Origin: a virus
Lineage: Duplodnaviria > Caudoviricetes
Strand: one strand, 5' to 3'
Virus record (IMG/VR): IMGVR_UViG_3300008107_000020
Length of the DNA: 64,000 bases
The notes under the pieces are model-generated. The model was given only the letters and a program-made list of their open reading frames with translations, was not told the origin of the DNA and made no database searches. Positions 1 through 64,000 of the stretch are shown in pieces; position 1 is the first letter of the stretch, and the number at the start of each line of letters is the position of its first letter. The translations under genes were made by a program, and so were the position numbers.

Positions 1-2
1 TT

Positions 3-2684
3 GAATTACTTAGAGATTCATTTGACATTTATGTTGTTGAATGGTCTAACCACACTGGTGGTGTGTTGGTTGTACAAAGAGATAAAATAACTTCAATGGT
101 CGCCCCAGATAAATTTTTTACTCTGGAAGAAAATAAAATTCAACTAATTGATATTATTAATAGGGTATCACCAGATATTGTACACTTAGAAGAAATTCCT
201 GAATATTTCATGGATTTTGAGGTTGCAAAAGAAATTTACAAAAAAGATCGTAACTATGTTATTGTAGAAACTTCTCACGATTCATCATACGATGCCACAC
301 AAAAGAAATTTTTCCCAGATAAATTTATGTTTGTATCTGATTGGCAAATTAAATTATTTGAATCAATCGATATCCCAAAAGTTTTGGTTGAATACCCTAT
401 TGAATATAAACAAAGGCCAAATAGAGAAGATGCATTAAAAGACCTTGGTTTAGATCCTAGTAAAAAACACGTATTACACGTTGGTTTATTTACACCAAGA
501 AAAAATCAAAAAGAATTTTTTGATTACGCAAGATCTTTACCTGAATATGTTTTCCATTCTGTTGGTAATCAAGCTGGCAACTTTGCTCATTACTGGGAAC
601 CTTTGATGAAAGATAAACCAGAAAATGTTGTTTGGCATGGTGAAAGAAAAGATGTTGACAGGTTTTATCAGGCGATGGATTTATTCCTATTCACATCTAG
701 AGGTACAGATAATGATAAGGAAACAATGCCTTTGGTTATCCGTGAAGCGATTTCCTGGAATTTACCAATTTTAATTTACAACCTTGGCGTTTATCTTAAT
801 TATTTCGATAAGTTTGATAATATCAAGTACTTAGATTTTTCTGATTTTAACAAAAATTGTTCTTTAATCAAAGAAGTTTTAGAAAATGGTATTGAATTTC
901 AACCAAAAGTTAAAGAAATTAACAAAGAAAAAGAAGCTATCATTATTTCAACATATCCAACAACAAAAAGTGTTTTTGATACAACAGTTGAATGTATTTT
1001 AGCGGCTAAAAGAACGGGTAGAAAAGTTATTTTAACATCACATTTACCAGTTTCACCAGATTTACAAAATTTGGTAGATTATTATATCTACGATAAAAAC
1101 AATATTTTAACAAAACATACATTCTACTCCCAAAGTAGATATAGTGAAGCTGATTTCTTTGCTTTTGTTAACTTAAGAGGTGAAGGTAACGATGTTTATC
1201 ACGGCCCAACTTGCTACACAAATTATTATAATGGCGCTGCGTTGGCAAACGAATTGGGTATGGAAAAAGTTTATTTCCTTAACTACGATTATGTTCTAAA
1301 AAATGATGCGTATCTAGATAACATTTCAAATATATTAGATACAAAATCCGCTTATTTTGGTGATATGCCAAACAATCCAGAAGGTCATTCAGTTACCACA
1401 TTTTTTATGGGTATTAGACCGTCTTTTTATTTAAATTCCGTAGAGCCAATATCTTGCGCACAAGATTATGAAAATTTAAGAACAAAATGGGGTTCATTTA
1501 GTAATGGGTACGAAAATATGATGTTTTTTGCCTTCAAAGATAAAATGAACCAAATCGAATTGGTTGGTGAAGAACAGTTTAAAAATGAAGTGGCGACTAA
1601 TTTCCACCATAGAGATTATTCTAGGGTTGAATATTTCACAGTTTTGCCAACAACAGTACCTAACTCGTTTGCTGTTTATTTCCAGGTATCAAATTCAATT
1701 GACAGTAGAATTGTTAATATTAAAATTAATAAGAATGGGTCTTTACTTAAAGAGGAACAAATTACTGTAACAGGTAGAGGTGCTTGGTATAACATGGTTG
1801 GTTATAATTTAGATGAAAACGCTGAATATACCGTTGATTATCAGTCCTTTGATAAGGATACCCAACAATTTATTGAAAGTAAGTTTTTAAGAATTAACAA
1901 TGATTATATCACAAATGTCTTACCGAATAACGGAATGTTTGAATATAAAGGTGATATTAACGGCATCAATTTATTGAGTGATAATGATAGTTCAAAACCT
2001 AAAATTAGAATTGTACATTTAGTTACTGAACCATCAACCAACCCTAAAGAGTTACGTTCAGCTTTTTCTTTAAAAGATTTTGCTAGTAACTTCGACAATG
2101 TTGAATACTATGAAAAAATCAACGAGATCTACAAAGAGTTACCACCAGTTGATACGTGTAATAGACCACATGATGTTGCACCTGAACCAGGGTACTTCAA
2201 ACTATCCCCAGGGCATTACGGCTGTTTCTTGGCACATAAAAACGGTATAACTTTACCAGATAACAACAAATATGATTTCATCTTAGTGTTTGAGGGTGAT
2301 GTCATAATTGATGCACCTTACCAGGAATTGTATGATAATTTAATTAGATGGTCACAACTGGCTAAAGAAGAAAATGTTGATATGGTCGGTTTTGGTAACT
2401 ACTGCGCTGAGAGATATAGTGGTGAGCGTGAGGATTTAATGCTTAATTTAAGTATTTTTGCACCAGCGCAATCTTACTTGATTAATAGAGAAAAATTACC
2501 TACTTTTGTAGAAAGATTTGAAACGTGTAAATGGGATGCGTTTGACTTGTGGATGACCAAAGTTGCCAAACTACACGGTGCAATGGCAAACAAGATTTAT
2601 ACTAAACATTTACCAGGATATTCTATTGTAGATAGAAAAGATAAAAATAAAGACAACGACTACGCAGCAATTTTCACTAATTAA
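3..2684 (+). CDS. Multidomain glycosyltransferase (N-terminal GT-B/GT4-like, C-terminal GT25-like); 5'-truncated by the window edge
   Basis: Frame is open from position 3 (ELLRDSFDIYVVEWSNHTGG...). GT4-type motifs VLHVGLFTPRKNQ, WHGERKDVDRFYQAMDLFLFTS and ETMPLVIREA. C-terminal GHYGCFLAH...ILVFEGDV resembles GT25. Confidence 0.85.
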   Translation, partial: ELLRDSFDIYVVEWSNHTGGVLVVQRDKITSMVAPDKFFTLEENKIQLIDIINRVSPDIVHLEEIPEYFMDFEVAKEIYKKDRNYVIVETSHDSSYDATQKKFFPDKFMFVSDWQIKLFESIDIPKVLVEYPIEYKQRPNREDALKDLGLDPSKKHVLHVGLFTPRKNQKEFFDYARSLPEYVFHSVGNQAGNFAHYWEPLMKDKPENVVWHGERKDVDRFYQAMDLFLFTSRGTDNDKETMPLVIREAISWNLPILIYNLGVYLNYFDKFDNIKYLDFSDFNKNCSLIKEVLENGIEFQPKVKEINKEKEAIIISTYPTTKSVFDTTVECILAAKRTGRKVILTSHLPVSPDLQNLVDYYIYDKNNILTKHTFYSQSRYSEADFFAFVNLRGEGNDVYHGPTCYTNYYNGAALANELGMEKVYFLNYDYVLKNDAYLDNISNILDTKSAYFGDMPNNPEGHSVTTFFMGIRPSFYLNSVEPISCAQDYENLRTKWGSFSNGYENMMFFAFKDKMNQIELVGEEQFKNEVATNFHHRDYSRVEYFTVLPTTVPNSFAVYFQVSNSIDSRIVNIKINKNGSLLKEEQITVTGRGAWYNMVGYNLDENAEYTVDYQSFDKDTQQFIESKFLRINNDYITNVLPNNGMFEYKGDINGINLLSDNDSSKPKIRIVHLVTEPSTNPKELRSAFSLKDFASNFDNVEYYEKINEIYKELPPVDTCNRPHDVAPEPGYFKLSPGHYGCFLAHKNGITLPDNNKYDFILVFEGDVIIDAPYQELYDNLIRWSQLAKEENVDMVGFGNYCAERYSGEREDLMLNLSIFAPAQSYLINREKLPTFVERFETCKWDAFDLWMTKVAKLHGAMANKIYTKHLPGYSIVDRKDKNKDNDYAAIFTN

Positions 2685-3277
2685 TGTATTTACACGGGCA
2701 TAAATTAAACACTAAACACCCAGATTTTAGTCTTGGGTGGTGTGAATCGGTATTTAAAGAAATTTGGTTAGATCACGAATACTCAAGATATGGTGTTGAA
2801 GTTGAAAAAGGGGATATTGTTGTTGACTGTGGTGCTAATGTTGGTTTTTTTACTAACTACGCACTAAATTATCGTAAAGCAAAACATGTTTACTCATTTG
2901 AGTGTGATGAAACTTATGTGGAATGTTTAAGACAAAATACAAATGAAAATGTTACCATAACACAAGCATTTGTTTCGGATAGAGATGAAATTGGTCACTA
3001 TAACATAGAGAGAATGTTACATGATTTTGGTTTAACCCACATCGATTTTATTAAAGTTGACATTGAGTGGTGGGAATACCCATTATTAATTAACATGTCA
3101 AATGATACGATGAAAAGAGCGAACAAATGGGTAGTAGAACTACATAGTATATATGATAATTATGATAAAATATTAGATATAATTGAAAAATTTACATTAA
3201 ATGGGTTTGATGTAAATTATGAACAAGTACACAAAGAAACAAACCTAGCATTATTATACGCAAAAAAGAGAATATGA
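2684..3277 (+). CDS. FkbM-family SAM-dependent methyltransferase
   Basis: VVDCGANVGFF SAM-binding motif and IDFIKVDIEWWEY, typical of FkbM. Confidence 0.85.
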   Translation: MYLHGHKLNTKHPDFSLGWCESVFKEIWLDHEYSRYGVEVEKGDIVVDCGANVGFFTNYALNYRKAKHVYSFECDETYVECLRQNTNENVTITQAFVSDRDEIGHYNIERMLHDFGLTHIDFIKVDIEWWEYPLLINMSNDTMKRANKWVVELHSIYDNYDKILDIIEKFTLNGFDVNYEQVHKETNLALLYAKKRI

Positions 3278-4224
3278 AAATTTGTCAAGTACATCCTGGA
3301 TGTGGAATACCAGTGCCACCACCTAATTGGGGTGCTGTAGAAAAAATAGTATGGGAATTTACCCAGAATTTAAGATTATTAGGGCATGAGGTTGACATCA
3401 AATATGCAAATGAAATTCAACCAGGTGAATATGATGTTGTTCACGTGCACATGGCCAATTTATGCCATTTTTTACACGATAGAGGTATACCATACATTTA
3501 TCAATTACATGATCACCACGCTTATTACTATGGTAAGGGGTCTTATGTGTTCAACCAAAATAATAGGGCTATTCTCGAGTCACAGGTTTCATTAATGCCA
3601 GGTAGATTTTTAGTACCTTACTTTGAAACAGAAAAAGCTATTTATTTTTCACATGGTGTGAATACCGATTTTTATCACCCTTCAGACATCAGACCTAAAG
3701 AGCATAAACTATTATGTTTAGCTAATAACGGATTAGCTGGTATGGATGGGTACGATAGAAAAGGTTTTGGCTTTGCAATTCAAGCCGCAATGGCAAGAAA
3801 TCTACCGATCACAATTGCTGGTCCAAGAAATAACCAAAATTTCTTTAATGAGAATCCGTGGGTTAATGGGTACGCAAAATTATCAATTGAGTGGGAACCT
3901 AATCAAGATGAATTAGTTAATCTATACCATAGACATACAATTTTTATGCACCCTTCTGAATTAGAAGCTGGCCACCCTAATTTAACTATATTAGAGGCCG
4001 CTGCATGTGGCTTACCAATTAACGGTGCCATTGAGATGGAAACTGATTTTAACGGTATGTGGAGAGCACCTAGAAAGGTTACAGATATTGTACGTGGGTT
4101 AGATGATATTATAGCTAATTACGATTCATACCGTGAAAGAGCTATTCAACACGCTGAGTCTTTATCATGGTACAATAGATCAAAAGAATTATTAGAAGTT
4201 TATAAACAATACGCACAACAATGA
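3274..4224 (+). CDS. GT4-family glycosyltransferase
   Basis: PPPNWGAVEKIVW N-terminus, HGVNTDFY, and PSELEAGHPNLTILEAAACGLP (EX7E-like). Confidence 0.85.
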   Translation: MKICQVHPGCGIPVPPPNWGAVEKIVWEFTQNLRLLGHEVDIKYANEIQPGEYDVVHVHMANLCHFLHDRGIPYIYQLHDHHAYYYGKGSYVFNQNNRAILESQVSLMPGRFLVPYFETEKAIYFSHGVNTDFYHPSDIRPKEHKLLCLANNGLAGMDGYDRKGFGFAIQAAMARNLPITIAGPRNNQNFFNENPWVNGYAKLSIEWEPNQDELVNLYHRHTIFMHPSELEAGHPNLTILEAAACGLPINGAIEMETDFNGMWRAPRKVTDIVRGLDDIIANYDSYRERAIQHAESLSWYNRSKELLEVYKQYAQQ

Positions 4225-5846
4225 GGATATTAGGGCTTTCAGCTGGATCACATTCTTGTGGTATAAGCTTAATAGAGAACGGTAAGATAATCTTTTCTTT
4301 AGAAGAAGAAAGGCATACAAGAATAAAAGTTTACAAAGATTTTTATGGCGGTTATTTTAGATACCCACAGTTATCAATGTATGAAGCGGTTAAAAGATTT
4401 AACCTAGATCCAAACTCAGTTGATTATATAACGAGTTATTACCCCAAACATGAGGTTAAAGTATTTTGGGAAAGCTTAGGGTTAGGTCTATTCCCTGAAC
4501 AGAAATTCATATTCATTGATCATCATGATTCACATGCTGGGACCGCTTATTATATGAGCGGTTTTGATGATGACACACTTGTTGTTACCATGGATGCCAG
4601 CGGTGGACAGTATAGTGCAAAATATTTCGTAGGTTCTAATGGTGATTTAGATTATATCGATGGTTTGGATTTAACAAGAAAATCTTTTGGTCATTATTAT
4701 GCCATGTTAACAGAATTTTTAGGTTTTAGAAGACTTAAAGATGAAGGTAAAGTTGTTGGTATGGCCGCACACGGTAGACATGATAGCCTATCATACCAAG
4801 CCTTTAATGAGTGTATTAAAATTGAGGGTATACACACCGATAAAGACCAATCAGACGTACTATTAGGTCAAATTTATGTTGATTTTTATACCAGATATTA
4901 TAAATCATTAGGTTCTAAAGTGTTTTTTGGGACAAAAGCTGACTTAGCATATACAGGGCAATTTGTTTTTGAGGAAAAAATATTACAAGTTTTTAATAAC
5001 TTACATAACATGTACCCAAACATTAAAAAAGTTGCTGTAGCTGGTGGAGTTTTTGCTAATGTAAAATTAAATAAACGCATCAATGAATTATATTGGGTTA
5101 ATGAAATGTTTGTCGCACCCCCAATGGGTGATGAAGGTTGTCCGCTTGGTTGTGCTTTATTGGTACATAAAATGTTTACACCAGGGTTCAAACCATTTAG
5201 ATTAGAAAACATGTTTATGGGTACGGAGTATACTGATACTGAAGTTGGTGAACATTTTTGGGACCAAAATAAATTTTCAAGGGAGATATTCACCCCAGAA
5301 TTGGCAGCAAAATACTTGGCTGAAGGTAAAATTATCGGTATGTTCAACGGAAGGTATGAGCACGGCCCAAGGGCTTTAGGTAATCGTAGTATTATTGGTG
5401 AGGTAACTAACCCAGATACATATGATAAAATTAATAACAAACTACAAAGAAATGATTTCATGCCATTTGCGCCAGCTGTAATGGAAGAACATGCTGATAC
5501 AATTTTTAATGTCACAAAATCAAGATATACAGCTGAGTTTATGACGATGTTATATGATACAAGACCTGAGTGGGCCAATAGAATACCAACAGTTGTTCAT
5601 CCTAAGGATAAAACGGCTAGGATACAAATAGTAACTAAAACAAGCAATCCAACATTCTATAAAGTTTTGGATGAATATAATAAAATAACTGGCGTACCTG
5701 TTCTTTTAAATACATCATTTAATGTACACGAAGAACCAATCGTATGTCACCCAAACGAAGCGTTTAATCATTTACAGAATGACGTTGTTGACTTATTAAT
5801 AATAAATAATTTTATCTACAAAAAATATGAAGGACATCTTAATTAA
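4221..5846 (+). CDS. Carbamoyltransferase (NodU/CmcH/TobZ family)
   Basis: EEERHTRIK, HHDSHA, AGGVFANVKLN, GPRALGNRSI, FMPFAP and VLLNTSFNVHEEPIV motifs. Confidence 0.93.
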   Translation: MRILGLSAGSHSCGISLIENGKIIFSLEEERHTRIKVYKDFYGGYFRYPQLSMYEAVKRFNLDPNSVDYITSYYPKHEVKVFWESLGLGLFPEQKFIFIDHHDSHAGTAYYMSGFDDDTLVVTMDASGGQYSAKYFVGSNGDLDYIDGLDLTRKSFGHYYAMLTEFLGFRRLKDEGKVVGMAAHGRHDSLSYQAFNECIKIEGIHTDKDQSDVLLGQIYVDFYTRYYKSLGSKVFFGTKADLAYTGQFVFEEKILQVFNNLHNMYPNIKKVAVAGGVFANVKLNKRINELYWVNEMFVAPPMGDEGCPLGCALLVHKMFTPGFKPFRLENMFMGTEYTDTEVGEHFWDQNKFSREIFTPELAAKYLAEGKIIGMFNGRYEHGPRALGNRSIIGEVTNPDTYDKINNKLQRNDFMPFAPAVMEEHADTIFNVTKSRYTAEFMTMLYDTRPEWANRIPTVVHPKDKTARIQIVTKTSNPTFYKVLDEYNKITGVPVLLNTSFNVHEEPIVCHPNEAFNHLQNDVVDLLIINNFIYKKYEGHLN

Positions 5847-7098
5847 CGAATACAATAATACTGAAATCTTAGCAAAAGATTACAAACAACCAGCAAACTC
5901 ATTTATAGTACATTTTGTAAATGGTGCTTTATGTGAAATTAAAGGACCGATATCAAAAAAATACAAGGTTGTTTTTTCTGATAATAAAACTGGGCACGTT
6001 CATCACGTATCTGAGATTACAAATAACATGTGGACTAAAAGTGCCATTGAATATTTTATCGAATGGAATATTAAAGTATATGAGTTAGAAACGGAAGAGT
6101 TAGTTTTTGAACACACATACGATTGTAAAGATAAAAGGGTTTACATCCATTTAGATAGCTCTGCTGTTGGTGATACAATGGCTTGGTTTCCGTATGCGGA
6201 TGAGTTCAGAAAAAAACACGGGTGTAAAGTTTTGTGCTCAACATTCCATAATGAATGGTTTGAGGGTATGTATCCAGAAATTGAATTTGTTAAACCTGGT
6301 ACACCTGTTATTGATTTATACGCAATGTATAAGATTGGTTGGTTTTACGATAATAAAGAAGTTGTTAAAACCAAAATCCCGATTGATTTTAAACAGCACC
6401 CTTTACAAGAAACTAGTTCATGTATTCTAGGGTTGGATTATGAAGAGGTTAAACCAAAGGTTTTTGTACCAGAAGAGCCTAGTAGAATTGAAGGTAAATA
6501 TGTTATTATTGCACCTCACGCATCTGCACACGCTAAATATTGGAATCATCCAGGCGGATGGCAAGGTGTTATTGATCACTTAAATGCTAGTGGTTATAAG
6601 GTTGTTATGATTACATCAGAAAAACTGGGTGATGCTTGGCATGATTCAAAACTTGGTGGTACATTAAGAAATGTTATTGATAAAACTGGTGGTCATATTG
6701 ATCTGGTTGACAGAATGATTGACATTAAACACGCATCGGCTTTTATTGGTTTAGGTAGTGGTTTAAGTTGGTTATCTTGGGCTATCGGAACACCTACAGT
6801 TCTTATCTCTGGATTTAGTTACCCTTTATCTGAGTTTGCTGACTGTGAAAGGATTTTTAACCCAAATGTTTGTAACGGATGTTTTAATAGACATTGGTTA
6901 AACCCAGGGGATTGGGAATGGTGCCCAGATCACAAAGATACACCAAGACACTTTGAATGTTCTAAAACTATTGAAACTCAAACTGTTATAGACGCTGTTA
7001 ATAGACTTTTAACCAAAAAAGAAGAGCCAGTTCAAGAGGTCATTGAAGAAAATTTAGAAAAAAAAGATAAAAAAAGTTTTTTTGGTAAGTTTTTTTAG
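5827..7098 (+). CDS. Autotransporter strand-loop-strand O-heptosyltransferase-like protein (TibC/AAH family)
   Basis: N-terminal beta domain followed by RVYIHLDSSAVGDTMAWFPYADEFRKKH, IGLGSGLSWLSWAIGTPTVLISGFS, and Cys-rich CNGCFN...WCP...FECSK. Confidence 0.8.
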   Translation: MKDILINEYNNTEILAKDYKQPANSFIVHFVNGALCEIKGPISKKYKVVFSDNKTGHVHHVSEITNNMWTKSAIEYFIEWNIKVYELETEELVFEHTYDCKDKRVYIHLDSSAVGDTMAWFPYADEFRKKHGCKVLCSTFHNEWFEGMYPEIEFVKPGTPVIDLYAMYKIGWFYDNKEVVKTKIPIDFKQHPLQETSSCILGLDYEEVKPKVFVPEEPSRIEGKYVIIAPHASAHAKYWNHPGGWQGVIDHLNASGYKVVMITSEKLGDAWHDSKLGGTLRNVIDKTGGHIDLVDRMIDIKHASAFIGLGSGLSWLSWAIGTPTVLISGFSYPLSEFADCERIFNPNVCNGCFNRHWLNPGDWEWCPDHKDTPRHFECSKTIETQTVIDAVNRLLTKKEEPVQEVIEENLEKKDKKSFFGKFF

Positions 7099-7099
7099 G

Positions 7100-7132
7100 T
7101 ATATTTGTTGCTATAACATATAATAGCAACAA
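7100..7132 (+). promoter_or_regulatory. Bacteroidota -7 box TATATTTG overlapped by a 10-bp hairpin ending 2 nt before the ATG at 7135
   Basis: TTGTTGCTAT (7105-7114) is perfectly complementary to ATAGCAACAA (7123-7132). Confidence 0.55.
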
Positions 7133-7134
7133 CT

Positions 7135-7710
7135 ATGTTTTATAAATATGACGAAAAACAACTCAAATTTGTTAAGAACAAATTGGGTATAAGGATAGCA
7201 TTAGGAACCACCATTTTATTGATGGTTGGTTCCTTTTTTATTGGTAGGTATACCAGCGGTACACTCACTAAATATGAAAAAGAGTATATTCATATTAATT
7301 GGGAAAAAGAACGTAACGCTATTAATAAAGAAAAACTAGCTAAAGAACTAAAAGAATCTGGTATTAAATTCCCACACATTATAATGGCCCAGGCTATTAT
7401 TGAATCTGGTAATTTTAAGAGCGAACTTTATAAATCAAATAATAATCTATTTGGTATGACAATACCTGGTTCAAGAAATACCACCAATATTGCTGTTGAT
7501 GGTAAATATGCTAAATATAACACATGGCAAAGGTGTGTGCTTGATATGGCTTATCTGCAACAATATAATTTAAAGGGTATTAGATTAGGTAATGATGAGG
7601 ATTACTTTATATATTTGAAAAATAGTAATTACGCTGAAGCTCCGAATTATATAGCCGCTTTAAAAAACGTAATAGATAAAGAAAATTTAAAATCTTATTT
7701 TAATGAGTAA
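7135..7710 (+). CDS. Membrane-anchored glucosaminidase/FlgJ-type (GH73-like) peptidoglycan hydrolase
   Basis: N-terminal hydrophobic helix, then AQAIIESG...NNLFGM and YAEAPNY. Confidence 0.75.
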   Translation: MFYKYDEKQLKFVKNKLGIRIALGTTILLMVGSFFIGRYTSGTLTKYEKEYIHINWEKERNAINKEKLAKELKESGIKFPHIIMAQAIIESGNFKSELYKSNNNLFGMTIPGSRNTTNIAVDGKYAKYNTWQRCVLDMAYLQQYNLKGIRLGNDEDYFIYLKNSNYAEAPNYIAALKNVIDKENLKSYFNE

Positions 7711-8536
7711 AGAAAAATTAAAAGATATTCTTTCAACACCAACTTATTGTGGGCAAGAACAATATCTTATAGCAAAAATAACCAAATATCTTAGTGAAAG
7801 TAATCTGGATTATGTTATTGATGAACACGGTAATATCTTCGTAACAAAGGGTATTGCCGAACATTATCCATGTGTTGTTGCACACACTGATTCTGTGCAT
7901 AGAATTGTTGATATGGATATCTTACATCACCCAGATGAAGAAGACATTATATATGCGGTTGAAAAAGGCACAAATAAGCCCACTGGCTGCGGTGGGGATA
8001 ATAAAGCGGGTGTTTATGTATGTTTGGAGTTACTTGAGCGTGTAGAGGTCTTAAAAGCGGCTTTTTTCGTATCTGAGGAATATGGTTGTTTCGGGTCAAC
8101 ACTAGCAGATGAAGTTTTTTTTCAGGATGTTGGTTATGCTTTACAATTTGATGCACCTGAAAACGATTGGGTTACACACTATTGTAATGGTGTTAAGTTA
8201 TTTGACGAAAATGGTGATTTTTATAAAACAATAAAGCCAATATTGGAAGATTACATGGGTGATTATTCTTTAGGTAGACACCCATATACTGATGTTAGTA
8301 TTCTTGGTGCGTTTTATGATTTTTCATGCATCAACTATTCAGTAGGTTATTATAACATGCATTCAAAGATGGAGTATGTTAGTATTAGTTTTGCACAACA
8401 AGCCAGAAATATCGCTTTAGAGATCATTACATCCCTGGGTAATATAAAGTACACATTTGTTGATGAAAACGTCAGAATTGATAAGGAAAAGGCTAAAGAA
8501 AGGGCTTTAAAATCACTTAACGGTTTAAGGAAATAA
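7703..8536 (+). CDS. M28/M20-clan zinc peptidase-like protein
   Basis: VVAHTDSVH, GGDNKAGV, SEEYGCFGS and YYNMHS metal-binding motifs. Confidence 0.8.
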   Translation: MSKEKLKDILSTPTYCGQEQYLIAKITKYLSESNLDYVIDEHGNIFVTKGIAEHYPCVVAHTDSVHRIVDMDILHHPDEEDIIYAVEKGTNKPTGCGGDNKAGVYVCLELLERVEVLKAAFFVSEEYGCFGSTLADEVFFQDVGYALQFDAPENDWVTHYCNGVKLFDENGDFYKTIKPILEDYMGDYSLGRHPYTDVSILGAFYDFSCINYSVGYYNMHSKMEYVSISFAQQARNIALEIITSLGNIKYTFVDENVRIDKEKAKERALKSLNGLRK

Positions 8537-8538
8537 AA

Positions 8539-8559
8539 AAAGGGGCGCTAGGCCCCTTT
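8539..8559. terminator. Bidirectional intrinsic terminator between convergent genes
   Basis: AAAGGGGC-GCTAG-GCCCCTTT, flanked by A and T runs. Confidence 0.8.
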
Positions 8560-8568
8560 CTTATTTTA

Positions 8569-11500
8569 TTATTTCTTTAAATCTTGGATCTCTTTATCAA
8601 GATCTTTTATCGCCTCGATAAGTAAACCAACCAAGTTTGAGTAAGCTACCGCTAAGTGTCCATCGGATTCCCTTGTCGAGATAACTTCTGGGACAACTTT
8701 TTGAACTTCCTGTGCAATAACACCCATTTTCAAAGATTTATCTTCAATATCATTTCTTGTATAGTTAACACCTCTCATATTTCTTACTTTATTTAAGGCA
8801 TCACTAATTGTAACAACATTGTCCTTAACTCTTTGATCTGAGTATGCAATAACATCAGCAGATGCGTAGATAGTACCAGTAACATCTAATGTATATGCTG
8901 GAGTAGCGTTGTTAATACCTAATCTTGTATTAGCTATATCCGCTTTCAAGAAGCTAACGCTTTGTACTTGTGTTGTACTCACAGTTCTAACTAAGTAGTC
9001 AGGTTGGTTTGTGAATGAACCACCGCTGATACCTGATGTACCGCTAATTGATTGTCCACTTGTTCCAGCAACACCTGATGTACCGTTTGAACCATTAATA
9101 CCTGAAGTACCACCAGCTCCATTTGCACCTGAGTTACCAGCAGCTCCAGCGGTACCATTTGTACCATTTGCACCAGATGTACCATTTGTACCAGATGTAC
9201 CTGAAGAAGCTGACAATCTACCAGTACCAGCCGTACCGCCAGCACCTGAAGTACCAGATGTACCTGAAGTACCAGAAGATCCGTTAGCACCCGAAGTACC
9301 GTTAGCACCAACACCTGATGTACCAGCACCTGATGTACCTGAAGTACCAGCTGTTGCTGAAGTACCAGAAGAACCAGCTGTACGAGAAAGACCCGATACA
9401 CCACCAGTACCAGTTGTACCACCTGTTGCAGAAGAACCTGATAAACCACTAATACCTGAGTTACCGTTGTTACCAGACGTACCGTTTGTACCAGTTGATC
9501 CTGAAGAACCAGAAGTACGAGATAAACCACTAGCCCCAGCGTTACCATTATTACCAACAGTACCGTTTGTACCAGTTGATCCTGAACTACCTGATGTACC
9601 ACTTGCCTGTGTTACGCCAAAACCTGCGCTTAATGCATTAGCACCCACAGTACCATTTGTACCGCTTGATCCTGAAGAACCAGAAGAGCCAGAGTTTGCA
9701 GAAGCACCAATGTTACCAGCATTACCTGAAGTACCATTTGTACCAGTTGATCCAGATGAGCCACTTAATGCTGACGCACCTATGTTACCCGCAGCACCGT
9801 TTGTACCATTAGACCCTGAAGAACCAGATGAACCAGAGGCTCCTGAGTTAGCAACTAAACCTATTGTACCGCTTGTACCTGAAGAACCACTTGATCCTGA
9901 AGCACCTGATATTCTATCATTACCACTTGTACCCTGAGTACCAGTTGATCCAGAAGATCCAGATGAACCAGAGTTTGCCGATAATCCGTTAGCACCAGCA
10001 TTACCTGAGGTACCGTTTGTACCTGTAGATCCAGACGAACCACTCAATGCTGATGCACCAATGTTACCCGCAGCACCATTTGTACCATTTGTTCCCGAAG
10101 AACCAGATGTACCTGAAAGTGTACTTGTACCAGAAGGAACAACCAAACCATTTGTACCAGCCGTACCTGTAGATCCAGATGAACCACTATTACCTGAGTT
10201 ACCGTTAGCGCCATTGTTACCGTTAGTACCGTTTGTACCATTTGAACCCGATAAACCACTATTACCTGAGTTACCGTTAGCGCCATTGTTACCGTTAGTA
10301 CCAGTAGAACCATTTGTACCACTTAAGCCAGAGTTACCGCTGTTACCATTCACACCGATAGTACCATTTGTTCCTGAAGAACCACTTGATCCAGAAGAAC
10401 CAGATAATCTTGATAAACCTGAAACACCATCTGTACCTGAAGTACCAGTTGATCCAGCTGAACCTGAAGAACCTGAGCTTCTGCTTAAACCCGATTGACC
10501 ATCTGTACCTGAGGTACCTGATGTTCCAGCTGTTGCAGAAGAACCAGCTAATCTACTTAAACCTGATGTACCAACCGTACCGTTTGTTCCTGAAGAACCA
10601 CTTGATCCAGACGAACCTGAAGCACCTGAGTTAGCCATTAAACCGACTGTACCGTTTGTACCGTTTGAACCACTTGAACCAGATGCACCACTTACAGCGT
10701 TGTTACCATTGTTACCTGAGGTACCGTTTGTACCTGTAGATCCAGACGAACCACTCAATGCTGATGCACCATTACCACCGTTTATACCGTTTGTACCAGT
10801 TGACCCTGAAGAACCGCTAGAGCCAGAGTTAGCACTCAATCCGTTGTTACCCGCAGCACCATTTGTACCAAACGTACCTGATGATCCTGAAGAACCTGAA
10901 AGTGTACTTGTGCCAGAAGGAACGGCTAAACCATTTGTACCAGCCGTACCTGTAGATCCAGATGAACCAGAAGATGCTGAAGAACCACTTAATTGTGATA
11001 AACCTGAGTTACCAGTTGTACCTGAAGTACCAGTTGAACCACTGGTACCTGAAGAACCAGAGTTTCTTGATAACCCTGACGCACCATCAGTACCCGCAGT
11101 ACCAGTTGTACCAGAAGAACCTGAAGTTGCAGAAGAACCAGCTAATCTACTTAAACCTGATGTACCATTTGTACCATTTGTTCCTGAAGAACCAGATGAC
11201 CCTGAGGAACCAGAAGCACCTGAGTTAGCCATTAAACCAACAGTACCGTTTGTACCATTAGATCCTGAAGAGCCTGAAGCGCCACTTACCGCATTGTTAC
11301 CATTATTACCGTTAGTACCGTTTGTACCTGTAGATCCAGACGAACCTGAGTTTGCAGAGGCACCACTATTACCAGCAGCTCCAGCAGTACCATTTGTACC
11401 AGTTGTTCCTGAAGAACCTGAAGAACCCGACAATTGTGATAAACCACTATTACCAGCAACACCCGCAGTACCAGTTGTACCAGAAGTTCCTGAAGAACCA

Positions 11501-12864
11501 CTTATCGCAGAAAAAGTACTTTGACCTGAAGTTGCGTTAAGACCGTTTGTACCAGACGTACCTGATGAACCAGCTGTTGCTGAAGAACCAGACAACCTAC
11601 TTAAACCAGAAACACCATCTGTACCTGAAGTACCTGTTGAACCAGCTGATCCAGAAGAACCTGATGTATCACTTGCAGCGGATATACCATCTGTACCTGA
11701 AGTACCTGATGTACCAGCTGTTGCTGAAGAACCAGACAATCTTGATAAACCTGATGTACCAACTGTACCATTTGTTCCTGAAGAACCAGATGAAGCAGAT
11801 GAGCCACTTAATGCGCTTAAACCGTTATTACCAGCATTACCTGAAGTACCATTTGTACCAGTTGATCCAGATGAACCACTTAATGCTGACGCACCTATGT
11901 TACCTGCCACACCATTTGTACCATTTGAACCTGAGGTTGCAGATGAACCACTTAATTGTGATAAACCTGAAGCGCCAGCTGTACCTGAAGTACCAGTTGT
12001 ACCTGATGTCGCTGATGAACCGCTATTTAAGCTTAATCCTGAAGCACCCGCAGTACCATTTGTTCCTGAAGAACCTGAAGTTGCTGAAGAACCAGAACTA
12101 CCACTTAAACCACTATTACCTGAATTACCCGCAGTACCATTTGTACCTGTTGATCCTGAAGAACCTGAGGTCCCTGAAGATCTACTCAATGCCGATGCAC
12201 CGTCTGTACCAGCGGTACCAGTTGTTCCAGAAGTACCTGAAGTACCAGCAGAGCCAGATAATCTTGACAATCCTGATGTACCAACTGTACCGTTTGTTCC
12301 TGAAGAACCTGAAGAAGCGCTTGATCCGCTTAATTGAGACAATCCTGAATTACCAGCTGTTCCGTTTGATCCGCTCGTACCTGAAGTTGCGGATGAACCA
12401 GATGAACCTGCGCTACCACTTAATTGTGATAAACCGTTTGTACCCGCAGTACCTGTTGATCCAGAAGATGCTGAAGAACCAGCTGTTGCACTCAATCCTG
12501 AGTTACCAGCCGCACCTGAAGTACCGTTTGAACCTGTACTACCTGAGCTACCAGATGTACCAGAAGATCTACTCAAACCAGATTGGCCATTAGTACCTGA
12601 AGTACCAGTTGAACCAGCTGAACCTGAGCTACCACTTAATTGTGATAGACCATTTGTACCTGCTGTACCTGAAGTAGCTGAAGTACCAGCTGATCCTGAA
12701 GAACCGCTATTTGCACTAGCACCATTTGTACCGTTTGTACCAGTTGATCCACTTGATCCAGATGTTCCACTTGATTTACTTAATGATGATTGACCATCTG
12801 TTCCATTTGTTCCAGAAGAACCACTTGTTCCTGAAGAACCTGAAGATCTACTTAAACCTGATTG
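8569..12864 (-). CDS. C-terminal part of the giant Gly-X-Ser repeat tail-fibre-like protein, ending in a Peptidase_S74 intramolecular chaperone
   Basis: Repeat continues from Q-S-G-L-S-R at 12864. C-terminus SDQRVKDNV...GVNY...GVIAQEVQKVVPEV...LIEAIKDL. There is no credible own start: the track start at 12963 is an out-of-frame read of the upstream repeat. Confidence 0.85.
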   Translation of the reverse strand, partial: QSGLSRSSGSSGTSGSSGTNGTDGQSSLSKSSGTSGSSGSTGTNGTNGASANSGSSGSAGTSATSGTAGTNGLSQLSGSSGSAGSTGTSGTNGQSGLSRSSGTSGSSGSTGSNGTSGAAGNSGLSATAGSSASSGSTGTAGTNGLSQLSGSAGSSGSSATSGTSGSNGTAGNSGLSQLSGSSASSGSSGTNGTVGTSGLSRLSGSAGTSGTSGTTGTAGTDGASALSRSSGTSGSSGSTGTNGTAGNSGNSGLSGSSGSSATSGSSGTNGTAGASGLSLNSGSSATSGTTGTSGTAGASGLSQLSGSSATSGSNGTNGVAGNIGASALSGSSGSTGTNGTSGNAGNNGLSALSGSSASSGSSGTNGTVGTSGLSRLSGSSATAGTSGTSGTDGISAASDTSGSSGSAGSTGTSGTDGVSGLSRLSGSSATAGSSGTSGTNGLNATSGQSTFSAISGSSGTSGTTGTAGVAGNSGLSQLSGSSGSSGTTGTNGTAGAAGNSGASANSGSSGSTGTNGTNGNNGNNAVSGASGSSGSNGTNGTVGLMANSGASGSSGSSGSSGTNGTNGTSGLSRLAGSSATSGSSGTTGTAGTDGASGLSRNSGSSGTSGSTGTSGTTGNSGLSQLSGSSASSGSSGSTGTAGTNGLAVPSGTSTLSGSSGSSGTFGTNGAAGNNGLSANSGSSGSSGSTGTNGINGGNGASALSGSSGSTGTNGTSGNNGNNAVSGASGSSGSNGTNGTVGLMANSGASGSSGSSGSSGTNGTVGTSGLSRLAGSSATAGTSGTSGTDGQSGLSRSSGSSGSAGSTGTSGTDGVSGLSRLSGSSGSSGSSGTNGTIGVNGNSGNSGLSGTNGSTGTNGNNGANGNSGNSGLSGSNGTNGTNGNNGANGNSGNSGSSGSTGTAGTNGLVVPSGTSTLSGTSGSSGTNGTNGAAGNIGASALSGSSGSTGTNGTSGNAGANGLSANSGSSGSSGSTGTQGTSGNDRISGASGSSGSSGTSGTIGLVANSGASGSSGSSGSNGTNGAAGNIGASALSGSSGSTGTNGTSGNAGNIGASANSGSSGSSGSSGTNGTVGANALSAGFGVTQASGTSGSSGSTGTNGTVGNNGNAGASGLSRTSGSSGSTGTNGTSGNNGNSGISGLSGSSATGGTTGTGGVSGLSRTAGSSGTSATAGTSGTSGAGTSGVGANGTSGANGSSGTSGTSGTSGAGGTAGTGRLSASSGTSGTNGTSGANGTNGTAGAAGNSGANGAGGTSGINGSNGTSGVAGTSGQSISGTSGISGGSFTNQPDYLVRTVSTTQVQSVSFLKADIANTRLGINNATPAYTLDVTGTIYASADVIAYSDQRVKDNVVTISDALNKVRNMRGVNYTRNDIEDKSLKMGVIAQEVQKVVPEVISTRESDGHLAVAYSNLVGLLIEAIKDLDKEIQDLKK

Positions 12865-15800
12865 AAGTACCAGCTGTTCCGCTTGTTGCAGAAGAAGCCG
12901 AAGTTCCAGAGGATGCTGAAGCACCTGATACACCCGCAGTACCGTCAGTACCTTTAGAACCACTAGAACCAGAAGTTCCTGAAGTTCCTGAAGTTACACT
13001 TAAACCACTATTTGCAGCTAAACCTGAAGTACCAACCGTACCTGAAGTTGCTGAAGACCCTGAAGTTCCAGCTGAGCCACTATTATTACTTGAACCAATT
13101 GTACCAGCAGTACCAGTTGAACCTGAAGAACCTGAAGTTCCAGAACTTCTACTTAATGCTGAAGCACCATCTGTACCATTTGTTCCTGAAGACCCAGACG
13201 TTCCTGAAGATCCTGAAGATCTACTTAAACCTGAAGTACCATTTGTACCACTTGAACCAGAAGAAGCAGAAGATCCACTTAATTGTGACAACCCTGAAGC
13301 ACCTGCTGTACCGCTTGAACCAGAAGTACCTGAAGTTGCTGAAGAACCACTAGAACCAGACAATCTTGATAAACCTGATGTACCAACTGTTCCTGAGGTG
13401 GCTGAAGAACCAGCAGACCCTGAAGAACCACTGTTTGCTGATTGACCACTCGTACCGTTTGTACCAGTTGATCCTGAAGAACCAGAAGTTGCTGAAGAAC
13501 CCGAGTTGGCACTCAATCCTGAAGTAGCCGCTGAACCTGAACTACCTGAAGTTCCTGAAGTCGCAGATGTACCCGCAGAACCACTTGAACCTGATAATTG
13601 AGATAAACCATTTGTACCAGCTGTACCTGTAGTACCAGAAGATGCACTTGTACCTGATGAACCCGCATTTGCAGATGCACCATTTGTACCATTTGTACCT
13701 GTAGACCCACTAGAACCTGAAGTTCCAGCTGAGCCACTATTATTTGAAGAACCTGAGGTTCCAGCTGTACCTGAAGTTGCTGAAGAACCACTAGAACCTG
13801 ATGAACCCGCATTTGCAGAAGCACCATTTGTACCATTTGTTCCAGTTGTACCACTTGTTGCCGAAGAACCTGAGGTTGAACTTAAACCACTATTACCAGC
13901 ATTACCTGAAGTACCATTTGTACCCGTAGACCCAGACGAACCTGAAGTTCCTGAAGAACCTGAGCTTCTACTTAAACCTGATTGACCATCTGTACCTGAA
14001 GTACCAGTTGAACCAGCTGATCCCGATGTACCTGAAGTATCACTTGTAGCAGACACACCATCCGTACCTGAAGTACCAGACGTTCCAGCTGTTGCTGAAG
14101 AACCAGACAGTCTTGATAAACCGTTTGTACCAGCGGTACCAGTTGTTCCAGAAGAACCACTTGATGCGCTTGATCCACTTAATTGTGATAAACCAGAAAG
14201 ACCCGCAGTACCATTTGTACCAGTAGATCCTGAAGATGCTGAAGTACCGCTTGAACCACTATTTGCCGATTGACCACTTGTACCAGCGCTACCTGAAGAT
14301 GCTGATGATCCTGAAGAACCAGATGTTCCAGAAGTTGCACTTGATCCAGCACTACCTGAAGATCCGCTTAATTGAGACAATCCTGAGGTTCCAACCGTTC
14401 CAGAAGTTGCTGAAGAACCTGATGTAGCGGAGCTACCACTATTCGCACTCGCACCATTAGTACCATTTGTACCCGTAGAACCTGAAGAACCTGATGTTCC
14501 ACTTGATCTACTTAATGATGATTGACCATCTGTTCCAGAAGTTCCTGTAGAACCTGAAGAACCACTTGTTCCAGAAGTATCACTTGTAGCAGACACACCA
14601 TCTGTACCTGAAGTACCTGATGTACCAGCTGTTGCTGAAGAACCACTTAATCTACCCAATCCTGAAGTACCAGCGGTACCACTTGTAGCAGATGAACCAG
14701 AAGTTGCTGAAGAACCACTATTTGCACTCGCACCCGAAGTTCCATTAGAACCAGTTGAACCTGATGTTCCAGAAGTTGCTGAAGAACCAGCAGAACCACT
14801 TAAACCTGAGGATCCAGCTGTTCCTGAAGTTGCACTAGACCCTGAAGAACCTGAACTACCAGATGAACTACTTAAAGCTGAAGAACCAACTGTACCAGTA
14901 GTACCTGATGTACCACTTGATGCGGATGTTCCTGAAGAACCACTATTTGCAGCTAAACCTGAAGTACCATTTGTACCAGTTGATCCGCTTGATCCTGAAG
15001 AACCTGATGTTCCCGAAGATTTACTTAATGCAGAAGCACCGTCTGTACCAGCTGAACCACTTGATCCTGAAGAACCAGAAGTTCCTGAAGTTGCTGATGT
15101 TCCCGCTGAACCTGAGCTACCGCTTAACTGAGATAATCCAGATGTACCGACCGTACCTGAGGTCGCTGAAGAACCACTTGTAGCTGAACTACCTGAGTTA
15201 GCTGAAGCACCATTTGTACCGTTTGAACCAGTCGATCCAGATGAACCTGATGTTCCAGAACTTCTGCTTAAACCAGACTGGCCATCCGTACCTGAAGTAC
15301 CAGTTGAACCACTTGATCCAGATGTACCTGAAGTATCACTTAAAGCAGATTGACCATCCGTACCTGAAGTACCTGATGTACCAGCCGTTGCTGAAGAACC
15401 TGATAATCTACTTAAACCTGAGGTTCCAACCGTACCTGAAGTAGCTGAAGAACCTGAAGTAGCTGAGCTACCACTATTCGCTGATTGGCCACTTGTACCA
15501 GCAGAACCAGAAGACCCACTTGTACCAGATGTTGCTGAAGAGCCAGCTGAACCCGCACTACCACTTAATTGTGATAAACCACTTGTACCAGCTGTACCTG
15601 AAGTTGCTGAACTACCAGAAGTAGCTGAAGAACCTGAGTTTGCTGATGCACCGTTTGTACCGTTTGTACCAGTTGAACCTGAAGAACCTGAAGTTCCAGA
15701 ACTTCTACTTAATGCTGAAGCACCATCTGTACCAGAAGAACCTGAACTACCAGAAGAACCTGAAGTTCCACTTGTAGCCGAAGTACCCGCACTACCTGAA

Positions 15801-18800
15801 GATCCAGATAATTGAGATAAACCGTTTGTACCAGCGGTTCCTGAAGTAGCGGAGCTACCTGATGTTGCTGAAGAACCACTATTTGCGCTTAAACCAGATG
15901 TACCGTTTGTTCCTGTACTACCTGAAGATGCTGATGTACCAGCCGATCCTGAAGACGCTGATAAACCAGATGACCCTGAAGTTCCTGAGGTTGCAGAAGA
16001 ACCTGCACTACCAGCTGAACCGCTTAACGCTGAACTACCTGATGTTCCAGAAGTTGCTGAAGAACCCGAACTACCAGCAGAACCCGAAAGTTGACTTAAA
16101 CCTGATGTACCAGCTGTTCCTGATGTAGCTGAAGTCCCAGCAGAACCTGAGCTACCACTATTTGCACTTGCACCATTTGTACCGTTTGTACCTGTAGACC
16201 CACTAGAACCTGATGTACCCGAAGATCTACTCAAAGCAGACGCACCGTCCGTACCATTTGTTCCAGAAGAACCTGATGTACCCGATGAACCTGAAGATCT
16301 ACTTAAACCCGATGTACCGTTTGTTCCTGAAGAACCGCTTGATGCACTCGATCCGCTTAATTGTGATAAACCTGAGTTACCAGCGGTACCTGAAGTACCA
16401 GTTGTACCTGAGCTAGCTGAAGAACCAGCAGACCCTGAAGAACCGCTTAATTGTGACAAACCTGATGTACCTGCGGTACCGCTTGTTGCGGAACTACCAG
16501 AAGTTGCTGAAGAACCTGAATTTGCGGATGCACCATTTGTACCGTTTGTACCTGTAGACCCACTAGAACCTGATGTACCCGAAGATCTACTCAATGCCGA
16601 TGCCCCATCAGTACCTGCTGATCCTGAACTACCTGAACTACCTGAAGTTCCAGAAGTTGCTGAAGTTCCAGCCGATCCTGAAGAACCTGATAATTGAGAT
16701 AAACCATTTGTACCAGCTGTACCTGAAGTTGCAGAAGAACCACTTGATCCTGAAGATCCAGAGTTTGCAGAAGCACCAACAGTACCGCTTGTACCACTTG
16801 ATCCTGAAGAACCTGAAGTTCCAGCAGAACCACTATTATTTGAAGAACCTGAAGTTCCAGTTGTACCAGTTGTACCTGAAGAAGCGCTTGTACCAGATGA
16901 ACCAGAGTTAGCTGAAGCACCATTTGTACCGCTTGTACCAGTTGTACCGCTTGTTGCAGAAGAACCTGAAGTTGCGCTTAAACCACTATTACCTGCATTA
17001 CCTGAAGTACCGTTTGTACCAGTTGATCCGCTTGATCCTGAAGAACCAGAAGTTCCTGAAGATTTACTTAATGCAGAAGCACCGTCTGTACCAGCTGAAC
17101 CTGAAGATCCACTTGATCCAGATGTACCTGAAGTAGCTGAAGTTCCAGCAGAACCCGATGAACCACTCAATTGAGACAAACCAGAAGTACCAGCTGTGCC
17201 TGAGGTTGCGGATGAACCAGAAGTTGCTGAAGACCCTGAATTTGCGGATGCACCATTTGTACCAGCTGATCCTGAAGATCCACTTGAACCTGATGTACCA
17301 CTTGATTTACTTAATGCCGATTGACCATCTGTACCTGATGTACCAGTTGAACCGCTTGAACCAGACGTTCCTGAAGTATCTGATGTAGCTGATTGTCCAT
17401 CCGTACCTGAAGTACCAGACGTTCCAGCTGTTGCTGAAGAACCAGACAATCTTGATAAACCTGATGTACCAACTGTTCCTGAAGTTGCAGATGAACCTGA
17501 AGTTGCTGAAGAACCACTATTTGCTGATTGACCACTTGTACCAGCAGAACCTGAAGATCCTGAAGATCCTGATGTACCACTAGTTGCTGAAGAACCAGCG
17601 GATCCAGCACTACCGCTTAATTGTGATAAACCACTTGTACCAGCTGTACCTGAAGTAGCGGAAGAACCTGATGTTGCTGAACTACCAGAGTTTGCAGAAG
17701 CACCATTTGTACCCGCAGTTCCAGTTGATCCTGATGAACCAGAGGTACCACTTGATTTACTTAAAGCGGATGCTCCATCAGTACCAGCCGATCCTGAAGA
17801 CCCGCTTGATCCAGAAGTTCCTGAAGTTGCTGATGTACCAGCGGATCCACTTGACCCACTCAATTGTGACAACCCTGATGTACCAGCGGTTCCTGAGGTA
17901 GCTGAACTACCTGAAGTTGCGGATGAACCACTATTTGCGGCTAAACCTGAAGTACCATTAGAACCTGTAGAACCAGAAGATGCTGATGTACCAGAAGATG
18001 CTGATAATGCACTTAAACCTGAAGAACCTGCGGTTCCTGACGTTGCTGAAGAACCTGAACTACCAGCAGAACTGCTTAACGCTGAACTACCAGAGGTACC
18101 TGTTGTACCACTTGTTGCGGAACTACCGCTTGTCGCAGAAGAACCGCTATTTGCAGCTAAACCTGAAGTACCATTTGTACCAGTAGAACCTGAAGATCCA
18201 CTTGAACCAGATGTACCTGAAGATTTACTTAATGCTGACGCACCATCAGTACCCGCACTACCTGAAGAACCAGAAGAACCTGATGTTCCTGAAGTCGCAG
18301 ATGTACCCGCTGAACCAGAAGAACCACTTAATTGAGACAATCCTGATGTACCAACTGTACCTGAAGTTGCGGATGAACCAGAAGAAGCTGAAGTTCCTGA
18401 AGAAGCTGAAGCCCCACTAGAACCAGCTGAACCAGTTGACCCACTTGTTCCTGAGGTTGCGGATGAACCCGCAGAACCTGAAGAACCACTATTAGCTGAA
18501 GAACCAACTGTACCAGTAGTACCTGATGTACCACTTGATGCGCTTGTTCCTGATGAACCTGAATTTGAACTTAATCCTGAAGTACCATTTGTACCTGAAG
18601 TTGCTGAAGATCCGCTTGACGCTGATGTCCCTGAAGACGCTGATGCTCCCGAAGAACCGTTAGAACCTGTAGAACCAGAGGTACCACTTGTTGCTGAACT
18701 ACCAGAAGACGCTGATAAACCAGATGAACCTGCGGTTCCTGAAGTTGCTGAAGATCCTGATGAAGCTGAACTACCAGAATTAGCTGATAAACCTGAGGTA

Positions 18801-21800
18801 CCATTTGTACCTGAAGTTGCTGAAGAACCAGCTGTACCACTTGTTGCTGAAGACGCTGAAGCTCCTGATGAACCACTTGTTCCTGTAGAACCAGCTGTAC
18901 CGCTTGTTGCTGAACTACCAGAAGATGCTGACAACCCACTTGAACCAGCTGAGCCAGAAGTTGCGGATGATCCTGATGTAGCAGAGCTACCACTATTTGC
19001 ACTCAACCCTGATGTACCATTTGTTCCACTTGTAGCTGAACTACCAGAAGAAGCGGATGTACCTGAAGAAGCTGAAGCACCTGAAGCACCAGCTGTACCG
19101 CTTGAACCAGAGGTACCTGAAGTTGCAGAAGAACCACTTGAAGCACTTAAACCTGAAGAACCAGCTGTACCTGAAGTAGCGGAGCTACCTGAAGTCGCTG
19201 AGGATCCGCTTAATGCGCTTAAACCACTTGTACCATTTGTTCCTGAAGTTGCGGATGAACCAGAAGATGCTGATGTACCTGAAGAAGCTGAAGCTCCTGA
19301 TGACCCTACTGAACCTGAAGAACCTGATGTTCCTGACGTAGCAGAACTACCAGAACTTGCACTCAATCCTGAAGAACCTGCGGTTCCTGAAGTTGCTGAG
19401 GATCCTGATGTGGCAGAGCTACCACTATTTGAAGATAGACCTGACGTACCAGCTGTTCCTGAAGTAGCGGAGCTACCTGAAGAACCTGATGAACCAGAAC
19501 TATTACTATTTCCACTCGAACCTGCGGTTCCTGAAGAAGCTGAACTTCCTGAAGAACCCGATGTACCACTAGTTGCAGATGACCCACTTGTAGCGGATGA
19601 TCCAGAATTAGCAGCTAAACCTGAAGTACCATTTGTACCTGAAGTTGCTGAAGATCCGCTTGACGCTGATGTCCCTGAAGATGCGCTTAAACCTGAAGAA
19701 CCAGCTGATCCAGCTGAACCTGATGTTCCTGACGTAGCAGAACTACCAGAAGATGCGCTTAAACCTGAACTACCTGATGTACCGCTTGTAGCAGAGCTAC
19801 CTGAGGTTGCAGAAGAACCTGAATTAGAACTCAACCCTGATGTACCATTTGTTCCTGAAGTTGCGGATGAACCAGAAGATGCTGATGTACCTGAAGAAGC
19901 TGAAGCTCCTGATGAACCAGCGGAACCACTTGTTCCCGAAGTACCAGAAGATGCTGAACTACCAGAAGATGCACTTAAACCTGAAGAACCAGCTGTACCT
20001 GAAGTTGCAGAAGAACCAGAGGAAGCTGATGACCCACTATTTGAGGCTAAACCTGAAGTACCATTTGTTCCACTTGTAGCTGAACTACCAGAAGAAGCTG
20101 ATGTACCAGAAGAAGCTGAAGCCCCTGAAGAACCTGATGTACCAGATGATCCTGAAGTAGCGGAAGTTCCTGAAGAACCCGCTGAACCAGAGCTACCACT
20201 ATTTGCGGCTAAACCAGAAGTACCATTTGTACCTGAAGTTGCGGAAGAACCAGAAGAAGCTGAAGTTCCTGAAGAAGCTGATGCTCCCGAAGAACCGTTA
20301 GAACCTGTAGAACCAGATGTTCCACTTGTTGCTGAAGATCCAGAAGAAGAACTTAAACCTGAAGAACCAACTGTTCCTGAGGTTGCGGATGAACCTGATG
20401 TTCCTGAAGAACCAGAGTTACTAGATAAACCGCCAGTACCATTTGTACCCGTAGAACCGCTTGAACCAGATGTTGCTGAAATAGCAGAAATACCATCAGC
20501 ACCATCAACACCGCTTGAACCAGATGTACCTGAAGAACCCGAAGAACCTGATGTTTTACTTGAACCAGCTAAACCGCTTGTACCTGTCGTACCTGAAGTC
20601 GCAGATGTACCTGAAGTTGCAGAAGAACCACTATTTGAAGATAATCCTGAAGTACCGTTTGTTCCTGAAGTTGCTGAAGATCCGCTTGATGCAGATGTTC
20701 CTGATGTTGAAGAAACACCGCTTGATCCAGCTGTACCAGAAGTTGCTGAAGAACCTGAGGTTGCTGAACTACCAGAAGATGCAGATAAACCCGAAGATCC
20801 TGATGTACCACTTGTAGCAGAACTACCTGAGGTTGCAGAAGAACCACTATTTGAAGATAAACCCGAAGTACCGTTTGTTCCTGAAGTTGCAGAAGAACCA
20901 GATGATGCAGACGTACCTGAAGTTGCTGAAGCACCTGAAGAACCAGCGCTACCTGTTGATCCTGATGTTCCTGATGTAGCACTTGATCCAGCTGAACCAG
21001 AAGACGCACTTAAACCAGAAGTACCAACTGTACCAGAAGTTGCTGAAGAACCTGAAGAAGCTGAAGCGCCAGAATTACCACCAGTTCCTGAAGTTCCTGA
21101 AGAACCACTTGAACCAGATGAGAATGATAATCTACTTTGACCAGCAACACCAGTTGTACCATTTGTACCAGAAGAACCAGAAGAACCTGAAGTTTCACTT
21201 AAACCACTGTTTGAACTAGCACCATTTGTACCGCTAGAACCTGAGGTTGCAGAAGAACCTGAGGTTGCGCTTGAACCACTATTTGCGGCTAAACCAGAAG
21301 TACCGATTGTACCTGAAGTTGCAGACGAACCTGAAGATGCTGCTGAACCTGATGACCCACTTTCACCACTTGAACCATTAGAACCTGATGTTCCTGAAGA
21401 ACCAGCTGTTCCTGAAGAGGCTGAGTCGCCAGAACTTCCTGATGTTCCAGTAGAGCCTGAAGCACCACTTGAACCAGATGTTCCAGTAGAACCGTTATCA
21501 CCAGAAGAACCGTTTGTTCCTGAAGAACCAGAAGCGCCTGATTCACCATTTAAACCATTTATACCTGAAGAACCTGAAGATCCAGTTGACCCTGAAGACC
21601 CACTTTCACCACTTTCACCTGAAGTACCAAAACTACCACCATCACCAGATGTACCATCGCTACCTGTAGAACCAGATTCACCCGATTGACCAGATGTCCC
21701 AAATGAGCCATCATTACCCGAAGATCCATCGCTACCTGTAGAACCAGATTCACCACTTATTCCTGAAGTTCCTGAAGAACCGTTATCACCGCTTGTACCA

Positions 21801-24800
21801 TCCGATCCTGTACTACCACTTTCACCGCTTATTCCTGATGTACCGTTAGAACCTTCGTTTCCTGATGTACCATCTGATCCAGTTGAACCTGATTCACCAC
21901 TTATTCCTGAAGTTCCTGAAGAACCGTTATCACCGCTTGTACCATTTGAACCAGTTGACCCAGAGTCGCCACTTACACCCGATGTACCATTAGAACCATC
22001 ATTACCTGATGTACCATCTGAACCAGTTGAACCGCTTTCACCTGATAAACCACTTGTACCGTTAGATCCGTTATTACCTGATGTGCCATCACTACCCGTG
22101 CTACCACTTTCACCTGATACACCAGAAGTTCCACTTGAACCATTATCACCAGAAGAACCATCTGAACCAGTTGATCCCGATTCTCCACTTATACCAGAGG
22201 TTCCGTTGGAGCCATCATCACCTGAAGAACCGTTAGTTCCTGAAGAACCTGAAGCTCCGCTTTCACCATTTAAACCATTTATACCTGAAGAACCTGAAGA
22301 TCCAGTTGATCCCGAAGACCCACTTTCGCCAGATTGGCCAGATGTTCCAAATGAACCATCATTACCTGAAGAACCATCTGATCCAGAGGATCCAGACTCA
22401 CCTGATATACCAGATGTTCCAAATGAACCATCATTACCTGAAGATCCATCGCTACCTGTGGAACCAGATTCACCCGATTGACCAGATGTACCGTAAGACC
22501 CATCAGCCCCACTTGATCCATCTGACCCAGTTGATCCAGACTCACCACTTATTCCCGAAGTCCCTGAAGATCCGTCATTACCTGATGTGCCATCACTACC
22601 AGTTGAACCTGATTCTCCACTTATTCCTGAAGTTCCATTTGAACCATTATCACCGCTACTACCATCACTACCAGTTGATCCAGACTCACCACTTATTCCT
22701 GAAGTCCCATTAGATCCGTCATTACCTGAAGATCCGTCTGAACCAGTTGAACCACTTTCACCTGATTGACCTGAAGTTCCGTTGGAACCATCGTTACCTG
22801 AAGACCCATCTGAACCAGTAGACCCAGATTCACCACTTATACCAGAGGTTCCAAAACTACCGTTAGCTCCTGAAGAACCGTCTGAACCAGTTGAACCTGA
22901 TTCACCACTTATACCAGAGGTTCCGTTAGAACCGTTATCACCAGAAGAACCGTTAGTTCCTGAAGAACCTGAAGCTCCGCTTTCACCATTTAAACCATTT
23001 ATACCTGAAGAACCTGAAGATCCAGTTGATCCTGAGGATCCCGATTCACCACTTTCACCTGAAGTACCAAAACTACCGTCAGCTCCTGAAGAACCATCAC
23101 TACCCGTGCTACCACTTTCACCTGATTGACCAGATGTTCCTGAAGAACCGTCATTACCTGAAGATCCGTCTGAACCTGTGCTACCACTTTCACCGCTTAT
23201 CCCTGATGTTCCAAATGAACCATCCGCTCCTGAAGAACCATCTGACCCAGTTGATCCAGACTCACCACTTATTCCTGAAGTACCATTAGATCCGTCATTA
23301 CCAGATGTACCATCTGATCCAGTAGACCCAGATTCACCTGATTGGCCAGAGGTTCCAAATGAACCGTCAGCCCCACTTGATCCATCGGATCCTGAAGACC
23401 CAGATTCACCTGATTGGCCAGAGGTTCCAAATGAACCGTCAGCCCCACTTGATCCATCGGATCCTGTAGAACCAGATTCACCTGATTGGCCAGAAGTACC
23501 AAAAGATCCATCATTACCTGAAGAACCTGAAGATCCAGTTGATCCCGATTCTCCACTTATTCCTGAAGTTCCATTAGATCCGTCATTACCTGAAGATCCG
23601 TCTGAACCTGTGCTACCACTTTCACCACTTATTCCTGAAGTCCCATTTGAGCCATTATCGCCTGATGTACCATCTGAACCAGTTGATCCTGACTCGCCAG
23701 ATTGGCCAGAAGTACCAAAAGATCCATCATTACCTGAAGACCCATCTGATCCAGTAGACCCAGATTCACCCGATTGACCAGAGGTTCCAAATGAACCATC
23801 ATTACCTGAAGACCCATCTGAACCTGTGCTACCGCTTTCACCCGATTGACCAGAAGTACCATTTGATCCGTCATTACCTGAAGAACCATTGGATCCGTTT
23901 GATCCCGATTCACCACTTATTCCTGAAGTTCCATCAACACCATCAACACCATCAACACCATTTGTACCAGAAGTACCACTTTCACCTGATGTACCAGATT
24001 CACCCGATGAACCACTTTCACCAGATTGGCCAGATGTACCGTTAGAACCATCCGCTCCTGAAGAACCATCTGAACCAGTAGACCCAGATTCACCACTTAT
24101 ACCAGAGGTTCCTGAAGAACCGTCATTACCACTACTACCATCACTACCAGTTGAACCAGATTCCCCTGAAGTCCCGTTAACGCCTGTTGTACCAGAATCA
24201 CCGTCCGAACCGTTAGTTCCTGAAGAACCTGAAGCTCCGCTTTCACCATTTAAACCATTTATACCTGAAGAACCTGAAGACCCAGTTGATCCTGAAGACC
24301 CACTTTCGCCAGATTCACCTGAAGTTCCATTTGAACCATTATCACCACTACTACCATCACTACCTGTACTACCACTTTCTCCACTTACCCCTGAAGTTCC
24401 TGAAGAACCATCATTACCTGATGATCCATCTGATCCTGTACTACCGCTTTCACCACTTATACCTGAAGTTCCGTTGGAACCATCGTTACCGCTTTCACCT
24501 GATGTACCATTACTGCCTGATTCACCAGAAATACCTGAAGTACCAAAACTACCATCATTACCACTTGACCCATCTGATCCTGTTGATCCCGATTCACCAC
24601 TTATACCAGAGGTTCCGTTAGAACCACTTTCTCCACTTATTCCTGAAGTTCCTGAAGAACCATCATTACCACTAGATCCGTCAGACCCTGTTGAACCTGA
24701 TTCACCAGAAATACCTGAAGTACCAAAACTACCGTCAGCTCCTGAAGAACCATCTGATCCTGTTGACCCAGATTCACCAGAAATACCAGAAGTTCCATTG

Positions 24801-25560
24801 GAACCATCGGCACCACTTTCACCTGAAGTACCAGTTGACCCTGATTCACCTGAAACACCTGAAGTACCATTAGAACCATCGTTACCGCTTATCCCACTTG
24901 TGCCATCAACACCATCAACACCATCAATACCATTTGTACCAGAAGTACCAGATTGACCACTCGTACCATCATTTCCTGTGCTACCAGATTCACCTGATAT
25001 ACCTGATGTTCCATTTGAACCATCCGCTCCTGAAGAACCATCTGAACCAGTACTACCAGATTCACCACTTACTCCTGAAGTCCCTGAAGATCCGTCATTA
25101 CCTGATGTGCCATCACTACCAGTTGAACCTGATTCACCACTTATACCAGAGGTTCCGTTGGAACCATCTGCTCCTGAAGAACCGTCAGAGCCAGTTGAAC
25201 CACTTTCTCCACTTATTCCTGAAGTTCCTGAAGAACCATCATTACCACTTTCACCTGATGTGCCATTACTACCACTTTCTCCACTTAAACCTGAGGTTCC
25301 GTTACTACCATCATTACCCGATGTACCATCTGATCCTGTTGACCCAGATTCGCCAGACATCCCCGAAGTTCCGTTGGAGCCATCGGCACCGCTTTCACCT
25401 GAAGTACCAGTGCTACCTGATTCACCACTTATCCCTGAAGTTCCTGAAGAACCATCATTACCACTACTACCATCACTACCATTACTACCTGATTCTCCAG
25501 AAACACCAGATGTACCATCAGAACCACTCAAACCCGAATAACCTGAAGTACCAGCTGTAC
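9050..25560 (-). repeat. About 16.5 kb coding tripeptide repeat in three compositional zones
   Basis: About 25560-21430: acidic unbroken Gly-X-Y, about 24-aa unit GTSGISGESGSTGSDGSSGNDGS(F/N/S). About 21430-12870: (G/A)-X-S with GLSQLS, GLSRLS and ALSKSS inserts. 12860-9050: Asn-richer GTNG/GNNG. Synonymous codons vary between units. Confidence 0.95.
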
Positions 25561-25897
25561 CAGAAGTACCTGTTAATAAAGGTGAATATGAATATTCACC
25601 AGTAGCTGCATTAAACGACACAAAATAGTTCGGTGAACTATTTTCGGTCATTCCTGTAACAAATAACTCATTTAAAATATAAACACCCTTAAGATCTTGG
25701 GTGTTTTCCCACTGTCCAGTGGTATCGTTCCAAACTAAAATGTCCCCTTCATTGGGGCCACTAATTACAACGTCAGATAGATCATCTATTCCAAGATTTT
25801 CTATAACGTCTTTTATATTTTGGAAGTTAGCATCTAATTCCGCATAGGATAGTGCCCTTCCTAGATCGTCTCTAAGATAAATTGTTACTGTTGCCAT
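12848..25897 (-). CDS. N-terminal part (4349 aa) of the giant Gly-X-Ser repeat fibre protein
   Basis: Phage fibre-like N-terminus (YLRDDLGRALSYAELDANF), then more than 4200 aa of tripeptide repeat. It ends abruptly in SIRFK* at a frameshift. Confidence 0.85.
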   Translation of the reverse strand: MATVTIYLRDDLGRALSYAELDANFQNIKDVIENLGIDDLSDVVISGPNEGDILVWNDTTGQWENTQDLKGVYILNELFVTGMTENSSPNYFVSFNAATGEYSYSPLLTGTSGTAGTSGYSGLSGSDGTSGVSGESGSNGSDGSSGNDGSSGTSGISGESGSTGTSGESGADGSNGTSGMSGESGSTGSDGTSGNDGSNGTSGLSGESGSNGTSGESGNDGSSGTSGISGESGSTGSDGSSGADGSNGTSGISGESGSTGSDGTSGNDGSSGTSGVSGESGSTGSDGSSGADGSNGTSGISGESGSTGNDGTSGQSGTSGTNGIDGVDGVDGTSGISGNDGSNGTSGVSGESGSTGTSGESGADGSNGTSGISGESGSTGSDGSSGADGSFGTSGISGESGSTGSDGSSGNDGSSGTSGISGESGSNGTSGISGESGSTGSDGSSGNDGSFGTSGISGESGSNGTSGESGNDGSNGTSGISGESGSTGSDGSSGNDGSSGTSGVSGESGSTGSDGSSGDNGSNGTSGESGESGSSGSTGSSGSSGINGLNGESGASGSSGTNGSDGDSGTTGVNGTSGESGSTGSDGSSGNDGSSGTSGISGESGSTGSDGSSGADGSNGTSGQSGESGSSGESGTSGESGTSGTNGVDGVDGVDGTSGISGESGSNGSNGSSGNDGSNGTSGQSGESGSTGSDGSSGNDGSFGTSGQSGESGSTGSDGSSGNDGSFGTSGQSGESGSTGSDGTSGDNGSNGTSGISGESGSTGSDGSSGNDGSNGTSGISGESGSTGSSGSSGNDGSFGTSGQSGESGSTGSDGSSGADGSFGTSGQSGESGSSGSDGSSGADGSFGTSGQSGESGSTGSDGTSGNDGSNGTSGISGESGSTGSDGSSGADGSFGTSGISGESGSTGSDGSSGNDGSSGTSGQSGESGSTGSDGSSGADGSFGTSGESGESGSSGSTGSSGSSGINGLNGESGASGSSGTNGSSGDNGSNGTSGISGESGSTGSDGSSGANGSFGTSGISGESGSTGSDGSSGNDGSNGTSGQSGESGSTGSDGSSGNDGSNGTSGISGESGSTGSDGSSGDNGSNGTSGISGESGSTGSDGTSGNDGSSGTSGISGESGSTGSDGSSGADGSYGTSGQSGESGSTGSDGSSGNDGSFGTSGISGESGSSGSDGSSGNDGSFGTSGQSGESGSSGSTGSSGSSGINGLNGESGASGSSGTNGSSGDDGSNGTSGISGESGSTGSDGSSGDNGSSGTSGVSGESGSTGSDGTSGNNGSNGTSGLSGESGSTGSDGTSGNDGSNGTSGVSGDSGSTGSNGTSGDNGSSGTSGISGESGSTGSDGTSGNEGSNGTSGISGESGSTGSDGTSGDNGSSGTSGISGESGSTGSDGSSGNDGSFGTSGQSGESGSTGSDGTSGDGGSFGTSGESGESGSSGSTGSSGSSGINGLNGESGASGSSGTNGSSGDNGSTGTSGSSGASGSTGTSGSSGDSASSGTAGSSGTSGSNGSSGESGSSGSAASSGSSATSGTIGTSGLAANSGSSATSGSSATSGSSGTNGASSNSGLSETSGSSGSSGTNGTTGVAGQSRLSFSSGSSGSSGTSGTGGNSGASASSGSSATSGTVGTSGLSASSGSAGSSATSGTSGSTGSAGSSGASATSGTSASSGSSATSGTNGTSGLSSNSGSSATSGSSATSGTSGSSGLSASSGSSATSGSSATSGTAGSSGVSSTSGTSASSGSSATSGTNGTSGLSSNSGSSATSGTSATSGTTGTSGLAGSSKTSGSSGSSGTSGSSGVDGADGISAISATSGSSGSTGTNGTGGLSSNSGSSGTSGSSATSGTVGSSGLSSSSGSSATSGTSGSTGSNGSSGASASSGTSASSGSSATSGTNGTSGLAANSGSSGSAGSSGTSATSGSSGTSGSSGASASSGTSASSGSSATSGTNGTSGLASNSGSSASSGSSATSGTAGSSGLSASSGSSASSGTSGTSGSAGSSGASASSGTSASSGSSATSGTNGTSGLSSNSGSSATSGSSATSGTSGSSGLSASSGSSATSGTSGSAGSAGSSGLSASSGTSASSGSSATSGTNGTSGLAANSGSSATSGSSATSGTSGSSGSSASSGTAGSSGNSNSSGSSGSSGSSATSGTAGTSGLSSNSGSSATSGSSATSGTAGSSGLSASSGSSATSGTSGSSGSVGSSGASASSGTSASSGSSATSGTNGTSGLSALSGSSATSGSSATSGTAGSSGLSASSGSSATSGTSGSSGTAGASGASASSGTSASSGSSATSGTNGTSGLSANSGSSATSGSSATSGSAGSSGLSASSGSSATSGTAGSTGTSGSSGASASSATSGTAGSSATSGTNGTSGLSANSGSSASSGSSATSGTAGSSGLSASSGSSATSGTSGSTGSNGSSGASASSGTSASSGSSATSGTNGTSGLSSNSGSSGTSASSGTSGTTGTVGSSANSGSSGSAGSSATSGTSGSTGSAGSSGASASSGTSASSGSSATSGTVGTSGLSQLSGSSGSAGTSATSGTSGSSGSSGSAGTDGASALSKSSGTSGSSGSSGSTGTNGTSGLAANSGSSATSGSSATSGTTGTSGSSALSSSAGSSGSSATSGTAGSSGLSALSASSGTSASSGSTGSNGTSGLAANSGSSATSGSSATSGTAGTSGLSQLSGSSGSAGTSATSGTSGSSGSSGSAGTDGASALSKSSGTSGSSGSTGTAGTNGASANSGSSATSGSSATSGTAGTSGLSQLSGSAGSAGSSATSGTSGSSGSSGSAGTSGQSANSGSSATSGSSATSGTVGTSGLSRLSGSSATAGTSGTSGTDGQSATSDTSGTSGSSGSTGTSGTDGQSALSKSSGTSGSSGSSGSAGTNGASANSGSSATSGSSATSGTAGTSGLSQLSGSSGSAGTSATSGTSGSSGSSGSAGTDGASALSKSSGTSGSSGSSGSTGTNGTSGNAGNSGLSATSGSSATSGTTGTSGTNGASANSGSSGTSASSGTTGTTGTSGSSNNSGSAGTSGSSGSSGTSGTVGASANSGSSGSSGSSATSGTAGTNGLSQLSGSSGSAGTSATSGTSGSSGSSGSAGTDGASALSRSSGTSGSSGSTGTNGTNGASANSGSSATSGSSATSGTAGTSGLSQLSGSSGSAGSSASSGTTGTSGTAGNSGLSQLSGSSASSGSSGTNGTSGLSRSSGSSGTSGSSGTNGTDGASALSRSSGTSGSSGSTGTNGTNGASANSGSSGSAGTSATSGTAGTSGLSQLSGSAGSSGSSATSGTSGSSALSGSAGSAGSSATSGTSGSSGLSASSGSAGTSASSGSTGTNGTSGLSANSGSSATSGSSATSGTAGTNGLSQLSGSSGSAGTSATSGTSGSSGSSGSSGTDGASALSRSSGTSGSSGSTGTNGTNGASANSGSSATSGSSATSGTAGTSGLSQLSGSAGSAGSSATSGTSGSSGSAGTSGQSANSGSSATSGSSATSGTVGTSGLSRLSGSSATAGTSGTSGTDGQSALSDTSGTSGSSGSTGTSGTDGQSGLSRSSGTSGSSGSTGSNGTNGASANSGSSATSGSSATSGTVGTSGLSQLSGSSGSAGTSATSGTSGSSGSSGSAGTDGASALSKSSGTSGSSGSSGSTGTNGTSGLAANSGSSGTSASSGTSGTTGTVGSSALSSSSGSSGSSGSSATSGTAGSSGLSGSAGSSATSGTSGSTGSNGTSGASANSGSSATSGSSATSGTAGTSGLGRLSGSSATAGTSGTSGTDGVSATSDTSGTSGSSGSTGTSGTDGQSSLSRSSGTSGSSGSTGTNGTNGASANSGSSATSGSSATSGTVGTSGLSQLSGSSGSAGSSATSGTSGSSGSSASSGSAGTSGQSANSGSSGTSASSGSTGTNGTAGLSGLSQLSGSSASSGSSGTTGTAGTNGLSRLSGSSATAGTSGTSGTDGVSATSDTSGTSGSAGSTGTSGTDGQSGLSRSSGSSGTSGSSGSTGTNGTSGNAGNSGLSSTSGSSATSGTTGTNGTNGASANAGSSGSSGSSATSGTAGTSGSSNNSGSAGTSGSSGSTGTNGTNGASANAGSSGTSASSGTTGTAGTNGLSQLSGSSGSAGTSATSGTSGSSGSAATSGLSANSGSSATSGSSGSTGTNGTSGQSANSGSSGSAGSSATSGTVGTSGLSRLSGSSGSSATSGTSGSSGTAGASGLSQLSGSSASSGSSGTNGTSGLSRSSGSSGTSGSSGTNGTDGASALSRSSGTSGSSGSTGTAGTIGSSNNSGSAGTSGSSATSGTVGTSGLAANSGLSVTSGTSGTSGSSGSKGTDGTAGVSGASASSGTSASSATSGTAGTSIRFK

Positions 25898-25964
25898 TTA
25901 TATATGTTAGTTTAAACTACTAACATATAAATAGTATCAAATACTAATAAGGCAACAGTAACAA
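25882..25964 (-). promoter_or_regulatory. Multi-stem RNA structure occluding the fibre start codon, overlapping a TATTTATA motif
   Basis: 14-bp perfect stem 25882-25895/25951-25964, 10-bp stem 25901-25910/25920-25929, 6-bp stem 25932-25937/25941-25946. TATTTATA on the minus strand at 25933-25926. Confidence 0.7.
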
Positions 25965-25984
25965 CGTTTTTTTTTACTATTTTT

Positions 25985-28450
25985 TTATTCTGTGATGTTA
26001 ACGTTTATTTTTTCACTCTTAATATTATAAGTTAAACTTATTTTACCAGATTTAGGCATTTGTTTACGTAACATTTCGTCTGAAATCGGGTCCTCTACAT
26101 ATTTCTGTATGGTTCTTTGGATTTCCCTAGCCCCGTATAGTTTATTAAAACCTTTTTCCAAAATAAATTCTTTAGATTTTTTATCAATTTTAAATGTAAA
26201 CCCAACATTTTTTAAGTGATTTTCAAAATCCTTTAATTGTAAATCAATAATTTTAACAACATCATCTTGTGTTAGATAATTAAAATAAACAATTTCATCC
26301 AAACGATTAATAAATTCTGGTTTAAAAGTTTTCTTAAGGTTTTTTTCAATAATACTTTTTGAGTTTACAATCGCATCCGCTTCAGAATCATTAAAACCGA
26401 TTTTAGTACCAAAATCTTGAACCTCTTTCAAACCGATATTTGATGTCATGATGATAATGGTATTTTTGAAATTAATTTTTCTACCGTTAGCATCGGTTAA
26501 ATAACCCTCATCAAGTAATTGAAGCATAACATTGAAAATATCTGGGTGAGCCTTTTCAATCTCATCAAATAAAACCAAAGAATATGGTTTATTTTTAACT
26601 TTCTCCGTTAATTGACCACCTTCGTTATACCCAACATAACCTGGGGGTGCCCCAATTAACTTACTAATATTAAATTTTTCGGAGTATTCGGACATATCGA
26701 CACGGATAATAGCATCTTGAGAACCAAAAACTTTTTCAGCTAAACATTTTGCTAATTCTGTTTTACCAACACCAGTTGGTCCAATAAATAAGAATGAACC
26801 GATTGGTTTAGATTGTTTTCTAATACCAGTTCTATTTCTTTTGATTGATGAAACAACTTTATCGATTGCATCTGATTGACCAATAACACAATTAGCCAAT
26901 TCACCATCCATTGATAATAATCTTGTTACCTCATTCTCAGAGACTTTACTAACAGGTATACCCGTCATCATTGATACTACTTCGGAGATCATATCATCCG
27001 TCACAATATTTCTTTTATCATTAATCGATAACTTCCACATTGAATTTTCTTTATCTAACTCGGTAAGAATTTTTTTCTCTTGATCACGAAGCTGCGCTGC
27101 CTGCTCAAAATTTTGGGTTTTAACAACTTGTTGTTTTTGATCCTTAATCTCTTTTAACTTAAGTTCAAGATCCTTTATTTTTTGTGGTGCCTTAACCGCC
27201 ACCTGAGTTCTTGAACCAGCCTCATCCATGATATCGATAGCCTTATCAGGGAATTCCCTGTTTGTGATATAACGATCAGCCAATGCGATAATTTCATCAA
27301 TAGCCTCTTCAGTGTATGTTACTTTATGGAAATCTTCGTATTTCTCTTTAATATTCATAAGGATTTCTTTAGTCTCACTTAAGATTGGTGGGTTAACCAT
27401 AACTTTTTGGAATCTTCTATCTAAAGCACCATCCTTTTCAATATGCTCACGATATTCATCAAGAGTTGTTGCACCAATACATTGGAGTTCTCCACGGGCT
27501 AATGCGGGTTTAAATACGTTTGCAGCGTCTAACGAACCCGATGAATTACCAGCACCAACAATTGTATGTAATTCATCAATGAAAAGAATCACATTTGGGT
27601 TATCTTTAGCCTCATCAACAATAGCTTTAATTCTCTCCTCAAACTGACCACGATATTTTGTACCAGCAACCAACGATGTCATATCTAATGTTACAACACG
27701 TTTGTTCATTAGAGGCCTTGGGCAATCACCGTTCGCAATTTTAATTGCTAAACTTTCAGCGATAGCTGTCTTACCAACACCTGGATCACCAATAAGAATC
27801 GGGTTATTTTTCTTTCTTCTTGTTAAAATTTGACAAACCCTCTCAACCTCAGATGCACGACCTATTACAGGATCTAATTTACCTTCTTGTGCTAAAACAG
27901 TTAAATCACGACCAAAATTATCTAATGTCGGTGTTTTTGATTTAATATTTTTATTTGCCTCGTTTAATGGTTTCCTATCTCTAGGTAACTCATCATCATT
28001 AGAGAATACGCTGGCTTGTGGTGTTGATAATTGTTTAATTTTCTTAGCGATAAAAGTTTTTGTTAAACCATATTCCTTAAAAAGTTTAACAATCGCATTA
28101 TCTTTTTCCATTGAGATTAGAAAGAAAAGCTCAACAGTGATGTAGTCGGTTGGCTTTTTCCTTACGATACACTCTTTAATTATTTCTTGAAGATCTGACT
28201 CAAAAGGTAAGATACCATCTTGTTTACCATTAGATGAATCGGAAAGCCTCTTATTAATGTCATTTAAGTCATTAACCATCACATCAAAATCCAATACTTT
28301 GTTTTTGACAACCTCATAAATCATATTCTCAGTAGTAAGGATACCGAATATAACATGTTGTAACCTAAGCATCGAGTCATCATACTTAATTGCCACGGAT
28401 TGCCCCCTAGTAAAGGCGCTTCTTAACTCATTTGTCATTCTTTCTTTCAT
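25985..28450 (-). CDS. clpC: ClpC-type AAA+ chaperone / Clp protease ATPase subunit
   Basis: Two AAA modules ([14 protein letters not shown]; [17 protein letters not shown]), a UVR-like coiled coil ([14 protein letters not shown]) and an IGF loop (TKIGFND). Confidence 0.9.
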
Positions 28451-28470
28451 GTGCGAATATATATTTTATG

Positions 28471-28518
28471 CAAAGATAGTAATAATCTTGACATAACCAA
28501 ACTTTTTTCCTACTTTTG
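28471..28518. promoter_or_regulatory. Divergent Bacteroidota-type sigma70 promoters
   Basis: Plus strand: CTTG(28487-90)-N20-TACTTTTG(28511-18). Minus strand: TTTG-N19-TATCTTTG(28478-71) upstream of clpC. Confidence 0.7.
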
Positions 28519-28533
28519 TTAAAAATAAATATT

Positions 28534-28785
28534 ATGGGGAAAACAACAATCTATTTTAAGGACGGTAATTTTATCGAATACTCCGATCAGGATGTAAACA
28601 ATGTTGTATCTATGATAAGTGGTAACCATTTAATTGTAACAACAAAGTCAACAGAAGAAACTGATAATGGGCCAGTTATCATTAATAATACAATTGTATA
28701 TGAGTTGGATAAGATAAAAAACTTTGTAAAAATAACACCAACAATAAAATTTAACATCGAAGAAGATCATGTCAGTAACAAGTAA
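28534..28785 (+). CDS. Hypothetical protein
   Basis: ORF track; the ATG at 28534 after an A-rich leader is preferred over the TTG at 28516. Confidence 0.7.
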   Translation: MGKTTIYFKDGNFIEYSDQDVNNVVSMISGNHLIVTTKSTEETDNGPVIINNTIVYELDKIKNFVKITPTIKFNIEEDHVSNK

Positions 28786-29011
28786 ACAGTATTTGGGTGA
28801 AAACGTAGTAGTTTCGTATGAAAGCTCAAATATCAAAGAAGGTAAGTACAATACAAACACTAAAAAACTACAAGTAACATTTAATAATGGTGCAATTTAT
28901 GAGTATGATGATGTGCCCCATGAAACATTTGCCGCAATGAATTTAGCTGAAAGTCAGGGTAAATATTTTAACGCTAATATAGCAAAAGCATACACCTATA
29001 GAAAAATTTAA
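28769..29011 (+). CDS. KTSC-domain protein
   Basis: SSNI...YN...LQVTFNNGAIYEYDDVP...AESQGKYFNANI. Confidence 0.9.
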   Translation: MSVTSKQYLGENVVVSYESSNIKEGKYNTNTKKLQVTFNNGAIYEYDDVPHETFAAMNLAESQGKYFNANIAKAYTYRKI

Positions 29012-29014
29012 CCT

Positions 29015-29479
29015 ATGTACGTTGATATAAGATATGAGTCAAGAGCCAACATAACCTTTCATAACATGGCTAAGGTTTCCATACGTGGTAACCAAAATTA
29101 CCTTGTTAAATGGTATTATAATGATGAGTTTTTTGGTGAAATGTTTTTAAACGGTGGAACCTGGGGAGCCTATCCGATGAATGAAATAGGGCATTGGAAA
29201 ATTGAATTTTGGCAAGAGGGTAGATTAGTCTACACTTACACCAACATGCTAGAAAAAAACAATATCTTAATATTGTTTGAAAATGACGGTAACGATTTTG
29301 GCGAATTTGCTAAAAAAGTTAAAGAATATTCAGATGACCTATCCGATAGATACGGTTGTAATACGTTTGTTTTTTTTAAAAATTCAGAATTATGTGATTT
29401 TAGTGAGCATAAAGGTATTCCATTAAGATTAAACGATGATATTAACAGTTTTAAAATTATTTATAACAAAAAATTATGA
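29015..29479 (+). CDS. Hypothetical protein resembling the N-terminal beta domain of the heptosyltransferase at 5827
   Basis: By-eye similarity: ITFHNMAKVSIRG..YLVKW...W......WKIEFW..RLVY vs VHFVNGALCEIKG..YKVVF...W......WNIKVY..ELVF. Confidence 0.55.
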   Translation: MYVDIRYESRANITFHNMAKVSIRGNQNYLVKWYYNDEFFGEMFLNGGTWGAYPMNEIGHWKIEFWQEGRLVYTYTNMLEKNNILILFENDGNDFGEFAKKVKEYSDDLSDRYGCNTFVFFKNSELCDFSEHKGIPLRLNDDINSFKIIYNKKL

Positions 29480-30144
29480 CGGATAATTTAATTAAAATAT
29501 ACGAAAAAGCCATCCCAAAAGAAGTTTGTGAGTTTATAATAAATGAGTTTGAAACTTCTAAAAATCAAATGGAAGGTATTAGTGGGGCTGGTGTAAATAA
29601 GTTGGTAAAATCCTCAACAGATTTGATGATCCATTTAAATTTAGACAACCCAAATTGGTTATACATTTATGATTACTTGAGAGAAAATTTATTAGGTAAT
29701 TTGGTTGATTACATTGAATGTAACAGTTTCATGACAATGACAGGTGGTTTTGCCACTAAAGCTTCTGCCGTTAGGACGGCCCAATCTTGTTACATGGCTG
29801 GTAGTAACGGCCAACCCCACATGCAAATGCAGAGGTACATTGACGACCAAGGTTATTACGCTTGGCACCACGAAAATGAGGGTGGAACAACATCAAAAAG
29901 GGAGTTGTTTTTTATCTACTATTTAAATGATGTTGATAGTGGTGGTGAGACCGAATTCAAGTTCAACCCACTTAAAGTCAACCCAGAAGTTGGTAAATTA
30001 GTTATAGCACCAGCTTTATGGACACATAAACATCGTGGTAACCCACCGCAAAATGGTCAGTATAAATATATCATCACTGGTTGGATTGAAAAAAAGGATG
30101 AACACTATATTTCTGAAGAATTTGAGGAAGATTACCTAATTTAA
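29476..30144 (+). CDS. 2OG-Fe(II) oxygenase (prolyl-4-hydroxylase-like)
   Basis: MQRY...WHHEN, FIYYLNDVDSGGETEF, WTHKHRG. Confidence 0.85.
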   Translation: MTDNLIKIYEKAIPKEVCEFIINEFETSKNQMEGISGAGVNKLVKSSTDLMIHLNLDNPNWLYIYDYLRENLLGNLVDYIECNSFMTMTGGFATKASAVRTAQSCYMAGSNGQPHMQMQRYIDDQGYYAWHHENEGGTTSKRELFFIYYLNDVDSGGETEFKFNPLKVNPEVGKLVIAPALWTHKHRGNPPQNGQYKYIITGWIEKKDEHYISEEFEEDYLI

Positions 30145-30169
30145 CCGAAAATACAGATATTTATCTGAT

Positions 30170-30913
30170 ATGGACAATATTTTAAAAAGTTTTACTGTTC
30201 GACCTAGCTTATATTCAGATATTTGGGAAAACCCGTCATCTGATAATTTTAAGGAAATAAAACTTAAAAAAGAGATTAGAGAACGTTTAATTGCGATAGC
30301 AAAAGATTTTATTGAAAGTTTTGGTATTGATAGTTTTGCTATTGAAGATATTTTGTTTGTTGGTAGTTTAGCTAATTACAATTGGTCAGAGTATTCTGAT
30401 ATTGATTTACACATTGTTGTAGATAAAAAAGCTGTTAACGATGATAATATTTTAGTTGATGAATTTTTTACGGCTAAAAAAGAGTTATATAACCTAAAAC
30501 ATGATATAAAAATCAAGGGGTTTGATGTTGAGTTATATGTCCAGGATGTTGAAGAGGTTTTGGATGCAGCCGATGGTATATATAGCATACTTTATAGTAA
30601 ATGGAGAAAAGAACCCAGTAAACAAAAACCAGAGATAAATAAAAAAGATATTGTTAAAAAGGTAAAAGAATTTGATAAAAAATTAAACGACATCGCCAAT
30701 GAAAAAGATGCGGATGCTAAGATTTTAAAATTAAAAAAATTAAAAGAAAAGATTAGAGCATATAGAAAAAGCGGTTTAAACTCAACGGGTGAGTTCAGTA
30801 CTGAGAATTTGGTTTTTAAATATTTAAGAAGATCTGGGTATATGGATAAATTAGCTGATATGGGTATTGATGTCAAAGATGAATTTTTATCCCTAGAAAA
30901 TCTGGAATATTGA
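30170..30913 (+). CDS. Pol-beta-superfamily nucleotidyltransferase
   Basis: GSLANYNWSEYSDIDLHIVVD and a third Asp in FDVELYVQD. Confidence 0.8.
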   Translation: MDNILKSFTVRPSLYSDIWENPSSDNFKEIKLKKEIRERLIAIAKDFIESFGIDSFAIEDILFVGSLANYNWSEYSDIDLHIVVDKKAVNDDNILVDEFFTAKKELYNLKHDIKIKGFDVELYVQDVEEVLDAADGIYSILYSKWRKEPSKQKPEINKKDIVKKVKEFDKKLNDIANEKDADAKILKLKKLKEKIRAYRKSGLNSTGEFSTENLVFKYLRRSGYMDKLADMGIDVKDEFLSLENLEY

Positions 30914-30971
30914 TATTTTCCTCTTTTTGCTTATATTTATAAGAAGAATAATTATTTTAAATAACTAAGAT

Positions 30972-31343
30972 ATGAAACCAATAGGTTCTGAAAAAATAGA
31001 AAACGTAGACGATAAATTAGCTAGGATCTTAGAGATTGCTGGTATTAAAAAAGAATTGGTTACTGAAAGTGCGCCAGTTCTTGGTCATTTGTCTAATGTA
31101 TTACACGAAGCCGTAGCGGCTAACGGTACCGAATATGGTATTGTACAAGAAGAAAAACACGTTTACATTAAAACTAAAAATGAAAACGGTGAATATGATT
31201 ATTTAACAGGTGTTCAAAACATTCATGAGCATTCTTACAAATCATACGCTGATGCTTTAAAACACTTAAATATGATGTTTAGAGAAATTAACGAATCTGT
31301 TGATTTTAAAGAAAACATCGATGTTTTAAAAAAAAAAGTATAA
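30972..31343 (+). CDS. Hypothetical protein (zero-frame product upstream of a candidate -1 frameshift)
   Basis: ORF ends GTT TTA AAA AAA AAA GTA TAA. Confidence 0.75.
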   Translation: MKPIGSEKIENVDDKLARILEIAGIKKELVTESAPVLGHLSNVLHEAVAANGTEYGIVQEEKHVYIKTKNENGEYDYLTGVQNIHEHSYKSYADALKHLNMMFREINESVDFKENIDVLKKKV

Positions 31344-31918
31344 CTGAGCGTTATATCCTAAAACTTAAGAATACTGGTACCGCACCAGCAACCGATACAA
31401 CGGTTGATTCGGGCATTGATACCACAGCTGCACCATCGGAAGAACCTGCGGATTTAGCCACAGATTTCTCAACTGAAACACCAGCTGATACAGCTGTCGA
31501 TACAACTACAGACCCAGCATTAGATCCAGCCGCTGCAACCGCAGAAGAACCAGCTCAAGAAACTGGGGCTGAAAACACTGATGAACCAATTTTAAAAACG
31601 GTTCAAAAACTCACTGGTAAATTAACCCAAAAAATGAGAGATGGTTCTCAGGAATTAGAATCAAAAGATTATAAATACGTTGTTAATTCAATCTTATCTG
31701 CAATCGATATGACAAAGATAACAGAAGAAGATATGAATGATATGTTAAATAAACTTCAAAATAAAGATTCTGAAGATACAACAGAAGCCGAACCAACAGC
31801 TGAACCAGGTGCTGAAGAAATGGCACCAGAACAACCAGTTCAAGAACAACCAAAAGATTATTTAAGAAGAATACATAAATCAGTTGTGGACGAATTTCTA
31901 AATGAAATAAATAAATAA
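31310..31918 (+). CDS. -1 frame extension (acidic Pro/Thr/Ala linker plus helical domain) of the 30972 ORF
   Basis: The -1 frame is open from 31310 to 31918 with no ATG until 31634. It reads KKSITERYILKLKNTGTAPATDT...EPILKTVQKLTGKLTQKMRDG. Confidence 0.7.
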   Translation, partial: RKHRCFKKKSITERYILKLKNTGTAPATDTTVDSGIDTTAAPSEEPADLATDFSTETPADTAVDTTTDPALDPAAATAEEPAQETGAENTDEPILKTVQKLTGKLTQKMRDGSQELESKDYKYVVNSILSAIDMTKITEEDMNDMLNKLQNKDSEDTTEAEPTAEPGAEEMAPEQPVQEQPKDYLRRIHKSVVDEFLNEINK

Positions 31919-31920
31919 TA

Positions 31921-31948
31921 AAATCCCCGAAAGGGGATTTGTTTTTTT
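31921..31948 (+). terminator. Intrinsic terminator
   Basis: AAATCCCC-GAAA-GGGGATTT followed by a T-rich tail. Confidence 0.8.
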
Positions 31949-31984
31949 AAAACGTTTTTACTATTATTGTACAAATAAGTTAAT

Positions 31985-32554
31985 ATGATAATAGGTGTTT
32001 TAGGAAAAAAACGTTCAGGTAAAGATACAACAGGTGATTACCTAGTCGCAAGTAAAAATTTTGTAAAATATAGTTTTGCTAACCCGATCAAACGTGGGGC
32101 TATGGAATTGTTTGGTTTTACGGAAGATCAGGTTTTTGGTGATGCTAAAGATGAGATTGACCCAACCTGGGGGATAACCCCAAGATTAGTGCTACAGATA
32201 ATGGGTACTGAGGTTTTTCAATACGACATGCCAAAATATATACCAGAATTACAAGTATTTGGTAGAAGTTTCTGGGTTAAGCGTTTTGAACAATGGTATA
32301 ACCAAAATAAAGATCTAGATGTTGTTATTTGCGATGTTAGATTTCAACACGAAGTTGATGCAATATTAAAGATGGGTGGTACGATATTGTCAGTGCAAAG
32401 ACCAAACCTAAGTACTGGTGATGAGCATGCATCTGAAAAAGAAATGGACTCTATTGTTGGTATTACAACCGAAATAATAAATGATCGTACTTTACATGAT
32501 TTGTACGATAAGATAGATAATTTGGTAAATGATTTACGAAAACCCCTTAGCTGA
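31985..32554 (+). CDS. Deoxynucleoside monophosphate kinase (T4 gp1-like)
   Basis: IIGVLGKKRSGKDT P-loop, PRLVLQIMGTE, VVICDVRFQHE. Confidence 0.88.
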   Translation: MIIGVLGKKRSGKDTTGDYLVASKNFVKYSFANPIKRGAMELFGFTEDQVFGDAKDEIDPTWGITPRLVLQIMGTEVFQYDMPKYIPELQVFGRSFWVKRFEQWYNQNKDLDVVICDVRFQHEVDAILKMGGTILSVQRPNLSTGDEHASEKEMDSIVGITTEIINDRTLHDLYDKIDNLVNDLRKPLS

Positions 32555-32909
32555 AATATTATCAGTACATAAATTTAAAGTTGATACAGCTACAGCTGAA
32601 ATGTTATGCTACACCTTTAACAGGGAAATAAAGTGTGATAGAAAGATTAACATCGAGTTGTTTAGAAGATTTGCCAAATACAATCCTTTATACATTTTTA
32701 GTTGGGGTGGTATCATAAATTATGGGGTAAAAGATCAACCCGTACAATTAAATGGTGTTGAAATCGTTATCCAACCTGGAAAAGAGGAAGAGTTTATGGA
32801 TGAAAATTCTAATTTTATATTCTATGGTGGGGCAAATTCAGGTCTTCAGTGGTTAGATCAAGAAGATGGTTATGAGGGTGTTTACGGAACTTGTAGAATT
32901 AACTTTTAG
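32529..32909 (+). CDS. Hypothetical protein
   Basis: ORF track; overlaps the preceding gene end. Confidence 0.65.
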   Translation: MIYENPLAEILSVHKFKVDTATAEMLCYTFNREIKCDRKINIELFRRFAKYNPLYIFSWGGIINYGVKDQPVQLNGVEIVIQPGKEEEFMDENSNFIFYGGANSGLQWLDQEDGYEGVYGTCRINF

Positions 32910-33177
32910 TTATTTTTAACCTAAGATTACCAGTACCCTTTATAACTCTATGCCAGTCATGTCTTGCTATTTTTAGTGAGACATTTTCTTTTAATGGAAT
33001 GGGTAATTGATTATCATATTGAAATTTCCAGTCAGTTGTGTTTAACACCTCAATAACACGATCTTCATTATCTCTATGCCACATAAGTTCAATGGGATCA
33101 ATCTTTTCGTCAAATTCTCTTATGACATAATTGTCACCAACCTCAATGTCTTTGTATGGTTTACCAGTATCCACCAA
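32899..33177 (-). CDS. Small cupin-like hypothetical protein
   Basis: ELMWHRDNEDR...WHRVIKG pattern. Confidence 0.65.
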   Translation of the reverse strand: MVDTGKPYKDIEVGDNYVIREFDEKIDPIELMWHRDNEDRVIEVLNTTDWKFQYDNQLPIPLKENVSLKIARHDWHRVIKGTGNLRLKITKS

Positions 33178-34123
33178 ATTTAGATTTTAAACCGAGTAAA
33201 CTAGCATATCTAGGTAATCTACATGACCAGTAGGATGCTTTAGTCCTATCTTTTTTATTCGCACAATCATGTCTAGAAGCAAACGCTTTACGTGCCGCTG
33301 GGTTATTTAATTTAACAGATAAACCAGTTGTATCACCAAAAGAAACTTTCTTAATACCACCACCTGGTTTTCTAACATAAACATAAAACTTTTTAGAACC
33401 ACCTCTTTTAGGTTTACCAAGCTCAACTTCCTTACCCTGATACTTTGCTTCAGCTATAAGTTCGTCTTCTGGCATATCTTCAGTAAATGGTAAATCCAAT
33501 GGAACCATCTGACCCTCAAATAAATCAAATCTACCTAAATCTGTGTTTTCAAATAACTTTGTGTCTAAAGCGGATAACCTAATTACCTTCTTTTCCCAAA
33601 GCTCCCTAGCTTCTTTAATTAGGAAAGCGTGTTTTTCACTACCAGGTCTATATTCATTTTCTAATAAAGGTATGCTATTACTCAAATGGTATTTTACGTC
33701 TTCAGAAACCAGATCTTTTAATATCCAAGAGTCAAAATTTTCCATTAATTTTTTTTCAATGGATAACTCAAAACACTCCTCACAAATAACCTCTGATTCA
33801 GAAATTAACGGTTCAAACTCTTTGTTTTCATACATATCATTAATAACTTCAAAAACAAAAGAAAGATCCTTATACTCTGGGTTAACAACAACATGATAAC
33901 AATCATCAGATTTTTCCATCATGGGTTTACCAAAATTATCTTTATTTTTTGAGATGTAAAACGCTGGGTTTTCAGCTTCCTCATGAATTGAGAACAATTC
34001 CGAAATCACATCAAGACTCAAACCCTCATCTTTGGGGGATGATAAAGTGTTATTTTTTGAACCTCTTTCATTCAAAATTTTAGCCATTTGGCTTTCGGTC
34101 ATTTTGTATATTTTTTTACCCAT
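33161..34123 (-). CDS. Hypothetical phage protein with acidic N-terminus and basic Cys/Trp C-terminal domain
   Basis: ORF track; preceded by a TATTTATA motif. Confidence 0.75.
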   Translation of the reverse strand: MGKKIYKMTESQMAKILNERGSKNNTLSSPKDEGLSLDVISELFSIHEEAENPAFYISKNKDNFGKPMMEKSDDCYHVVVNPEYKDLSFVFEVINDMYENKEFEPLISESEVICEECFELSIEKKLMENFDSWILKDLVSEDVKYHLSNSIPLLENEYRPGSEKHAFLIKEARELWEKKVIRLSALDTKLFENTDLGRFDLFEGQMVPLDLPFTEDMPEDELIAEAKYQGKEVELGKPKRGGSKKFYVYVRKPGGGIKKVSFGDTTGLSVKLNNPAARKAFASRHDCANKKDRTKASYWSCRLPRYASLLGLKSKFGGYW

Positions 34124-34153
34124 TACTAATGATATTATAATATAAATATCTCT

Positions 34154-34708
34154 TTAAATGAATAAATTCTTAAAATCATATACATTATTTGGTATTGGGC
34201 TTAAACGATCAAAACCGTAAAAAGCACTCATATTTGATTGTTCTCTTATTGTTTGATTATTAACTAACATCTTAGAGTGAAAACTATCAATTAATCTTGG
34301 TGTTGCGTAACCACACACAATAAACTCAGTATCACTAACTTTGCAAACAAAAATAGCTTTTTTATACATTGGTCTGTAAAAAATCGGAAACTCATTGTAA
34401 TTAAACATAATAACATCAACCCACTTTTCAAATGAGTTTCTTAATTGCTGTAAGGGTTCAACATTAACATTGTTGTAATCCATAATCGGATGTTTTATAC
34501 GTTTTGAAATCGCTGTTATTGCGCATGTTAACGTGAACATATCTTTGTATTTCTCATTATTTTTATTTAGTTTTGTTGTGTTGTGTTTGTGTTTAACAAC
34601 AGCCCTAATGTATGAAACGCAATTATGGATGTCCCTTTCATCCAACTTAATTCTACTGAATTTTTTTATGTGCGTATCGAACGCACCTTTAAATGTTATA
34701 ATGCTCAT
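34154..34708 (-). CDS. Hypothetical protein
   Basis: ORF track; MSIITF start at 34708 preferred. Confidence 0.65.
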   Translation of the reverse strand: MSIITFKGAFDTHIKKFSRIKLDERDIHNCVSYIRAVVKHKHNTTKLNKNNEKYKDMFTLTCAITAISKRIKHPIMDYNNVNVEPLQQLRNSFEKWVDVIMFNYNEFPIFYRPMYKKAIFVCKVSDTEFIVCGYATPRLIDSFHSKMLVNNQTIREQSNMSAFYGFDRLSPIPNNVYDFKNLFI

Positions 34709-34728
34709 GACACAAAAGTAAAAAAAAA

Positions 34729-34760
34729 TTTGTTTATAACCAAATAAATTCCTAATTTTG
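34729..34760 (+). promoter_or_regulatory. Bacteroidota-type promoter for the helicase
   Basis: TTTG-N20-TAATTTTG. Confidence 0.65.
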
Positions 34761-34765
34761 TAAAC

Positions 34766-36163
34766 ATGAAAGGATATACTAAAGAACAACTTGAGTTTAT
34801 TGAGTTTAGCGGACCAGAATCCGTAATATTGTCAGCAACAGCTGGTAGTGGTAAAACCCATTCCACGGTGGGTAGGTTAAATCACCTATTGGATAACGGG
34901 GTTGACCCAAACAGAATAATCTTTTTCTCATTTACTAATGATGCTGTAAATGAATTAAGACACCGTATTAACAGTGATGTTAAGATTACAACCATACATA
35001 GTTTTACCAGTGGTACGTTGGCAAAACTAGGTAAGTTTAAACCCATTGTCACATTTTACGATTTTATAAATTGGTACCGTGATAAAAAGAAGCCGTCTTT
35101 TAAAGACCCAAGAAAAATAAGAGAGGAATATTACGCTACTATTGAAAGGTTTTATGAAGAGGGTGCCAGTATATCATCATCTTTTTCGGCATATAAACTA
35201 CAATTTTACGATGGTGTTAAATCACCAAAACCAAATTTTTATGACCACTACATTGCCTTTTTAAAGGAGACTAATAGCCGTGATTTCTCTGACATGTTAA
35301 TTGACACAGAAAAATTAACAAGAGACCCTAAACATAAAGAATTTTTTGACGGTATGTATGATTATATCTTTATTGATGAGTATCAAGATACATCGACACT
35401 CCAAATGAAAATCTTATCCGCAATTAACGCAAAACAATATTACCTTATTGGTGACAAGAACCAATCAATCTATGGTTTTTCTGGAGCTAATTGCGAAAAA
35501 ATTGAATCGTTGTTAAAACAAAAGAAAACTGTTGTTGAGTTAACCTTAACAAAAAACTTTAGGTCTCATAAAAAAATTGTTGAGAACGCAAACAAATTTA
35601 GCTCGTTAATGGCTATACCTGAATCGGAACATGAGGGTTTTGTTGATGAAAAATTCATAACAAAAAAGAGATTATTTGAGATGATGTTAGACGGTAAACC
35701 CTTAACCGTTCTTGTTAGAACAAACAATATTATCAAAGAGATTGAAAAGCAAGCTCTTAAGAAAAAAGTCCCAATGCGTTATTTTAACTACATAACAAAA
35801 ACGGATCTTGATAACATTAAAAAATCAAACATAACAGATAGCCTTAAAAAGAAATTAAATGATGTATTACCCTACTTCTTAAATAACCAAGACTTCATAG
35901 ATTTTATTGAATCTAATATCGACTCCGATGTATTTGTAACATCAATACATAAAAGTAAAGGTAGGGAATTCCCAAGATGTGTTGTTATTAATTCAGCCGA
36001 TCCAGATATGTTAATAAAACATGGTAGTTTAACACATAGTTTGGCAGAATATTCATTTATAACAGACGATGGTGATATTGATGAAGAAGGTAGAAACATA
36101 CATTATGTTGCGGTTACCAGACCAAAAGAAGAATTATACTTCATGATTTACGATGATTTGTAA
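34766..36163 (+). CDS. Superfamily I UvrD/Rep-like helicase (compact)
   Basis: ATAGSGKT, FIDEYQD, IGDKNQSIYGF, NFRS, SIHKSKGREF, YVAVTRPK. Confidence 0.9.
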   Translation: MKGYTKEQLEFIEFSGPESVILSATAGSGKTHSTVGRLNHLLDNGVDPNRIIFFSFTNDAVNELRHRINSDVKITTIHSFTSGTLAKLGKFKPIVTFYDFINWYRDKKKPSFKDPRKIREEYYATIERFYEEGASISSSFSAYKLQFYDGVKSPKPNFYDHYIAFLKETNSRDFSDMLIDTEKLTRDPKHKEFFDGMYDYIFIDEYQDTSTLQMKILSAINAKQYYLIGDKNQSIYGFSGANCEKIESLLKQKKTVVELTLTKNFRSHKKIVENANKFSSLMAIPESEHEGFVDEKFITKKRLFEMMLDGKPLTVLVRTNNIIKEIEKQALKKKVPMRYFNYITKTDLDNIKKSNITDSLKKKLNDVLPYFLNNQDFIDFIESNIDSDVFVTSIHKSKGREFPRCVVINSADPDMLIKHGSLTHSLAEYSFITDDGDIDEEGRNIHYVAVTRPKEELYFMIYDDL

Positions 36164-36169
36164 AATATA

Positions 36170-36197
36170 AAAAGCCACCGTAATAGGTGGCTTTTTT
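36170..36197. terminator. Intrinsic terminator
   Basis: AAAAGCCACC-GTAATA-GGTGGCTTTTTT. Confidence 0.85.
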
Positions 36198-36307
36198 ATA
36201 GAGGTTGTTTAAATTTTTGACTTTACGTTACCATAAGTATTGGTTCAAGGGTAATCATAATTAACTCATAATTAACCCTTTACCTGAATTTGATTTTTTT
36301 TCTAAAG

Positions 36308-36469
36308 TTATCTTCTACCCTGTCCTCTATATGGTTTCTTGTAGTTTTTACTCTGTTTACCCTTACTTGTTTTATTCTTAGAATGGATACCCTTTCTATT
36401 CTTTTTGATTTTACGTCTAAACTCCTTAATACCTGATGAGGAAGTTTTCTTTTTACCTGGTGCTGCCAT
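36308..36469 (-). CDS. 53-aa highly basic protein (absent from the ORF track)
   Basis: MAAPGKKKTSSSGIKEFRRKIKKNRKGIHSKNKTSKGKQSKNYKKPYRGQGRR*, with an A-rich leader. Confidence 0.7.
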   Translation of the reverse strand: MAAPGKKKTSSSGIKEFRRKIKKNRKGIHSKNKTSKGKQSKNYKKPYRGQGRR

Positions 36470-36567
36470 AGTTAGTTTGTTTTAGTAGTTGTTTAGTTTT
36501 TTCAATAAATATATTGATAAAAATGAAAATTATCCTATAATCTTAAATATTTATTAAAAACAAACAT

Positions 36568-36726
36568 ATGATTATTTTTTACAATAGATTCGACAAAACA
36601 AAAGAGCCAATCGGCAGAACTAACAAACACGCTTCAAGGTTAGAGGCCGCAAAATTTTTTGCTGAAATTAAAAAAATGAGTCTTAAGGATTTTTTGAAAG
36701 TATTTACTGTTAGTATAATAAAATAA
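36568..36726 (+). CDS. 52-aa hypothetical protein (absent from the ORF track)
   Basis: MIIFYNRFDKTKEPIGRTNKHASRLEAAKFFAEIKKMSLKDFLKVFTVSIIK*, downstream of TATTTATT. Confidence 0.6.
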   Translation: MIIFYNRFDKTKEPIGRTNKHASRLEAAKFFAEIKKMSLKDFLKVFTVSIIK

Positions 36727-36744
36727 AAAATCAAAAAAAGAATT

Positions 36745-37581
36745 ATGTTATTAAAAGTAGGTTCAAAAGGAGATGATGTAAAAAAACTCCAAGCGAAACT
36801 GGGTACGACAGCTGATGGCGCTTTCGGTCCAGGTACAGAAAAATTAGTTAAAGAATGGCAAGCTGCCAATGGTTTAACAGCTGATGGTATTGTTGGTGAT
36901 GCGACTTGGGCAAAAATGGGTTTAAATGAGGGCGCTGCCCCAGCTAAACCAGCTGCCGCTCCAGTAGCTATCCCACCATCTAGCTTCAAATTAGAAGCAT
37001 TAAAAGGTCATATCCCTGATGCGGTTATTGCTCAGATCCCTGACACAGCAGCTAAATTCAACATTACAAACGTATTAAGATTAGCACATTTCTTGGCACA
37101 GTGTGGTCATGAATCTGGTGGTTTTAAAGCTGTTAGCGAAAACTTAAATTACAGCGCTGATGGTCTTAAAAAAATATTCCCTAAATATTTTCCTGGTAAT
37201 TTAAATGAGTCTTATTCTCGTCAGCCAGAAAAAATTGCTAACCGTGTATATTCATCTCGTATGGGTAATGGTGATGAAGCTTCTGGTGAAGGTTTTAAAT
37301 TCAGAGGCCGTGGATACATTCAATTAACTGGTAAATCAAACTACACAGCGTTTGACAAAATGGTTGAGGAGAATATAATTGAAACGCCAGATCTTGTTGC
37401 AACAAAATATCCTTTAATGTCAGCGGCATTTTTCTTTGATTCAAATAAACTTTGGTCTATATGTGACAAGGGTGCTGATGATGCAACGGTAACAGCTGTT
37501 ACAAAAAGAGTTAATGGTGGTACAATCGGTTTAGCTGATAGAATCAAACATTTTAAAGAATATTACAATTTACTAAAATAA
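36745..37581 (+). CDS. Endolysin: PG-binding domain plus GH19 (chitinase-class) muramidase
   Basis: LLKVGSKGDDVKKLQ...DGIVGDATW, then AHFLAQCGHESG, FRGRGYIQLTG and TKRVNGG. Confidence 0.9.
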   Translation: MLLKVGSKGDDVKKLQAKLGTTADGAFGPGTEKLVKEWQAANGLTADGIVGDATWAKMGLNEGAAPAKPAAAPVAIPPSSFKLEALKGHIPDAVIAQIPDTAAKFNITNVLRLAHFLAQCGHESGGFKAVSENLNYSADGLKKIFPKYFPGNLNESYSRQPEKIANRVYSSRMGNGDEASGEGFKFRGRGYIQLTGKSNYTAFDKMVEENIIETPDLVATKYPLMSAAFFFDSNKLWSICDKGADDATVTAVTKRVNGGTIGLADRIKHFKEYYNLLK

Positions 37582-37604
37582 ATAAAAAACTAATAAAAAA
37601 AATT

Positions 37605-37844
37605 ATGGACGAAATTATGGGAATGGTAAAACTATTTGCTGGTACTTACGAAGTTAACGGCTTTATGTTTTGCGATGGTAGAAAATTACCAATTAATGGT
37701 AACGAGGCGCTTTTTAGTATAATCGGTACTATATACGGTGGTGATGGTATCACAACATTTGAGATACCAGATTTAAAAGATAAAGCACCTGAGGGTATGC
37801 ATTATATGATTTGCGTGCAAGGTATTTATCCACCAAGATATTAA
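37605..37844 (+). CDS. Phage tail-collar domain protein
   Basis: GMVKLFAG...FMFCDGR.L.I...ALFSIIGTIYGGDG...F.IPDL. Confidence 0.85.
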   Translation: MDEIMGMVKLFAGTYEVNGFMFCDGRKLPINGNEALFSIIGTIYGGDGITTFEIPDLKDKAPEGMHYMICVQGIYPPRY

Positions 37845-37881
37845 TATAATAAAATAAACATAAAACTAAAAAACAATTAAA

Positions 37882-38136
37882 ATGGCATTTGTAAAAAATT
37901 TAAATGGAAAGGCTGTAGAATGTGAGTACGAAGATGGTGCTTTATTGGTACCCGCATCTGGTTATGTAGCTGCTATTGTACAATCCAACGAAATTCATTT
38001 CTTTGGTGCTGCTGATGATGAAGGTGTTATCGCCATCGGTTCAACAGCTAATGGAAGTTCAGTTGAAACATTAACTGAAGCTAAAGCGGCTATTGCTACT
38101 TTAGGTACTTTATTCTTAGATGGTGTTGCTGTCTAA
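37882..38136 (+). CDS. Hypothetical protein
   Basis: ORF track; A-rich leader. Confidence 0.7.
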   Translation: MAFVKNLNGKAVECEYEDGALLVPASGYVAAIVQSNEIHFFGAADDEGVIAIGSTANGSSVETLTEAKAAIATLGTLFLDGVAV

Positions 38137-38155
38137 TTAAAATTAAACAAAAAAT

Positions 38156-38184
38156 AAAGGCTTGGTTTTTACCAGGCCTTTTTT
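38156..38184 (+). terminator. Intrinsic terminator
   Basis: AAAGGCTTGGT-TTTT-ACCAGGCCTTTTTT. Confidence 0.8.
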
Positions 38185-38195
38185 ATTATTGTACT

Positions 38196-38396
38196 ATGAG
38201 TTTTAACAAAAGATATGTTGACAGTCGTAAAATTTTAATATATAAAGATAGGTTAGAAGACCTCTTTACTAATAAAATTGACGCATTTATATTTAATGAT
38301 AATTTCTCAAAAGAGATATTTGATTTATATGAGGAAAAAAAATTTGATTTAATTAGGGATCGAATACTTGAATATGAGACTAAATCGCTGATCTAA
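38196..38396 (+). CDS. Hypothetical protein
   Basis: ORF track. Confidence 0.6.
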   Translation: MSFNKRYVDSRKILIYKDRLEDLFTNKIDAFIFNDNFSKEIFDLYEEKKFDLIRDRILEYETKSLI

Positions 38397-39086
38397 CGGC
38401 TTTACATTTTTATTTAATTCTGAACTAATTGTCGATAAATAACCCTCATAAACAAAACCAATAGACGTTGTTTTTTTAATCGCCTTTGTTATCGATAGAT
38501 TGTAATTACCGACAGTGTTTCTTACCCATATTAAATCATTAGTCGATACAACAGCTGGTTGTAATAATAAATTATGCTCAACGGTGTAATCAGTCACTTT
38601 ATATTTAAACGTATGTCTATAAGAAACTCTTTTACTACCAAACCAGAGTTTTGATATTTCTGATCTGTCATACACATATGCAAGTGAAACACTGCCACCT
38701 AATTTATTAGTCTTAAAAGATTTTTTAAGACCCATACCACCAGAAACACTTAAATCTAAATTTTTAACTAAAGAATGCTCAACAGTTGAAAATAGTATCA
38801 CACTGTAATTGTTTTTAACTTCTTTCCAGGAAAATATATTTAACCTAGCATCCTCAGACTGTTTAATAAATTCGTTATTCTTTTGCCCATAAAATAAAAA
38901 ATAATATGGGTTTAAACTAACCCCAATGTCCTTTTTTTTATTATTAAGTTCATAACTCATTTTAGACGTTATCTGAACATTTTTATTGTTTCCAGTAAGT
39001 AACACCCCACCTAGGTCGAAACTCTTTATTTGGGCCTCTAAATGACCAAAAAAACATACTAATAATACTGTTATAAAATACTTCAT
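38349..39086 (-). CDS. Secreted probable outer-membrane beta-barrel (DUF481-like)
   Basis: Signal peptide MKYFITVLLVCFFGHLEAQ, alternating amphipathic strands, aromatic residues near the C-terminus. Confidence 0.6.
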   Translation of the reverse strand: MKYFITVLLVCFFGHLEAQIKSFDLGGVLLTGNNKNVQITSKMSYELNNKKKDIGVSLNPYYFLFYGQKNNEFIKQSEDARLNIFSWKEVKNNYSVILFSTVEHSLVKNLDLSVSGGMGLKKSFKTNKLGGSVSLAYVYDRSEISKLWFGSKRVSYRHTFKYKVTDYTVEHNLLLQPAVVSTNDLIWVRNTVGNYNLSITKAIKKTTSIGFVYEGYLSTISSELNKNVKPLDQRFSLIFKYSIPN

Positions 39087-39087
39087 A

Positions 39088-39546
39088 TTATAGTTTACTA
39101 ACTGCATCAATTATACCTTTTTTCATAGCAATACCTATTGATGATTTGCTAAATGGCACTTTACCTTCTTTTAGTTCAATAAAAGCGTAGCTAGCTGTTG
39201 TAGCTGACTCGCCAATACCATCAACAACCGTTTCACCAAAATGAAGTTTCAATAATATTTGAGTTGTTTCTGTAGCGGCACCAACACCAGCGATTCTGAA
39301 AGTTGTTGACGGTGTACCAACTCTAGTAATCTCAACCATAACTGGTATAGCGTTTTGTTCACATAATGAATACTTTTCGGATAACACCTCTTCGGTTATT
39401 TGTTTAACCCCGAATAAGATATTCCTATCTTTAAACTCTTTTATTTTCATTGTGCTGTAAACTGAATCTACCTTAACACAAGTTTGAGAAAAAGCTGATA
39501 CTGGTACTATTAGTACAAATATGAGCGCTAAAATAAACTGTTTCAT
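39088..39546 (-). CDS. Secreted protein, apparent short paralogue of the CsgG-like protein at 43328
   Basis: Signal peptide; GIGESATT...FSKSSIGIAMKK matches GLGEAKTV...FNQSTIGTSTKK. Confidence 0.6.
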   Translation of the reverse strand: MKQFILALIFVLIVPVSAFSQTCVKVDSVYSTMKIKEFKDRNILFGVKQITEEVLSEKYSLCEQNAIPVMVEITRVGTPSTTFRIAGVGAATETTQILLKLHFGETVVDGIGESATTASYAFIELKEGKVPFSKSSIGIAMKKGIIDAVSKL

Positions 39547-39550
39547 AATT

Positions 39551-41836
39551 TTATTGTTTATAACCTGTTTTTATTATATAAAAATTTGAAGTCCCGTTAT
39601 GGGTTAAATTATCAACCATAAGTGACTGAGCCCCAGTATAGGTTGTTTTTAAATTATTATTAGATCCGTTAATCACTGACCACTGTGCTGATGTAAATAA
39701 CCTATAATTAGGGGTTAAATTTAACCAGCTTGGTAATATATTATTATTTCTTTGAAACACCAGAACAACATCTGTTATTGTTAACATATCGTTTCCATTT
39801 ACATCCATTCTGTAATAATCTCTCGCATTAAAAGATTGGGTTAATAACTTTTGGTTAAAAAACTGAGCATCAGTAATACTGGGTAGTAAAACGGTGATAC
39901 TCTCACCAGCAATCAACCTAAAATCATTTAAATTAACGCTTTCATTTGTTGTTATTGTGTATTTTCCATTAGCATCTGTTGTATACGTCCCATATAATGT
40001 GTAGTTTGTTTGAGTTTTAATCTTATAGTATAGTTTTACAGATATACCAGATACCCCAATATTTTCAGTGTTATACACATATCCCGAATAAGCAAATGGG
40101 TTTACGATTATAATACCATTGTTTGAGTATGTATAACCACAAGTCCCACTTTGTAACTGGGCCCTGAATAAAGTTGCGTCAGTCTGATTACTGTATGTAT
40201 AGGTTGCCGCAGTATTTGCAATATCCGTCCATGTAACTCCGTTATTAACCGATCTTTGCCATTTTACTATTGTACCAGTATAGCCACTTAAAGTTAGTGT
40301 ACCAGAATTAGTTGTGCTGGTATGTACGGCTGATGATACGGAACCGCCTGTTGGTGGGGTACCTGTTATAACACTGATGGTTTTACTAGTTGAATAAACC
40401 GCACTACCACAATTAGGTGTCTGAACCTCTACTCTGTAGTAATATGTTCCAGCGGATGATATTGTTTCCGTTAAAGCTGTAGTTGTATTGGTTATGTTAG
40501 TCCAATTAATATTATCCGTAGATTTTTGCCATTTATTAATGTTACCCTGTTGACCAGATAGCGTTAACTCAACAACACCACCAGCGCATATGGTATTGTT
40601 TGCAGCGAATACGGTACCAGAATTAGTTGGTTTTACCGATAAAAACACACTAGAAGAGGATAGCGATGAACAAGTAACTGGGCTACTTGAATTAACGATT
40701 GCCCTGTAATAAGTTGTCTTTGTTATATTTGATATTGTTATACTGGTTGATGTGCTGGATATAGTTGTACCAGCGGTAAAGAAGTTATCAAAGGATGATT
40801 CCCACCTAACAACACTACCAGTCATACCACTCAAAGTTAACACCGTACTATTTGAACCAGAACAAACGTTTATATCTCCGCCACTAATAGTACCAGTGGA
40901 ACCGTTGCCCACATTTATTTGTCTTGTGAATATTGTTACACTTGATGTTAGATCACCAGGCATATCACCATATTCACAAATATAACCAGGTAAATTTGTA
41001 TTTGGTAAGTCATTCCATGAACCACTATTTGCTGAATAAAATTGTGCGTAATGTTCCCCACCAGCGTTGTTTGGTTCCCCACCAGCCCATTTTGCGTATT
41101 GACCTGTAACCGCTGTACTACCGTTAGAAAATTGCGTTCCCTTCTCGGGGCCAGTAACCCAGTGCCATTTTTGTTCCACTGCTGCTTGTGATGCAAAAGC
41201 TGTTGTACCTTTTGCCGCATTTACCTGACCAACCTCATCTGAACCGCCAAACCAACCATCTGAAGACATTAATTTCCAGATAAAATTATTCTCAGCTTCA
41301 GATAGCATTGTGGCTAGATAACCAACCCTACCAAAATAAGAGCGATTTTCAGCTGAACTTTTAGCACTTGTCCAAGATCCAGATGACGCTACATATTCAT
41401 AAAAATGTTCTGTTAACGGGTTGTAAAAAACCGTACCAGCGACAAATGTTATTCTTCTTAGGTTTGCGTAACAAGTTGTTGTTGTTGATTTAAACGTCAC
41501 AGTTCTTAAAAGAGTTTGCCAGTTAGCGGCTGTTGTCGTACCGTTAAAACTTAATATACCTGTCGTTGAGTTCCAACTTGCTGTTACACCAGTCGGTAAA
41601 GTACCTGTGTAAGTTAATACATCCCCAGATGTATATGTTTGCGATATTTGTACCCTGAAACCAGTTATGTTCCCATTAGCGGTTATTGTTAAATTAGCGT
41701 CAACCACAGTGGCTGTGTTATATGAAACGGATAGGCTCGAAGCGGTACCGCCAACAGTTATGCTAGTTGCTTGAGCGTTAACAATGCTCGTACAACAAAT
41801 AAACATAACCAAGAATAAAAAAAACCTTTTCATCAT
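39551..41836 (-). CDS. Secreted protein with C-type lectin domain, Ig-like repeats and a C-terminal dockerin-like module
   Basis: Signal peptide; GYLATMLSEAENNFI...GEPNN...WNDL...YICEYG; DVNGNDMLTITD. Confidence 0.75.
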   Translation of the reverse strand: MMKRFFLFLVMFICCTSIVNAQATSITVGGTASSLSVSYNTATVVDANLTITANGNITGFRVQISQTYTSGDVLTYTGTLPTGVTASWNSTTGILSFNGTTTAANWQTLLRTVTFKSTTTTCYANLRRITFVAGTVFYNPLTEHFYEYVASSGSWTSAKSSAENRSYFGRVGYLATMLSEAENNFIWKLMSSDGWFGGSDEVGQVNAAKGTTAFASQAAVEQKWHWVTGPEKGTQFSNGSTAVTGQYAKWAGGEPNNAGGEHYAQFYSANSGSWNDLPNTNLPGYICEYGDMPGDLTSSVTIFTRQINVGNGSTGTISGGDINVCSGSNSTVLTLSGMTGSVVRWESSFDNFFTAGTTISSTSTSITISNITKTTYYRAIVNSSSPVTCSSLSSSSVFLSVKPTNSGTVFAANNTICAGGVVELTLSGQQGNINKWQKSTDNINWTNITNTTTALTETISSAGTYYYRVEVQTPNCGSAVYSTSKTISVITGTPPTGGSVSSAVHTSTTNSGTLTLSGYTGTIVKWQRSVNNGVTWTDIANTAATYTYSNQTDATLFRAQLQSGTCGYTYSNNGIIIVNPFAYSGYVYNTENIGVSGISVKLYYKIKTQTNYTLYGTYTTDANGKYTITTNESVNLNDFRLIAGESITVLLPSITDAQFFNQKLLTQSFNARDYYRMDVNGNDMLTITDVVLVFQRNNNILPSWLNLTPNYRLFTSAQWSVINGSNNNLKTTYTGAQSLMVDNLTHNGTSNFYIIKTGYKQ

Positions 41837-43320
41837 AACGCTAATCTTGTACCCATCATTACTGTATAATTTAATACGTTATCCCCGAGAGAATAAGCAC
41901 CACCAAAATTAAAATTTAATTTAAATGTTTTTGTCACACCTAAGTTCATACCAACAATCGGTAAAACAACAAATGGTGATTTTAAAACAGCATCATCGTA
42001 ATATCTAACAAATGGTGCGTAAACAAATAGAGCCATTGTTTTAATATCAAGGCGCTTTCCTACTTTAAAATCCCTATTACCACCAACAATTGCAGCCGAA
42101 CCATAATAAGGTTCTTTATAAATTTGGCCACCCGAAGCTGTAACCATGTAAACAGCTTTAAACTTTTTAATACTCCTCATCTGGCCAAAAGCGATGGTGT
42201 TATACATAGACCCACTACCAGCAAAACCAATTGTAATTGTATTAGAAAGTAATGTAATGGCTTTACGATTTATCCAGGCGTAATAACCAGTGATGTTACC
42301 GCCTTGTATTGAAGATGTATAATCGAGCATAATACCGTGTGATCTTAGACCATCATATCTTACAGATGAATAACCAGCATTGACCCTTGAACCTTTACTA
42401 ACCTCACCCTCATTAAATTGAAAACCTACTAAGTCACTACTCATAAGTATTGATGGTCTACCACCGTTTTTACTTGTGGCTGACCCCTTACCGTTACCGC
42501 TACTACTACCACTTTTTACAGCGTTTGTTGTACCACCTACAGCATCTGATTTTTTTTCTTCGGTGGTTTGTGTTTGATTGCCTGTTGAACCATTACCACC
42601 AGATCCACCAGACCCTGTAGAGCTTGTGGTGGTACCACCTGAACCACCAGTAGAACCACCACCAGTGTTGGTGTTACCCGTTCCACCTGTTTCACCAGAC
42701 CCTGTAGTGTTTCCACCACTTGTGCTTGTACCTGTGGTAGTTTCAGAACTACCACCACCATTATTATTTCCAGTAGTAGTACCAGATGAACTAGATCCAC
42801 TTGAATTATTTCCATTAGATTGTGTTTGTCCTTGTGACCCCCCACCAGATTGGTTTCCCCCACTAGAAGAGTTTTTATTATCCTTATTATCTTTACCACC
42901 ATCACCGTTTCCACCAACACTAGTAACCGATCCAGCTGCTGCCATTATGTTACCCGTACCACTAGATGCCATATCACTAATAGCCGATAAAGCACCAAAT
43001 ATACTAACCACATTTAAAGCTGTGCTCTGGGTTTGCGATACAGTAACAGCGGTACCTATACTCCCGCATGGTGAAGCGTTTTGGAATTGATTGAAAACAC
43101 CAGCCGCCCAGTTGTCAAAGACACCGTTATTAAAATCATTAGCTGTAAAGGTACCCACTTGACCGTAGTACGTTACAGCTATTTGATTTTGCCCGTAAGG
43201 AATTGATATATTATATACCTTGCCATTGCAAGGGTCGGTGTAAGAATAATTAAATGATTGAGCACTCGCTATGTTGCATAGCAAAGACACAAAAATAACT
43301 ATAATCAATTTTATTCTCAC
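41833..43320 (-). CDS. Secreted protein with Gly/Ser/Thr linker and probable C-terminal beta-barrel
   Basis: Signal peptide, low-complexity central region, amphipathic strands ending in MGTRLAL. Confidence 0.65.
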   Translation of the reverse strand: MRIKLIIVIFVSLLCNIASAQSFNYSYTDPCNGKVYNISIPYGQNQIAVTYYGQVGTFTANDFNNGVFDNWAAGVFNQFQNASPCGSIGTAVTVSQTQSTALNVVSIFGALSAISDMASSGTGNIMAAAGSVTSVGGNGDGGKDNKDNKNSSSGGNQSGGGSQGQTQSNGNNSSGSSSSGTTTGNNNGGGSSETTTGTSTSGGNTTGSGETGGTGNTNTGGGSTGGSGGTTTSSTGSGGSGGNGSTGNQTQTTEEKKSDAVGGTTNAVKSGSSSGNGKGSATSKNGGRPSILMSSDLVGFQFNEGEVSKGSRVNAGYSSVRYDGLRSHGIMLDYTSSIQGGNITGYYAWINRKAITLLSNTITIGFAGSGSMYNTIAFGQMRSIKKFKAVYMVTASGGQIYKEPYYGSAAIVGGNRDFKVGKRLDIKTMALFVYAPFVRYYDDAVLKSPFVVLPIVGMNLGVTKTFKLNFNFGGAYSLGDNVLNYTVMMGTRLAL

Positions 43321-43327
43321 GCACGTT

Positions 43328-44047
43328 TTAGTTCTTGAATAAACCTTTTTTAATTAATTTTACAACAACTCTAGAAGATGCAGTTTCTAAAGCCTTTTTA
43401 GTTGATGTTCCTATTGTTGATTGATTAAATTTGATTTCATCCACATCATCTAGAATTGTTGACATTTTAACTGTTTTAGCTTCACCCAAACCAGAACCAA
43501 CTATAACTTCACCAGTTTCGGCATCAACAAATTTAACTTGCATACCCAATCTGGTTGTTTGTGTTGCGGTAGCCTTACCATTAACTTTAACAACCTCATC
43601 TTCAGACACACTAAAGTCGTAAACTTCAATGTAAACAAAATACTTCGCTAATTTAACTTTACCCCTACCATCAACTTTGTTTTCAGTAAACCCCTTATCA
43701 GATGCTTTAAATTGGTTAACCATTCTTTCTTTAATTTCTAATTTATCTTCAGTAAAGACAAATCTGTTAGTCATTTCCAGAAATTCGATTACAATATTGG
43801 TTACACCTAAACCAACTCTTTTATCTTTTAATTCAGGGTACATCTCATAAAGTTCTTCCGTGAACCCTATTTTTAATAACTGGATGGGGTATTTGATCGT
43901 GTCAGTATAATTTGAGACAACATCAATAGATTGAGTTTGCTCAAAACTAGCCTTATATTCTTCGGTTTTAACACTACCAATAGTCTGTGCTTGGGTTTTA
44001 CAAGCACAGAATATTATTGGCAATATAATGAATAATAATTTTTTCAT
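43328..44047 (-). CDS. CsgG/HfaB-family lipoprotein
   Basis: MKKLLFIILPIIFCAC lipoprotein-type signal; TNRFVFTE, YFVYIEVYDFS, RLGMQVKFVDAETGEVI. Confidence 0.72.
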   Translation of the reverse strand: MKKLLFIILPIIFCACKTQAQTIGSVKTEEYKASFEQTQSIDVVSNYTDTIKYPIQLLKIGFTEELYEMYPELKDKRVGLGVTNIVIEFLEMTNRFVFTEDKLEIKERMVNQFKASDKGFTENKVDGRGKVKLAKYFVYIEVYDFSVSEDEVVKVNGKATATQTTRLGMQVKFVDAETGEVIVGSGLGEAKTVKMSTILDDVDEIKFNQSTIGTSTKKALETASSRVVVKLIKKGLFKN

Positions 44048-44048
44048 A

Positions 44049-44405
44049 TTAAACTTCTGTTGTGTTTGATAAAGAAACACCATCTTCCTCGTCAACTTTT
44101 TGGATCAACATTTTGTCTCTATCTTCTGAGTTGAACCAGTAGTCAACAACCTTATTTAAGTTACCAACGAAAGCACCTAATAAGATTAATAACATTTCTT
44201 TCCAATCTTCACCAATTGATACACCGAAGAAAACAGCTGAATTAATACCAGCTACGATGAAAAAGAATAAGAATAATACAATTCCAGTTATTCTCCATCT
44301 ATTAGCTTGCATTTGTTGTAACATGTAATAGAATCTGTTTTTATCCTCAACTTGTACAGGCGCAGGTGCGCTAGTAAAACTTTTTAATGTTTCTTTAATT
44401 TTCAT
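44049..44405 (-). CDS. Small two-TM membrane protein
   Basis: Two hydrophobic helices followed by KVVDYWFNS. Confidence 0.65.
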   Translation of the reverse strand: MKIKETLKSFTSAPAPVQVEDKNRFYYMLQQMQANRWRITGIVLFLFFFIVAGINSAVFFGVSIGEDWKEMLLILLGAFVGNLNKVVDYWFNSEDRDKMLIQKVDEEDGVSLSNTTEV

Positions 44406-44446
44406 ATTAGTTTTCTTTTCTTTTTTTATTTTTATCTCTTTTTTCA

Positions 44447-44779
44447 TTACCAAGGACTATCTTCAGTTTCTGATTTTTTAGCTGGTTTTTCTTCTTTAAC
44501 GGGTGCGGCTTTTTCAACAACAGTTGTTTTTTCCTTAATAATAGTATTGGTACCGCCACCAGCATTATTTTTAGAAGAGTTATCAACACTTATATTGATT
44601 GCGGGTTGTGCAGCTGGAGCCGCTTGTTCCGTTTTTGTTTCTTCCTCACCACCACCAAATAATGTGGTTGTGAAATAGGTCCCACCAGCCATTATAGCTG
44701 TTGTGATAACCCCGATGATCGTTTTCTTTAAACCTGACCATGTTCCGTCTGATTCAGGTACATTTGTTTCCTCTGACAT
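44447..44779 (-). CDS. Single-TM membrane protein
   Basis: TIIGVITTAIMAGGTYF helix and low-complexity tail. Confidence 0.65.
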   Translation of the reverse strand: MSEETNVPESDGTWSGLKKTIIGVITTAIMAGGTYFTTTLFGGGEEETKTEQAAPAAQPAINISVDNSSKNNAGGGTNTIIKEKTTVVEKAAPVKEEKPAKKSETEDSPW

Positions 44780-44790
44780 TGTTTTAAATT

Positions 44791-46689
44791 TTAGTTTAGT
44801 TTTATTGTTTTATTTGTTTTAATATCATTTTGTGTTCTTAAAATACCGTAGTATGTACCAGGTATAACATTAGTTAAATCAACTGGATAAAGATATTTAC
44901 CTTTATACATTTTACCACTAAAAACTGTGTGTACTAATTTGCCGCTCGCATCGTAAAACCCAACGTTTATTTCACCATCTTCTGGTACACTAAAACTAAC
45001 AAGAGCTAAACCTTCTGTTGGATTAGGTGACACAATTATTTCACAATCTTTTGTTGTTACAGCACCGCCATTAATTCTGAATATTTTAACAACACCATTT
45101 GTTGGTGTAATTCTCAAATCAGTTGCGTTTGCATCACCAGCATATTTTCTTATAACATATAAAGGGCTATTATTCCAAGTACTTTGTGGTGATAAGGCTG
45201 TAAATTGTAACGTTAAAACAATATCCCCATCATTAGCCAAATATTCGTTTCTACTCATATCAGCGCCAGCCCACTCAACGATACCATTATTTGGATTTAA
45301 AAATGACATCCAATTCATAAATTTTTCCTCTGTTTTAATACCTTTAAACTCTAATAAAGAGTTATCATAGGCTAAAGCTAATTGAATTGAACCAACTTGG
45401 TCGCCTTGTGTTAAAACTTTCATTGGTACGTTTAATAAACTACCTTCAGTAATTTCGATTTTAGGTAAATTAATTTCGATTGTAGCGGTTGGAAAATCGT
45501 ACTCAACAGTTTCATCGATAATGTATTGAGGTGTCTTACTAGGGTTTAAGATCTCAATAGGAATTGTACGAGCCATATGGAAACCAGTACCGTTTGCATC
45601 ACCGCCACCTAATACATAGAATGTTACTGAGTCTGGCTGACCAGCGATAATATCAAATGTTAAATTAGTTACACCAGCAATAGTTGATGTGTAGTTAGTT
45701 GAAGACCCGTTAATGGTATTATATTGTGAAACTGTAAAGAATCTAACATCCTGAACAGAGTTTGGCCACACTGAGAATCTACCCGCTAAACGACCATAGA
45801 TAGCCGATACGTCAGCGATTGTAATACCGTAAGAACCGTTCACGTCAGAAGCGTAGAAATCAAATCCAGCTGGGGTTTCTTCACCTATAACAAATTTATT
45901 AACCTTTTGTGCATCGGCAACAGATACTGTGTTACCCACAGCCATTGTATCACCTTTAACGTATAAGTGAGCATCCCAATAAGTTGTATCTAAGATTTCA
46001 TCGAAGGCAAAATAACCAGTAATGTCAGTTGTATCAAGTTTAACCTGAGTCCAGGCACCCGTTGATGTTTTAGGTCTTTTTTCTAAAGCAATTGTGATAT
46101 TTTTAGAGCCAGAACCAGTTACGTTTGTAAATCTACCATGGTATTTTAATCTATTCATTTTGAACTCACCACCATAACTGTGTAAAGATAAGGTTGTATC
46201 AATACCAGCTATTGTTGACGCATATGAGGGAAACGTTAAAGTACCAGTCACCTTTAAACTATCAATACTAGTTAAAGCTTGGAAAGCGGTTGCAGCTTGG
46301 TGAAAGAATTTGATCTGAAATGCCGCACCGTTAGCGTATGTAAAAGAGTTGTTCGTACCTGTATAAGCTAACGTAACGGTGATGTTACCATTTACCGAAT
46401 CCGCAACATATTGCATATACTGATCAGAAGTACTGTACAATAAAGATACGATTGGTTTTGCACCACCAAAAGCCACTTTGTCGTAGAACACACGGAACTG
46501 TAAACCAGCGATTTTAGTCGTTGTTGTGTTGTCATAGTAAAGGTTAGCTAAAGTGAAACCTTGTGACTGCGGACCAACATTGTAAGAAGAGTCAACGATA
46601 ACCCAATTACCACTCGATGGTGCAGTTGTTTGTGCATAGCCCGTAATGGCTAATAACGCCAGCACTAGCGTTAAAAATAAATTTTTCAT
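44791..46689 (-). CDS. T9SS type-A cargo protein with cohesin-like and dockerin-like modules
   Basis: Signal peptide; cohesin-like IAGLQFRVFYD and VGSIQLALAYDNSLLEF; DVNGSYGITIAD; C-terminal SPNPT...FYDASGKLV...PGTYYGILRT sorting domain. Confidence 0.8.
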   Translation of the reverse strand: MKNLFLTLVLALLAITGYAQTTAPSSGNWVIVDSSYNVGPQSQGFTLANLYYDNTTTTKIAGLQFRVFYDKVAFGGAKPIVSLLYSTSDQYMQYVADSVNGNITVTLAYTGTNNSFTYANGAAFQIKFFHQAATAFQALTSIDSLKVTGTLTFPSYASTIAGIDTTLSLHSYGGEFKMNRLKYHGRFTNVTGSGSKNITIALEKRPKTSTGAWTQVKLDTTDITGYFAFDEILDTTYWDAHLYVKGDTMAVGNTVSVADAQKVNKFVIGEETPAGFDFYASDVNGSYGITIADVSAIYGRLAGRFSVWPNSVQDVRFFTVSQYNTINGSSTNYTSTIAGVTNLTFDIIAGQPDSVTFYVLGGGDANGTGFHMARTIPIEILNPSKTPQYIIDETVEYDFPTATIEINLPKIEITEGSLLNVPMKVLTQGDQVGSIQLALAYDNSLLEFKGIKTEEKFMNWMSFLNPNNGIVEWAGADMSRNEYLANDGDIVLTLQFTALSPQSTWNNSPLYVIRKYAGDANATDLRITPTNGVVKIFRINGGAVTTKDCEIIVSPNPTEGLALVSFSVPEDGEINVGFYDASGKLVHTVFSGKMYKGKYLYPVDLTNVIPGTYYGILRTQNDIKTNKTIKLN

Positions 46690-46815
46690 GTTGTTTTGTT
46701 TTGATATTAATAAATAGATAAAAATCATAAAAAAACCATTTACTTTAAAAAAAAAAGTATTAAAACGGCCCTAACTTTTACCCGAAACCCTAATATTTAT
46801 TGTTTAAAAAAGATT

Positions 46816-47058
46816 ATGAATAAAATTACTTTTGAATACTTGAAAGATTTAAAAAATCAGTTAACAACATTAGCTGATGAACAACAAGATAAGCTGGAAG
46901 AAATTGATAACGAAAATTTTAAAGATGATGTTTCTGAAAACATTTTTGGTAGAATAGATGATGTTTTATATGAGATAGAGACTATAATGACTGATGTTGA
47001 AGAGGGTTATTATAGTAACGAAAAAAATGATCAAGATGATGATTTTGATGATTATTAA
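46816..47058 (+). CDS. Acidic hypothetical protein
   Basis: ORF track; preceded by TATTTATT. Confidence 0.65.
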   Translation: MNKITFEYLKDLKNQLTTLADEQQDKLEEIDNENFKDDVSENIFGRIDDVLYEIETIMTDVEEGYYSNEKNDQDDDFDDY

Positions 47059-47076
47059 AAATAATTTTTAAAAAAA

Positions 47077-47121
47077 CTTGTTTTTTCCAAAAAACTTTAC
47101 TAATATTGTAGCATATTTATA
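47077..47121 (+). promoter_or_regulatory. Promoter P1 (host-type) with adjacent TATTTATA motif
   Basis: CTTG-N20-TAATATTG, with the same AAAAAACTTGTTTTTT context as P2 at 48431. Confidence 0.6.
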
Positions 47122-47127
47122 AAAGAT

Positions 47128-47472
47128 ATGAAAAACTACTAGATTAACAAATTAATCATCGTAACCAGAAAGGACTTAGCACCAGGTTACCAAATTGCTC
47201 AAGCGAGTCACGCTTTAGCGCAATTCATGCTTGACTATCCTGATCAAGCTAATCAATGGAACAATAACTATCTTATCTGTTTGTCCGTTGAAAACGAAAA
47301 TCAATTAAAAACTTTACTGGAAAAGATGTGTATGCATGACATACCCATATCTTATTTTCTCGAACCAGATCTTGGTAACGAGATGACAGCTATTGCTTTT
47401 CAAGGAAGTGAAAAGGCGAGTAAATTAACTTCGTCTATACCATTGGCATTAAAATCTTATAATAAACAATAA
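47128..47472 (+). CDS. PTH2-family peptidyl-tRNA hydrolase-like protein with in-frame TAG at codon 5
   Basis: ATG AAA AAC TAC TAG ATT AAC AAA TTA ATC ATC GTA ACC AGA AAG GAC TTA... The conserved KLIIVTRKDL...AQASHA motif lies between the TAG and the track start at 47227. Confidence 0.8.
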
Positions 47473-47482
47473 ATCAACGATT

Positions 47483-47740
47483 ATGAAGTAGATTACAAAA
47501 AAACCAGAAGAGATCGTGTTTCACTTTAATAAGAAACATCTCGAAACCCCAACAATCCCCATGTGGGTTGTGAAGTGTCGTGGCGACACCTATTATGTTA
47601 ACCATATTGATGTATCCCCTGGTGTGGGGTTCTCAACAAAGGAAACTCCTGATAACCCTCATACTAAAGGGAGTATAAAATTCAAGGCCAACTTGATGAT
47701 TGAGGAACAAAATAACATAATTAACGCTAAAATTTATTAA
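47483..47740 (+). CDS. Hypothetical protein with in-frame TAG at codon 3
   Basis: ATG AAG TAG ATT ACA AAA AAA CCA GAA GAG ATC GTG TTT CAC..., in frame with the track ORF at 47516. The ATG has an A-rich leader 10 nt after the previous stop. Confidence 0.7.
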
Positions 47741-47742
47741 AA

Positions 47743-48036
47743 ATGAAAAACACAAAACACAACCCAACAATGATGATTAAATCAGCTTTCTCAAATAAAC
47801 TTCACAAAATACTAGGTGAATGCATCGAACACAAACGCTATTCAAGAGAATGGTATGATTGTAAAAGAGTAAAAACCAAATTGACTGATGAGGATAAAAT
47901 TAAACTTTTTGATGAGATCAAAACCATCTATGAAGAAACTTCTCAAGAACTGAGAAATTATTTTCAGGATAGAAATCTTAAGAAAAGAGTTGAAAAAGAA
48001 CGAGTTAAGAGAGGTTATACAGTCCAGTTGAGTTAA
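47743..48036 (+). CDS. Hypothetical basic protein
   Basis: ORF track. Confidence 0.65.
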   Translation: MKNTKHNPTMMIKSAFSNKLHKILGECIEHKRYSREWYDCKRVKTKLTDEDKIKLFDEIKTIYEETSQELRNYFQDRNLKKRVEKERVKRGYTVQLS

Positions 48037-48048
48037 AGACTCAATGGA

Positions 48049-48189
48049 TGTTGTGTGACGAAATTGGTATACGTGCTGGTCAGTACCCAAAAGAGTGTAG
48101 AATGGGGGAAACTGGCGGACATACTACAGACACGAGTAGTAGGAGATTAGGTCTTTAAATCCATGTGGGTTCGAATCCCACCACAACAG
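48049..48189 (+). ncRNA. tRNA-Leu-like RNA with a 65-nt insert in place of the anticodon loop
   Basis: Acceptor TGTTGTG/CACAACA, Leu-type D arm ACG-AAATTGGTATA-CGT, stem CTGGT/ATTAG, T arm GTGGG-TTCGAAT-CCCAC. Confidence 0.65.
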
Positions 48190-48250
48190 CGCACCAACAT
48201 AAGGTTGGAACCTCAAGGCTACGTAGAGGATAATGGTTAACGTAGCAAAT

Positions 48251-48321
48251 GGTTGGATGACCGAGAGAATAGGTAAAAATCCGCAAGATTTTTTACGGTG
48301 GTTTGAATCCATCTCCAACCT
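48251..48321 (+). tRNA. tRNA-Cys(GCA), degenerate
   Basis: Full cloverleaf with U73, but C33, a TTTG T-loop and no GG in the D-loop. Confidence 0.6.
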
Positions 48322-48328
48322 CTAAAAT

Positions 48329-48403
48329 GGCTCTATGGTGTAGCGGCAACATAGGAGACTCTAAATCTCACAGTCACGGGTTCGAACCCCGTTAGGGCCA
48401 CCA
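48329..48403 (+). tRNA. Amber suppressor tRNA (anticodon CUA) with encoded CCA
   Basis: GGCTCTA/TAGGGCC acceptor, GTGT/ACAT D stem, loop CT-CTA-AA, ACGGG-TTCGAAC-CCCGT, A-CCA. Confidence 0.88.
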
Positions 48404-48436
48404 AAAAATAAAAAAAATAAAATTTTTTTGAAAAAA

Positions 48437-48468
48437 CTTGTTTTTTTCAGAAACTTTGCTTAATTTTG
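48437..48468 (+). promoter_or_regulatory. Promoter P2 of the main tRNA array
   Basis: CTTG-N20-TAATTTTG. Confidence 0.7.
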
Positions 48469-48493
48469 TACTAATTATAACAATAACATAAAA

Positions 48494-48592
48494 ATGAAAA
48501 ATATGAACCTTCATATCGCAGTGATTAAACCGATGGCAGTGTGCCAGTGGTATCCTCGTGCCGTATCAGGTTCAGACCAAGTATTTTCATGA
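48494..48592 (+). CDS. 32-aa attenuator leader peptide
   Basis: MKNMNLHIAVIKPMAVCQWYPRAVSGSDQVFS*; A-rich initiation region; contains both terminator-competing segments. Confidence 0.75.
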   Translation: MKNMNLHIAVIKPMAVCQWYPRAVSGSDQVFS

Positions 48593-48626
48593 TGTTATAG
48601 AAATAAAACTAAAACTAAGAAAACAC

Positions 48627-48661
48627 AAAGCCCTGAACCTACAAGTTCAGGGTTTTTTTTT
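48627..48661 (+). terminator. Attenuator terminator immediately upstream of the tRNA array
   Basis: AAAGCCCTGAAC-CTACAA-GTTCAGGG-T9. Confidence 0.88.
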
Positions 48662-48694
48662 GTAGTTCTTTGACGTATTGGTAATTTTAAAAAT

Positions 48695-48769
48695 AGTGTA
48701 GTTGGCCAATTGGTAGGCCGCCTCATTTGGGATGAGGACATAGTGCAGGTTCGAGTCCTGTCTACGCTA
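48695..48769 (+). tRNA. tRNA-Pro(TGG)
   Basis: Cloverleaf; CCTCA-TTTGGGA-TGAGG. Confidence 0.85.
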
Positions 48770-48776
48770 CTTAATT

Positions 48777-48852
48777 CAGGATATGGGGGAGTCAGGTCGT
48801 CCCTACCTGCCTTGGACGCAGGGGATCGCTGGTTCGAATCCAGCTATCCTGA
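48777..48852 (+). tRNA. tRNA-Pro(TGG), second divergent copy
   Basis: Cloverleaf; CCTGC-CTTGGAC-GCAGG. Confidence 0.85.
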
Positions 48853-48858
48853 CACAAT

Positions 48859-48932
48859 GTCTTCGTAGCTCAGTTGGTTAGAGCACCTCACTTTTAATGA
48901 GGGAGTCACAGGTTCGAGTCCTGTCGGGGACA
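48859..48932 (+). tRNA. tRNA-Lys(TTT)
   Basis: Cloverleaf; CCTCA-CTTTTAA-TGAGG. Confidence 0.92.
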
Positions 48933-48937
48933 CAAAC

Positions 48938-49007
48938 GTATAAGTTGATCGTGGTGGTCGGTTGGTCTGCAAAACCAACGGTGTTGGTTCGATTCCAACC
49001 TTATACT
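48938..49007 (+). tRNA. tRNA-Cys(GCA)
   Basis: Cloverleaf; TTGGT-CTGCAAA-ACCAA; U73. Confidence 0.82.
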
Positions 49008-49016
49008 CAAATATAC

Positions 49017-49087
49017 ACGGATATGGTGAAATGGTATCATAATGGTCTCCAAAACCACAGTTCAGGGTTCGAATCCTTGTATCCGTG
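49017..49087 (+). tRNA. tRNA-Trp(CCA)
   Basis: Cloverleaf; loop CTCCAAA; G73. Confidence 0.88.
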
Positions 49088-49093
49088 CTAAAT

Positions 49094-49173
49094 GCCCTTG
49101 TAGGCGAATGGTATAGCCGCTGGTCTTAGAAACCAGAGCGAAAGCATTGCAGGTTCGAGTCCTGCCAGGGGTA
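49094..49173 (+). tRNA. tRNA-Leu(TAG)
   Basis: Cloverleaf with long variable arm; CTGGT-CTTAGAA-ACCAG. Confidence 0.9.
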
Positions 49174-49178
49174 CACAT

Positions 49179-49251
49179 GCACCTTTAGCTCAGTTGGTAG
49201 AGCGCTGCCCTTACATGGCAGATGTCATAGGTTCGAGTCCTATAGGGTGTA
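49179..49251 (+). tRNA. tRNA-Val(TAC)
   Basis: Cloverleaf; CTGCC-CTTACAT-GGCAG. Confidence 0.92.
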
Positions 49252-49255
49252 CAAA

Positions 49256-49387
49256 GGTTGATTGGGGAATGATCACATCAATAGTTCGAGAGTGAATACT
49301 GACTGGTGTGATCGGAGTTTGCAGGTATTCACCTAAGTAATGCCGATCGTAAAAGAGGATGTCCACTGAACCATCTTCCTCTTTCCT
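49256..49387 (+). ncRNA. Unidentified pseudoknotted structured RNA in the tRNA array
   Basis: Stems 49271-80/49304-13, 49292-99/49325-32 (crossing), 49260-65/49343-48 and 49352-59/49377-84. Confidence 0.6.
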
Positions 49388-49392
49388 AACTT

Positions 49393-49474
49393 GCCAGTAT
49401 CGCATAGCGGCAATTGCAGCGGATTGTAAACCCGCTCTCATTCGAGTTCGGTGGTTCGAGTCCACCTGCTGGCA
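49393..49474 (+). tRNA. tRNA-Tyr(GTA)
   Basis: Cloverleaf with long variable arm; loop TTGTAAA. Confidence 0.88.
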
Positions 49475-49486
49475 CTATTTATTAAT

Positions 49487-49948
49487 ATGAGGAAACTAAT
49501 ATTAATGATCGTAATGGTTTTATCCACAACGATTTGTAAATCACAAATTGTGATAGATAAAGCTGGGGATGGTTGGGATCTAAGAGCTGATAGCGCTTTG
49601 GTGATTATTAAGCAAACAGATACCACCGCATATAAACTCGTATTACGAGTTTGTAATAAAATAACTTTTTGGTCTGGGAACTACTCAACAAACGAGGGTT
49701 CTAAAGATACAAAAGGAAGTATAATAATATCATCGACAGATGCTAGGGCTAAATCCTTAAACAATCTAGCGGCTGTTATTGTGCACGAATCTTTACACCT
49801 TTATCTTAGATATAGGGGTGTTCAAGAATCACCAAGAGAAGAAATACTCTGTTACTCATATGAGTATGACTTCTTAAGGAAAATACCAAATGTTGAACAA
49901 TATCTGTTAGACCATTGTCTAAGACAGATAAACCTTCGACAAAATTAA
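49487..49948 (+). CDS. Secreted HExxH (zincin-like) protein inserted in the tRNA array
   Basis: Signal peptide MRKLILMIVMVLSTTICKSQ; VIVHESLHLY and a downstream EE. The track start at 49451 overlaps tRNA-Tyr. Confidence 0.7.
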   Translation: MRKLILMIVMVLSTTICKSQIVIDKAGDGWDLRADSALVIIKQTDTTAYKLVLRVCNKITFWSGNYSTNEGSKDTKGSIIISSTDARAKSLNNLAAVIVHESLHLYLRYRGVQESPREEILCYSYEYDFLRKIPNVEQYLLDHCLRQINLRQN

Positions 49949-49949
49949 T

Positions 49950-50022
49950 GGGGTTATAGCTCAATTGGCTGAGCGCTTCCCTTGCAAGGAAGAGGATGTG
50001 GGTTCGAGTCCCATTAGCTCCA
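49950..50022 (+). tRNA. tRNA-Ala(TGC)
   Basis: Cloverleaf; G3:U70; loop CTTGCAA. Confidence 0.92.
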
Positions 50023-50028
50023 CTATAT

Positions 50029-50102
50029 TGTCCTTTGGTGTAATGGCAGCACATCTGGTTTTGAGCCAGAGAATTCAGGTTCGAGTCCTGAAGGGACAAC
50101 CA
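50029..50102 (+). tRNA. tRNA-Gln(TTG)
   Basis: Cloverleaf; U1:A72; loop TTTTGAG; encoded CCA. Confidence 0.88.
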
Positions 50103-50105
50103 AAT

Positions 50106-50180
50106 GGCGAGATAGCTCAGAGGAAGAGCATTCGGCTCATATCCGAAAGGTCGGGATTTCGAAATTCCCTCTCGCTACCA
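50106..50180 (+). tRNA. tRNA with CAT anticodon (elongator Met or Ile2)
   Basis: Cloverleaf; TTCGG-CTCATAT-CCGAA; lacks initiator GGG/CCC; encoded CCA. Confidence 0.85.
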
Positions 50181-50185
50181 TACAT

Positions 50186-50259
50186 GGTGTCTGTAGCTCA
50201 ATCGGGAGAGCACTTGATTGTGATTCAAGAGGTAGTGGGATCGAAACCCACCAGTCACC
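50186..50259 (+). tRNA. tRNA-His(GTG)
   Basis: Cloverleaf with G-1 and C73; loop TTGTGAT. Confidence 0.85.
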
Positions 50260-50262
50260 CAA

Positions 50263-50377
50263 AATAGGTTACCCCGTTTGTTCCGTCAGGGGTTATAAAA
50301 TAGATATCAGTTAACGGAACCCATGATGGAGACCCTGCCAAGAAAGTGGGTGAAAGATATTGTAACAATGACCTATT
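50263..50377 (+). ncRNA. Second candidate pseudoknotted RNA in the tRNA array
   Basis: Closing stem 50263-69/50371-77; 50271-75/50289-93 crossed by 50280-86/50314-20. Confidence 0.45.
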
Positions 50378-50381
50378 ATTT

Positions 50382-50455
50382 GCCTTCATAGCTCAATGGA
50401 TTAGAGCGTTTCGCTACGAACGAAAAGGTTGGGAGTTCGAGTCTCTCTGAAGGTA
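50382..50455 (+). tRNA. tRNA-Arg(ACG)
   Basis: Cloverleaf; TTTCG-CTACGAA-CGAAA. Confidence 0.92.
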
Positions 50456-50515
50456 CAATAAACCTGTTTTTGTAACGATAAACCAAACAAGTTTATTGAG
50501 CAAAATCTAATTTAT

Positions 50516-50589
50516 CGTCCTGTAGCTCAGTTGGTTAGAGCGTCTGCCTGATACGCAGAAGGCCGCTGGTTCGAGTCCAGCTAGGACGA
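50516..50589 (+). tRNA. tRNA-Ile(GAT)
   Basis: Cloverleaf; TCTGC-CTGATAC-GCAGA. Confidence 0.9.
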
Positions 50590-50655
50590 CTCAATATTTT
50601 AATTACCAGTACTGTCTTTTTTTCGTTTATAAAAGTATTTATAATAAAAGCTTTT

Positions 50656-51546
50656 ATGAAAAAAATTACCTTAAACGAAGAACTTACCAGAATGCAAGAA
50701 ATGATGGGTGTTAAGCATACTAGCCCAAGTGGTAAGGTTACAAATATGTCACCAGAAGATGATGACTATGAAATTAATTATGGTAAAGATGCCATAAAAG
50801 AACTTTCTCCTTCAGACATAGTTGGTTCAATGAGAGAAGAAGAGACTGATGAAAATACGGAAGTCCTTAATAAATTCAAAGACCAATACGGAGACAAAAA
50901 AGGTGAAAAAATTTATTACGCAACTGCTAATAGTCAGGATAGAGATCCAGAAACTTTTGAAAAGAATGAAGAGTCTGCAATTGGTGGATGGGATCTTGCT
51001 ATGGAAGAAGACGCTAGAGTTGATTCTGATAATAGGGTTGATTATCTTGCAAATGCGTTAGAACATATTTGGAATATGGGTAGTGGTAAAAATGATATTG
51101 ATTTCAAATCAGTCGCCCAATCACTTTGTGATGATATGTTCGGAGAACCAGAAGAAAATACAGATGAAATTCCAGGTTTTGAGGGTACCAAAGACGCTTT
51201 AGATGATTTAAGTATCAGAGAAGAAGAAAAATCTTTCATGGAAACAAGAGGTGGTGCAGAAGGTCCAGTTTATGAAAATGAAGAAATGGGTGAGGGTAAA
51301 AAATTTAAACAAGAAACGTATTTTGAAACACAAGCTGGTGCTTTAGAATCGGCTAAAGAATACGCAGCTCAAAAAGGCTATGTTGCTAACTTTGAAAGTA
51401 TAACACCACAACATGTTGCTTATGGTCAAACCGTTAGTTACAGCGTTGAATTAATGAAGGATGGTATGCCAGTTAAAAAAATGTTACAGATATCTTTATA
51501 TAGAATGGAATCTGGTAGGTATGAGCTAACGAATTATATTAACTAA
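50656..51546 (+). CDS. Acidic hypothetical protein with the shared LNEE-x-MMG N-terminal tag
   Basis: MKKITLNEELTRMQEMMGV. Confidence 0.75.
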   Translation: MKKITLNEELTRMQEMMGVKHTSPSGKVTNMSPEDDDYEINYGKDAIKELSPSDIVGSMREEETDENTEVLNKFKDQYGDKKGEKIYYATANSQDRDPETFEKNEESAIGGWDLAMEEDARVDSDNRVDYLANALEHIWNMGSGKNDIDFKSVAQSLCDDMFGEPEENTDEIPGFEGTKDALDDLSIREEEKSFMETRGGAEGPVYENEEMGEGKKFKQETYFETQAGALESAKEYAAQKGYVANFESITPQHVAYGQTVSYSVELMKDGMPVKKMLQISLYRMESGRYELTNYIN

Positions 51547-51547
51547 A

Positions 51548-51814
51548 ATGAAAGAGTTTATCCGTTTATACATAATACCCTTTTTGGTTTTGATGATATT
51601 CCAATGCGGCTTTGTATACGGTATTTTAGCCCTTACTATCGGTAAAGTAAATCCGTTAGATTGGCACCCAGTAATTTACACCTTATTTTTTGAGTTTGTT
51701 TTACTAATAAGTTATACAAGTTATAGGGCTTTAAGCGATGACGATAAATTTTTTGATATAGAAAGTACTTATTTTAATTATAAACACGAAGAAGAAAATA
51801 AAAACAACAATTAA
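51548..51814 (+). CDS. Two-TM membrane protein
   Basis: Two hydrophobic helices. Confidence 0.65.
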   Translation: MKEFIRLYIIPFLVLMIFQCGFVYGILALTIGKVNPLDWHPVIYTLFFEFVLLISYTSYRALSDDDKFFDIESTYFNYKHEEENKNNN

Positions 51815-51825
51815 ATAAAACAACA

Positions 51826-53049
51826 ATGGCAGGCACATCAAAAAGATATTACGTTGTAAATGACAATTATAATCAGGATCTAAACCAATATTACGAAAAC
51901 GGGTACCCGAGCTATATAATATATAAACAAAGGGGTAATAACGGTGATACCGCTATGATCTTATTTAGTGAAAAGAATTTACCAATAGCAGACATATTCC
52001 CAGACCCCCCAGGGTTTGCTTACCCAGTTGGTTATGTTGGAGATACCATTCACCCATCTGTTGATGGGTCTAACAAATATGTCGTTACAATGACATCAAC
52101 AACAGATGTTGACAGACATCCTAAATTTTATGTTGCTGATACCCAAAACGATTTAAGGGATATGTTAATAAGATTATTCCCAACTGTTTCTTTAACTGGA
52201 AGTACGTACAATTCTTATTTAAATTTATTAAACGAGTTACATGGACCAGGTAATGGTTATTTGACATACCATAATTTATTACATCCAGGTTTTCCATTCC
52301 CTTCTGGTTATGGGGATGGTACGTATTTAAATCCATCATTAGTTATAGACCCATACTTTATAGATTGTTGGGATAGATCGTCAAATGCTTTTTACGATAT
52401 ATCATACCACAACGACTCCACTCTTTTTATATGTCCAGCTGGCGTACCTAATGTTAACTTTAACACAACAGGCGCTTTTACAGGCCTTAACACAAAACCA
52501 TTGATTGGTATTAATTATTTTAATACTGTCGCACCTATAACATCAACAAGTAGCACAATGGGTATAGAATTTTGGATTAAAAACGCTGACAACACAGCTG
52601 GTGTTTCAATTCCAGCATTTATAAGAGGTTGGTCTAGTGGTCAAATCGCTTGCGGTGTTACTATAAACAATGGTACTGTTTATGCATACTCAAACGGTAG
52701 TCAAGTTCAAGTTTCAATTAGTAATATTCTTAATGCTGGTGTGTGGAATCATATTTTTGTTTCTTATGAACAAGTTGGCGCTGGTATTGGGATAAGATGT
52801 TGGGTTAACGGTGCTGAATTCACGTTAAATGGTATACCTATTGTTGGTAACGCTATTGTTGGTACACATCAAGAAACAGCAACAATTGGTTGTTACACGG
52901 CAAATGGTACAACCATAGACAGTTCAATGCCAACATTTGGTTCAACACATGAAATAGCTATGATTAGATTTTATGGTGATGACACATTATCATTAAATAA
53001 TGAAATACAATATTTATATAAAGCAACTTACGAAAGATTTTTCCTATAA
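51826..53049 (+). CDS. Probable virion protein with C-terminal LamG/ConA-like domain
   Basis: MGIEFWIK...GVWNHIFVSY...RCWVNG...IAMIRFY. Confidence 0.65.
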   Translation: MAGTSKRYYVVNDNYNQDLNQYYENGYPSYIIYKQRGNNGDTAMILFSEKNLPIADIFPDPPGFAYPVGYVGDTIHPSVDGSNKYVVTMTSTTDVDRHPKFYVADTQNDLRDMLIRLFPTVSLTGSTYNSYLNLLNELHGPGNGYLTYHNLLHPGFPFPSGYGDGTYLNPSLVIDPYFIDCWDRSSNAFYDISYHNDSTLFICPAGVPNVNFNTTGAFTGLNTKPLIGINYFNTVAPITSTSSTMGIEFWIKNADNTAGVSIPAFIRGWSSGQIACGVTINNGTVYAYSNGSQVQVSISNILNAGVWNHIFVSYEQVGAGIGIRCWVNGAEFTLNGIPIVGNAIVGTHQETATIGCYTANGTTIDSSMPTFGSTHEIAMIRFYGDDTLSLNNEIQYLYKATYERFFL

Positions 53050-53052
53050 CAC

Positions 53053-53586
53053 ATGCAAAACATTAACGAACAAATATCACGTATAAAATCCATGATGGGT
53101 TTAAATGAAGATGGGTCAACACCACAATCACAAAACCCTACTGGTAAAACTAAACGTAAATGGGATAGCGGTGTTGCTAGAAGCGGACCAGCTAACCCTA
53201 TCGGTGTTGCACCGTCTAGTGTAAGAACAACACATGGTAGAGCTAATCCTATTGAATTAGCCGAAGATGACTCAACAAAACTTGAATCATTCGCTGAGAC
53301 AAGATTGGGTGGTGCTGAAACAATTGCTAGTAACGCCAAAGAAAAAGGTGGTGCTGCGTTATTAACCTATCACCATTTCGAAGTGAAATTAGAATATTAC
53401 GAAAAAGCTTCCAAAGGTGAGTTGGATATAGAAGACGCTAAAAAAGAATACAAAGATTTGTTAGAAAAACTATACACATCCACAAAAAGTGATATGGGTA
53501 TTGAACAAATAGATTTTCAAGAGCTACTCGGGAAAATGGAAGTCCTGGGGGAGTTGATAATTAAAGAAAATGAAAAAGGAGCTTAA
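53053..53586 (+). CDS. Hypothetical protein with the shared N-terminal tag
   Basis: MQNINEQISRIKSMMGLNE. Confidence 0.72.
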   Translation: MQNINEQISRIKSMMGLNEDGSTPQSQNPTGKTKRKWDSGVARSGPANPIGVAPSSVRTTHGRANPIELAEDDSTKLESFAETRLGGAETIASNAKEKGGAALLTYHHFEVKLEYYEKASKGELDIEDAKKEYKDLLEKLYTSTKSDMGIEQIDFQELLGKMEVLGELIIKENEKGA

Positions 53587-53600
53587 AAGCTCCTTTTTTT
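53573..53600. terminator. Bidirectional terminator
   Basis: AAAAAGGAGCT-TAAA-AGCTCCTTTTT between convergent genes. Confidence 0.85.
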
Positions 53601-54873
53601 ATGAGAATGAAAGTGTTATTGGAACACCACTAACAAATGGTGAAGCTGCTGTTACTGTTTGTGTAGCAGGACCCGTTTGCATTACGAAGAATCCAGACGC
53701 ACCATCAACAAAGAACGTACCTGGTATTACACTCGTATATGTTGCGATATTGACACCCTGTGTCATAGTTATTGTACCGCCATTAGTTTGTAATGCGGTA
53801 AATTGAGTTGTATAATCAGTACCAGCGCTATCACTTAAGTTGAAATAAATTTCGTTGACACCATTTGTTTTATTTGGGTTATATGTTTCAACTTTAGGTG
53901 AACCGTTTATTAGGAATATAGCATTACCATCTGCTGTTGGAGCAAGTGCATTTATATTACCTTCGTCACTATAGAATAACCATCCAGCCCCGCCACCAGA
54001 TCCGCTAGTTCCTGAAGTACCAGATGTACCGCTAGTTCCACCAATTGTCATACTTATTCCACTCGCATTTGCACCAGCCCCCCATGTATAATTGTATGTA
54101 CCTTCTGTTAGATTTAAAGCTGATATTGTTGTATTGTTAAATGTCATACTACCTGAAATAGACTGACCAGATGTATACCCTGTTGGGACAACCACTAAAT
54201 ACGGTGGTGCACCATCAAAAATAACACCGATAGGACCACCTGTACCTGAAGAAGCGGATGCACCACCCGAACCAAAGTTAGCTGGCGTATTAATTGTTGA
54301 CCCGCTATACTGATCAAAATAAGTGGTACCACCAATTATGAAAGTAGCCGAACCAGCACCAAGACCACCCTGACCAGGACCTTGAGATTGACCCACATAT
54401 ATTAAGCCATCAATATTAAGGGAACCACTACCGTTAACAACAACATTATTACCTGATTGCATTATTGTTATTGTATATCCTGTAGGTGATCCACCACCGC
54501 CAGTATAATCATTTACAATGGCAAAAGAAGAAGATGCTAAAGCATTTCTAGCGGCTGTAACATTTGAGTAATTACCAGCTGAACCAGGTAATTTATTAAT
54601 CAAATCAATTAAAGCTTGGTCAGTTAACCCATCCGATTTCCAAAACGTTGGTGTGTTGGATTGTGCGATACCAGTACCGCCACCAGTTGTTCTACCAACT
54701 AAATTAGCACTTGTTGTGTCACTAACAATAACATAACCATCACTGTTATCAACCCCACCAACCCAACTACCTTCCGTATAGTCTGGATTATTATCTGTCG
54801 CAATTGCGATATCATTAACCTGAGTTGTTCCCGATATGGTACCACCCGTATTATAAGCTACATCTTTTATCAT
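53599..54873 (-). CDS. Gly/Thr-rich probable virion structural protein
   Basis: Beta-rich modules with a short GTSGTSGTSG linker; N-terminus (DVAYNTGG) similar to the 54953 ORF (VVAYNSGT). Confidence 0.65.
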   Translation of the reverse strand: MIKDVAYNTGGTISGTTQVNDIAIATDNNPDYTEGSWVGGVDNSDGYVIVSDTTSANLVGRTTGGGTGIAQSNTPTFWKSDGLTDQALIDLINKLPGSAGNYSNVTAARNALASSSFAIVNDYTGGGGSPTGYTITIMQSGNNVVVNGSGSLNIDGLIYVGQSQGPGQGGLGAGSATFIIGGTTYFDQYSGSTINTPANFGSGGASASSGTGGPIGVIFDGAPPYLVVVPTGYTSGQSISGSMTFNNTTISALNLTEGTYNYTWGAGANASGISMTIGGTSGTSGTSGTSGSGGGAGWLFYSDEGNINALAPTADGNAIFLINGSPKVETYNPNKTNGVNEIYFNLSDSAGTDYTTQFTALQTNGGTITMTQGVNIATYTSVIPGTFFVDGASGFFVMQTGPATQTVTAASPFVSGVPITLSFS

Positions 54874-54952
54874 CTTAATTATATTTCTTTTTTAATTCTA
54901 CTATAAATATCTTATTATTGTTTAATGTTAATTAAACTCTTTGTTTTTATCG

Positions 54953-56002
54953 TTAAAGACCGTATCTTGATTTTGTTTCGTTATATTCCGCTAATATTTC
55001 AGCACCCGTTATATTTGATTTCCATATTTTAAATATACCCATATTGGCGTTCATTTGATAAGAATTACCACCAATAGCACCCATCCACCAGTTACTGTTG
55101 TTCATACCGATATTACTAACTGGCGAACCACCACTGGCAGTGGCGATTTCAGTACCATTTTTATAAAATTTTATAGATGGTGTTGTTTTATTAAAAACAA
55201 ACGTTAACATTTGCCATGTGTTTACAGAAACTGTATTACTAGCTGTCGATGTTGTGTTACCAACAGAACCGTTACCAGCCTCAAAATTCATCGTATAGTT
55301 TGTTGTTGTCCAGTTATTCCAGGACATTTTAAATCCATTTGTGGCTGTATTGGCACCGCAATTGGACATTAAGTTATTAATACTAGCCTCAGTTCTTGGA
55401 TAAACCCAAGCATTTACGGTTATGTTATTACCAAAATCATATTGCCCAAAGGTTATGGTATCACTCACACCATCAAAATTAAAAACCCCACCAGCTGTCG
55501 CACCGTCATAAGCAACACCACTTAAGGTTCCTTGTGTACCAGTTATATCACCAATTAAACCTATGTTCTTTAAAGTTGTTCCAGAACCTGTATATGATAA
55601 AACATTACCTGGATCATAATAAAATTGAGCAGAGGGTACGCTACTTGGTTGATTAATTAAATAATATTTATTACTATCGTTAACCCACGTTACAGCAGCT
55701 GCAACTGTATCTAATAAAGTCATACCACGTCTGTCGTTTAACCTATTTACTATCGCCAAAAAATCAGCGTCAGATGTCGCAACCCAAAATAAAGGTTTTG
55801 CATTACCCTGTGTACTAAAACCAAGATCATACGAATTAGAGATCATTACATAGTCGTTGCTGTAGGAAGGCGAATTATACCAAGTTAAACCACCAGTGTT
55901 CACCCTATAGTTATTAGCGACCGTACCAACTTCATTGTTACCGTATTTAGTACCATAGGCTGTTACAGTGCCACTATTATATGCTACAACTTTATTACTC
56001 AA
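54953..56002 (-). CDS. LamG/ConA-like domain virion protein
   Basis: FYYDPGN..SY.GSG, FNFDGVSD, ITVNAWVYP, WQMLTFVF, IKFYKNG. Confidence 0.75.
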   Translation of the reverse strand: MSNKVVAYNSGTVTAYGTKYGNNEVGTVANNYRVNTGGLTWYNSPSYSNDYVMISNSYDLGFSTQGNAKPLFWVATSDADFLAIVNRLNDRRGMTLLDTVAAAVTWVNDSNKYYLINQPSSVPSAQFYYDPGNVLSYTGSGTTLKNIGLIGDITGTQGTLSGVAYDGATAGGVFNFDGVSDTITFGQYDFGNNITVNAWVYPRTEASINNLMSNCGANTATNGFKMSWNNWTTTNYTMNFEAGNGSVGNTTSTASNTVSVNTWQMLTFVFNKTTPSIKFYKNGTEIATASGGSPVSNIGMNNSNWWMGAIGGNSYQMNANMGIFKIWKSNITGAEILAEYNETKSRYGL

Positions 56003-56003
56003 T

Positions 56004-56921
56004 TTAGTTTATTGTTTGAGTTTTAAATAATTCTTCGTTATACCTACTGATTTTTTCAGTCATATTAATAAGCTCCTCAAAAGTATCTGATAACTGATAA
56101 ATTGTCATAGCGTGATTATCCAATTGATTCGCCAGGTCATCTAACTCACTAACATTATCTGGATATTCACCGACTTCATACATCTCAACGATGTTATAAA
56201 ACTTGTTATATTTATTTTCAAGATATTTTTGACTCTCATCCATTTTTTTTTGGGCGGCTTTCATCTTTTCCAAGTTTTCAAAAATGCTAACAAGTGATGA
56301 ATTAACCACAGCTGATCCAAATTTTTCGATCAATGCTACGCCCATCTGGATATCTTTTTTTGCCTCAGCAACGAATTCATCAATTTTTGATGGGTCGTAT
56401 GAAATACCCTCTTCGTTTAATGAAACTATTTCATTTATTTGAAAAATTTTACCACCAGGTTTGTTGATCATCTCAACTTCACGAGCATTTGTAACGGGTT
56501 CCTCAGAATCTTTGTAAACAAAGGTATCATATTTGTAAGGATCGTATGTTATTGATTTTGAACTACTTGGTGATGGAATGTCTGTTGATTGATATGGTTT
56601 AAAATCAATTAAATCACCAATAACGAATGCGTGCACATTCTTTGACATCTCAGCTCTAACTTTTTCTTTACCGCCTTGGCGTACTCTAAATTCAACATTT
56701 TTAAGTTTTACATAATCAGCATGTGCTATTACTAAACTTTTATATTGAATTGAGAATGTTTTTTTATGGAGATTATAGTATACCATAACCCTTTTACCTA
56801 TATGAGAATCCTCAGCAGGCGCTTCATCATCTGTACCAGCAAACATATCCAATTGGTCTTCATTCAAGCCCATCATTGAACGTATCTTAGCTATTTCTTC
56901 TGTTAATATTTCTTTTTTCAT
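56004..56921 (-). CDS. Hypothetical protein with the shared N-terminal tag
   Basis: MKKEILTEEIAKIRSMMGLNE; central RVMVYYNLHK...KNVHAFVIG domain. Confidence 0.75.
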   Translation of the reverse strand: MKKEILTEEIAKIRSMMGLNEDQLDMFAGTDDEAPAEDSHIGKRVMVYYNLHKKTFSIQYKSLVIAHADYVKLKNVEFRVRQGGKEKVRAEMSKNVHAFVIGDLIDFKPYQSTDIPSPSSSKSITYDPYKYDTFVYKDSEEPVTNAREVEMINKPGGKIFQINEIVSLNEEGISYDPSKIDEFVAEAKKDIQMGVALIEKFGSAVVNSSLVSIFENLEKMKAAQKKMDESQKYLENKYNKFYNIVEMYEVGEYPDNVSELDDLANQLDNHAMTIYQLSDTFEELINMTEKISRYNEELFKTQTIN

Positions 56922-57713
56922 TTACGAGAACATTTTTGACACATTTTCATACCATTCTGGAAAATATCTTCTTAGATATAATCTCATAGCTTTCATAACT
57001 AAACTATCCCTATCAGTTTTATATTCTTCCCAATCGCTCCAATAATCATCCACAGCTTCCCCAGCAGCACTTTTTAAATCATCAAACATCCCAAAACTAA
57101 ACTCTGTTGGTTGGTTGAGGCTATCATGGATCGTTTTATTCATGTATCCTTGATCAGAACCACCCCAATCCTCATCGATTGCACCAGACTCGACATCATC
57201 GTAATTTTTTGAAGCGTATTTGTTAGCTTCTTCCTCATCATGAGCATCGATCATAGCTTGATCCTCTTGTGATATTAAATCATCAAAAGAAACCATTTTT
57301 TCTTCTGGGTCAATAGCTTCATAAACATCTGGGCCTTCGTAACTTTCAAGCGCTTTTTCGATTAACTCTGGGTATTTTTTTGAAAATCTTTCACACTCCT
57401 CATCAGATAAGTCCATATCCTCACCTTTCCAAAATAAATTACTCGCAACCCAACTACCATCCATTCTACCATCAAGACCCATATCAGCGATATCAACTTC
57501 TTTACCATCTAATTCATATCTTTCATTTGAATCGTCATTAGATCTGATAGAATCAGCGTACTCTTTATCCATTTTACTCGTATTGTCAATATACCCAGCT
57601 GTTCCTTTAGAATTGGTAACACCACCCATTTGAGCGGTATTGAATATATTTTCATTAAGACCCATTATTTTACGCATCTTTTTAATTTCTTCATTTAAAA
57701 TAGGTTTTTTCAT
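56922..57713 (-). CDS. Acidic hypothetical protein with the shared N-terminal tag
   Basis: MKKPILNEEIKKMRKIMGLNE. Confidence 0.75.
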   Translation of the reverse strand: MKKPILNEEIKKMRKIMGLNENIFNTAQMGGVTNSKGTAGYIDNTSKMDKEYADSIRSNDDSNERYELDGKEVDIADMGLDGRMDGSWVASNLFWKGEDMDLSDEECERFSKKYPELIEKALESYEGPDVYEAIDPEEKMVSFDDLISQEDQAMIDAHDEEEANKYASKNYDDVESGAIDEDWGGSDQGYMNKTIHDSLNQPTEFSFGMFDDLKSAAGEAVDDYWSDWEEYKTDRDSLVMKAMRLYLRRYFPEWYENVSKMFS

Positions 57714-57776
57714 AATAATCTCGTATTTTTATATAAATACCATGAACTTTACATAAATTCCCCATATTTATTCCAG

Positions 57777-57853
57777 ATGCATCGAAAAAAACAAAATAAA
57801 AATAATATAATCATGCGAATGAAAACCTCTTCCTTTTGAAGAGGTTTTTTTTT
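57777..57853 (+). promoter_or_regulatory. Candidate attenuator: 20-codon leader ORF running into a terminator upstream of the AsnRS-like gene
   Basis: MHRKKQNKNNIIMRMKTSSF* (57777-57839); 11-bp stem 57822-32/57838-48 with a T9 tail. Confidence 0.5.
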
Positions 57854-57875
57854 GCCCTAAAAAAACAAAAAAGAA

Positions 57876-58694
57876 ATGAAAAACACAGAAACTTACCACG
57901 AGCTGGTACAAAAAATGAGAAGCTTCTTCATCCAAAGAGGATTTAAAGAAGTACCAACACAATCAAGATTATCAATCCTTGCCGCATGCGAAAACCCACA
58001 CTCAGTTAAAACGTTTGAGTACAGCGGAGAAATCTGGCCACTACCACAAACTGGACAAATGTGGCTTGAGCATGAACTATTAATGAACCCTGAATGGGAA
58101 GGTGTATTCTGCATCTCAACATCTTACAGAGAAGAAAAGAACCCAATCCCTGGTAGACACGAATTAATCTTCCCGATGTTCGAGTTTGAATCAAAAGGTA
58201 CAATGGAAGACCTAATCAAATTGGAAGGTGACCTATTGGCTCATCTTGGATTCGGTGATTCAATGCATGAAGTACAATATGAAGACATATGTGAAGAATA
58301 CGGTGGAGTTCCAATTCTGGAAGATGAACACGAATCAAGAATGTGGAAAGAGAAAGGAAACATCGTTTCACTTCAACACTTCCCAATCAGAACAAACCCG
58401 TTCTGGAATATGAAACATGATCAGAATGGTATCTTTAATAAAGTGGATGTAATTATGTATGGACAAGAAACAATCGGCTCCGCAGAGAGAAGCTGTGACG
58501 TGGAAAAGATGAAAGAGATGTTCTACGCCATCGAAGATGGCGGTTACGCTAGGAAACTGTTCGAATTATTCGGCAAAGACCGTGTGGAAGCTGAACTTGA
58601 AGAGTTTTTAAAATTTAATTTCTTCCCAAGATTCGGTGGGGGGATCGGAATGACTAGATTAGCAAGGGCTTATGAATTAATGAAGGGGGGGTAA
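57876..58694 (+). CDS. Class IIb aminoacyl-tRNA synthetase catalytic-domain protein (AsnRS-like, no anticodon OB fold; possibly an asparagine synthetase-type paralogue)
   Basis: Motif 2 YREE...RHELIFPMFEFE; ETIGSAER; motif 3 FGGGIGMTRL; only 272 aa. Confidence 0.8.
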   Translation: MKNTETYHELVQKMRSFFIQRGFKEVPTQSRLSILAACENPHSVKTFEYSGEIWPLPQTGQMWLEHELLMNPEWEGVFCISTSYREEKNPIPGRHELIFPMFEFESKGTMEDLIKLEGDLLAHLGFGDSMHEVQYEDICEEYGGVPILEDEHESRMWKEKGNIVSLQHFPIRTNPFWNMKHDQNGIFNKVDVIMYGQETIGSAERSCDVEKMKEMFYAIEDGGYARKLFELFGKDRVEAELEEFLKFNFFPRFGGGIGMTRLARAYELMKGG

Positions 58695-58707
58695 TCACCC
58701 CCTTTTT
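58683..58707 (+). terminator. Intrinsic terminator
   Basis: AAGGGGG-GGTAATCA-CCCCCTTTTT. Confidence 0.75.
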
Positions 58708-58802
58708 ATTCTAATAAATCTCATATAAAAATATGATATTGCTCACTGGACGGGGTTTTTTTCACATTTTAAACATATTTACTTTTAAATAATAAAATTT
58801 TT

Positions 58803-59441
58803 ATGTACATTAACACACCTTACAAAATTGTCTACGATACCCAAAAGTATCCGTTTAAAGAAGTTGTCAAAGAAATCTTAGAGGTTGATAACTTGGAGAA
58901 AATCCATCAGCTTGAAAATTACGACTTATTATCAAGAGACAAAGACCAATCAACTGGATGGCATAAAGCCTATTATAATAAGTTCGAAGAAAAGTTTTAC
59001 CCTTTATATGTTGAGTTCGTAAAACACCTTGCTGAGAAATTTGGTTACGATTCAATTATTTACCAAAAAATTCCAACATTCCGTGCACACCTGGTAAATA
59101 ATCTTGGTGTTGGTGAATGGCATAAGGACAAAACCTATAATCACGGTGTTGATGAAGTTAACTTTTGGATGCCTTTTACGGATACTTATGACACAAACAC
59201 CATTTGGTGTGAGAGTATTGAGGATCTTGGTGATTACAGATCATATGATGTTAAGTACGGTGAGATATTAGTTTTTAGCGGTGCCAACTTAATGCACGGT
59301 AATAAAATTAACACAACCGAAGATACACGTGTATCTGTTGATTTTCGTTTGGTTGACCCAGAAAAATTCGTTACTAACGATAAACAATCAATAAATGGTA
59401 TAACCAGTTTTGTTGTTGGTGGGTACTTTGAAAAGATTTAA
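58803..59441 (+). CDS. StrG-like / 2OG-Fe(II) dioxygenase-fold protein
   Basis: IYQKIPTFR, WHKD..YNH, NFWMPFT, LMHGN..N.T..TRVSVDFR. Confidence 0.7.
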   Translation: MYINTPYKIVYDTQKYPFKEVVKEILEVDNLEKIHQLENYDLLSRDKDQSTGWHKAYYNKFEEKFYPLYVEFVKHLAEKFGYDSIIYQKIPTFRAHLVNNLGVGEWHKDKTYNHGVDEVNFWMPFTDTYDTNTIWCESIEDLGDYRSYDVKYGEILVFSGANLMHGNKINTTEDTRVSVDFRLVDPEKFVTNDKQSINGITSFVVGGYFEKI

Positions 59442-59459
59442 TTCGTAATTAAGATAAAC

Positions 59460-59486
59460 AAAAAAGGGGCCTAAGCCCCTTTTTTT
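59460..59486. terminator. Bidirectional terminator
   Basis: AAAAAAGGGGC-CTAA-GCCCCTTTTTTT. Confidence 0.85.
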
Positions 59487-60327
59487 ATTTGATTCCCATC
59501 CTTTCTTTTAAAGCTGGGAGAAATTTATGTATCTCAAAATTATCAACATCATTGTACTGAGACTTAAATGATTTTTCATTAGTGAATTCTCTGCCCCATG
59601 ATTTGTAGGTATTAATTTTAACTTCGGTGTAATCCAAATCCCTGAACACATAATGATTAATAACCATATTATCTAAAACCTGAAGATCGGTATGGTAAGC
59701 CTTTTCATTAATATTACTCGGGTTGTTGTTCGAATCAACATATAGATAATTTGGTTTTAATCTACAAAAATGAACTGATGTTAATATATCAAAAGCATCT
59801 TTTCTCACAAGACACTTCACGTGTCTTTGATCATCCCATTTAGCGCCAGTATCTTTTATTTTTGATTTTGTTAACTTTTCAGTTATTAACTCACCATCAT
59901 TTAGTCTGTAACCAGAGTTACCCATCATTCTCCAATTAACACCTATTTGACCAACATTTGAAGGGAAGGTATTAATAACATTTTTTATGTTACCGTTATT
60001 AACTGGGTATAAAAACTCATCAACGTTTAAAAAAATAAACCAGTCGGTCACAGATTCTCGTATAAGTTTATTAAAAAGTGGTATTGATGTGTTTACCAAA
60101 AGAACTTCATTATCAAATGAGTTTTTACCGTTATTGGTTTCAACGGATAGGTTAGTTAAATGTACAATACCTCTGTCAATATATGGTTGTAAAACCTCAA
60201 GGTAATTATCTTCACTTAAATGATTAATTAAATAAAAATTATCAAAACCAATCATAAGGTGAAACTCAATCCATTCTTTTAAAAACTTCGCCTCATCCCT
60301 AAATTGAGATACTATGGATACTTTCAT
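59485..60327 (-). CDS. GT92/GT2-like (GT-A) glycosyltransferase
   Basis: FRDEAKFLKEWIEFHLMIGFDNFYL...S.DN, WFIFLNVDEFLYP, INHY. Confidence 0.8.
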   Translation of the reverse strand: MKVSIVSQFRDEAKFLKEWIEFHLMIGFDNFYLINHLSEDNYLEVLQPYIDRGIVHLTNLSVETNNGKNSFDNEVLLVNTSIPLFNKLIRESVTDWFIFLNVDEFLYPVNNGNIKNVINTFPSNVGQIGVNWRMMGNSGYRLNDGELITEKLTKSKIKDTGAKWDDQRHVKCLVRKDAFDILTSVHFCRLKPNYLYVDSNNNPSNINEKAYHTDLQVLDNMVINHYVFRDLDYTEVKINTYKSWGREFTNEKSFKSQYNDVDNFEIHKFLPALKERMGIK

Positions 60328-60366
60328 TTAATAAGATTAGGAACTATTTTATTAAAATAAATGTTT

Positions 60367-61221
60367 TTAGAGTTTACACTCAACGCTTGTTTTAATTATT
60401 TCGTATGTACTTTCGTTTAATGGTACTTCCACTGGGGAGTCTTTTTTGAGAATGCCGAGTATCTCATCATAAGATTTGCAGATATCTTGTTCAAGTTCTT
60501 CAACAGATGGTTTATCTTTGAAACCACCGCTTGGGTAACCGCCACCCATTTTAACTAAGTTTCCGTTAACGTCAAATAAAATTCTATCACCAAGGGATAC
60601 CAAACGGCCTTCCTTAAAATAACCAGCCATTAATTTACCTCTGTCAGATACAATACCGATCGTTTCGTTTGAATCAGCCTCTTCTAAACTAGCCCAGTTT
60701 TTTTTTACCTCATCTGGTGTAACTGGACCGATGTTGTTTTTTTCTCTGTAAGCTTGAGCTTTAACACCCTTTAAAATATTTTCAAGAATTTTGGCAACAT
60801 CTTCGTAATCAAGATCTTTGTATTTCTCATCGATCAAATCATTTATCTCCATGTATAAATTACCGCTTCTGTTAGAAAGGTCTTCACCTAGTGGGCTTGG
60901 GTTGTAACCCATCTCACCGTTGGTGCTTTCGTTTTCAATCTTTTGTGCACCATATCTGATCCCTTTTAAAAAATCCTCAACACTATCAAACTTACCAGTC
61001 AATGTACTTTCTTCATACACGCTTATGCCACCATCAATGTTACCATATACTCTATGGCCAATCTCAAGAACATAAGGCGCAATCTTATGTAAATCACCAA
61101 CAACGCTTTCTAACTCGTGCATAATTGTTGTATCATAGTAAACACCACTGATGTTTCTACCTTCATTAAGTCCCATCATCTTGCGGATCTTAGCGATTTC
61201 GTTTAACATATTCTTTTCCAT
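60367..61221 (-). CDS. Hypothetical protein with the shared N-terminal tag
   Basis: MEKNMLNEIAKIRKMMGLNE. Confidence 0.75.
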   Translation of the reverse strand: MEKNMLNEIAKIRKMMGLNEGRNISGVYYDTTIMHELESVVGDLHKIAPYVLEIGHRVYGNIDGGISVYEESTLTGKFDSVEDFLKGIRYGAQKIENESTNGEMGYNPSPLGEDLSNRSGNLYMEINDLIDEKYKDLDYEDVAKILENILKGVKAQAYREKNNIGPVTPDEVKKNWASLEEADSNETIGIVSDRGKLMAGYFKEGRLVSLGDRILFDVNGNLVKMGGGYPSGGFKDKPSVEELEQDICKSYDEILGILKKDSPVEVPLNESTYEIIKTSVECKL

Positions 61222-61292
61222 AATAAGAGGTTATTAATGATAAATACTTGAAACTTTTTTAAAATTACATATATTTATTGAAGACCTTGTGA

Positions 61293-61354
61293 TTGGGTTC
61301 CATGCGTACTGGATGCGTTTGAGTTGGAATTGATGCCAACGATATGGACACCAA
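61293..61354 (+). promoter_or_regulatory. Candidate three-way-junction 5'-UTR RNA
   Basis: Outer stem TTGG..TCCAT/ATGGA..CCAA enclosing hairpins GCGTA/TGCGT and GTTGG/CCAAC. Confidence 0.4.
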
Positions 61355-61376
61355 ATACAAAAAAAATATAAGGAAA

Positions 61377-62219
61377 ATGTTATACACGTACATTAATACT
61401 GTACCTGCGCCCAGTGCGTTCATCACAGTAAACAAACAAAGACTCCGTCAAAACGGAAAGTTGGTCTACATGAAAGACCAAACAGAGTTCGAGATCGAAC
61501 TTTACAATCCCACAAAAGAAAAAATAATGGCAATGATTGAAATGAATGGCACACCCATTTCAGATTCAGGTATCATTCTAAAACCAGGTCAAAGGGTATT
61601 CCTCGAAAGGTTCCTGGATGACGAGAAGAAGTTTCTTTACGAAACTTATGTGGTAAACAATAATAAGGAAACCAAAGAAGCGATCCAGAACAACGGAAAG
61701 GTTACGGTAAGATTCCACAAAGAATCAAAACCAAGGCCGAGAAGTTTAGCATACGGATCCGTCTTTAATGGTTCATCGGGTTTTGGTTGGAGTGAGATTA
61801 TTTACACAGACTACAAATACAACAACCCAATAACATATAACACAACTGACTTTAAAGGTATCAACAACACCTTCTTCACAAACAGTTTTGCTAATACAGA
61901 AATTAGCAACAGCATGAGAAAGACGGAAACTGGTTCAGTTGAACAAGGAAGCCAAAGCAACCAGGAGTTAAAATCAACCAACGGAAACTTTGAATGGTTT
62001 TACACATGGACGGATGAATGGCAAATAATGCCACACAGCCAACAACCAGTTCAAGCGAAGGATTTGATTGACAGGTGTGTTAAATGTAAGACCAAATTAA
62101 AATCAAGCCATAAATTCTGTCCAGAATGCGGTGAAAAGAATTTGAGTAAACAAGATCCAGATGAATTCTTACAGTCACTGACAAAGGAACAATTAATTGA
62201 ATTGTTAAAAGCAAAATAA
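61377..62219 (+). CDS. Hypothetical protein with C-terminal zinc ribbon
   Basis: CVKC...FCPECG; ATG 61377 preferred over 61344, which lies inside the RNA structure. Confidence 0.75.
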   Translation: MLYTYINTVPAPSAFITVNKQRLRQNGKLVYMKDQTEFEIELYNPTKEKIMAMIEMNGTPISDSGIILKPGQRVFLERFLDDEKKFLYETYVVNNNKETKEAIQNNGKVTVRFHKESKPRPRSLAYGSVFNGSSGFGWSEIIYTDYKYNNPITYNTTDFKGINNTFFTNSFANTEISNSMRKTETGSVEQGSQSNQELKSTNGNFEWFYTWTDEWQIMPHSQQPVQAKDLIDRCVKCKTKLKSSHKFCPECGEKNLSKQDPDEFLQSLTKEQLIELLKAK

Positions 62220-62240
62220 AATAATCTTCACAAGGTCACT

Positions 62241-62266
62241 AAATCCCGCCAAAAGCGGGATTTTTT
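62241..62266 (+). terminator. Intrinsic terminator
   Basis: AAATCCCGC-CAAAA-GCGGGATTTTTT. Confidence 0.85.
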
Positions 62267-62306
62267 ATTAGTTTTGGCGATATATATAAGAAAAAGCCCC
62301 TAAAAT

Positions 62307-62492
62307 ATGACAAATGAAGAGATTACAGAGGAAATTTACCACGAAGCCTTCACTGAAGGATTCATTGATGAATTGAGACAAAAAATTGATGAATTTAAGT
62401 TTTCAAAGGATCATCATAAACTTCCGCACCATGAAATGGTGTATAAAGCCTATTTTTTAGTGAAATCTGGTGAAATAAATGGGAAATCTTAA
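62307..62492 (+). CDS. Small hypothetical protein
   Basis: ORF track. Confidence 0.6.
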   Translation: MTNEEITEEIYHEAFTEGFIDELRQKIDEFKFSKDHHKLPHHEMVYKAYFLVKSGEINGKS

Positions 62493-62506
62493 GTATTTAT
62501 AAGAAC

Positions 62507-62887
62507 ATGAACGTTTTTGACCAATTAGGAGCCAGACATCCAGATGTTAGATATGAACTTTACCCAACAATTAAGGGTAATGAGAAGCGTGTATATCTCA
62601 CAGGATTCATGGTACCTTATACAATGAGGGGGAAGGGTCTTGGAACGGAATTTATGGAAGATCTTATTAAGGTTGCCGATGAAAATGGGTTTAAGATAAC
62701 TCTAACACCATCAAGCAGCTACGGTGGGAATGTAACAAGGTTAAAACAGTTCTATAAAGGGTTCGGATTTGTTGAAAACAAAGGGCAAAACAGAGACTTC
62801 TCACACAGAGAAGATATGTACAGAAATCCACAGGGGTTAAACGAAAATTTGAAAAGATTAAAAGAAATAATAGATTCAAATTTTTAA
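62507..62887 (+). CDS. GNAT-fold acetyltransferase-like protein
   Basis: FMVPYTMRGKGLGT acetyl-CoA motif A; LKQFYKGFGF. Confidence 0.75.
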   Translation: MNVFDQLGARHPDVRYELYPTIKGNEKRVYLTGFMVPYTMRGKGLGTEFMEDLIKVADENGFKITLTPSSSYGGNVTRLKQFYKGFGFVENKGQNRDFSHREDMYRNPQGLNENLKRLKEIIDSNF

Positions 62888-62911
62888 AGAAAAAATTATA
62901 TTTATATTAGT

Positions 62912-63364
62912 ATGGGAATCGAATTAAAAAAGAAAAAACAGCTCATAGAGAGATTAAACAGAAGATTGCTTTCTGAATCTGAAATGGCTTGCCCAAGGGC
63001 GACTCAGGATCTTGAGTTGAATACCAGAAATAGAAATAAATCAATAGAGGCAGAATATATCCAATACGGCCCATTGAATTTAAATGACGAGGAGTATTGG
63101 GAAAGATATGCCAAAAAATGGAAGACTGAACCAGAGGTTGCAAAGAAATCCAATTGCGGTAATTGCGTTGCTTTCGATATCTCCCCAAGAATGGACGAGT
63201 GTATGCCAGGTGAAGTTTCCGATGAAGAAGGTAGATTGGGTTATTGCTGGATGCACCATTTTAAATGTCACTCAGCTCGCACCTGTTACACCTGGGCGGC
63301 TGGTGGTCCGATAACCGATGATAAGGTATCATATGATTGGCAACAAAAAAACCAAAACGATTAA
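62912..63364 (+). CDS. Cys-rich hypothetical phage protein
   Basis: CPRAT..., CGNC, YCWMHHFKCHSARTC. Confidence 0.75.
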   Translation: MGIELKKKKQLIERLNRRLLSESEMACPRATQDLELNTRNRNKSIEAEYIQYGPLNLNDEEYWERYAKKWKTEPEVAKKSNCGNCVAFDISPRMDECMPGEVSDEEGRLGYCWMHHFKCHSARTCYTWAAGGPITDDKVSYDWQQKNQND

Positions 63365-63365
63365 G

Positions 63366-64000
63366 ATGGAACAAAAAGATTTAAATAGACTTGTGGAAGT
63401 AATGGGCTTGATCAATGATGATCTTGTTGTTGAGTCTTTTGACGTTATTAACGAGGAGAAAAAGAAAGCGGACCGTTGTCTTAGAATAGCGAGAAGAAAA
63501 TACGACAAACCATCAGCATACAGATCTGGTGCCATTGTTCAGTGCAGAAGAGGAAAGATCTGGAAGGATCTTAAGGAAGAAGATATTAATGACGCACCAG
63601 AAGATGTAAAGGAACTCATATACAAAGCGCATGACGCAATCACAAGAAGAAAGGGTAAGGACTACGCTCCAGACGTTCACGAATTGCAAGCATGGGTGGA
63701 TGAGTATTTGGATGGACAACAAAATGAAGCCCATTCGGACGCAAAATTTCAATTTTCAAAGGATTTAGCTGATGACCCAGAATACGCTGAATTTAAAAAG
63801 AATTCAATGTATAAGGATGAAATTGGTCAAGAAAGAACTTACGGGACACCAAATGCGGTAGGTAGGGATAGCTTTATACAGAAAAAGAAGTGGGGTAGAG
63901 TTGGCGTTGATGACTACGATCCAGATTTTGACGATGATATTGATGAAGCAAAGAAGACCGATTTCTCAAAGGAAAAGAAAAGCGGACTTCACGGATGGTT
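63366..64000 (+). CDS. Hypothetical modular protein, 3'-truncated (absent from the ORF track)
   Basis: Open from ATG 63366 to the window end: MEQKDLNRLVEVMGLIND...ADRCLRIARRKYDKPSAYRSGAIVQCRRG...GLHGW. Confidence 0.75.
   Translation, partial: MEQKDLNRLVEVMGLINDDLVVESFDVINEEKKKADRCLRIARRKYDKPSAYRSGAIVQCRRGKIWKDLKEEDINDAPEDVKELIYKAHDAITRRKGKDYAPDVHELQAWVDEYLDGQQNEAHSDAKFQFSKDLADDPEYAEFKKNSMYKDEIGQERTYGTPNAVGRDSFIQKKKWGRVGVDDYDPDFDDDIDEAKKTDFSKEKKSGLHGW

What the first reader, a model, noticed from the sequence alone, without database searches (positions are those of the whole stretch)
3..25897. Candidate phage protein-O-glycosylation system: tailoring cassette beside a giant Ser-rich fibre
Seen: five overlapping genes (multidomain GT4/GT25-like, FkbM methyltransferase, GT4, carbamoyltransferase, TibC/AAH-like transferase) lie about 1.5 kb from a gene encoding more than 5000 residues of X-X-Ser repeat. 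Established: TibC/AAH enzymes glycosylate Ser in repetitive adhesins. Serine-rich-repeat adhesins and Bacillus BclA are glycosylated by nearby GTs. Glycosylated Y-position Thr stabilises Riftia cuticle collagen. Inference: the phage glycosylates Y-position serines of a Pro-free collagen-like fibre and methylates or carbamoylates the glycan, for stability, shielding or host binding.
Basis: partly seen in the sequence, partly recalled or inferred. Interest (0 to 1): 0.8.

Follow-up and report, generated by a model that had tools for sequence, protein, structure and literature searches.

The report
Phage sugar-coating enzymes beside giant fibre
A large uncultured lake phage carries a true relative of the bacterial enzymes that put heptose sugars on serines of adhesins, plus four more sugar-tailoring enzymes, next to a roughly 5,800-residue proline-free, serine-packed collagen-like tail fibre, so it most likely sugar-coats its own fibre, though no experiment has tested this.

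Summary
The cassette is real. Five translationally coupled genes encode a three-domain glycosyltransferase, an FkbM methyltransferase, a GT4, an O-carbamoyltransferase and a TibC/Aah-family (BAHT) protein O-heptosyltransferase. The BAHT passes TIGR04414 (326 bits, cut-off 200) and matches TibC at E 6e-61. It keeps the catalytic Asp, the sugar-binding residues and all four iron-finger Cys.

The fibre is real but split in this assembly. A 4-base insertion near 12859-12863 divides it into 4349-aa and 1464-aa ORFs. No read contig bridges the site, and close relatives have open genes.

The repeat region (5,496 aa) has 35% Ser, 3 Pro, 8 Lys and no KGE/KGD. Ser at the Y position is better kept than Gly.

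Of 21 well-flanked BAHT loci, 20 hold such a fibre and the 21st holds a short one. Among fibres sharing the C-terminal chaperone domain, BAHT accompanies 28 of 30 Ser/Thr-rich, Pro-poor collagen-like ones and 4 of 20 others. Only the BAHT and two GTs are conserved with the fibre; the methyl- and carbamoyl-transferases are lineage-specific.

Glycosylation itself, the donor sugar and the sites remain inferred. This scan noted the same pairing before on at least 19 other genomes. I found no paper describing it. A cultured Microcystis phage (Mel-JY01) carries the pairing.

The parts
3..2684 (+). Three-domain glycosyltransferase (893 aa here, 5' end cut by the window edge). Residues 1-300 are a GT-B/GT4-like domain, 305-565 a GT-A domain, 540-632 a beta-sandwich, and 665-875 a second GT-A, GT25-like domain.
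   Evidence: Pfam Glycos_transf_1. Weak GT25 hit at E 0.005. AF2 model with pLDDT 76. Fold matches to GT4 enzymes at Z about 15. Residues 298-872 match COLGALT1's tandem GT-A at Z 14.8, rmsd 10.5. Relatives are 917 aa. Conserved next to BAHT in most lineages.
2684..3277 (+). FkbM-family methyltransferase (197 aa). Accessory: present only in the closest relatives.
   Evidence: PF05050 and TIGR01444. Absent from L004 and from the co-directional lineages.
3274..4224 (+). GT4-type glycosyltransferase (316 aa), part of the conserved core.
   Evidence: Pfam Glycos_transf_1. Homologues lie between the fibre and BAHT in most lineages.
4221..5846 (+). NodU/CmcH-type O-carbamoyltransferase (541 aa). Specific to the window's lineage.
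   Evidence: PF16861 at 3e-59 and PF02543 at 2e-33. phrog_1601 full length. Found only in loci whose BAHT is 70-96% identical.
5827..7098 (+). TibC/Aah-family (BAHT) protein O-heptosyltransferase homologue (423 aa).
   Evidence: PDB 4RAP/4RB4 TibC at E 6e-61. TIGR04414 at 326 bits against a cut-off of 200. D116, S233, K237, R296, W315 and C349/C352/C366/C378 align with TibC D110, T226, K230, R286, W305 and C339/342/358/370.
7135..7710 (+). Glucosaminidase endolysin with an N-terminal hydrophobic segment. A neighbour, probably not part of the system.
   Evidence: PF01832, endolysin PHROGs, KD19 of 1.84.
7703..8536 (+). Peptidase-like protein (277 aa) between BAHT and the fibre end. Role unknown.
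   Evidence: phrog_4191 at 8e-39. Same position in L004.
8569..12963 (-). C-terminal piece of the fibre. The triplet repeat resumes at about residue 34 of this ORF. It ends in a tail-fibre intramolecular-chaperone (S74-type) domain.
   Evidence: Translation. Tail-fibre PHROGs down to E 7e-32 on the last 215 aa. Pfam Peptidase_S74 on the homologous end in L053.
12848..25897 (-). N-terminal piece of the fibre (4349 aa). It has a globular head of about 105 aa, strict Gly-X-Y to about aa 1650, then (Gly/Ala)-X-Ser triplets.
12859..12863 (-). 4-base insertion that splits the fibre gene. It may be an assembly join.
   Evidence: Sequence. Logan contigs of two runs break exactly at 12862|12863 and no listed contig bridges the site. 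Relatives are open for 2,721-3,508 aa.
25985..28450 (-). ClpB/ClpC-like double AAA+ chaperone next to the fibre start. A possible helper; this is speculative.
   Evidence: Pfam AAA_2, AAA_lid_9, ClpB_D2-small. Same position in L004 and L090.
29476..30144 (+). 2OG-Fe(II) oxygenase of the prolyl-hydroxylase type, close to a fibre that has almost no proline. Target unknown.
   Evidence: PF13640 at 2e-13. A homologue is kept in L090.

Best explanation
This is a phage-encoded, cytoplasmic protein O-glycosylation system whose substrate is the phage's own giant collagen-like fibre. Shown by sequence: gene 5827-7098 is a bona fide TibC/Aah-family enzyme with its catalytic base, sugar-binding residues and iron-finger cysteines intact. 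The neighbouring genes add four more glycosyltransferase domains, a methyltransferase and an O-carbamoyltransferase. All five cassette proteins lack membrane segments. Inferred: late in infection the BAHT transfers a heptose from ADP-heptose to serines of the (Gly/Ala)-X-Ser repeats, most likely the near-invariant Y-position Ser. The donor is presumably host-made, since no phage pathway gene was found. The three-domain GT and the GT4 then extend the sugar into a short oligosaccharide. In this lineage the glycan is further O-methylated and O-carbamoylated. The fibre trimerises from its C-terminal S74-type chaperone domain. The repeats have no proline, almost no lysine and no KGE/KGD salt-bridge triplets. 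The glycan coat is therefore the likeliest stabiliser of a triple helix up to about 1.6 micrometres long. It could also shield the fibre or take part in host binding.
For: BAHT membership: TibC at E 6e-61; TIGR04414 at 326 bits against a cut-off of 200; key residues conserved.

Linkage, anchored on BAHT: 20 of 21 loci with at least 6 kb on both sides hold a Gly-periodic, GST-rich ORF. The 21st (L004) holds a 495-aa Gly-X-Ser protein in the same slot.

Linkage, anchored on the fibre's C-terminal domain: BAHT is present with 28 of 30 Ser/Thr-rich, Pro-poor collagen-like fibres and with 4 of 20 others. The deduplicated Fisher p is 1e-7, but the loci are not phylogenetically independent.

All 14 BAHT clusters (under 70% identity) show the pairing, in convergent and co-directional arrangements. 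In the co-directional lineages the order is fibre, GTs, BAHT, tail sheath, tail tube, which places the set inside the structural module.

Y-position Ser is 77% where Gly is only 73%. It uses both TCN and AGY codons, as other genes do, so it is selected at the protein level. The DNA repeats are only 60-84% alike.

The repeat region has 3 Pro, 8 Lys and 0 KGE/KGD in 5,496 aa. Published collagen stabilisers are Pro/Hyp, Lys-Glu/Asp salt bridges or glycosylated Thr (PMC11923368).

No transmembrane segment is found in any cassette enzyme, and no Wzx/Wzy or polyprenyl-phosphate transferase was detected in the window.

A cultured Microcystis phage carries the same pairing.
Against: There is no direct evidence of glycosylation.

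Characterised BAHTs act on beta-helical autotransporter passenger domains through a strand-loop-strand structural motif, not on collagen-like chains.

The residue that sets heptose stereoselectivity (Pro300 in TibC, Ser294 in Aah) is Gly310 here. The thumb-tip residues that hold the TibC dodecamer together are not kept (D269/A270).

No gmhA or rfaE gene was found in the window or in five related records, two of them at least 92% complete. The likely host phylum (Bacteroidota) is not known for heptose-rich LPS, so the donor is open.

Two Ser/Thr-rich fibre types have no BAHT within the flank available (L136/L138, L141/L142). One BAHT locus (L045) has only Pro-containing collagen-like ORFs.

The fibre gene is frameshifted in this assembly.

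The methyl- and carbamoyl-transferases are not conserved with the fibre.
Confidence: 0.6

Rival explanations
1. The cassette remodels a host surface glycan (LPS, capsule or a host glycoprotein) during infection, for example to block superinfection. On this reading its position beside the fibre only reflects the 'host-recognition' gene neighbourhood.
For: GT4, GT25-like and NodU-type enzymes are typical of polysaccharide pathways. A published analysis of pelagimyophages reads glycosyltransferases in the tail-fibre region as O-chain modifiers (PMC7029224).
Against: The anchor enzyme belongs to a family known only as protein serine O-heptosyltransferases (PMC4358343). No flippase, polymerase or lipid-carrier transferase was found, and no enzyme has a membrane segment. 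The linkage tracks fibre chemistry, not fibres in general: BAHT accompanies 4 of 20 other S74-type fibres, and all 4 are truncated or partly collagen-like.
Confidence: 0.1
2. The enzymes glycosylate other virion proteins, such as capsid, sheath or shorter Ser-rich fibres, either instead of or as well as the giant fibre. This would resemble mycobacteriophages, which glycosylate capsid and tail-tube termini.
For: Phage virion glycosylation of capsid and tail tube is documented (Freeman et al. 2023, cited in PMC12619734). In Mel-JY01 a non-collagen, Ser-rich 'structural protein' lies between the collagen-like ORF and the BAHT fusion. In co-directional lineages the cassette abuts the sheath gene.
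Against: The only feature that tracks BAHT across lineages in these data is the Ser/Thr-rich collagen-like ORF. Sheath and tube genes are not adjacent in the window's lineage.
Confidence: 0.15
3. In this particular genome the fibre gene is truly broken. The 4-base insertion is real, so the phage makes a 4349-aa protein without the C-terminal trimerisation/chaperone domain, or no functional fibre, and the cassette has lost its main substrate.
For: The insertion and the TAG stop are in the sequence. There is no plausible slippery site for programmed +1 frameshifting (my reading).
Against: Contigs from two runs end exactly at 12862|12863, and in one run the contig continues differently. This is the signature of a repeat branch point and a possible chimeric join. 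Close relatives have open frames across the equivalent region. The downstream 1,430 codons remain open and repeat-like.
Confidence: 0.3

Closest known systems
TibC/TibA and Aah/AIDA-I: bacterial autotransporter heptosyltransferases (BAHT; TIGR04414; PDB 4RAP/4RB4; PMC4358343)
   Same: The enzyme is homologous at about 40% identity over 330 residues. It keeps the catalytic Asp, the Lys/Arg/Trp sugar-binding residues and the four-Cys iron finger. It is a cytoplasmic enzyme encoded beside a long, repetitive, Ser-rich surface protein that it would hyperglycosylate.
   Different: It is phage-encoded. The presumed acceptor is a Gly-X-Ser collagen-like fibre, not a beta-helical autotransporter. The stereoselectivity residue is Gly. 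The thumb-tip residues for the dodecamer are not kept. It is accompanied by four more GT domains plus methyl- and carbamoyl-transferases, so an oligosaccharide is expected rather than a single heptose. No ADP-heptose pathway was found nearby.
Glycosylated bacterial collagen-like spore proteins (B. anthracis BclA; C. difficile BclA3 with the adjacent glycosyltransferase SgtA, PMC7157674)
   Same: These are collagen-like, hydroxyproline-free filaments carrying O-glycans on hydroxy-amino acids in the repeats, added by a glycosyltransferase encoded next door.
   Different: Their repeats are Gly-Pro-Thr-rich and a few hundred residues long. Their enzymes are not BAHTs. Here Ser is the hydroxy-amino acid, Pro is absent and the chain is about 20 times longer.
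Riftia cuticle collagen and Gly-Pro-Thr(Gal) peptides (Mann 1996; Bann 2000, as cited in PMC11923368)
   Same: A glycosylated hydroxy-amino acid in the Y position replaces hydroxyproline as the triple-helix stabiliser.
   Different: This is an animal extracellular collagen with galactosyl-Thr and proline in the X position. It is an analogy for the mechanism only, not homology.
Virus-encoded virion glycosylation: mycobacteriophage capsid and tail-tube glycans (Freeman 2023, PMC10527164, cited); Mimivirus fibril and collagen glycosylation, chlorovirus A064R (PMC9614988)
   Same: A virus brings its own cytoplasmic glycosyltransferases, and in chloroviruses a methyltransferase domain, to decorate virion surface proteins.
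   Different: The enzyme families and acceptors differ. No BAHT is reported in those systems. The three-domain GT here resembles COLGALT1 and the Mimivirus R655/R699 GT-A folds only at the generic fold level.

Membership tests
BAHT (TibC/Aah; TIGR04414) | Scores above the curated equivalog cut-off and aligns over the full length | tested here: met
   326.1 bits against a cut-off of 200, profile positions 20-374 of 374. TibC at E 6e-61.
BAHT (TibC/Aah; TIGR04414) | Catalytic base Asp110 and sugar-binding residues Thr226, Lys230, Arg286 and Trp305 | tested here: met
   D116, S233 (Thr to Ser), K237, R296 and W315.
BAHT (TibC/Aah; TIGR04414) | Four-cysteine 1Fe-0S iron finger (Cys339/342/358/370) | tested here: met
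   C349, C352, C366 and C378 align. Iron binding itself cannot be tested here.
BAHT (TibC/Aah; TIGR04414) | Ring dodecamer held by the beta-hairpin thumb (Phe265/Val266, Phe368) | tested here: inconclusive
   F376 is kept, but the thumb tip reads D269/A270. The oligomeric state was not modelled.
BAHT (TibC/Aah; TIGR04414) | Uses ADP-heptose; stereoselectivity is set by Pro300 (D,D) or Ser294 (L,D) | not testable with these tools
   The position is Gly310. No gmhA or rfaE was found in the window or in five related records.
BAHT (TibC/Aah; TIGR04414) | The acceptor is a neighbouring autotransporter with a beta-helical passenger domain | tested here: not met
   No autotransporter was detected in the window. 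The conserved neighbour is a collagen-like fibre. It is a sequence-family member with a different presumed substrate class.
Prokaryotic/phage collagen-like proteins | Uninterrupted Gly-X-Y triplets | tested here: met
   Gly is 97% at its position in aa 105-1650. Only 73-78% Gly (Ala 10-21%) in the remaining about 3,900 repeat residues, so this is met for one third and atypical for the rest.
Prokaryotic/phage collagen-like proteins | A trimerisation domain at the C-terminus | tested here: met
   Tail-fibre S74-type chaperone PHROG hits at E 7e-32. Pfam PF13884 on the L053 homologue.
Prokaryotic/phage collagen-like proteins | Known sequence stabilisers: Pro in X/Y positions or Lys-Gly-Glu/Asp salt bridges | tested here: not met
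   3 Pro, 8 Lys and 0 KGE/KGD in 5,496 residues.
Prokaryotic/phage collagen-like proteins | Forms a triple helix | not testable with these tools
NodU/CmcH/TobZ O-carbamoyltransferases | Kae1-like N domain plus YrdC-like C domain | tested here: met
   PF02543 at 2e-33 and PF16861 at 3e-59. phrog_1601 over 1-535. The NodU equivalog cut-off is not reached (138 bits against 1000), so this is family-level membership only.

The most novel reading that the evidence does not exclude
Phages have recruited the autotransporter heptosyltransferase family to build a 'glyco-collagen'. This would be a micrometre-long, proline-free, salt-bridge-free triple helix, or a related three-stranded fibre that tolerates Ala in a quarter of its Gly positions. 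Its folding and stability would depend on dense O-glycosylation of the Y-position serines, with lineage-specific methyl and carbamoyl caps tuning surface chemistry. It would be a third, glycan-based solution to collagen stability, used at very large scale by aquatic phages, and it would mean BAHTs can act on non-beta-helical substrates.
Probability: 0.3. Interest if true: 0.8.

Novelty: new variant of a known kind. Interest (0 to 1): 0.62.

Why it matters
BAHT enzymes are known only from proteobacterial adhesin systems, and phage virion glycosylation has been shown only in mycobacteriophages. If the fibre is glycosylated, three things follow. Protein O-heptosylation, or a related O-glycosylation, would be widespread in environmental phages: 234 IMG/VR loci and thousands of homologues. 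There would be an explanation for how enormous proline-free collagen-like fibres can fold. Glycosyltransferases in phage 'host-recognition' regions, now read as LPS modifiers, would need reinterpreting. It would also offer a natural enzyme-substrate pair for making densely glycosylated collagen-like materials. The cultured Microcystis phage Mel-JY01 carries the pairing, so the idea can be tested directly.

Tried and rejected
- Megablast of the cassette against GenBank phages found no match.
- No whole genome is held for this window.
- Read-laying across the frameshift used Logan contigs only. They are shattered by the repeats, none bridges 12862|12863, and the question stays open.
- UvrD-anchored loci, intended as a background control, returned only close relatives of the same phage and were not used.
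- I searched for ADP-heptose genes (gmhA TIGR00441, rfaE domain II TIGR02199) in five related records. There was no gmhA, and one sub-threshold, cut rfaE-like match at a contig end.
- The 'cytidylyltransferase-like' protein near the Mel-JY01 BAHT looks NMNAT-like, not HldE-like.
- A PF01467 search of four window-lineage contigs found nothing, but these are only about 20% complete.
- Reading TAG as a sense codon does not rescue the fibre, because the downstream frame is not repeat-like.
- Programmed +1 frameshifting was judged unlikely, as there is no slippery site.
- The 495-aa ORF at 41833-43320 is unrelated to the short fibre of L004.
- Literature searches for phage TibC/BAHT, glycosylated collagen-like tail fibres and Mel-JY01 found no paper describing this pairing.
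Full report
**What is there.**
- The window is phage DNA. It has a 16-tRNA array, two lysins, a tail-fibre chaperone domain and phage-type helicase and kinase genes.
- No whole genome is held for it.
- Near-identical DNA occurs in lake and freshwater metagenomes.
- Related IMG/VR contigs of about 60 kb are rated about 20% complete, so the genome is roughly 300 kb.
- It resembles the recently described large freshwater 'moraphages' of Bacteroidota, which have chaperones and four core glycosyltransferase orthogroups (PMC12619734). I did not test membership of that group.

**The cassette.**
- Five + strand genes overlap by 1, 4, 4 and 20 bases.
- Gene 1 (3-2684) lacks about 24 codons at the window edge compared with 917-aa relatives.
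  - Its AF2 model (pLDDT 76) has a GT-B domain (1-300), a GT-A domain (305-565), a beta-sandwich, and a second GT-A domain (665-875).
  - Residues 298-872 superpose on the tandem GT-A of human collagen galactosyltransferase COLGALT1 (Z 14.8, rmsd 10.5 Å over 375 residues).
  - That row is tied with generic GT-A and GT-B hits, so I read it only as 'three glycosyltransferase domains, the last one GT25-like'.
- Genes 2-4 are an FkbM methyltransferase, a GT4 and a NodU/CmcH-type carbamoyltransferase.
- Gene 5 (5827-7098) is the key enzyme.
  - It matches TibC at E 6e-61 and passes the curated TIGR04414 cut-off at 326 against 200 bits.
  - Mapped on the TibC structure paper (PMC4358343), it keeps the catalytic base (D116), the sugar-binding residues (S233, K237, R296, W315) and all four iron-finger cysteines.
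  - It differs at the stereoselectivity position (Gly310 instead of Pro or Ser) and at the thumb tip (D269/A270).
- None of the five proteins has a membrane segment.

**The fibre.**
- On the − strand, 25897..12848 (4349 aa) and 12963..8569 (1464 aa) are two pieces of one gene.
  - A 4-base insertion near 12859-12863 shifts the frame, and a TAG follows.
  - Taking out the 4 bases restores both the frame and the triplet phase.
  - Logan contigs from two runs end exactly at 12862|12863. In one run the contig continues differently, and none bridges the site.
  - Close relatives are open for 2,721-3,508 residues.
  - I lean towards an assembly join inside the repeats, but this is unresolved.
- The protein has a globular start of about 105 residues and an S74-type tail-fibre chaperone end.
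- The repeat region covers 5,496 residues: 35% Ser, 27.5% Gly, 13% Thr, 3 Pro, 8 Lys and no KGE/KGD.
- Residues 105-1650 are strict Gly-X-Y, with Gly at 97% and Y = Ser at 58%. In the next 2,700 residues Gly falls to 73% with Ala at 21%, while Y = Ser rises to 77%.
- Y-position Ser uses both the TCN and AGY codon boxes, as other genes do. The DNA repeats are only 60-84% alike, with periods of 72, 144 and 216 bases.
  - The Ser is therefore maintained at the protein level and not by recent repeat copying.
- As a triple helix the repeat would be about 1.6 micrometres long (0.286 nm per residue is textbook knowledge).

**Is the cassette tied to the fibre?**
- BAHT homologues are abundant in viral contigs: 234 loci and 4,992 proteins.
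- Of 21 BAHT-anchored loci with at least 6 kb on both sides, 20 hold a Gly-periodic, Gly/Ser/Thr-rich, Pro-poor ORF.
  - The exception, L004, has the same synteny. It carries a 495-aa protein with the same N-terminus and two short Gly-X-Ser runs in the fibre slot.
- In the reverse test I anchored on the fibre's C-terminal domain. After removing duplicates, BAHT is present with 28 of 30 Ser/Thr-rich, Pro-poor collagen-like fibres and with 4 of 20 others.
  - Those 4 are truncated or partly collagen-like. The 16 without BAHT include non-collagen fibres and Pro-rich or Ser/Thr-poor collagens.
  - Fisher p is 1e-7. The loci are related, so the p value overstates independence.
  - As a check on this, all 14 BAHT clusters below 70% identity show the pairing, in two arrangements: convergent as here, and co-directional.
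- In the co-directional myoviruses the order is fibre, small ORF, three-domain GT, GT4, BAHT, tail sheath, tail tube.
- The conserved core is therefore the fibre plus the BAHT plus the two GT genes.
  - The carbamoyltransferase is confined to the window's lineage and FkbM to its closest members.
- Exceptions are L136/L138 and L141/L142 (Ser/Thr-rich fibres with no BAHT in the flank held) and L045 (BAHT with Pro-containing collagen-like ORFs).

**A cultured example.**
- Microcystis phage Mel-JY01 (PP395634.1) encodes a 1226-aa GT4-BAHT fusion that scores 317 bits on TIGR04414.
- About 1.7 kb upstream lies an ORF of at least 1016 aa made of Gly-(Ser/Thr)-Ser triplets, running off the record start. 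GenBank does not annotate it and instead calls shadow ORFs on the opposite strand.
- A Ser-rich, non-collagen 'structural protein' lies between the two genes.

**Mechanism.**
- Shown: enzyme family membership, conserved residues, fibre composition and conserved linkage.
- Inferred: cytoplasmic O-glycosylation of fibre serines by the BAHT; extension by the other GT domains; methyl and carbamoyl tailoring in this lineage; and trimerisation from the C-terminal chaperone domain.
- The stabilising role rests on analogy.
  - Published collagen stabilisers are Pro/Hyp, Lys-Glu/Asp salt bridges or glycosylated Thr (PMC11923368). This fibre has only the hydroxy-amino acids.
  - C. difficile BclA3, glycosylated by its neighbouring SgtA, is a bacterial precedent (PMC7157674).
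- The donor sugar is open. No heptose-pathway gene was found in the window or in five related records.

**Rivals.**
- Host-glycan remodelling is the published reading for glycosyltransferases near pelagimyophage fibres (PMC7029224). It fits the generic GTs but not the BAHT, the absence of membrane and export components, or the chemistry-specific linkage.
- Glycosylation of other virion proteins cannot be excluded.
- A truly broken fibre gene in this genome remains possible.

**Novelty.**
- I found no paper linking phage BAHTs to collagen-like fibres.
- This scan has noted the same pairing before on at least 19 other genomes, and on this window's BAHT gene. The pairing is therefore not new to the scan.
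- This window adds:
  - the largest fibre I saw in these data;
  - the methyl and carbamoyl tailoring genes;
  - the finding that Ser outlasts Gly in the repeats;
  - the zero count of Pro and salt-bridge triplets;
  - the frameshift caveat;
  - the cultured Mel-JY01 example.

Noticed in passing
L187 (PP395634.1) 2-3052 +, and 4750-8430 +: The cultured Microcystis phage Mel-JY01 has an unannotated Gly-(Ser/Thr)-Ser collagen-like ORF of at least 1016 aa running off the record start. GenBank annotates Pro/Glu/Val-rich shadow ORFs on the opposite strand instead. About 1.7 kb downstream is a 1226-aa GT4-BAHT fusion annotated only as 'methyltransferase FkbM'.
   Followed up: partly
window 48251-50590: There is an array of 16 tRNA genes, including an amber-suppressor-type tRNA (anticodon CTA, 48329-48403). 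TAG ends only 3 of 42 ORFs checked, one of which is the frameshifted fibre piece. This raises the possibility of late TAG recoding.
   Followed up: partly
window 29476-30144 +: A prolyl-hydroxylase-type 2OG-Fe(II) oxygenase sits 3.6 kb from a fibre with 3 prolines in 5,496 repeat residues. Its target is unknown. A homologue is kept near the fibre in L090.
   Followed up: partly
window 25985-28450 -: A ClpB/ClpC-like double-AAA+ chaperone lies directly upstream of the fibre start, and the position is conserved in L004 and L090. It might handle the giant unfolded chain.
   Followed up: no
window 44791-46728 -: A 645-aa protein has a cohesin domain and a sub-threshold T9SS C-terminal sorting domain (22.9 bits against a cut-off of 27). 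This is a hint of a Bacteroidota host.
   Followed up: no
window 39551-41836 -: A 761-aa Ser/Thr/Asn-rich protein has an apparent N-terminal signal peptide and no Pfam hit. By eye it contains a C-type-lectin-like WND...YICEY stretch.
   Followed up: no
window 59485-60327 -: A further GT92/GT2-like glycosyltransferase lies far from the cassette.
   Followed up: no
window 57876-58694 +: A 272-aa protein matches the catalytic core of class II (Asp/Lys/Asn) aminoacyl-tRNA synthetases.
   Followed up: no
window 36745-37581 + and 7135-7710 +: There are two separate lysins. One has a PG_binding_1 domain plus a GH19-like domain. The other is a glucosaminidase with an N-terminal hydrophobic (signal-anchor-like) segment.
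   Followed up: no
L004 12375-13862 -: In a relative whose BAHT is 90% identical, the giant fibre slot holds a 495-aa protein with the same N-terminus, two short Gly-X-Ser runs and two globular domains. This is either a natural short form or a repeat collapse in assembly.
   Followed up: partly
L097 2-10393 + and 13018-15300 +: A distant lineage (BAHT 35% identical, fused into a 760-aa protein) has a fibre of at least 3463 aa that is 95% Gly/Ser/Thr, almost pure Gly-(Ser/Thr)-Ser.
   Followed up: partly

What the first reader, a model, noticed from the sequence alone, without database searches (positions are those of the whole stretch)
38349..46689. Phage-borne eight-gene operon for a host cell-surface apparatus (T9SS cargo, CsgG-like pore, beta-barrels, lectin)
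Seen: eight tightly coupled minus-strand genes behind a TATTTATT motif, all with signal peptides or TM helices. They encode a T9SS-CTD cohesin/dockerin protein, two membrane proteins, a CsgG-like lipoprotein, a linker plus barrel protein, a lectin/Ig protein, a CsgG paralogue and a DUF481-like barrel. Established: T9SS CTDs direct export in Bacteroidota, and CsgG forms outer-membrane secretion pores. Inference: the phage remodels the infected cell surface (aggregation with new hosts, adhesion, superinfection or grazer protection). I know of no described phage system like this.
Basis: partly seen in the sequence, partly recalled or inferred. Interest (0 to 1): 0.8.

Follow-up and report, generated by a model that had tools for sequence, protein, structure and literature searches.

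The report
Phage-encoded exported envelope and lectin module
[quoted passage not shown] It probably re-coats the infected cell's surface, but nobody has tested what it is for.

Summary
Eight tightly coupled minus-strand genes (38349-46689) encode exported or membrane proteins. Confirmed parts:
- a cohesin protein with a T9SS C-terminal sorting domain (CTD);
- two inner-membrane proteins;
- two paralogous CsgG-superfamily proteins;
- a Gly/Ser/Thr/Asn-rich protein ending in a 12-strand, autotransporter-like barrel;
- a C-type lectin/Ig protein;
- a DUF481-like barrel.

Corrections:
- The CsgG-like proteins are not conserved lipoproteins.
- An outer-membrane pore is not shown; only the fold, transitive homology and a modelled head-to-tail oligomer are.
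- Gene 8 is not part of the conserved core.
- A secreted HExxH protein (sitting in the tRNA array here) and the endolysin are co-inherited with the block.

The block is not chimeric. Genes 1-7 recur in order in more than 100 IMG/VR phage contigs, including complete 271-434 kb genomes. A reduced form occurs in cultured Flavobacterium phage vB_FspM_immuto (gp013-gp019, annotated only as lectin, cohesin or hypothetical). Only five metagenome-assembled genomes (MAGs) among 185,579 species genomes hold it.

Function is inferred. The most likely role is display of swappable lectins on the infected cell; a lysis-linked role is the main rival.

Pelagiphage curli modules are a published precedent for phage-borne CsgG clusters. 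This scan has already noted the same module on other DNA.

The parts
46709..46716 (-). TATTTATT promoter-like motif, 20 nt upstream of the gene 1 start
   Evidence: TATTTATW is enriched in the window (30 vs 16.3 +/- 4.0). It lies shortly upstream of many ORF starts, including the fibre gene. It is found upstream of gene 1 in 23 of 52 distinct relatives.
44791..46689 (-). Gene 1 (632 aa from M14 of P0001): signal peptide, N-terminal beta-rich part, about 70-aa module shared with gene 6, cohesin domain, T9SS type A C-terminal sorting domain
   Evidence: Cohesin 1.8e-9 at 38.3 bits; Por_Secre_tail 22.9 bits. TIGR04183 24.2 bits against cutoff 23. Relatives score 32-34 bits for Por_Secre_tail. Shared module at 35% identity, E 1e-11.
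44447..44779 (-). Gene 2 (110 aa): bitopic membrane protein with one hydrophobic helix near residues 21-41, then an Ala/Pro/Glu/Lys-rich tail
   Evidence: Sequence. No family hit. Present in 113 of 121 loci.
44049..44405 (-). Gene 3 (118 aa from M17 of P0003): two hydrophobic helices and a charged C-terminus; the best conserved protein of the block
   Evidence: Sequence. Median 84% identity in relatives, but absent from 15 of 51 full loci and from phage immuto.
43328..44047 (-). Gene 4 (239 aa from M17 of P0004): exported CsgG-superfamily protein, modelled as a head-to-tail oligomer
   Evidence: Fold: CsgG 4uv3/4uv2 E 4e-8, TM 0.42-0.47; atlas CsgG/HfaB clusters TM 0.50-0.60. Family-profile hits carry PF03783 above cutoff. 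Four-copy model ipSAE 0.78 vs 0.00 for the best control. Identity 54-96% across relatives.
41833..43320 (-). Gene 5 (495 aa): signal peptide, about 90-aa Cys-containing head, about 175-aa Gly/Ser/Thr/Asn-rich linker, C-terminal 12-strand beta-barrel of autotransporter type
   Evidence: Barrel model pLDDT 81, pTM 0.75, 12 strands. EstA 3kvn E 2.4e-8. PF03797 atlas clusters TM 0.85-0.88. Linker composition G 29%, S 21%, T 16%, N 11%.
39551..41836 (-). Gene 6 (761 aa): signal peptide, N-domain, C-type lectin domain with EPN and WND motifs, three Ig-like repeats, beta-sandwich, C-terminal module shared with gene 1
   Evidence: Lectin_C 26.0 bits (cutoff 22.6) and Ig_7 29.8 bits (cutoff 27.3). Relatives at this position carry Lectin_C plus Laminin_G_3 or pentaxin.
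39088..39546 (-). Gene 7 (152 aa): short exported paralogue of gene 4 with an invariant Cys just after the signal peptide
   Evidence: hhalign A1 vs A2 probability 97%, E 5.8e-11. Alignment.
38349..39086 (-). Gene 8 (245 aa from M9 of P0008): DUF481-like outer-membrane barrel; accessory, not core
   Evidence: An in-frame stop upstream of M9 in a relative fixes the start. Two of 14 relatives hit PF04338 at 2.5e-8. Language-model match 0.97 to DUF481 clusters. Present in only 12 of 51 full loci.
38156..38181 (.). GC-rich hairpin with T-runs on both sides; terminator-like, between gene 8 and the convergent plus-strand genes
36745..37581 (+). Endolysin (PG_binding_1 plus GH19) without a signal peptide; co-inherited with the block
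   Evidence: Pfam; phrog_181 endolysin 2.7e-67. Within 8 kb of gene 4 in 41 of 51 full loci while other flanks occur in 9 or fewer. At most 123 nt from a module gene in 19 of 54 loci, and on the same strand in 37 of 54.
49487..49948 (+). Secreted 153-aa HExxH protein (P0009 from M13); in relatives it follows gene 7, here it sits between tRNA-Tyr and tRNA-Ala
   Evidence: Sequence. Homologue present in 40 of 51 full loci, usually directly after gene 7. Only a weak SprT-like hint, E 0.12.

Best explanation
This is a phage-encoded envelope module of a Flavobacterium-type (Bacteroidota) jumbo phage. It is transcribed as one coupled operon from a phage-type promoter motif.

Shown:
- Seven products carry Sec signal peptides of the Bacteroidota kind, with cleavage before Gln. 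Two more are small inner-membrane proteins.
- Gene 1 carries a cohesin domain and a T9SS type A sorting domain.
- Genes 4 and 7 are paralogous CsgG-superfamily proteins.
- Gene 5 ends in a 12-strand autotransporter-type barrel behind a long Gly/Ser/Thr/Asn linker.
- Gene 6 is a C-type lectin whose other sugar-binding domains are swapped between relatives.

Inferred mechanism:
- Gene 1 protein is taken across the outer membrane by the host T9SS.
- Its cohesin holds the roughly 70-aa module that it shares with the lectin, so the lectin is mounted on the cell surface.
- Gene 4 protein, and perhaps gene 7 protein, forms a CsgG/PelC-like ring at the inner face of the outer membrane beside the gene 5 barrel. 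The barrel anchors or exports its head and linker.

Net effect: late in infection the cell, and its debris after lysis by the co-inherited endolysin, is coated with glycan-binding proteins. The coat would either mask receptor glycans (superinfection exclusion, protection of progeny from debris) or stick infected cells to neighbours and particles.
For: Reality and phage origin:
- 199 relatives of gene 4 occur in IMG/VR.
- Genes 1-7 recur in order.
- Complete 271-434 kb genomes with terminal repeats hold the block.
- Cultured Flavobacterium phage immuto holds gp013-gp019.
- Only 5 MAG contigs among 185,579 species genomes hold it.
- Module GC is 0.31-0.38, like its flanks.

Export: signal peptide plus [small]Q is conserved in 56/58, 63/75, 46/47, 27/27, 54/55, 9/9 and 25/27 distinct N-termini. 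The Q-rule is specific to Bacteroidetes (PMC5837995). Within the 64-kb window these are essentially the only signal-peptide proteins.

Domains.

CsgG superfamily.

Oligomer of gene 4: ipSAE 0.78, best of 3 controls 0.00. That mark was reached by 20 of 30 proteins solved as pairs of one chain and by 1 of 23 solved as single chains. The runs share at least 97% of contacts, and the partner pLDDT is at least 81. The interface uses two different faces, as in a ring. Because CsgG rings have been solved, the pass may reflect likeness rather than binding.

Barrel.

Shared module in genes 1 and 6.

Lectin swapping: median identity of gene 6 is 39% against 75% for gene 4, and domain sets differ.

RNA: exact 150-300-nt pieces of genes 1, 3, 4, 5, 6 (one 151-nt piece at its 5' end) and 8 and of the endolysin lie in contigs of four riverine metatranscriptome runs. 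Those runs also hold a CCA-tailed phage tRNA-like RNA, so real phage RNA is present.
Against: - I found no experiment or localisation data.
- The lectin has no recognisable T9SS CTD, so its route across the outer membrane is unknown.
- 'Dockerin' rests only on a DVNG-type motif. There is no Pfam or PDB dockerin match, and I did not model the cohesin pairing.
- Gene 4 has no conserved lipid anchor, and its model is only moderately confident (pLDDT 61).
- Persistent linkage to the endolysin fits a lysis role at least as well.
- The module's transcription timing is unknown. In immuto the block lies among replication genes, 8 kb from the endolysin.
- The RNA evidence is short contigs at depth 2-13, and DNA carry-over is not excluded for the mRNA pieces.
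Confidence: 0.5

Rival explanations
1. Lysis or egress device. The two inner-membrane proteins act as holin/antiholin or as the inner part of a trans-envelope bridge. The gene 5 barrel, with its long periplasmic linker and head, plus the CsgG-like rings, forms the outer-membrane part. Together they act like a spanin and breach the Bacteroidota outer membrane after the endolysin has acted.
For: - The endolysin lies within 8 kb of gene 4 in 41 of 51 full loci, while unrelated flanks occur in 9 or fewer.
- It abuts the block at either end, in either orientation, at most 123 nt away in 19 of 54 loci.
- The endolysin has no signal peptide, so it needs a holin. I recognised no other holin-like gene beside it.
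- Gene 3 has a holin-like layout: small, two helices, charged C-terminus.
- An even-stranded barrel leaves its N-terminal linker in the periplasm unless that linker is threaded outward.
Against: - A 632-aa T9SS cargo and a 761-aa lectin with swapped sugar-binding domains have no obvious part in lysis.
- Gene 3 is missing in 15 of 51 loci and in immuto, where the endolysin is of another type and lies 8 kb away.
- 75-84% identity across distant phages is unusual for holins and spanins (established knowledge).
- No holin or spanin family was hit.
Confidence: 0.2
2. A curli-like (type VIII) or PelBC-like secretion conduit. Gene 4 forms a true outer-membrane channel that exports a phage substrate, for example the Gly/Ser/Asn-rich part of gene 5 as a fibre, or that lets solutes in. 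This is what was proposed for pelagiphage CsgG/CsgF clusters.
For: - The best structural matches of gene 4 are CsgG itself over 220-247 columns.
- The oligomer model is ring-like.
- Hairpin 1 (residues 160-180) is as long and as amphipathic as CsgG TM1 on a crude scale.
- The gene 5 barrel also resembles the amyloid exporter FapF (TM 0.65).
- Published precedent: PMC7029224 and PMC9599517.
Against: - P0004 itself gives no PF03783 hit.
- hhalign against E. coli CsgG gives 0.8% probability.
- No CsgA/B/E/F or curlin repeat is present.
- The lipobox Cys is not conserved.
- The second hairpin region has 8 charged residues of 24.
- The nearest cellular relatives carry the domain beside a Ser/Thr kinase or a caspase domain; such kinase fusions normally place it as an extracytoplasmic domain.
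- Gene 7 is too short (about 130 mature residues) for two membrane hairpins.
Confidence: 0.12
3. Nutrient- or particle-capture aid (auxiliary metabolic role). The lectin and cohesin proteins and the barrels help the infected cell bind and take up polysaccharide or other nutrients to fuel a large burst.
For: - Bacteroidota use surface glycan-binding proteins and T9SS cargo for polysaccharide use (established knowledge).
- The lectin domains are variable.
- The 12-strand barrel also resembles the small sugar-acid porins NanC and the oligogalacturonate porin (TM 0.58-0.64).
Against: - No glycoside hydrolase, SusC/D or TonB-dependent element is in the block.
- The co-inherited partners are an endolysin and a small HExxH protein, plus a secreted nuclease in immuto.
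- Nothing here tests uptake.
Confidence: 0.08
4. Artefact: a bacterial fragment mis-assembled into a phage contig, or virion proteins mistaken for exported ones.
For: - The lectin/ConA-like domains resemble those of phage receptor-binding proteins. The window has Laminin_G_3 proteins at 51826-53049 and 54953-56002.
- Five MAGs hold the block.
Against: - The same order recurs in more than 100 viral contigs with varying flanks.
- It occurs in complete genomes with terminal repeats and in a cultured phage.
- The MAG contigs look like binned phage DNA, for example a 254-kb contig with the endolysin beside the block.
- Signal peptides are conserved throughout, whereas tailed-phage virions assemble in the cytoplasm.
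Confidence: 0.03

Closest known systems
Curli (type VIII secretion) gene clusters of pelagiphages: HTVC008M-type myophages and HTVC023P-type podophages (PMC7029224, PMC9599517)
   Same: A phage-borne, operon-like, widely conserved cluster built around a CsgG-family protein. It gives the infected cell an envelope structure. The function is unknown, and the proposed roles are the same (aggregation or 'sibling capture', superinfection defence, uptake).
   Different: The pelagiphage clusters hold bona fide CsgG, CsgF and CsgA/B plus FecR, a kinase and a cyclase, acquired from Alphaproteobacteria. Here the CsgG-like protein is found only by fold and transitive profile search. There is no CsgF or curlin. 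The partners are a T9SS cargo, an autotransporter-like barrel and lectins, and the host is Bacteroidota.
Flavobacterium phage vB_FspM_immuto gp013-gp019 (NC_055915.1, Immutovirus; host Flavobacterium sp. LMO8)
   Same: A true homologue of the block in a cultured phage: lectin (gp013), gene 1 split into gp014 and gp015 (cohesin plus CTD), gp016 = gene 2, gp017 = gene 4 (65% identity), gp018 = gene 5, gp019 = gene 7.
   Different: It is a reduced form. The lectin comes first, there is no gene 3, gene 8 or HExxH gene, and a secreted nuclease (gp012) lies in front. The endolysin is 8 kb away and of another type. The record annotates the genes only as lectin, cohesin or hypothetical, and no paper in the searched library discusses them.
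CsgG / PelC / FlgT / LpoB / LptE fold group (PDB 4uv3, 5t0z, 9h80, 3w1e, 5ixm)
   Same: The same alpha/beta fold. The sequence pattern is typical of the group. The modelled head-to-tail oligomer is like the CsgG 9-mer and PelC 12-mer rings. The gene is translationally coupled to a barrel gene, as PelC works with the PelB barrel.
   Different: No lipid anchor is conserved. Membrane hairpins are not established. There is no detectable similarity to E. coli CsgG by profile comparison. Two paralogues of different size occur per operon.
Type Va autotransporters (PF03797; EstA 3kvn, NalP 1uyn, AIDA-I 4mee)
   Same: Domain order is signal peptide, N-terminal passenger, then C-terminal 12-strand barrel. 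The barrel superposes on PF03797 models at TM 0.85-0.88 and rmsd 2.1-2.7 A.
   Different: No PF03797 match occurs in any of 44 family members. The 'passenger' is a 90-aa head on a 175-aa low-complexity linker, not a beta-helix. The pore-filling helix was not examined. The linker may simply stay in the periplasm.
T9SS type A cargo and non-cellulosomal cohesin/dockerin modules of Bacteroidota
   Same: Sec signal peptide plus a C-terminal Por_Secre_tail domain; a cohesin domain above the Pfam cutoff.
   Different: It is encoded by a lytic-type jumbo phage rather than by the cell. The presumed dockerin is not recognised by any dockerin model.
Single-gene phage envelope proteins: lambda Lom and Bor, T5 Llp, phi80 Cor (from my own knowledge, not checked here)
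   Same: Phage-encoded outer-membrane or lipoprotein products that change the surface of the infected or lysogenic cell. Llp and Cor mask the receptor.
   Different: Those are single small proteins. This is an 8-10-gene coupled module with its own ring, barrel, scaffold and lectin.

Membership tests
CsgG curli channel (PF03783) | Sequence match to PF03783 | tested here: inconclusive
   P0004 and P0007 give no hit at E <= 0.1. A profile of the P0004 family reaches proteins (E 5e-24 to 2e-13) that score 24.5-45.8 bits on PF03783 against a cutoff of 20.8. This gives superfamily membership by transitivity only.
CsgG curli channel (PF03783) | CsgG-type alpha/beta fold | tested here: met
   Foldseek top 18 PDB hits are CsgG, E 4e-8 to 9e-7, TM 0.36-0.47. 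Atlas CsgG/HfaB clusters give TM 0.50-0.60. The model is only moderate (pLDDT 61).
CsgG curli channel (PF03783) | N-terminal lipobox Cys (lipoprotein) | tested here: not met
   The Cys in the signal peptide of P0004 is absent in most relatives. They end in A/S-Q like signal peptidase I substrates.
CsgG curli channel (PF03783) | Two membrane-spanning beta-hairpins per subunit | tested here: inconclusive
   The region equivalent to TM1 (160-180) resembles CsgG TM1 in length and alternating hydropathy. The region equivalent to TM2 (205-228) has 8 charged residues of 24. The crude scale does not separate the cases.
CsgG curli channel (PF03783) | Cyclic homo-oligomer | tested here: met
   The four-copy model gives ipSAE 0.78 vs 0.00 for the best control, with a head-to-tail interface. 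This is a model only and may reflect likeness to solved CsgG rings.
CsgG curli channel (PF03783) | Operon partners CsgE/CsgF and curlin subunits | tested here: not met
   No Pfam or NCBIfam hit to CsgE, CsgF or curlin repeats in any of the eight proteins at E <= 0.1.
T9SS type A cargo | Sec signal peptide plus C-terminal Por_Secre_tail / TIGR04183 domain | tested here: met
   P0001 scores 24.2 bits on TIGR04183 (cutoff 23) and 22.9 bits on PF18962 (below 27). Relatives score 32.0 and 34.2 bits. Signal peptide in 56 of 58 relatives.
T9SS type A cargo | Host possesses a T9SS and exports the protein through it | not testable with these tools
   The host is inferred to be Bacteroidota from the Q-rule signal peptides, the MAG bins and the Flavobacterium host of immuto. 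Export itself needs an experiment.
Cohesin (PF00963) | Match above the Pfam gathering score | tested here: met
   38.3 bits against 24.1 at residues 418-549. Relatives score 31.0 and 42.2 bits.
Dockerin (PF00404) | Duplicated Ca-binding F-hand recognised by a dockerin model | tested here: not met
   No Pfam hit at E <= 1 on the isolated segments and no PDB dockerin by phmmer. Only a DVNG...I-T/A-D motif and a 72-residue module shared by genes 1 and 6.
Type Va autotransporter (PF03797) | Sequence match to the autotransporter beta-domain | tested here: not met
   No hit for P0005 or for any of 44 aligned family members at E <= 0.01.
Type Va autotransporter (PF03797) | C-terminal 12-strand barrel preceded by an N-terminal passenger | tested here: met
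   12 strands, pLDDT 81. Best matches are EstA, NalP, AIDA-I, BrkA and EspP and PF03797 atlas clusters at TM 0.85-0.88.
Type Va autotransporter (PF03797) | Linker helix inside the barrel and surface exposure of the passenger | not tested
DUF481 outer-membrane barrel (PF04338) | Match to PF04338 | tested here: inconclusive
   P0008 itself gives no hit. Two of 14 aligned relatives (23-27% identical) hit at up to 2.5e-8. The language-model score is 0.97 with 199-202 shared features to DUF481 clusters.
C-type lectin (PF00059) | Match above the gathering score and Ca/sugar-site motifs | tested here: met
   26.0 bits against 22.6 on residues 135-300. EPN and WND motifs are visible in the sequence. 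Relatives score 25.6-34.1 bits.
Holin / spanin lysis proteins | Match to a holin or spanin family, or a coiled-coil i-spanin with a small lipoprotein o-spanin | tested here: not met
   No Pfam, NCBIfam or PHROG lysis family for genes 2-5, 7 or 8. Only the genomic linkage to the endolysin points this way.

The most novel reading that the evidence does not exclude
The block is a self-contained, phage-built surface-display machine. A gene 4 ring plus the gene 5 barrel forms its own outer-membrane station, analogous to PelBC or curli. Together with the hijacked host T9SS it mounts cohesin-held, evolutionarily swappable lectins on the infected cell. The phage thereby masks its own receptor glycans on cells and debris, or captures neighbouring host cells for its progeny.
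Probability: 0.25. Interest if true: 0.85.

Novelty: new variant of a known kind. Interest (0 to 1): 0.64.

Why it matters
Lytic phages are usually thought to leave the host surface alone apart from single exclusion proteins. Here an 8-10-gene exported module, about 3% of a 270-430 kb genome, is kept in order across more than a hundred freshwater and brackish Flavobacterium-type phages.

It would be the first phage module shown to use the Bacteroidota T9SS. It would also be a second, independent case, after the pelagiphage curli clusters, of phages installing a CsgG-family structure in the host envelope. The swapped lectin domains suggest an arms race over surface glycans.

Because a cultured phage-host pair (immuto and Flavobacterium sp. 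LMO8) carries the block, its function can be tested directly. That bears on how phages in dilute waters avoid losing progeny to debris, exclude competitors or find the next host.

Tried and rejected
- Megablast of 24 kb against 50,697 phage records found only a tRNA match. Relatives are too diverged for DNA search; protein search found immuto.
- PHROGs: no annotated family for any of the nine proteins.
- PDB sequence search with profiles of genes 4 and 7 gave only chance-level hits.
- hhalign of the gene 4 family against E. coli CsgG gave 0.8% probability, so direct homology to the curli channel cannot be claimed from sequence.
- The alternating-hydropathy test for membrane hairpins did not discriminate. 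CsgG's own hairpins score no better than the gene 4 segment.
- The gene 5 barrel and the gene 8 barrel are not detectably related (hhalign 0.1%). The idea of two duplicated 'ring plus barrel' pairs holds only for the rings.
- Dockerin: no model or PDB match.
- Sigma-70-type promoter scan: 45 sites against 41.6 +/- 6.5 in shuffles, so it is uninformative. No Bacteroidota TAnnTTTG box was seen by eye upstream of gene 1.
- I tested whether the window's TibC/Aah-type heptosyltransferase (5827-7098) serves the autotransporter-like gene 5. It is present in only 2 of 5 phage records that hold the module and absent from immuto, so there is no consistent link.
- Bacteroidota O-glycosylation motif D-S/T-[AILVMT]: none in genes 5, 6 or 8, and 7 in gene 1. 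This is not informative.
- RNA contigs: most of gene 6 (39103-41370) and most of the helicase region had no cover in the four runs. At these depths that says nothing.
- Runs holding 6-15% of the sampled words were laid before use. No habitat claim is made beyond 'riverine metatranscriptome' as labelled.
- The timing class of the TATTTATW motif could not be set. It precedes the fibre gene, the ClpB-like gene, the tRNA operon and this block alike.

Full report
**1. What is there**

The window is phage DNA. No cellular genome is held for it. It carries:
- a collagen-like fibre with a Peptidase_S74 chaperone, a PG_binding_1/GH19 endolysin and a Phage_L5_gp82 domain protein;
- a ClpB-like protease and a helicase with PHROG matches;
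- a 16-gene tRNA array including a CUA-anticodon suppressor.

Between 38349 and 46728 lie eight minus-strand ORFs. I corrected several starts from relatives. Gene 1 starts at M14 (46689), gene 3 at M17 (44405) and gene 4 at M17 (44047). Gene 8 starts at M9 (39086), because a relative has an in-frame stop upstream of that Met. With these starts the gaps between genes are 11, 41, 1, 7, -4, 4 and 1 nt, and no gene ends in TAG.

TATTTATT lies 20 nt upstream of gene 1. TATTTATW is enriched in the window, 30 against 16.3 +/- 4.0. It lies just upstream of many ORFs, including the fibre gene, and upstream of gene 1 in 23 of 52 distinct relatives. From the window-wide frequency I would expect roughly 2% of relatives to show it by chance. 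A hairpin terminator closes the block.

**2. Not an assembly artefact; a conserved phage module**

- Gene 4 has 199 relatives in IMG/VR at 65-96% identity for the best 80, on contigs up to 434 kb. Gene 6 has 48.
- Across 121 fetched loci the order 1-2-3-4-5-6-7 recurs.
- Among 51 loci with at least 7 kb on both sides of gene 4, genes 1, 5, 6 and 7 are present in 50 and gene 8 in only 12. All other window genes occur in 9 or fewer, with two exceptions: the endolysin (41) and a 165-aa ORF (40).
- In this window that 165-aa ORF sits inside the tRNA array (49451-49948). It is a secreted HExxH protein that normally follows gene 7.
- Four large contigs that hold the block are 92-100% complete by CheckV, two of them with terminal repeats.
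- A scan of one genome for each of 185,579 prokaryote species found five hits. All are MAG contigs: Bacteroidetes, two Flavobacterium, Sediminibacterium and a Micavibrio bin. They look like binned phage DNA.
- A protein search of deposited phage genomes found the block in cultured Flavobacterium phage vB_FspM_immuto (160 kb, host Flavobacterium sp. LMO8).
- There, gp013 is the lectin. gp014 and gp015 are gene 1 in two pieces. gp016 is gene 2, gp017 is gene 4 (65% identity), gp018 is gene 5 and gp019 is gene 7. A secreted nuclease lies in front.
- The record calls these genes lectin, cohesin or hypothetical. No paper in the searched library discusses them.

**3. The products are exported into a Bacteroidota envelope**

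Genes 1, 4, 5, 6, 7 and 8 and the HExxH protein start with a basic residue, a hydrophobic stretch and a small residue followed by Gln. This pattern is conserved in 25/27 to 27/27 of distinct N-termini for most families and in 63/75 for gene 4. Cleavage before Gln is the Bacteroidetes Q-rule (PMC5837995). It has also been noted for Porphyromonas phage proteins (PMC10367356). Within the 64-kb window these are essentially the only proteins with such a signal. Genes 2 and 3 have one and two hydrophobic helices.

**4. What each part is**

*Gene 1.* Cohesin at 38.3 bits and a T9SS type A sorting domain: TIGR04183 at 24.2 bits (cutoff 23), with relatives at 32-34 bits on PF18962.

*Genes 4 and 7.*
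- They are paralogues (hhalign 97%).
- Pfam does not see CsgG in them, and a profile comparison with E. coli CsgG fails.
- The AlphaFold model of gene 4 (pLDDT 61) nonetheless matches CsgG first (E 4e-8). FlgT, HpaA, PelC and LptE follow, as do CsgG/HfaB clusters in the ESM Atlas (TM 0.50-0.60). A language-model search agrees.
- An exhaustive profile search of 1.84 billion representatives found only 288 clusters.
- Its more distant members score above the PF03783 cutoff. In those members the domain sits C-terminal to a Ser/Thr kinase or beside a caspase domain.
- So gene 4 belongs to the CsgG/LpoB superfamily, and its nearest cellular kin are not curli channels.
- The lipobox Cys is not conserved.
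- A four-copy model supports head-to-tail self-association. It gives ipSAE 0.78 against 0.00 for the best of 3 controls. That mark was reached by 20 of 30 solved homo-pairs and 1 of 23 solved monomers. The runs share at least 97% of contacts, and partner pLDDT is at least 81. Because CsgG rings have been solved, the pass may reflect likeness.
- Whether it inserts hairpins into the membrane is unresolved.

*Gene 5.* Residues 285-495 fold as a 12-strand barrel (pLDDT 81). Its best matches are autotransporter beta-domains: EstA at E 2.4e-8 and PF03797 clusters at TM 0.85-0.88. No family member matches PF03797 by sequence. In front lie a 90-aa head and a 175-aa linker of G 29%, S 21%, T 16% and N 11%.

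*Gene 6.* A C-type lectin domain with EPN and WND motifs, plus CHU_C-associated Ig repeats. Relatives at the same position keep the C-type lectin but swap in ConA-like or pentaxin domains. It is also the least conserved protein, at median 39% identity against 75% for gene 4 and 84% for gene 3.

*Module shared by genes 1 and 6.* They share a 72-residue module at 35% identity, E 1e-11. It has a dockerin-like DVNG loop, but no dockerin model or structure matches it.

*Gene 8.* DUF481-like only by transitivity, and unrelated to the gene 5 barrel.

**5. Linkage to the endolysin**

The endolysin abuts the block in several arrangements: in front, behind, or inverted. It is at most 123 nt from a module gene in 19 of 54 loci, at most 550 nt in 34, and on the same strand in 37. 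This persists through rearrangements while other flanks change. That argues for selection on linkage or shared regulation. In immuto, however, a different endolysin lies 8 kb away.

**6. Expression**

Four riverine metatranscriptome runs hold exact 150-300-nt contig pieces of genes 1, 3, 4, 5 and 8, one 151-nt piece at the 5' end of gene 6, and pieces of the endolysin, at depth 2-13. DNA carry-over cannot be excluded for these pieces. The same runs, however, hold a phage tRNA-like RNA with an added CCA end. Real RNA of this phage or a near-identical one is therefore present.

**7. Mechanism**

Best reading (0.5): the phage installs an exported module. The host T9SS carries the cohesin protein to the surface. 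The cohesin holds the lectin through the shared module. The gene 4 ring and gene 5 barrel form an outer-membrane station. The result is a glycan-binding coat on the infected cell and its debris.

The shown steps are export signals, domain identities, paralogy, conservation and linkage. The inferred steps are T9SS use, cohesin pairing, ring-barrel contact, surface exposure and the biological pay-off.

Rivals:
- a lysis or egress device (0.2), favoured by the endolysin linkage and by the pairing of inner-membrane proteins with a tethered barrel;
- a true CsgG-type conduit (0.12);
- nutrient capture (0.08);
- artefact or virion parts (0.03).

**8. Comparison with the known, and novelty**

The nearest published analogue is the curli cluster of pelagiphages (PMC7029224, PMC9599517). 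It shares the idea of a phage-borne CsgG-family operon of unknown purpose, but none of the partner genes and not the host phylum. I therefore rate this a new variant of a known kind.

It matters because a cultured system exists for direct tests.

Earlier notes of this scan describe the same module on other DNA and reach similar readings. I found the synteny, the endolysin linkage and the fold assignments independently, before reading those notes. I took from them only the lead to phage immuto, and I verified that lead.

Noticed in passing
window 48024-48190 (+): A tRNA-like gene that ARAGORN did not list. The Rfam tRNA model matches 48049-48189 end to end (32.9 bits, gathering score 29) although the stretch is 141 nt, so it holds an insert of about 70 nt. 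Metatranscriptome contigs cover 48024-48190 at depth 4-24. They join genome c48190 plus 'CA' (a CCA end) back to 48024. This reads as an abundant, CCA-tailed RNA of about 169 nt.
   Followed up: partly
window 49451-49948 (+): A secreted HExxH protein gene sits between tRNA-Tyr (49393-49475) and tRNA-Ala (49950-50023), and its longest ORF overlaps the tRNA-Tyr gene. In 40 of 51 related loci its homologue instead follows gene 7 of the envelope block.
   Followed up: partly
window 5827-7098 (+) versus 41833-43320 (-): The phage encodes a TibC/Aah-type autotransporter heptosyltransferase and, 35 kb away, an autotransporter-like protein with a Ser/Thr-rich linker. The enzyme is present in only 2 of 5 phage records that hold the module, so the link is not consistent.
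   Followed up: partly
window 37605-37844 (+): The 79-aa ORF right after the endolysin looks by eye like a phage tail-collar / microcystin-dependent-protein domain, not a holin. One related locus (L122) has two copies beside the endolysin.
   Followed up: no
L128 5151-5729 (phage immuto gp012): A secreted NUC1-type nuclease with a Q-rule signal peptide lies directly in front of the lectin gene in the cultured phage. The extended neighbourhood therefore also holds exported hydrolases.
   Followed up: no
proteins P0095, P0108, P0113, P0129, P0140: Cellular relatives of the gene 4 family carry the CsgG-type domain fused to caspase (Peptidase_C14) domains or to Ser/Thr protein kinases. I did not know this use of the fold.
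   Followed up: no

What the first reader, a model, noticed from the sequence alone, without database searches (positions are those of the whole stretch)
47128..48403. Amber-gated operon: two genes with UAG at codons 5 and 3 upstream of their own suppressor tRNA(CUA)
Seen: ATG AAA AAC TAC TAG ATT opens a PTH2-like gene whose conserved N-terminal motif lies before the next ATG, so read-through is needed. The next gene starts ATG AAG TAG ATT, the same TAG-ATT context. An intact tRNA(CUA) follows about 850 nt later on the same strand. The genome is not recoded: long ORFs have no internal TAG, and only two normal genes I checked end in TAG (7098, 32909), each with a TAA 5-6 codons later. Inference: a conditional switch in which peptidyl-tRNA hydrolase is made only when suppressor tRNA outcompetes RF1. 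Unsuppressed MK* and MKNY* are minigenes, which are established (lambda bar) to generate peptidyl-tRNA drop-off, the very substrate of Pth. This suggests feedback control.
Basis: partly seen in the sequence, partly recalled or inferred. Interest (0 to 1): 0.9.

Follow-up and report, generated by a model that had tools for sequence, protein, structure and literature searches.

The report
Stop-codon-gated phage genes with own tRNA
A giant freshwater phage that otherwise uses the normal genetic code keeps a UAG stop codon a few codons into two small neighbouring genes and encodes, in the same operon, the tRNA that reads UAG; hundreds of distant phages do the same, so these proteins are probably made only when that tRNA works.

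Summary
Gene 1 (47128-47472, Pth2-like) has TAG as codon 5. Gene 2 starts at 47483, not 47484, and has TAG as codon 3. An intact tRNA(CUA) lies at 48329-48403 on the same strand.

In one window the pattern is not above chance, but its conservation is strong:
- 61 of 62 non-redundant relatives of gene 1 carry an early TAG, and 45 of 61 relatives of gene 2 do.
- The stop is TAG every time but once, although TAG makes up only 6% of ordinary stops.
- It is followed by a purine in 61 of 62 cases.
- A tRNA(CUA) usually lies within a few kb.
- The single relative with an early TAA comes from a genome with a tRNA(UUA) and no tRNA(CUA).
- Two relatives have a second, internal TAG followed by conserved protein.
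- The window and three related genomes are not recoded.

The best reading is a cassette whose proteins are translated only when the phage's own suppressor tRNA reads through the stop. I could not determine why.

I found no description of this in the literature searched. This scan has reported the same phenomenon before on other DNA. New in this window are both gated families in one operon, a natural fusion of the two families, and cultured phages that carry the cassette.

The parts
47074..47097 (+). Promoter-like 24-nt motif (AAACTTGTTTTTTNCANAAACTTT), first copy, about 30 nt before gene 1
   Evidence: Exactly two copies in 64 kb, 0 expected by chance. The second copy lies just after the tRNA(CUA), so the two copies bracket one putative transcription unit. 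No terminator-like site was found between them. Inference only.
47128..47472 (+). Gene 1: Pth2-like protein, 114 codons counting the TAG
   Evidence: Pfam PF01981 at 27.5 bits against cut-off 23, from residue 8. phrog_1866, E 9.5e-18. Family profile against solved Pth2 2zv3, E 3.2e-8.
47140..47142 (+). Gate codon 1: in-frame TAG (codon 5), followed by ATT
   Evidence: The early TAG is kept in 61 of 62 non-redundant relatives. It is unchanged in DNA contigs of two studies and in a variant strain that has ATT changed to GTT.
47483..47740 (+). Gene 2: small all-beta protein of unknown function, 85 codons counting the TAG
   Evidence: No Pfam or PHROG family. 745 database relatives, none named. 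AlphaFold2 model with pLDDT 93.5 and no informative fold match. Fused to the Pth2-like domain in L069.
47489..47491 (+). Gate codon 2: in-frame TAG (codon 3), followed by ATT
   Evidence: 45 of 61 non-redundant relatives have an early TAG and none has TAA or TGA.
47743..48036 (+). ORF3, 97 aa, unknown function, no TAG
   Evidence: It lies between gene 2 and the RNA genes. Whether it belongs to the cassette's function is unknown.
48049..48189 (+). tRNA-like structured RNA with acceptor stem and T arm and a roughly 65-nt insert in place of the anticodon loop
   Evidence: T-arm/acceptor fold. Weak Rfam match to a tmRNA 3' end. High depth and head-to-tail joined contigs (48190-CA-48024) in two metatranscriptomes. 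Conserved in L001/L004 (99%) and L005 (91%). Its role in the cassette is unknown.
48251..48322 (+). tRNA-Cys(GCA), immediately before the suppressor
   Evidence: ARAGORN; Rfam 41.3 bits. A tRNA-Cys lies beside the tRNA(CUA) in many related loci.
48329..48403 (+). tRNA(CUA), an elongator-type amber suppressor with encoded CCA
   Evidence: ARAGORN; Rfam tRNA 58.9 bits. The sequence shows G1-C72, A73 and anticodon loop CUCUAAA. ARAGORN's 'Pyl' label reflects the anticodon only.
48434..48457 (+). Second copy of the promoter-like motif, at the start of the next unit (leader plus the remaining 14 tRNAs)

Best explanation
The stretch is a self-contained translational cassette. One promoter-like element is followed by a Pth2-like gene, a small all-beta protein gene, a third ORF, a tRNA-like RNA, tRNA-Cys and a tRNA(CUA).

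Ribosomes start at the ATG of gene 1 and of gene 2 and meet UAG after 4 and 2 sense codons. If host release factor 1 wins, a 2-4 residue peptide is released and no protein is made. If the phage's charged tRNA(CUA) wins, the full protein is made. The variable leader tolerates whatever residue is inserted, and the purine after UAG favours suppression. The level of each protein therefore follows the working activity of the suppressor tRNA, not just transcription.

Steps shown by comparison:
- The TAG is selected for.
- It is read as sense in relatives.
- It is tied to a matching suppressor anticodon.
- It is confined to the leader.
- The genomes are otherwise standard code.

Steps inferred:
- The two proteins work together. 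They are adjacent in about 25 contigs and fused in one.
- They act on tRNA or peptidyl-tRNA species produced by suppression. This couples a tRNA-directed hydrolase to suppressor activity, as feedback or as feed-forward compensation.

The sign of that loop, the inserted amino acid and the benefit to the phage are unknown.
For: (1) Gene 1 family: among the best 80 of 312 viral-contig relatives, 62 are non-redundant. Of these, 61 have an early TAG, 1 has an early TAA and none lacks an early stop. Leaders are 2-9 codons counting the ATG, and variable in sequence.
(2) Gene 2 family: 45 of 61 non-redundant loci have an early TAG, spread over both halves of the family tree. In 9 of the 16 loci without it, the adjacent Pth2-like gene is gated.
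(3) TAG is only 6.2% of the stops of long ORFs in these genomes, 39 of 629.
(4) The base after the gate TAG is a purine in 61 of 62 cases, against 22 of 39 at genuine TAG terminators (Fisher p = 8.6e-8).
(5) A tRNA(CUA) lies within 4 kb in 68 of 79 Pth2-like loci. It lies in the same contig for 41 of 45 gated gene 2 loci and is often the only tRNA in 12 kb.
(6) The one TAA-gated relative (L219) lies in a 675-kb genome that has a tRNA(UUA) and no tRNA(CUA) among 39 tRNAs.
(7) Two relatives (L162, L179) carry a second, internal TAG followed in frame by the conserved C-terminal motifs. Otherwise there are no internal TAGs in 7188 codons, which include 424 Gln codons.
(8) In 21 of 62 relatives the codon after the TAG cannot be a start: GTT, GTA, ACA, ACT, AAC, AAA, CTT or AGC. 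Shine-Dalgarno sequences sit 6-9 nt before the upstream ATG.
(9) There is no recoding in the window or in G001, G004 and G005: mid-gene TAGs number 0, 5, 5 and 3, fewer than the TAA controls in every genome.
(10) L069 fuses the gene 2 domain and the Pth2-like domain behind one early TAG.
Against: There is no experimental evidence of read-through, no proteomics and no ribosome profiling.

In this window both TAGs are followed by ATT, a known rare start codon, and the Bacteroidota-type leader has no Shine-Dalgarno sequence to fix the start.

In mycobacteriophages Bxz1 and Myrna the arrangement is NTG TAG GTG, and the Shine-Dalgarno spacing favours the GTG after the TAG. In that lineage the gene may be made without suppression.

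The tRNA and the gated genes appear to be co-transcribed, so it is unclear what the gate adds.

The Pth2-like family lacks the GKGK lysine motif. Gene 2 has no known fold or function.

The TAA/UUA covariation is a single case, and that tRNA lies 19 kb from the gene.

About a quarter of gene 2 relatives and a few Pth2-like relatives (L002, L029, L260) are ungated although a tRNA(CUA) is close by.
Confidence: 0.72

Rival explanations
1. Upstream mini-ORF with restart. ATG-x-TAG is a tiny leader ORF, and the real protein starts at the next codon (ATT here, GTG in Bxz1 and Myrna), either by termination-reinitiation or by direct initiation. The tRNA(CUA) would not be needed to make the proteins.
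For: ATT, ATA, ATC and GTG are near-cognate start codons and make up about two thirds of the codons after the TAG. In Bxz1 and Myrna the Shine-Dalgarno spacing fits the GTG after the TAG, and that GTG is the annotated start. In L070 an ATG sits at about the position of the ATT.
Against: A generic leader ORF should mostly end in TAA or TGA, which make up 94% of stops here, yet 106 of 107 gates are TAG. 21 of 62 following codons cannot start translation. The Shine-Dalgarno sequence is spaced for the upstream ATG in the GC-richer lineages and is up to 27 nt from the ATT. This model explains neither the tRNA(CUA) linkage, the TAA/UUA case, nor the internal TAGs in L162 and L179. A variant strain has GTT after the first TAG of this very gene.
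Confidence: 0.12
2. Neutral sense codon. The phage carries a suppressor for some other purpose, TAG is simply tolerated as a sense codon, and it happened to become fixed in genes next to the tRNA. There is no regulatory role.
For: Phage suppressor tRNAs and in-frame TAGs are established in code-15 phages, where Borges et al. (bioRxiv 10.1101/2021.08.26.457843) propose that TAGs accumulate after a suppressor is acquired. Two relatives do have an extra internal TAG.
Against: Drift would scatter TAGs over Gln or other codons and over many genes. Instead, each of 65 Pth2-like relatives checked carries its stop in a short leader, against 2 TAGs in 7188 body codons. Nothing exceeds the controls elsewhere in two complete genomes and one partial one. 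The position is kept down to about 40% protein identity in two unrelated protein families. The +4 purine bias indicates selection on context.
Confidence: 0.1
3. UAG as a start codon, read by an initiator-like tRNA(CUA).
For: Engineered initiator tRNAs with a CUA anticodon can start translation at UAG in E. coli (established knowledge, recalled from memory). The TAG always lies at the very 5' end.
Against: The tRNA has a G1-C72 pair and lacks three consecutive G-C pairs next to the anticodon loop, so it has elongator features (sequence). In 43 of the 45 gated gene 2 loci and in all 62 non-redundant Pth2-like loci an in-frame ATG with no intervening stop precedes the TAG; L032 has its ATG nine codons upstream and L052 a GTG. 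Internal TAGs in L162 and L179 need an elongator.
Confidence: 0.02
4. Broken genes or assembly errors.
For: Gene callers truncate or skip these genes. Gene 2 is unannotated in Rhizobium phage RHph_I1_18, and 74-aa calls start at an internal GTG.
Against: The same feature occurs in more than 100 independent contigs with intact downstream frames. The TAGs are identical in DNA contigs of two studies.
Confidence: 0.01

Closest known systems
Stop-codon recoding in phages with phage-encoded suppressor tRNAs (code 15, TAG read as Gln; crAss-like, Lak and other gut phages; 'code change modules'). Borges et al., bioRxiv 10.1101/2021.08.26.457843; Peters et al., PMC9523058
   Same: A phage tRNA(CUA) reads in-frame TAG in phage genes inside a standard-code host. 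Dependence on the tRNA is proposed to regulate expression.
   Different: In those phages tens to hundreds of TAGs are spread through late, structural and lysis genes, and the code-change genes themselves are written in standard code. Here the genome is standard code. The TAG is single, sits 1-8 codons after the ATG, and lies in the genes next to the tRNA.
Orphan suppressor tRNAs of standard-code jumbo phages (for example Xanthomonas phage XacN1, PMC5852040; Sinorhizobium phage AP-J-162, PMC11242549)
   Same: These are large phages with big tRNA arrays, a peptidyl-tRNA hydrolase gene and a tRNA(CUA), often labelled tRNA-Pyl or tRNA-OTHER.
   Different: The XacN1 authors read through annotated amber stops and found no target. 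The AP-J-162 authors called theirs tRNA-Pyl. The targets proposed here lie at the 5' ends of genes that annotation truncates or skips.
prfB (release factor 2) autoregulation through an early in-frame UGA
   Same: An early in-frame stop codon makes synthesis depend on the outcome of the competition between termination and an alternative event, so the product level reports termination capacity.
   Different: prfB escapes by a +1 frameshift and senses its own product. Here the frame continues, escape needs a dedicated tRNA, and any link between the products and termination or suppression is only inferred.
bldA tRNA-Leu(UAA) and TTA-containing genes such as adpA in Streptomyces (see PMC10732093)
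   Same: Expression of a small set of genes is gated by a codon that needs one particular, separately regulated tRNA.
   Different: That case uses a rare sense codon and a host developmental tRNA. Here the codon is a stop codon, release factor competes for it, and the tRNA is in the same operon.
Lambda bar minigenes and peptidyl-tRNA drop-off
   Same: An ATG plus 1-4 sense codons and then a stop has the form of a minigene, and the neighbouring gene is Pth-like.
   Different: Minigene toxicity and drop-off are defined by experiment in pth-defective E. coli. Nothing here tests drop-off, and the leaders vary in length and sequence.

Membership tests
Peptidyl-tRNA hydrolase 2 (Pth2, Pfam PF01981) | Sequence match to the family model above the curated threshold | tested here: met
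   27.5 bits against cut-off 23, residues 8-79. Family profile A2 against solved Pth2 2zv3 gives E 3.2e-8, and it also matches 1q7s, 1rzw, 1wn2 and 1xty.
Peptidyl-tRNA hydrolase 2 (Pth2, Pfam PF01981) | Catalytic residues (Lys of the GKGK loop and Asp of the DAG motif, as recalled from the Pth2 literature) | tested here: inconclusive
   In the alignment to 2zv3 the GKGK loop is shortened by two residues and no Lys is conserved. The DAG position aligns with an invariant E-P-D (E74, P75, D76).
Peptidyl-tRNA hydrolase 2 (Pth2, Pfam PF01981) | Hydrolysis of peptidyl-tRNA | not testable with these tools
   Needs an enzyme assay.
Amber suppressor tRNA (elongator) | Canonical cloverleaf with anticodon CUA, U33 and a purine at position 37 | tested here: met
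   ARAGORN; Rfam tRNA 58.9 bits; loop CUCUAAA.
Amber suppressor tRNA (elongator) | Elongator rather than initiator features | tested here: met
   The sequence shows a G1-C72 pair and no run of three G-C pairs closing the anticodon stem.
Amber suppressor tRNA (elongator) | Aminoacylation and decoding of UAG in vivo | not testable with these tools
   Indirect support only: internal TAGs followed by conserved sequence in L162 and L179. The inserted amino acid is undetermined, and no isoacceptor is clearly closest.
Code-15 (TAG-recoded) phage | Many in-frame TAGs in structural, lysis or other genes | tested here: not met
   No credible window gene has an internal TAG, endolysin-like genes included. 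In G001, G004 and G005 mid-gene TAGs number 5, 5 and 3 against 19, 44 and 19 for TAA.
tRNA-Pyl (pylT) | Pyl-type tRNA architecture with pylS and pylBCD genes | not tested
   ARAGORN's label follows the anticodon only. The tRNA scores well on the general tRNA model. No search for pyl genes was made.
prfB-type autoregulatory recoding | Early in-frame stop bypassed by a +1 frameshift | tested here: not met
   The conserved protein continues in the same frame after the TAG. This is a functional analogy only.

The most novel reading that the evidence does not exclude
The cassette is a homeostat for stop-codon read-through. The Pth2-like enzyme, guided by the small all-beta protein, would act on the suppressor tRNA's own acylated or peptidyl form. 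Suppressor activity would then set the level of its own regulator, letting a standard-code phage run a controlled amount of UAG read-through in the host, for host takeover or as a counter-defence. On this reading the cassette is an autonomous, exchangeable module that recurs in phages of Bacteroidota, Proteobacteria and Actinobacteria.
Probability: 0.2. Interest if true: 0.9.

Novelty: new variant of a known kind. Interest (0 to 1): 0.8.

Why it matters
Suppressor tRNAs in phages that are not recoded have had no known targets. The XacN1 authors searched and found none (PMC5852040).

This cassette supplies a target and a logic: a stop codon placed just after the start codon acts as a translational AND-gate, opened by a dedicated tRNA. 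It is a natural counterpart of the amber-gated expression switches used in synthetic biology.

There is also a practical consequence for annotation. Gene 2 is missing from the GenBank record of Rhizobium phage RHph_I1_18. It is called 11 residues short in many databases, and the tRNA is labelled Pyl, Ser or OTHER.

The cassette occurs in cultured phages: Bxz1 and Myrna on Mycobacterium smegmatis, and RHph_I1_18 on Rhizobium. The idea can therefore be tested directly.

Tried and rejected
- Complex prediction for the Pth2-like protein with the gene 2 protein gave no verdict (score 0.00). It says nothing either way.
- Fold searches with the confident gene 2 model gave nothing informative. These were PDB Foldseek, VIA-align wide (best Z 3.8) and AFDB clusters (only unnamed small proteins). 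The protein atlas had no usable hit.
- A weak WW-domain-like sequence match (E 0.0026, 18 residues) is not supported by the fold searches.
- The roughly 100-aa acidic C-terminal extension of the long gene 2 form is not Pth2-like (hhalign probability 1.9%) and has no Pfam family.
- A genome-wide pattern scan, ATG N3-12 TAGATT, in five related genomes was no better than its reversed control.
- My codon-usage filter for early-TAG genes missed the short cassette genes themselves in the window and G001, so it is only a rough check that gating is not widespread.
- TAG-terminated genes showed no enrichment of backup stops.
- The amino-acid identity of the suppressor could not be resolved by similarity to the other phage tRNAs; Trp, Asn, Leu and Arg were each the closest in turn.
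- No whole genome is held for the window.
- Metatranscriptome contigs cover genes 1-3 in a variant strain, but contigs cannot show transcription or its level.
- Literature searches for a prior description found none in the held library. That is not proof of absence.
- MAG contigs carrying the family are labelled archaeal or bacterial but look like binned phage contigs. I drew no conclusion about the host from them.
Full report
WHAT IS THERE

The window is low-GC DNA (about 33% outside one giant gene) from a large phage. It carries a 16-tRNA array, PHROG hits to endolysin, helicase and an ATP-dependent protease, and a 4349-aa ORF. Relatives in IMG/VR are contigs of 51-482 kb. The closest long relative, a 142-kb contig, is rated 45% complete, so this lineage has a genome of roughly 300 kb. 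DNA runs that hold the stretch are lake-water and freshwater metagenomes.

At 47128 the sequence reads ATG AAA AAC TAC TAG ATT AAC AAA TTA ATC ATC GTA ACC AGA AAG GAC. Read with TAG as a residue, the product matches Pfam PTH2 from residue 8. A profile of the family matches solved archaeal and human Pth2 structures, with E 3.2e-8 to 2zv3. The next canonical start is 29 codons after the TAG.

It encodes an 85-codon protein with no Pfam or PHROG family.

An unknown 97-aa ORF, a tRNA-like RNA, tRNA-Cys and tRNA(CUA) (48329-48403) follow on the same strand. A 24-nt promoter-like motif occurs exactly twice in the window: before gene 1 and just after the tRNA(CUA). No terminator-like site lies between the two copies. 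The stretch therefore looks like one transcription unit. That is an inference.

IS IT MORE THAN CHANCE?

Not within the window. ATG + up to 5 codons + stop + open frame occurs 9 times with TAG and 17 times with TAA, mostly in spurious frames. The case rests on comparison with relatives.

Gene 2 family. A scan of viral contigs found 71 loci. Most carry an in-frame stop between an ATG and the invariant FHFNK motif, and every such stop is TAG.
- Of 61 non-redundant contexts, 45 have the early TAG, mostly 1-4 sense codons after the ATG.
- TAG-bearing members lie on both sides of the family tree, and supported branches force at least three changes of state.
- In 9 of the 16 loci where gene 2 has no TAG, the Pth2-like gene next to it has one.
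- The codon before FHFNK is GTG in only about half of the relatives. The GTG at 47516 that gene callers use (74-aa products) is therefore not a conserved start.

Gene 1 family. A second scan with the family alignment found 312 relatives, of which the best 80 were kept.
- Of 62 non-redundant sequences, 61 have an early TAG, one has an early TAA, and none lacks an early stop.
- Leaders are 2-9 codons and vary in sequence (MK, MT, MKN, MTH, MKET, MCL, MKKPFYY and others).
- Seven of eight further relatives on MAG contigs show the same arrangement.

WHY READ-THROUGH, NOT A RESTART

First, TAG is only 6.2% of the stop codons of long ORFs in these genomes (39 of 629). Yet 106 of 107 gates are TAG.

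Second, the base after the gate TAG is A in 48 cases, G in 13, C in 1 and T in none. At genuine TAG terminators of the same genomes, purines are 22 of 39 (Fisher p = 8.6e-8). A purine, especially A, after UAG is the classical context for efficient amber suppression. That point is established knowledge recalled from memory.

Third, 21 of 62 codons after the TAG cannot start translation: GTT, GTA, ACA, ACT, AAC, AAA, CTT and AGC. In a variant strain of this very phage the first TAG is kept and ATT has become GTT.

Fourth, where a Shine-Dalgarno sequence exists, it lies 6-9 nt before the upstream ATG and up to 27 nt from the post-TAG codon.

Fifth, a tRNA(CUA) lies within 4 kb in 68 of 79 Pth2-like loci. 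It lies in the same contig for 41 of 45 gated gene 2 loci, and it is often the only tRNA in 12 kb.

Sixth, the one relative gated by TAA (L219, ATG AAA GAA ACA TAA ATT) lies in a 675-kb genome. Its 39 tRNAs include a tRNA(UUA) and no tRNA(CUA), and its neighbouring genes end normally in TAA. This is a single case, but it is the covariation the model predicts.

Seventh, two relatives (L162, L179) have a second TAG inside the gene, followed in frame by the conserved C-terminal motifs. TAG is therefore translated in these genes. Apart from these two, 7188 body codons with 424 Gln codons hold no TAG.

THE GENOMES ARE NOT RECODED

No credible gene in the window has an internal TAG, and that includes two endolysin-like genes.

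I fetched two complete relatives (482 kb and 343 kb) and one partial relative (142 kb). Stops flanked on both sides by coding-like sequence number 5, 3 and 5 for TAG, against 44, 19 and 19 for TAA. In the 482-kb genome the three consecutive early TAGs around its tRNA(CUA), in the Pth2-like gene, gene 2 and a third gene, stand out; its other early-TAG hits were no more frequent than the TAA and TGA controls. The suppressor thus serves a handful of codons, not a code change.

THE TWO PROTEINS

The Pth2-like family keeps R9, D11, Q17, Q20, H23 and an E-P-D motif, but it lacks the GKGK loop lysine of Pth2. Hydrolase activity is plausible, not shown.

Gene 2 folds with high confidence (pLDDT 93.5) into a small all-beta domain rich in conserved Lys, His and Thr. 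No fold match was informative.

The two genes are adjacent in about 25 contigs. In L069 they are fused in one ORF behind one early TAG. A second lineage has gene 2 with an unrelated acidic C-terminal domain and the tRNA(CUA) 130-1200 nt upstream. I infer that the proteins act together on a tRNA-related substrate. The complex prediction gave no verdict.

CULTURED PHAGES

- Rhizobium phage RHph_I1_18 has an unannotated gene 2 (ATG AGT GAG TTC ATG TAG AAC) ending about 10 nt before a tRNA(CUA).
- Mycobacteriophages Bxz1 and Myrna, and about 200 cluster C relatives with the same Pth2-like gene, read ATG TAG GTG and GTG TAG GTG. A tRNA(CUA) lies 130-300 nt downstream and is annotated as tRNA-OTHER or tRNA-Ser. 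In these two the Shine-Dalgarno spacing favours the GTG after the TAG, so gating is doubtful in that lineage. This is the main caveat.
- Atu_ph07 and Phosso have both domains without a TAG.

MECHANISM AND PURPOSE

The gate itself has good comparative support: protein is made only when the charged suppressor beats RF1 at an early UAG.

Its purpose is inferred. Placing the TAG in a variable leader removes any constraint on the inserted residue and wastes only a short peptide when the gate stays closed. It also makes protein output follow the working activity of the tRNA. Compensation for read-through damage, or control of the suppressor itself, are others. None could be tested here.

PRIOR KNOWLEDGE

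Borges et al. describe code-change modules written in standard code upstream of recoded lysis genes. The XacN1 paper reports two tRNA(CUA) genes with no identifiable target. AP-J-162 authors call theirs tRNA-Pyl. I found no description of early-TAG genes beside suppressor tRNAs.

This scan has reported the same phenomenon several times on other DNA, for both protein families. Those are unchecked AI notes, and I did not count them as evidence. New in this window are both families gated in one operon, the fusion, the internal-TAG relatives and the +4 control.

Noticed in passing
window 48024-48190: The tRNA-like RNA has acceptor stem 48049-55 / 48182-88 and a T arm, with a roughly 65-nt insert in place of the anticodon loop. 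In two metatranscriptomes from different studies it appears as contigs joined head to tail: 48190 + 'CA' + 48024 in one, and 48188 + 104 nt + 48021 in the other. Depth is 62 against 4-10 for the genes. The 'CA' reads like a CCA end ligated to a 5' end 25 nt upstream of the acceptor stem. This could be a circular or tandem RNA. A DNA tandem duplication in those strains is not excluded. The DNA runs instead show an 84-nt insertion at 48020/48021.
   Followed up: partly
L219 (contig IMGVR_UViG_3300035208_009193, 675 kb, GC 25%): This relative's Pth2-like gene is gated by TAA instead of TAG, and the genome has a tRNA(UUA) but no tRNA(CUA). TAA is also the main ordinary stop codon of its neighbouring genes. 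How an ochre suppressor is tolerated there is unexplained.
   Followed up: partly
L069 6255-6290: The linker between the gene 2 domain and the Pth2-like domain of the fusion protein contains what looks like the 3' half of a tRNA gene: T arm GGTTCGATTCC, an acceptor strand and CCA. The fusion may have arisen by reading through a decayed tRNA gene.
   Followed up: no
L162 and L179 (viral contigs): A second, internal in-frame TAG lies in the Pth2-like gene, at about codon 91 in L162 and codon 39 in L179. Each is followed by GTN and by conserved sequence. The aligned residues in relatives are Ser and Thr, not Gln.
   Followed up: partly
L021 6699 (G004:374379): A third gene, directly after the tRNA(CUA) of the 482-kb relative, also opens ATG AAA AAG TAG ATT. 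Its 160-aa product has no family.
   Followed up: no
L006, L011, L026, L041: Phage-encoded tmRNA genes, one of them circularly permuted, lie within a few kb of the cassette in several relatives. This fits a translation-quality-control neighbourhood.
   Followed up: no
L042-L048, L059, L060, L063, L065 (minus strand, about 667 codons): A long ORF next to the cassette has one TAG at about codon 210, conserved across this lineage. It could be two same-frame genes or a read-through gene.
   Followed up: no
window 12848-25897 (minus strand): A 4349-aa ORF at 45-47% GC sits in a 33% GC genome. It ends in TAG, with the next in-frame stop 25 codons later.
   Followed up: no
L144 (Myrna) 1966-2037 and L145 (Bxz1) 2157-2229: tRNAs annotated in GenBank as tRNA-Ser and tRNA-OTHER are typed by ARAGORN as CUA-anticodon tRNAs.
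   Followed up: partly
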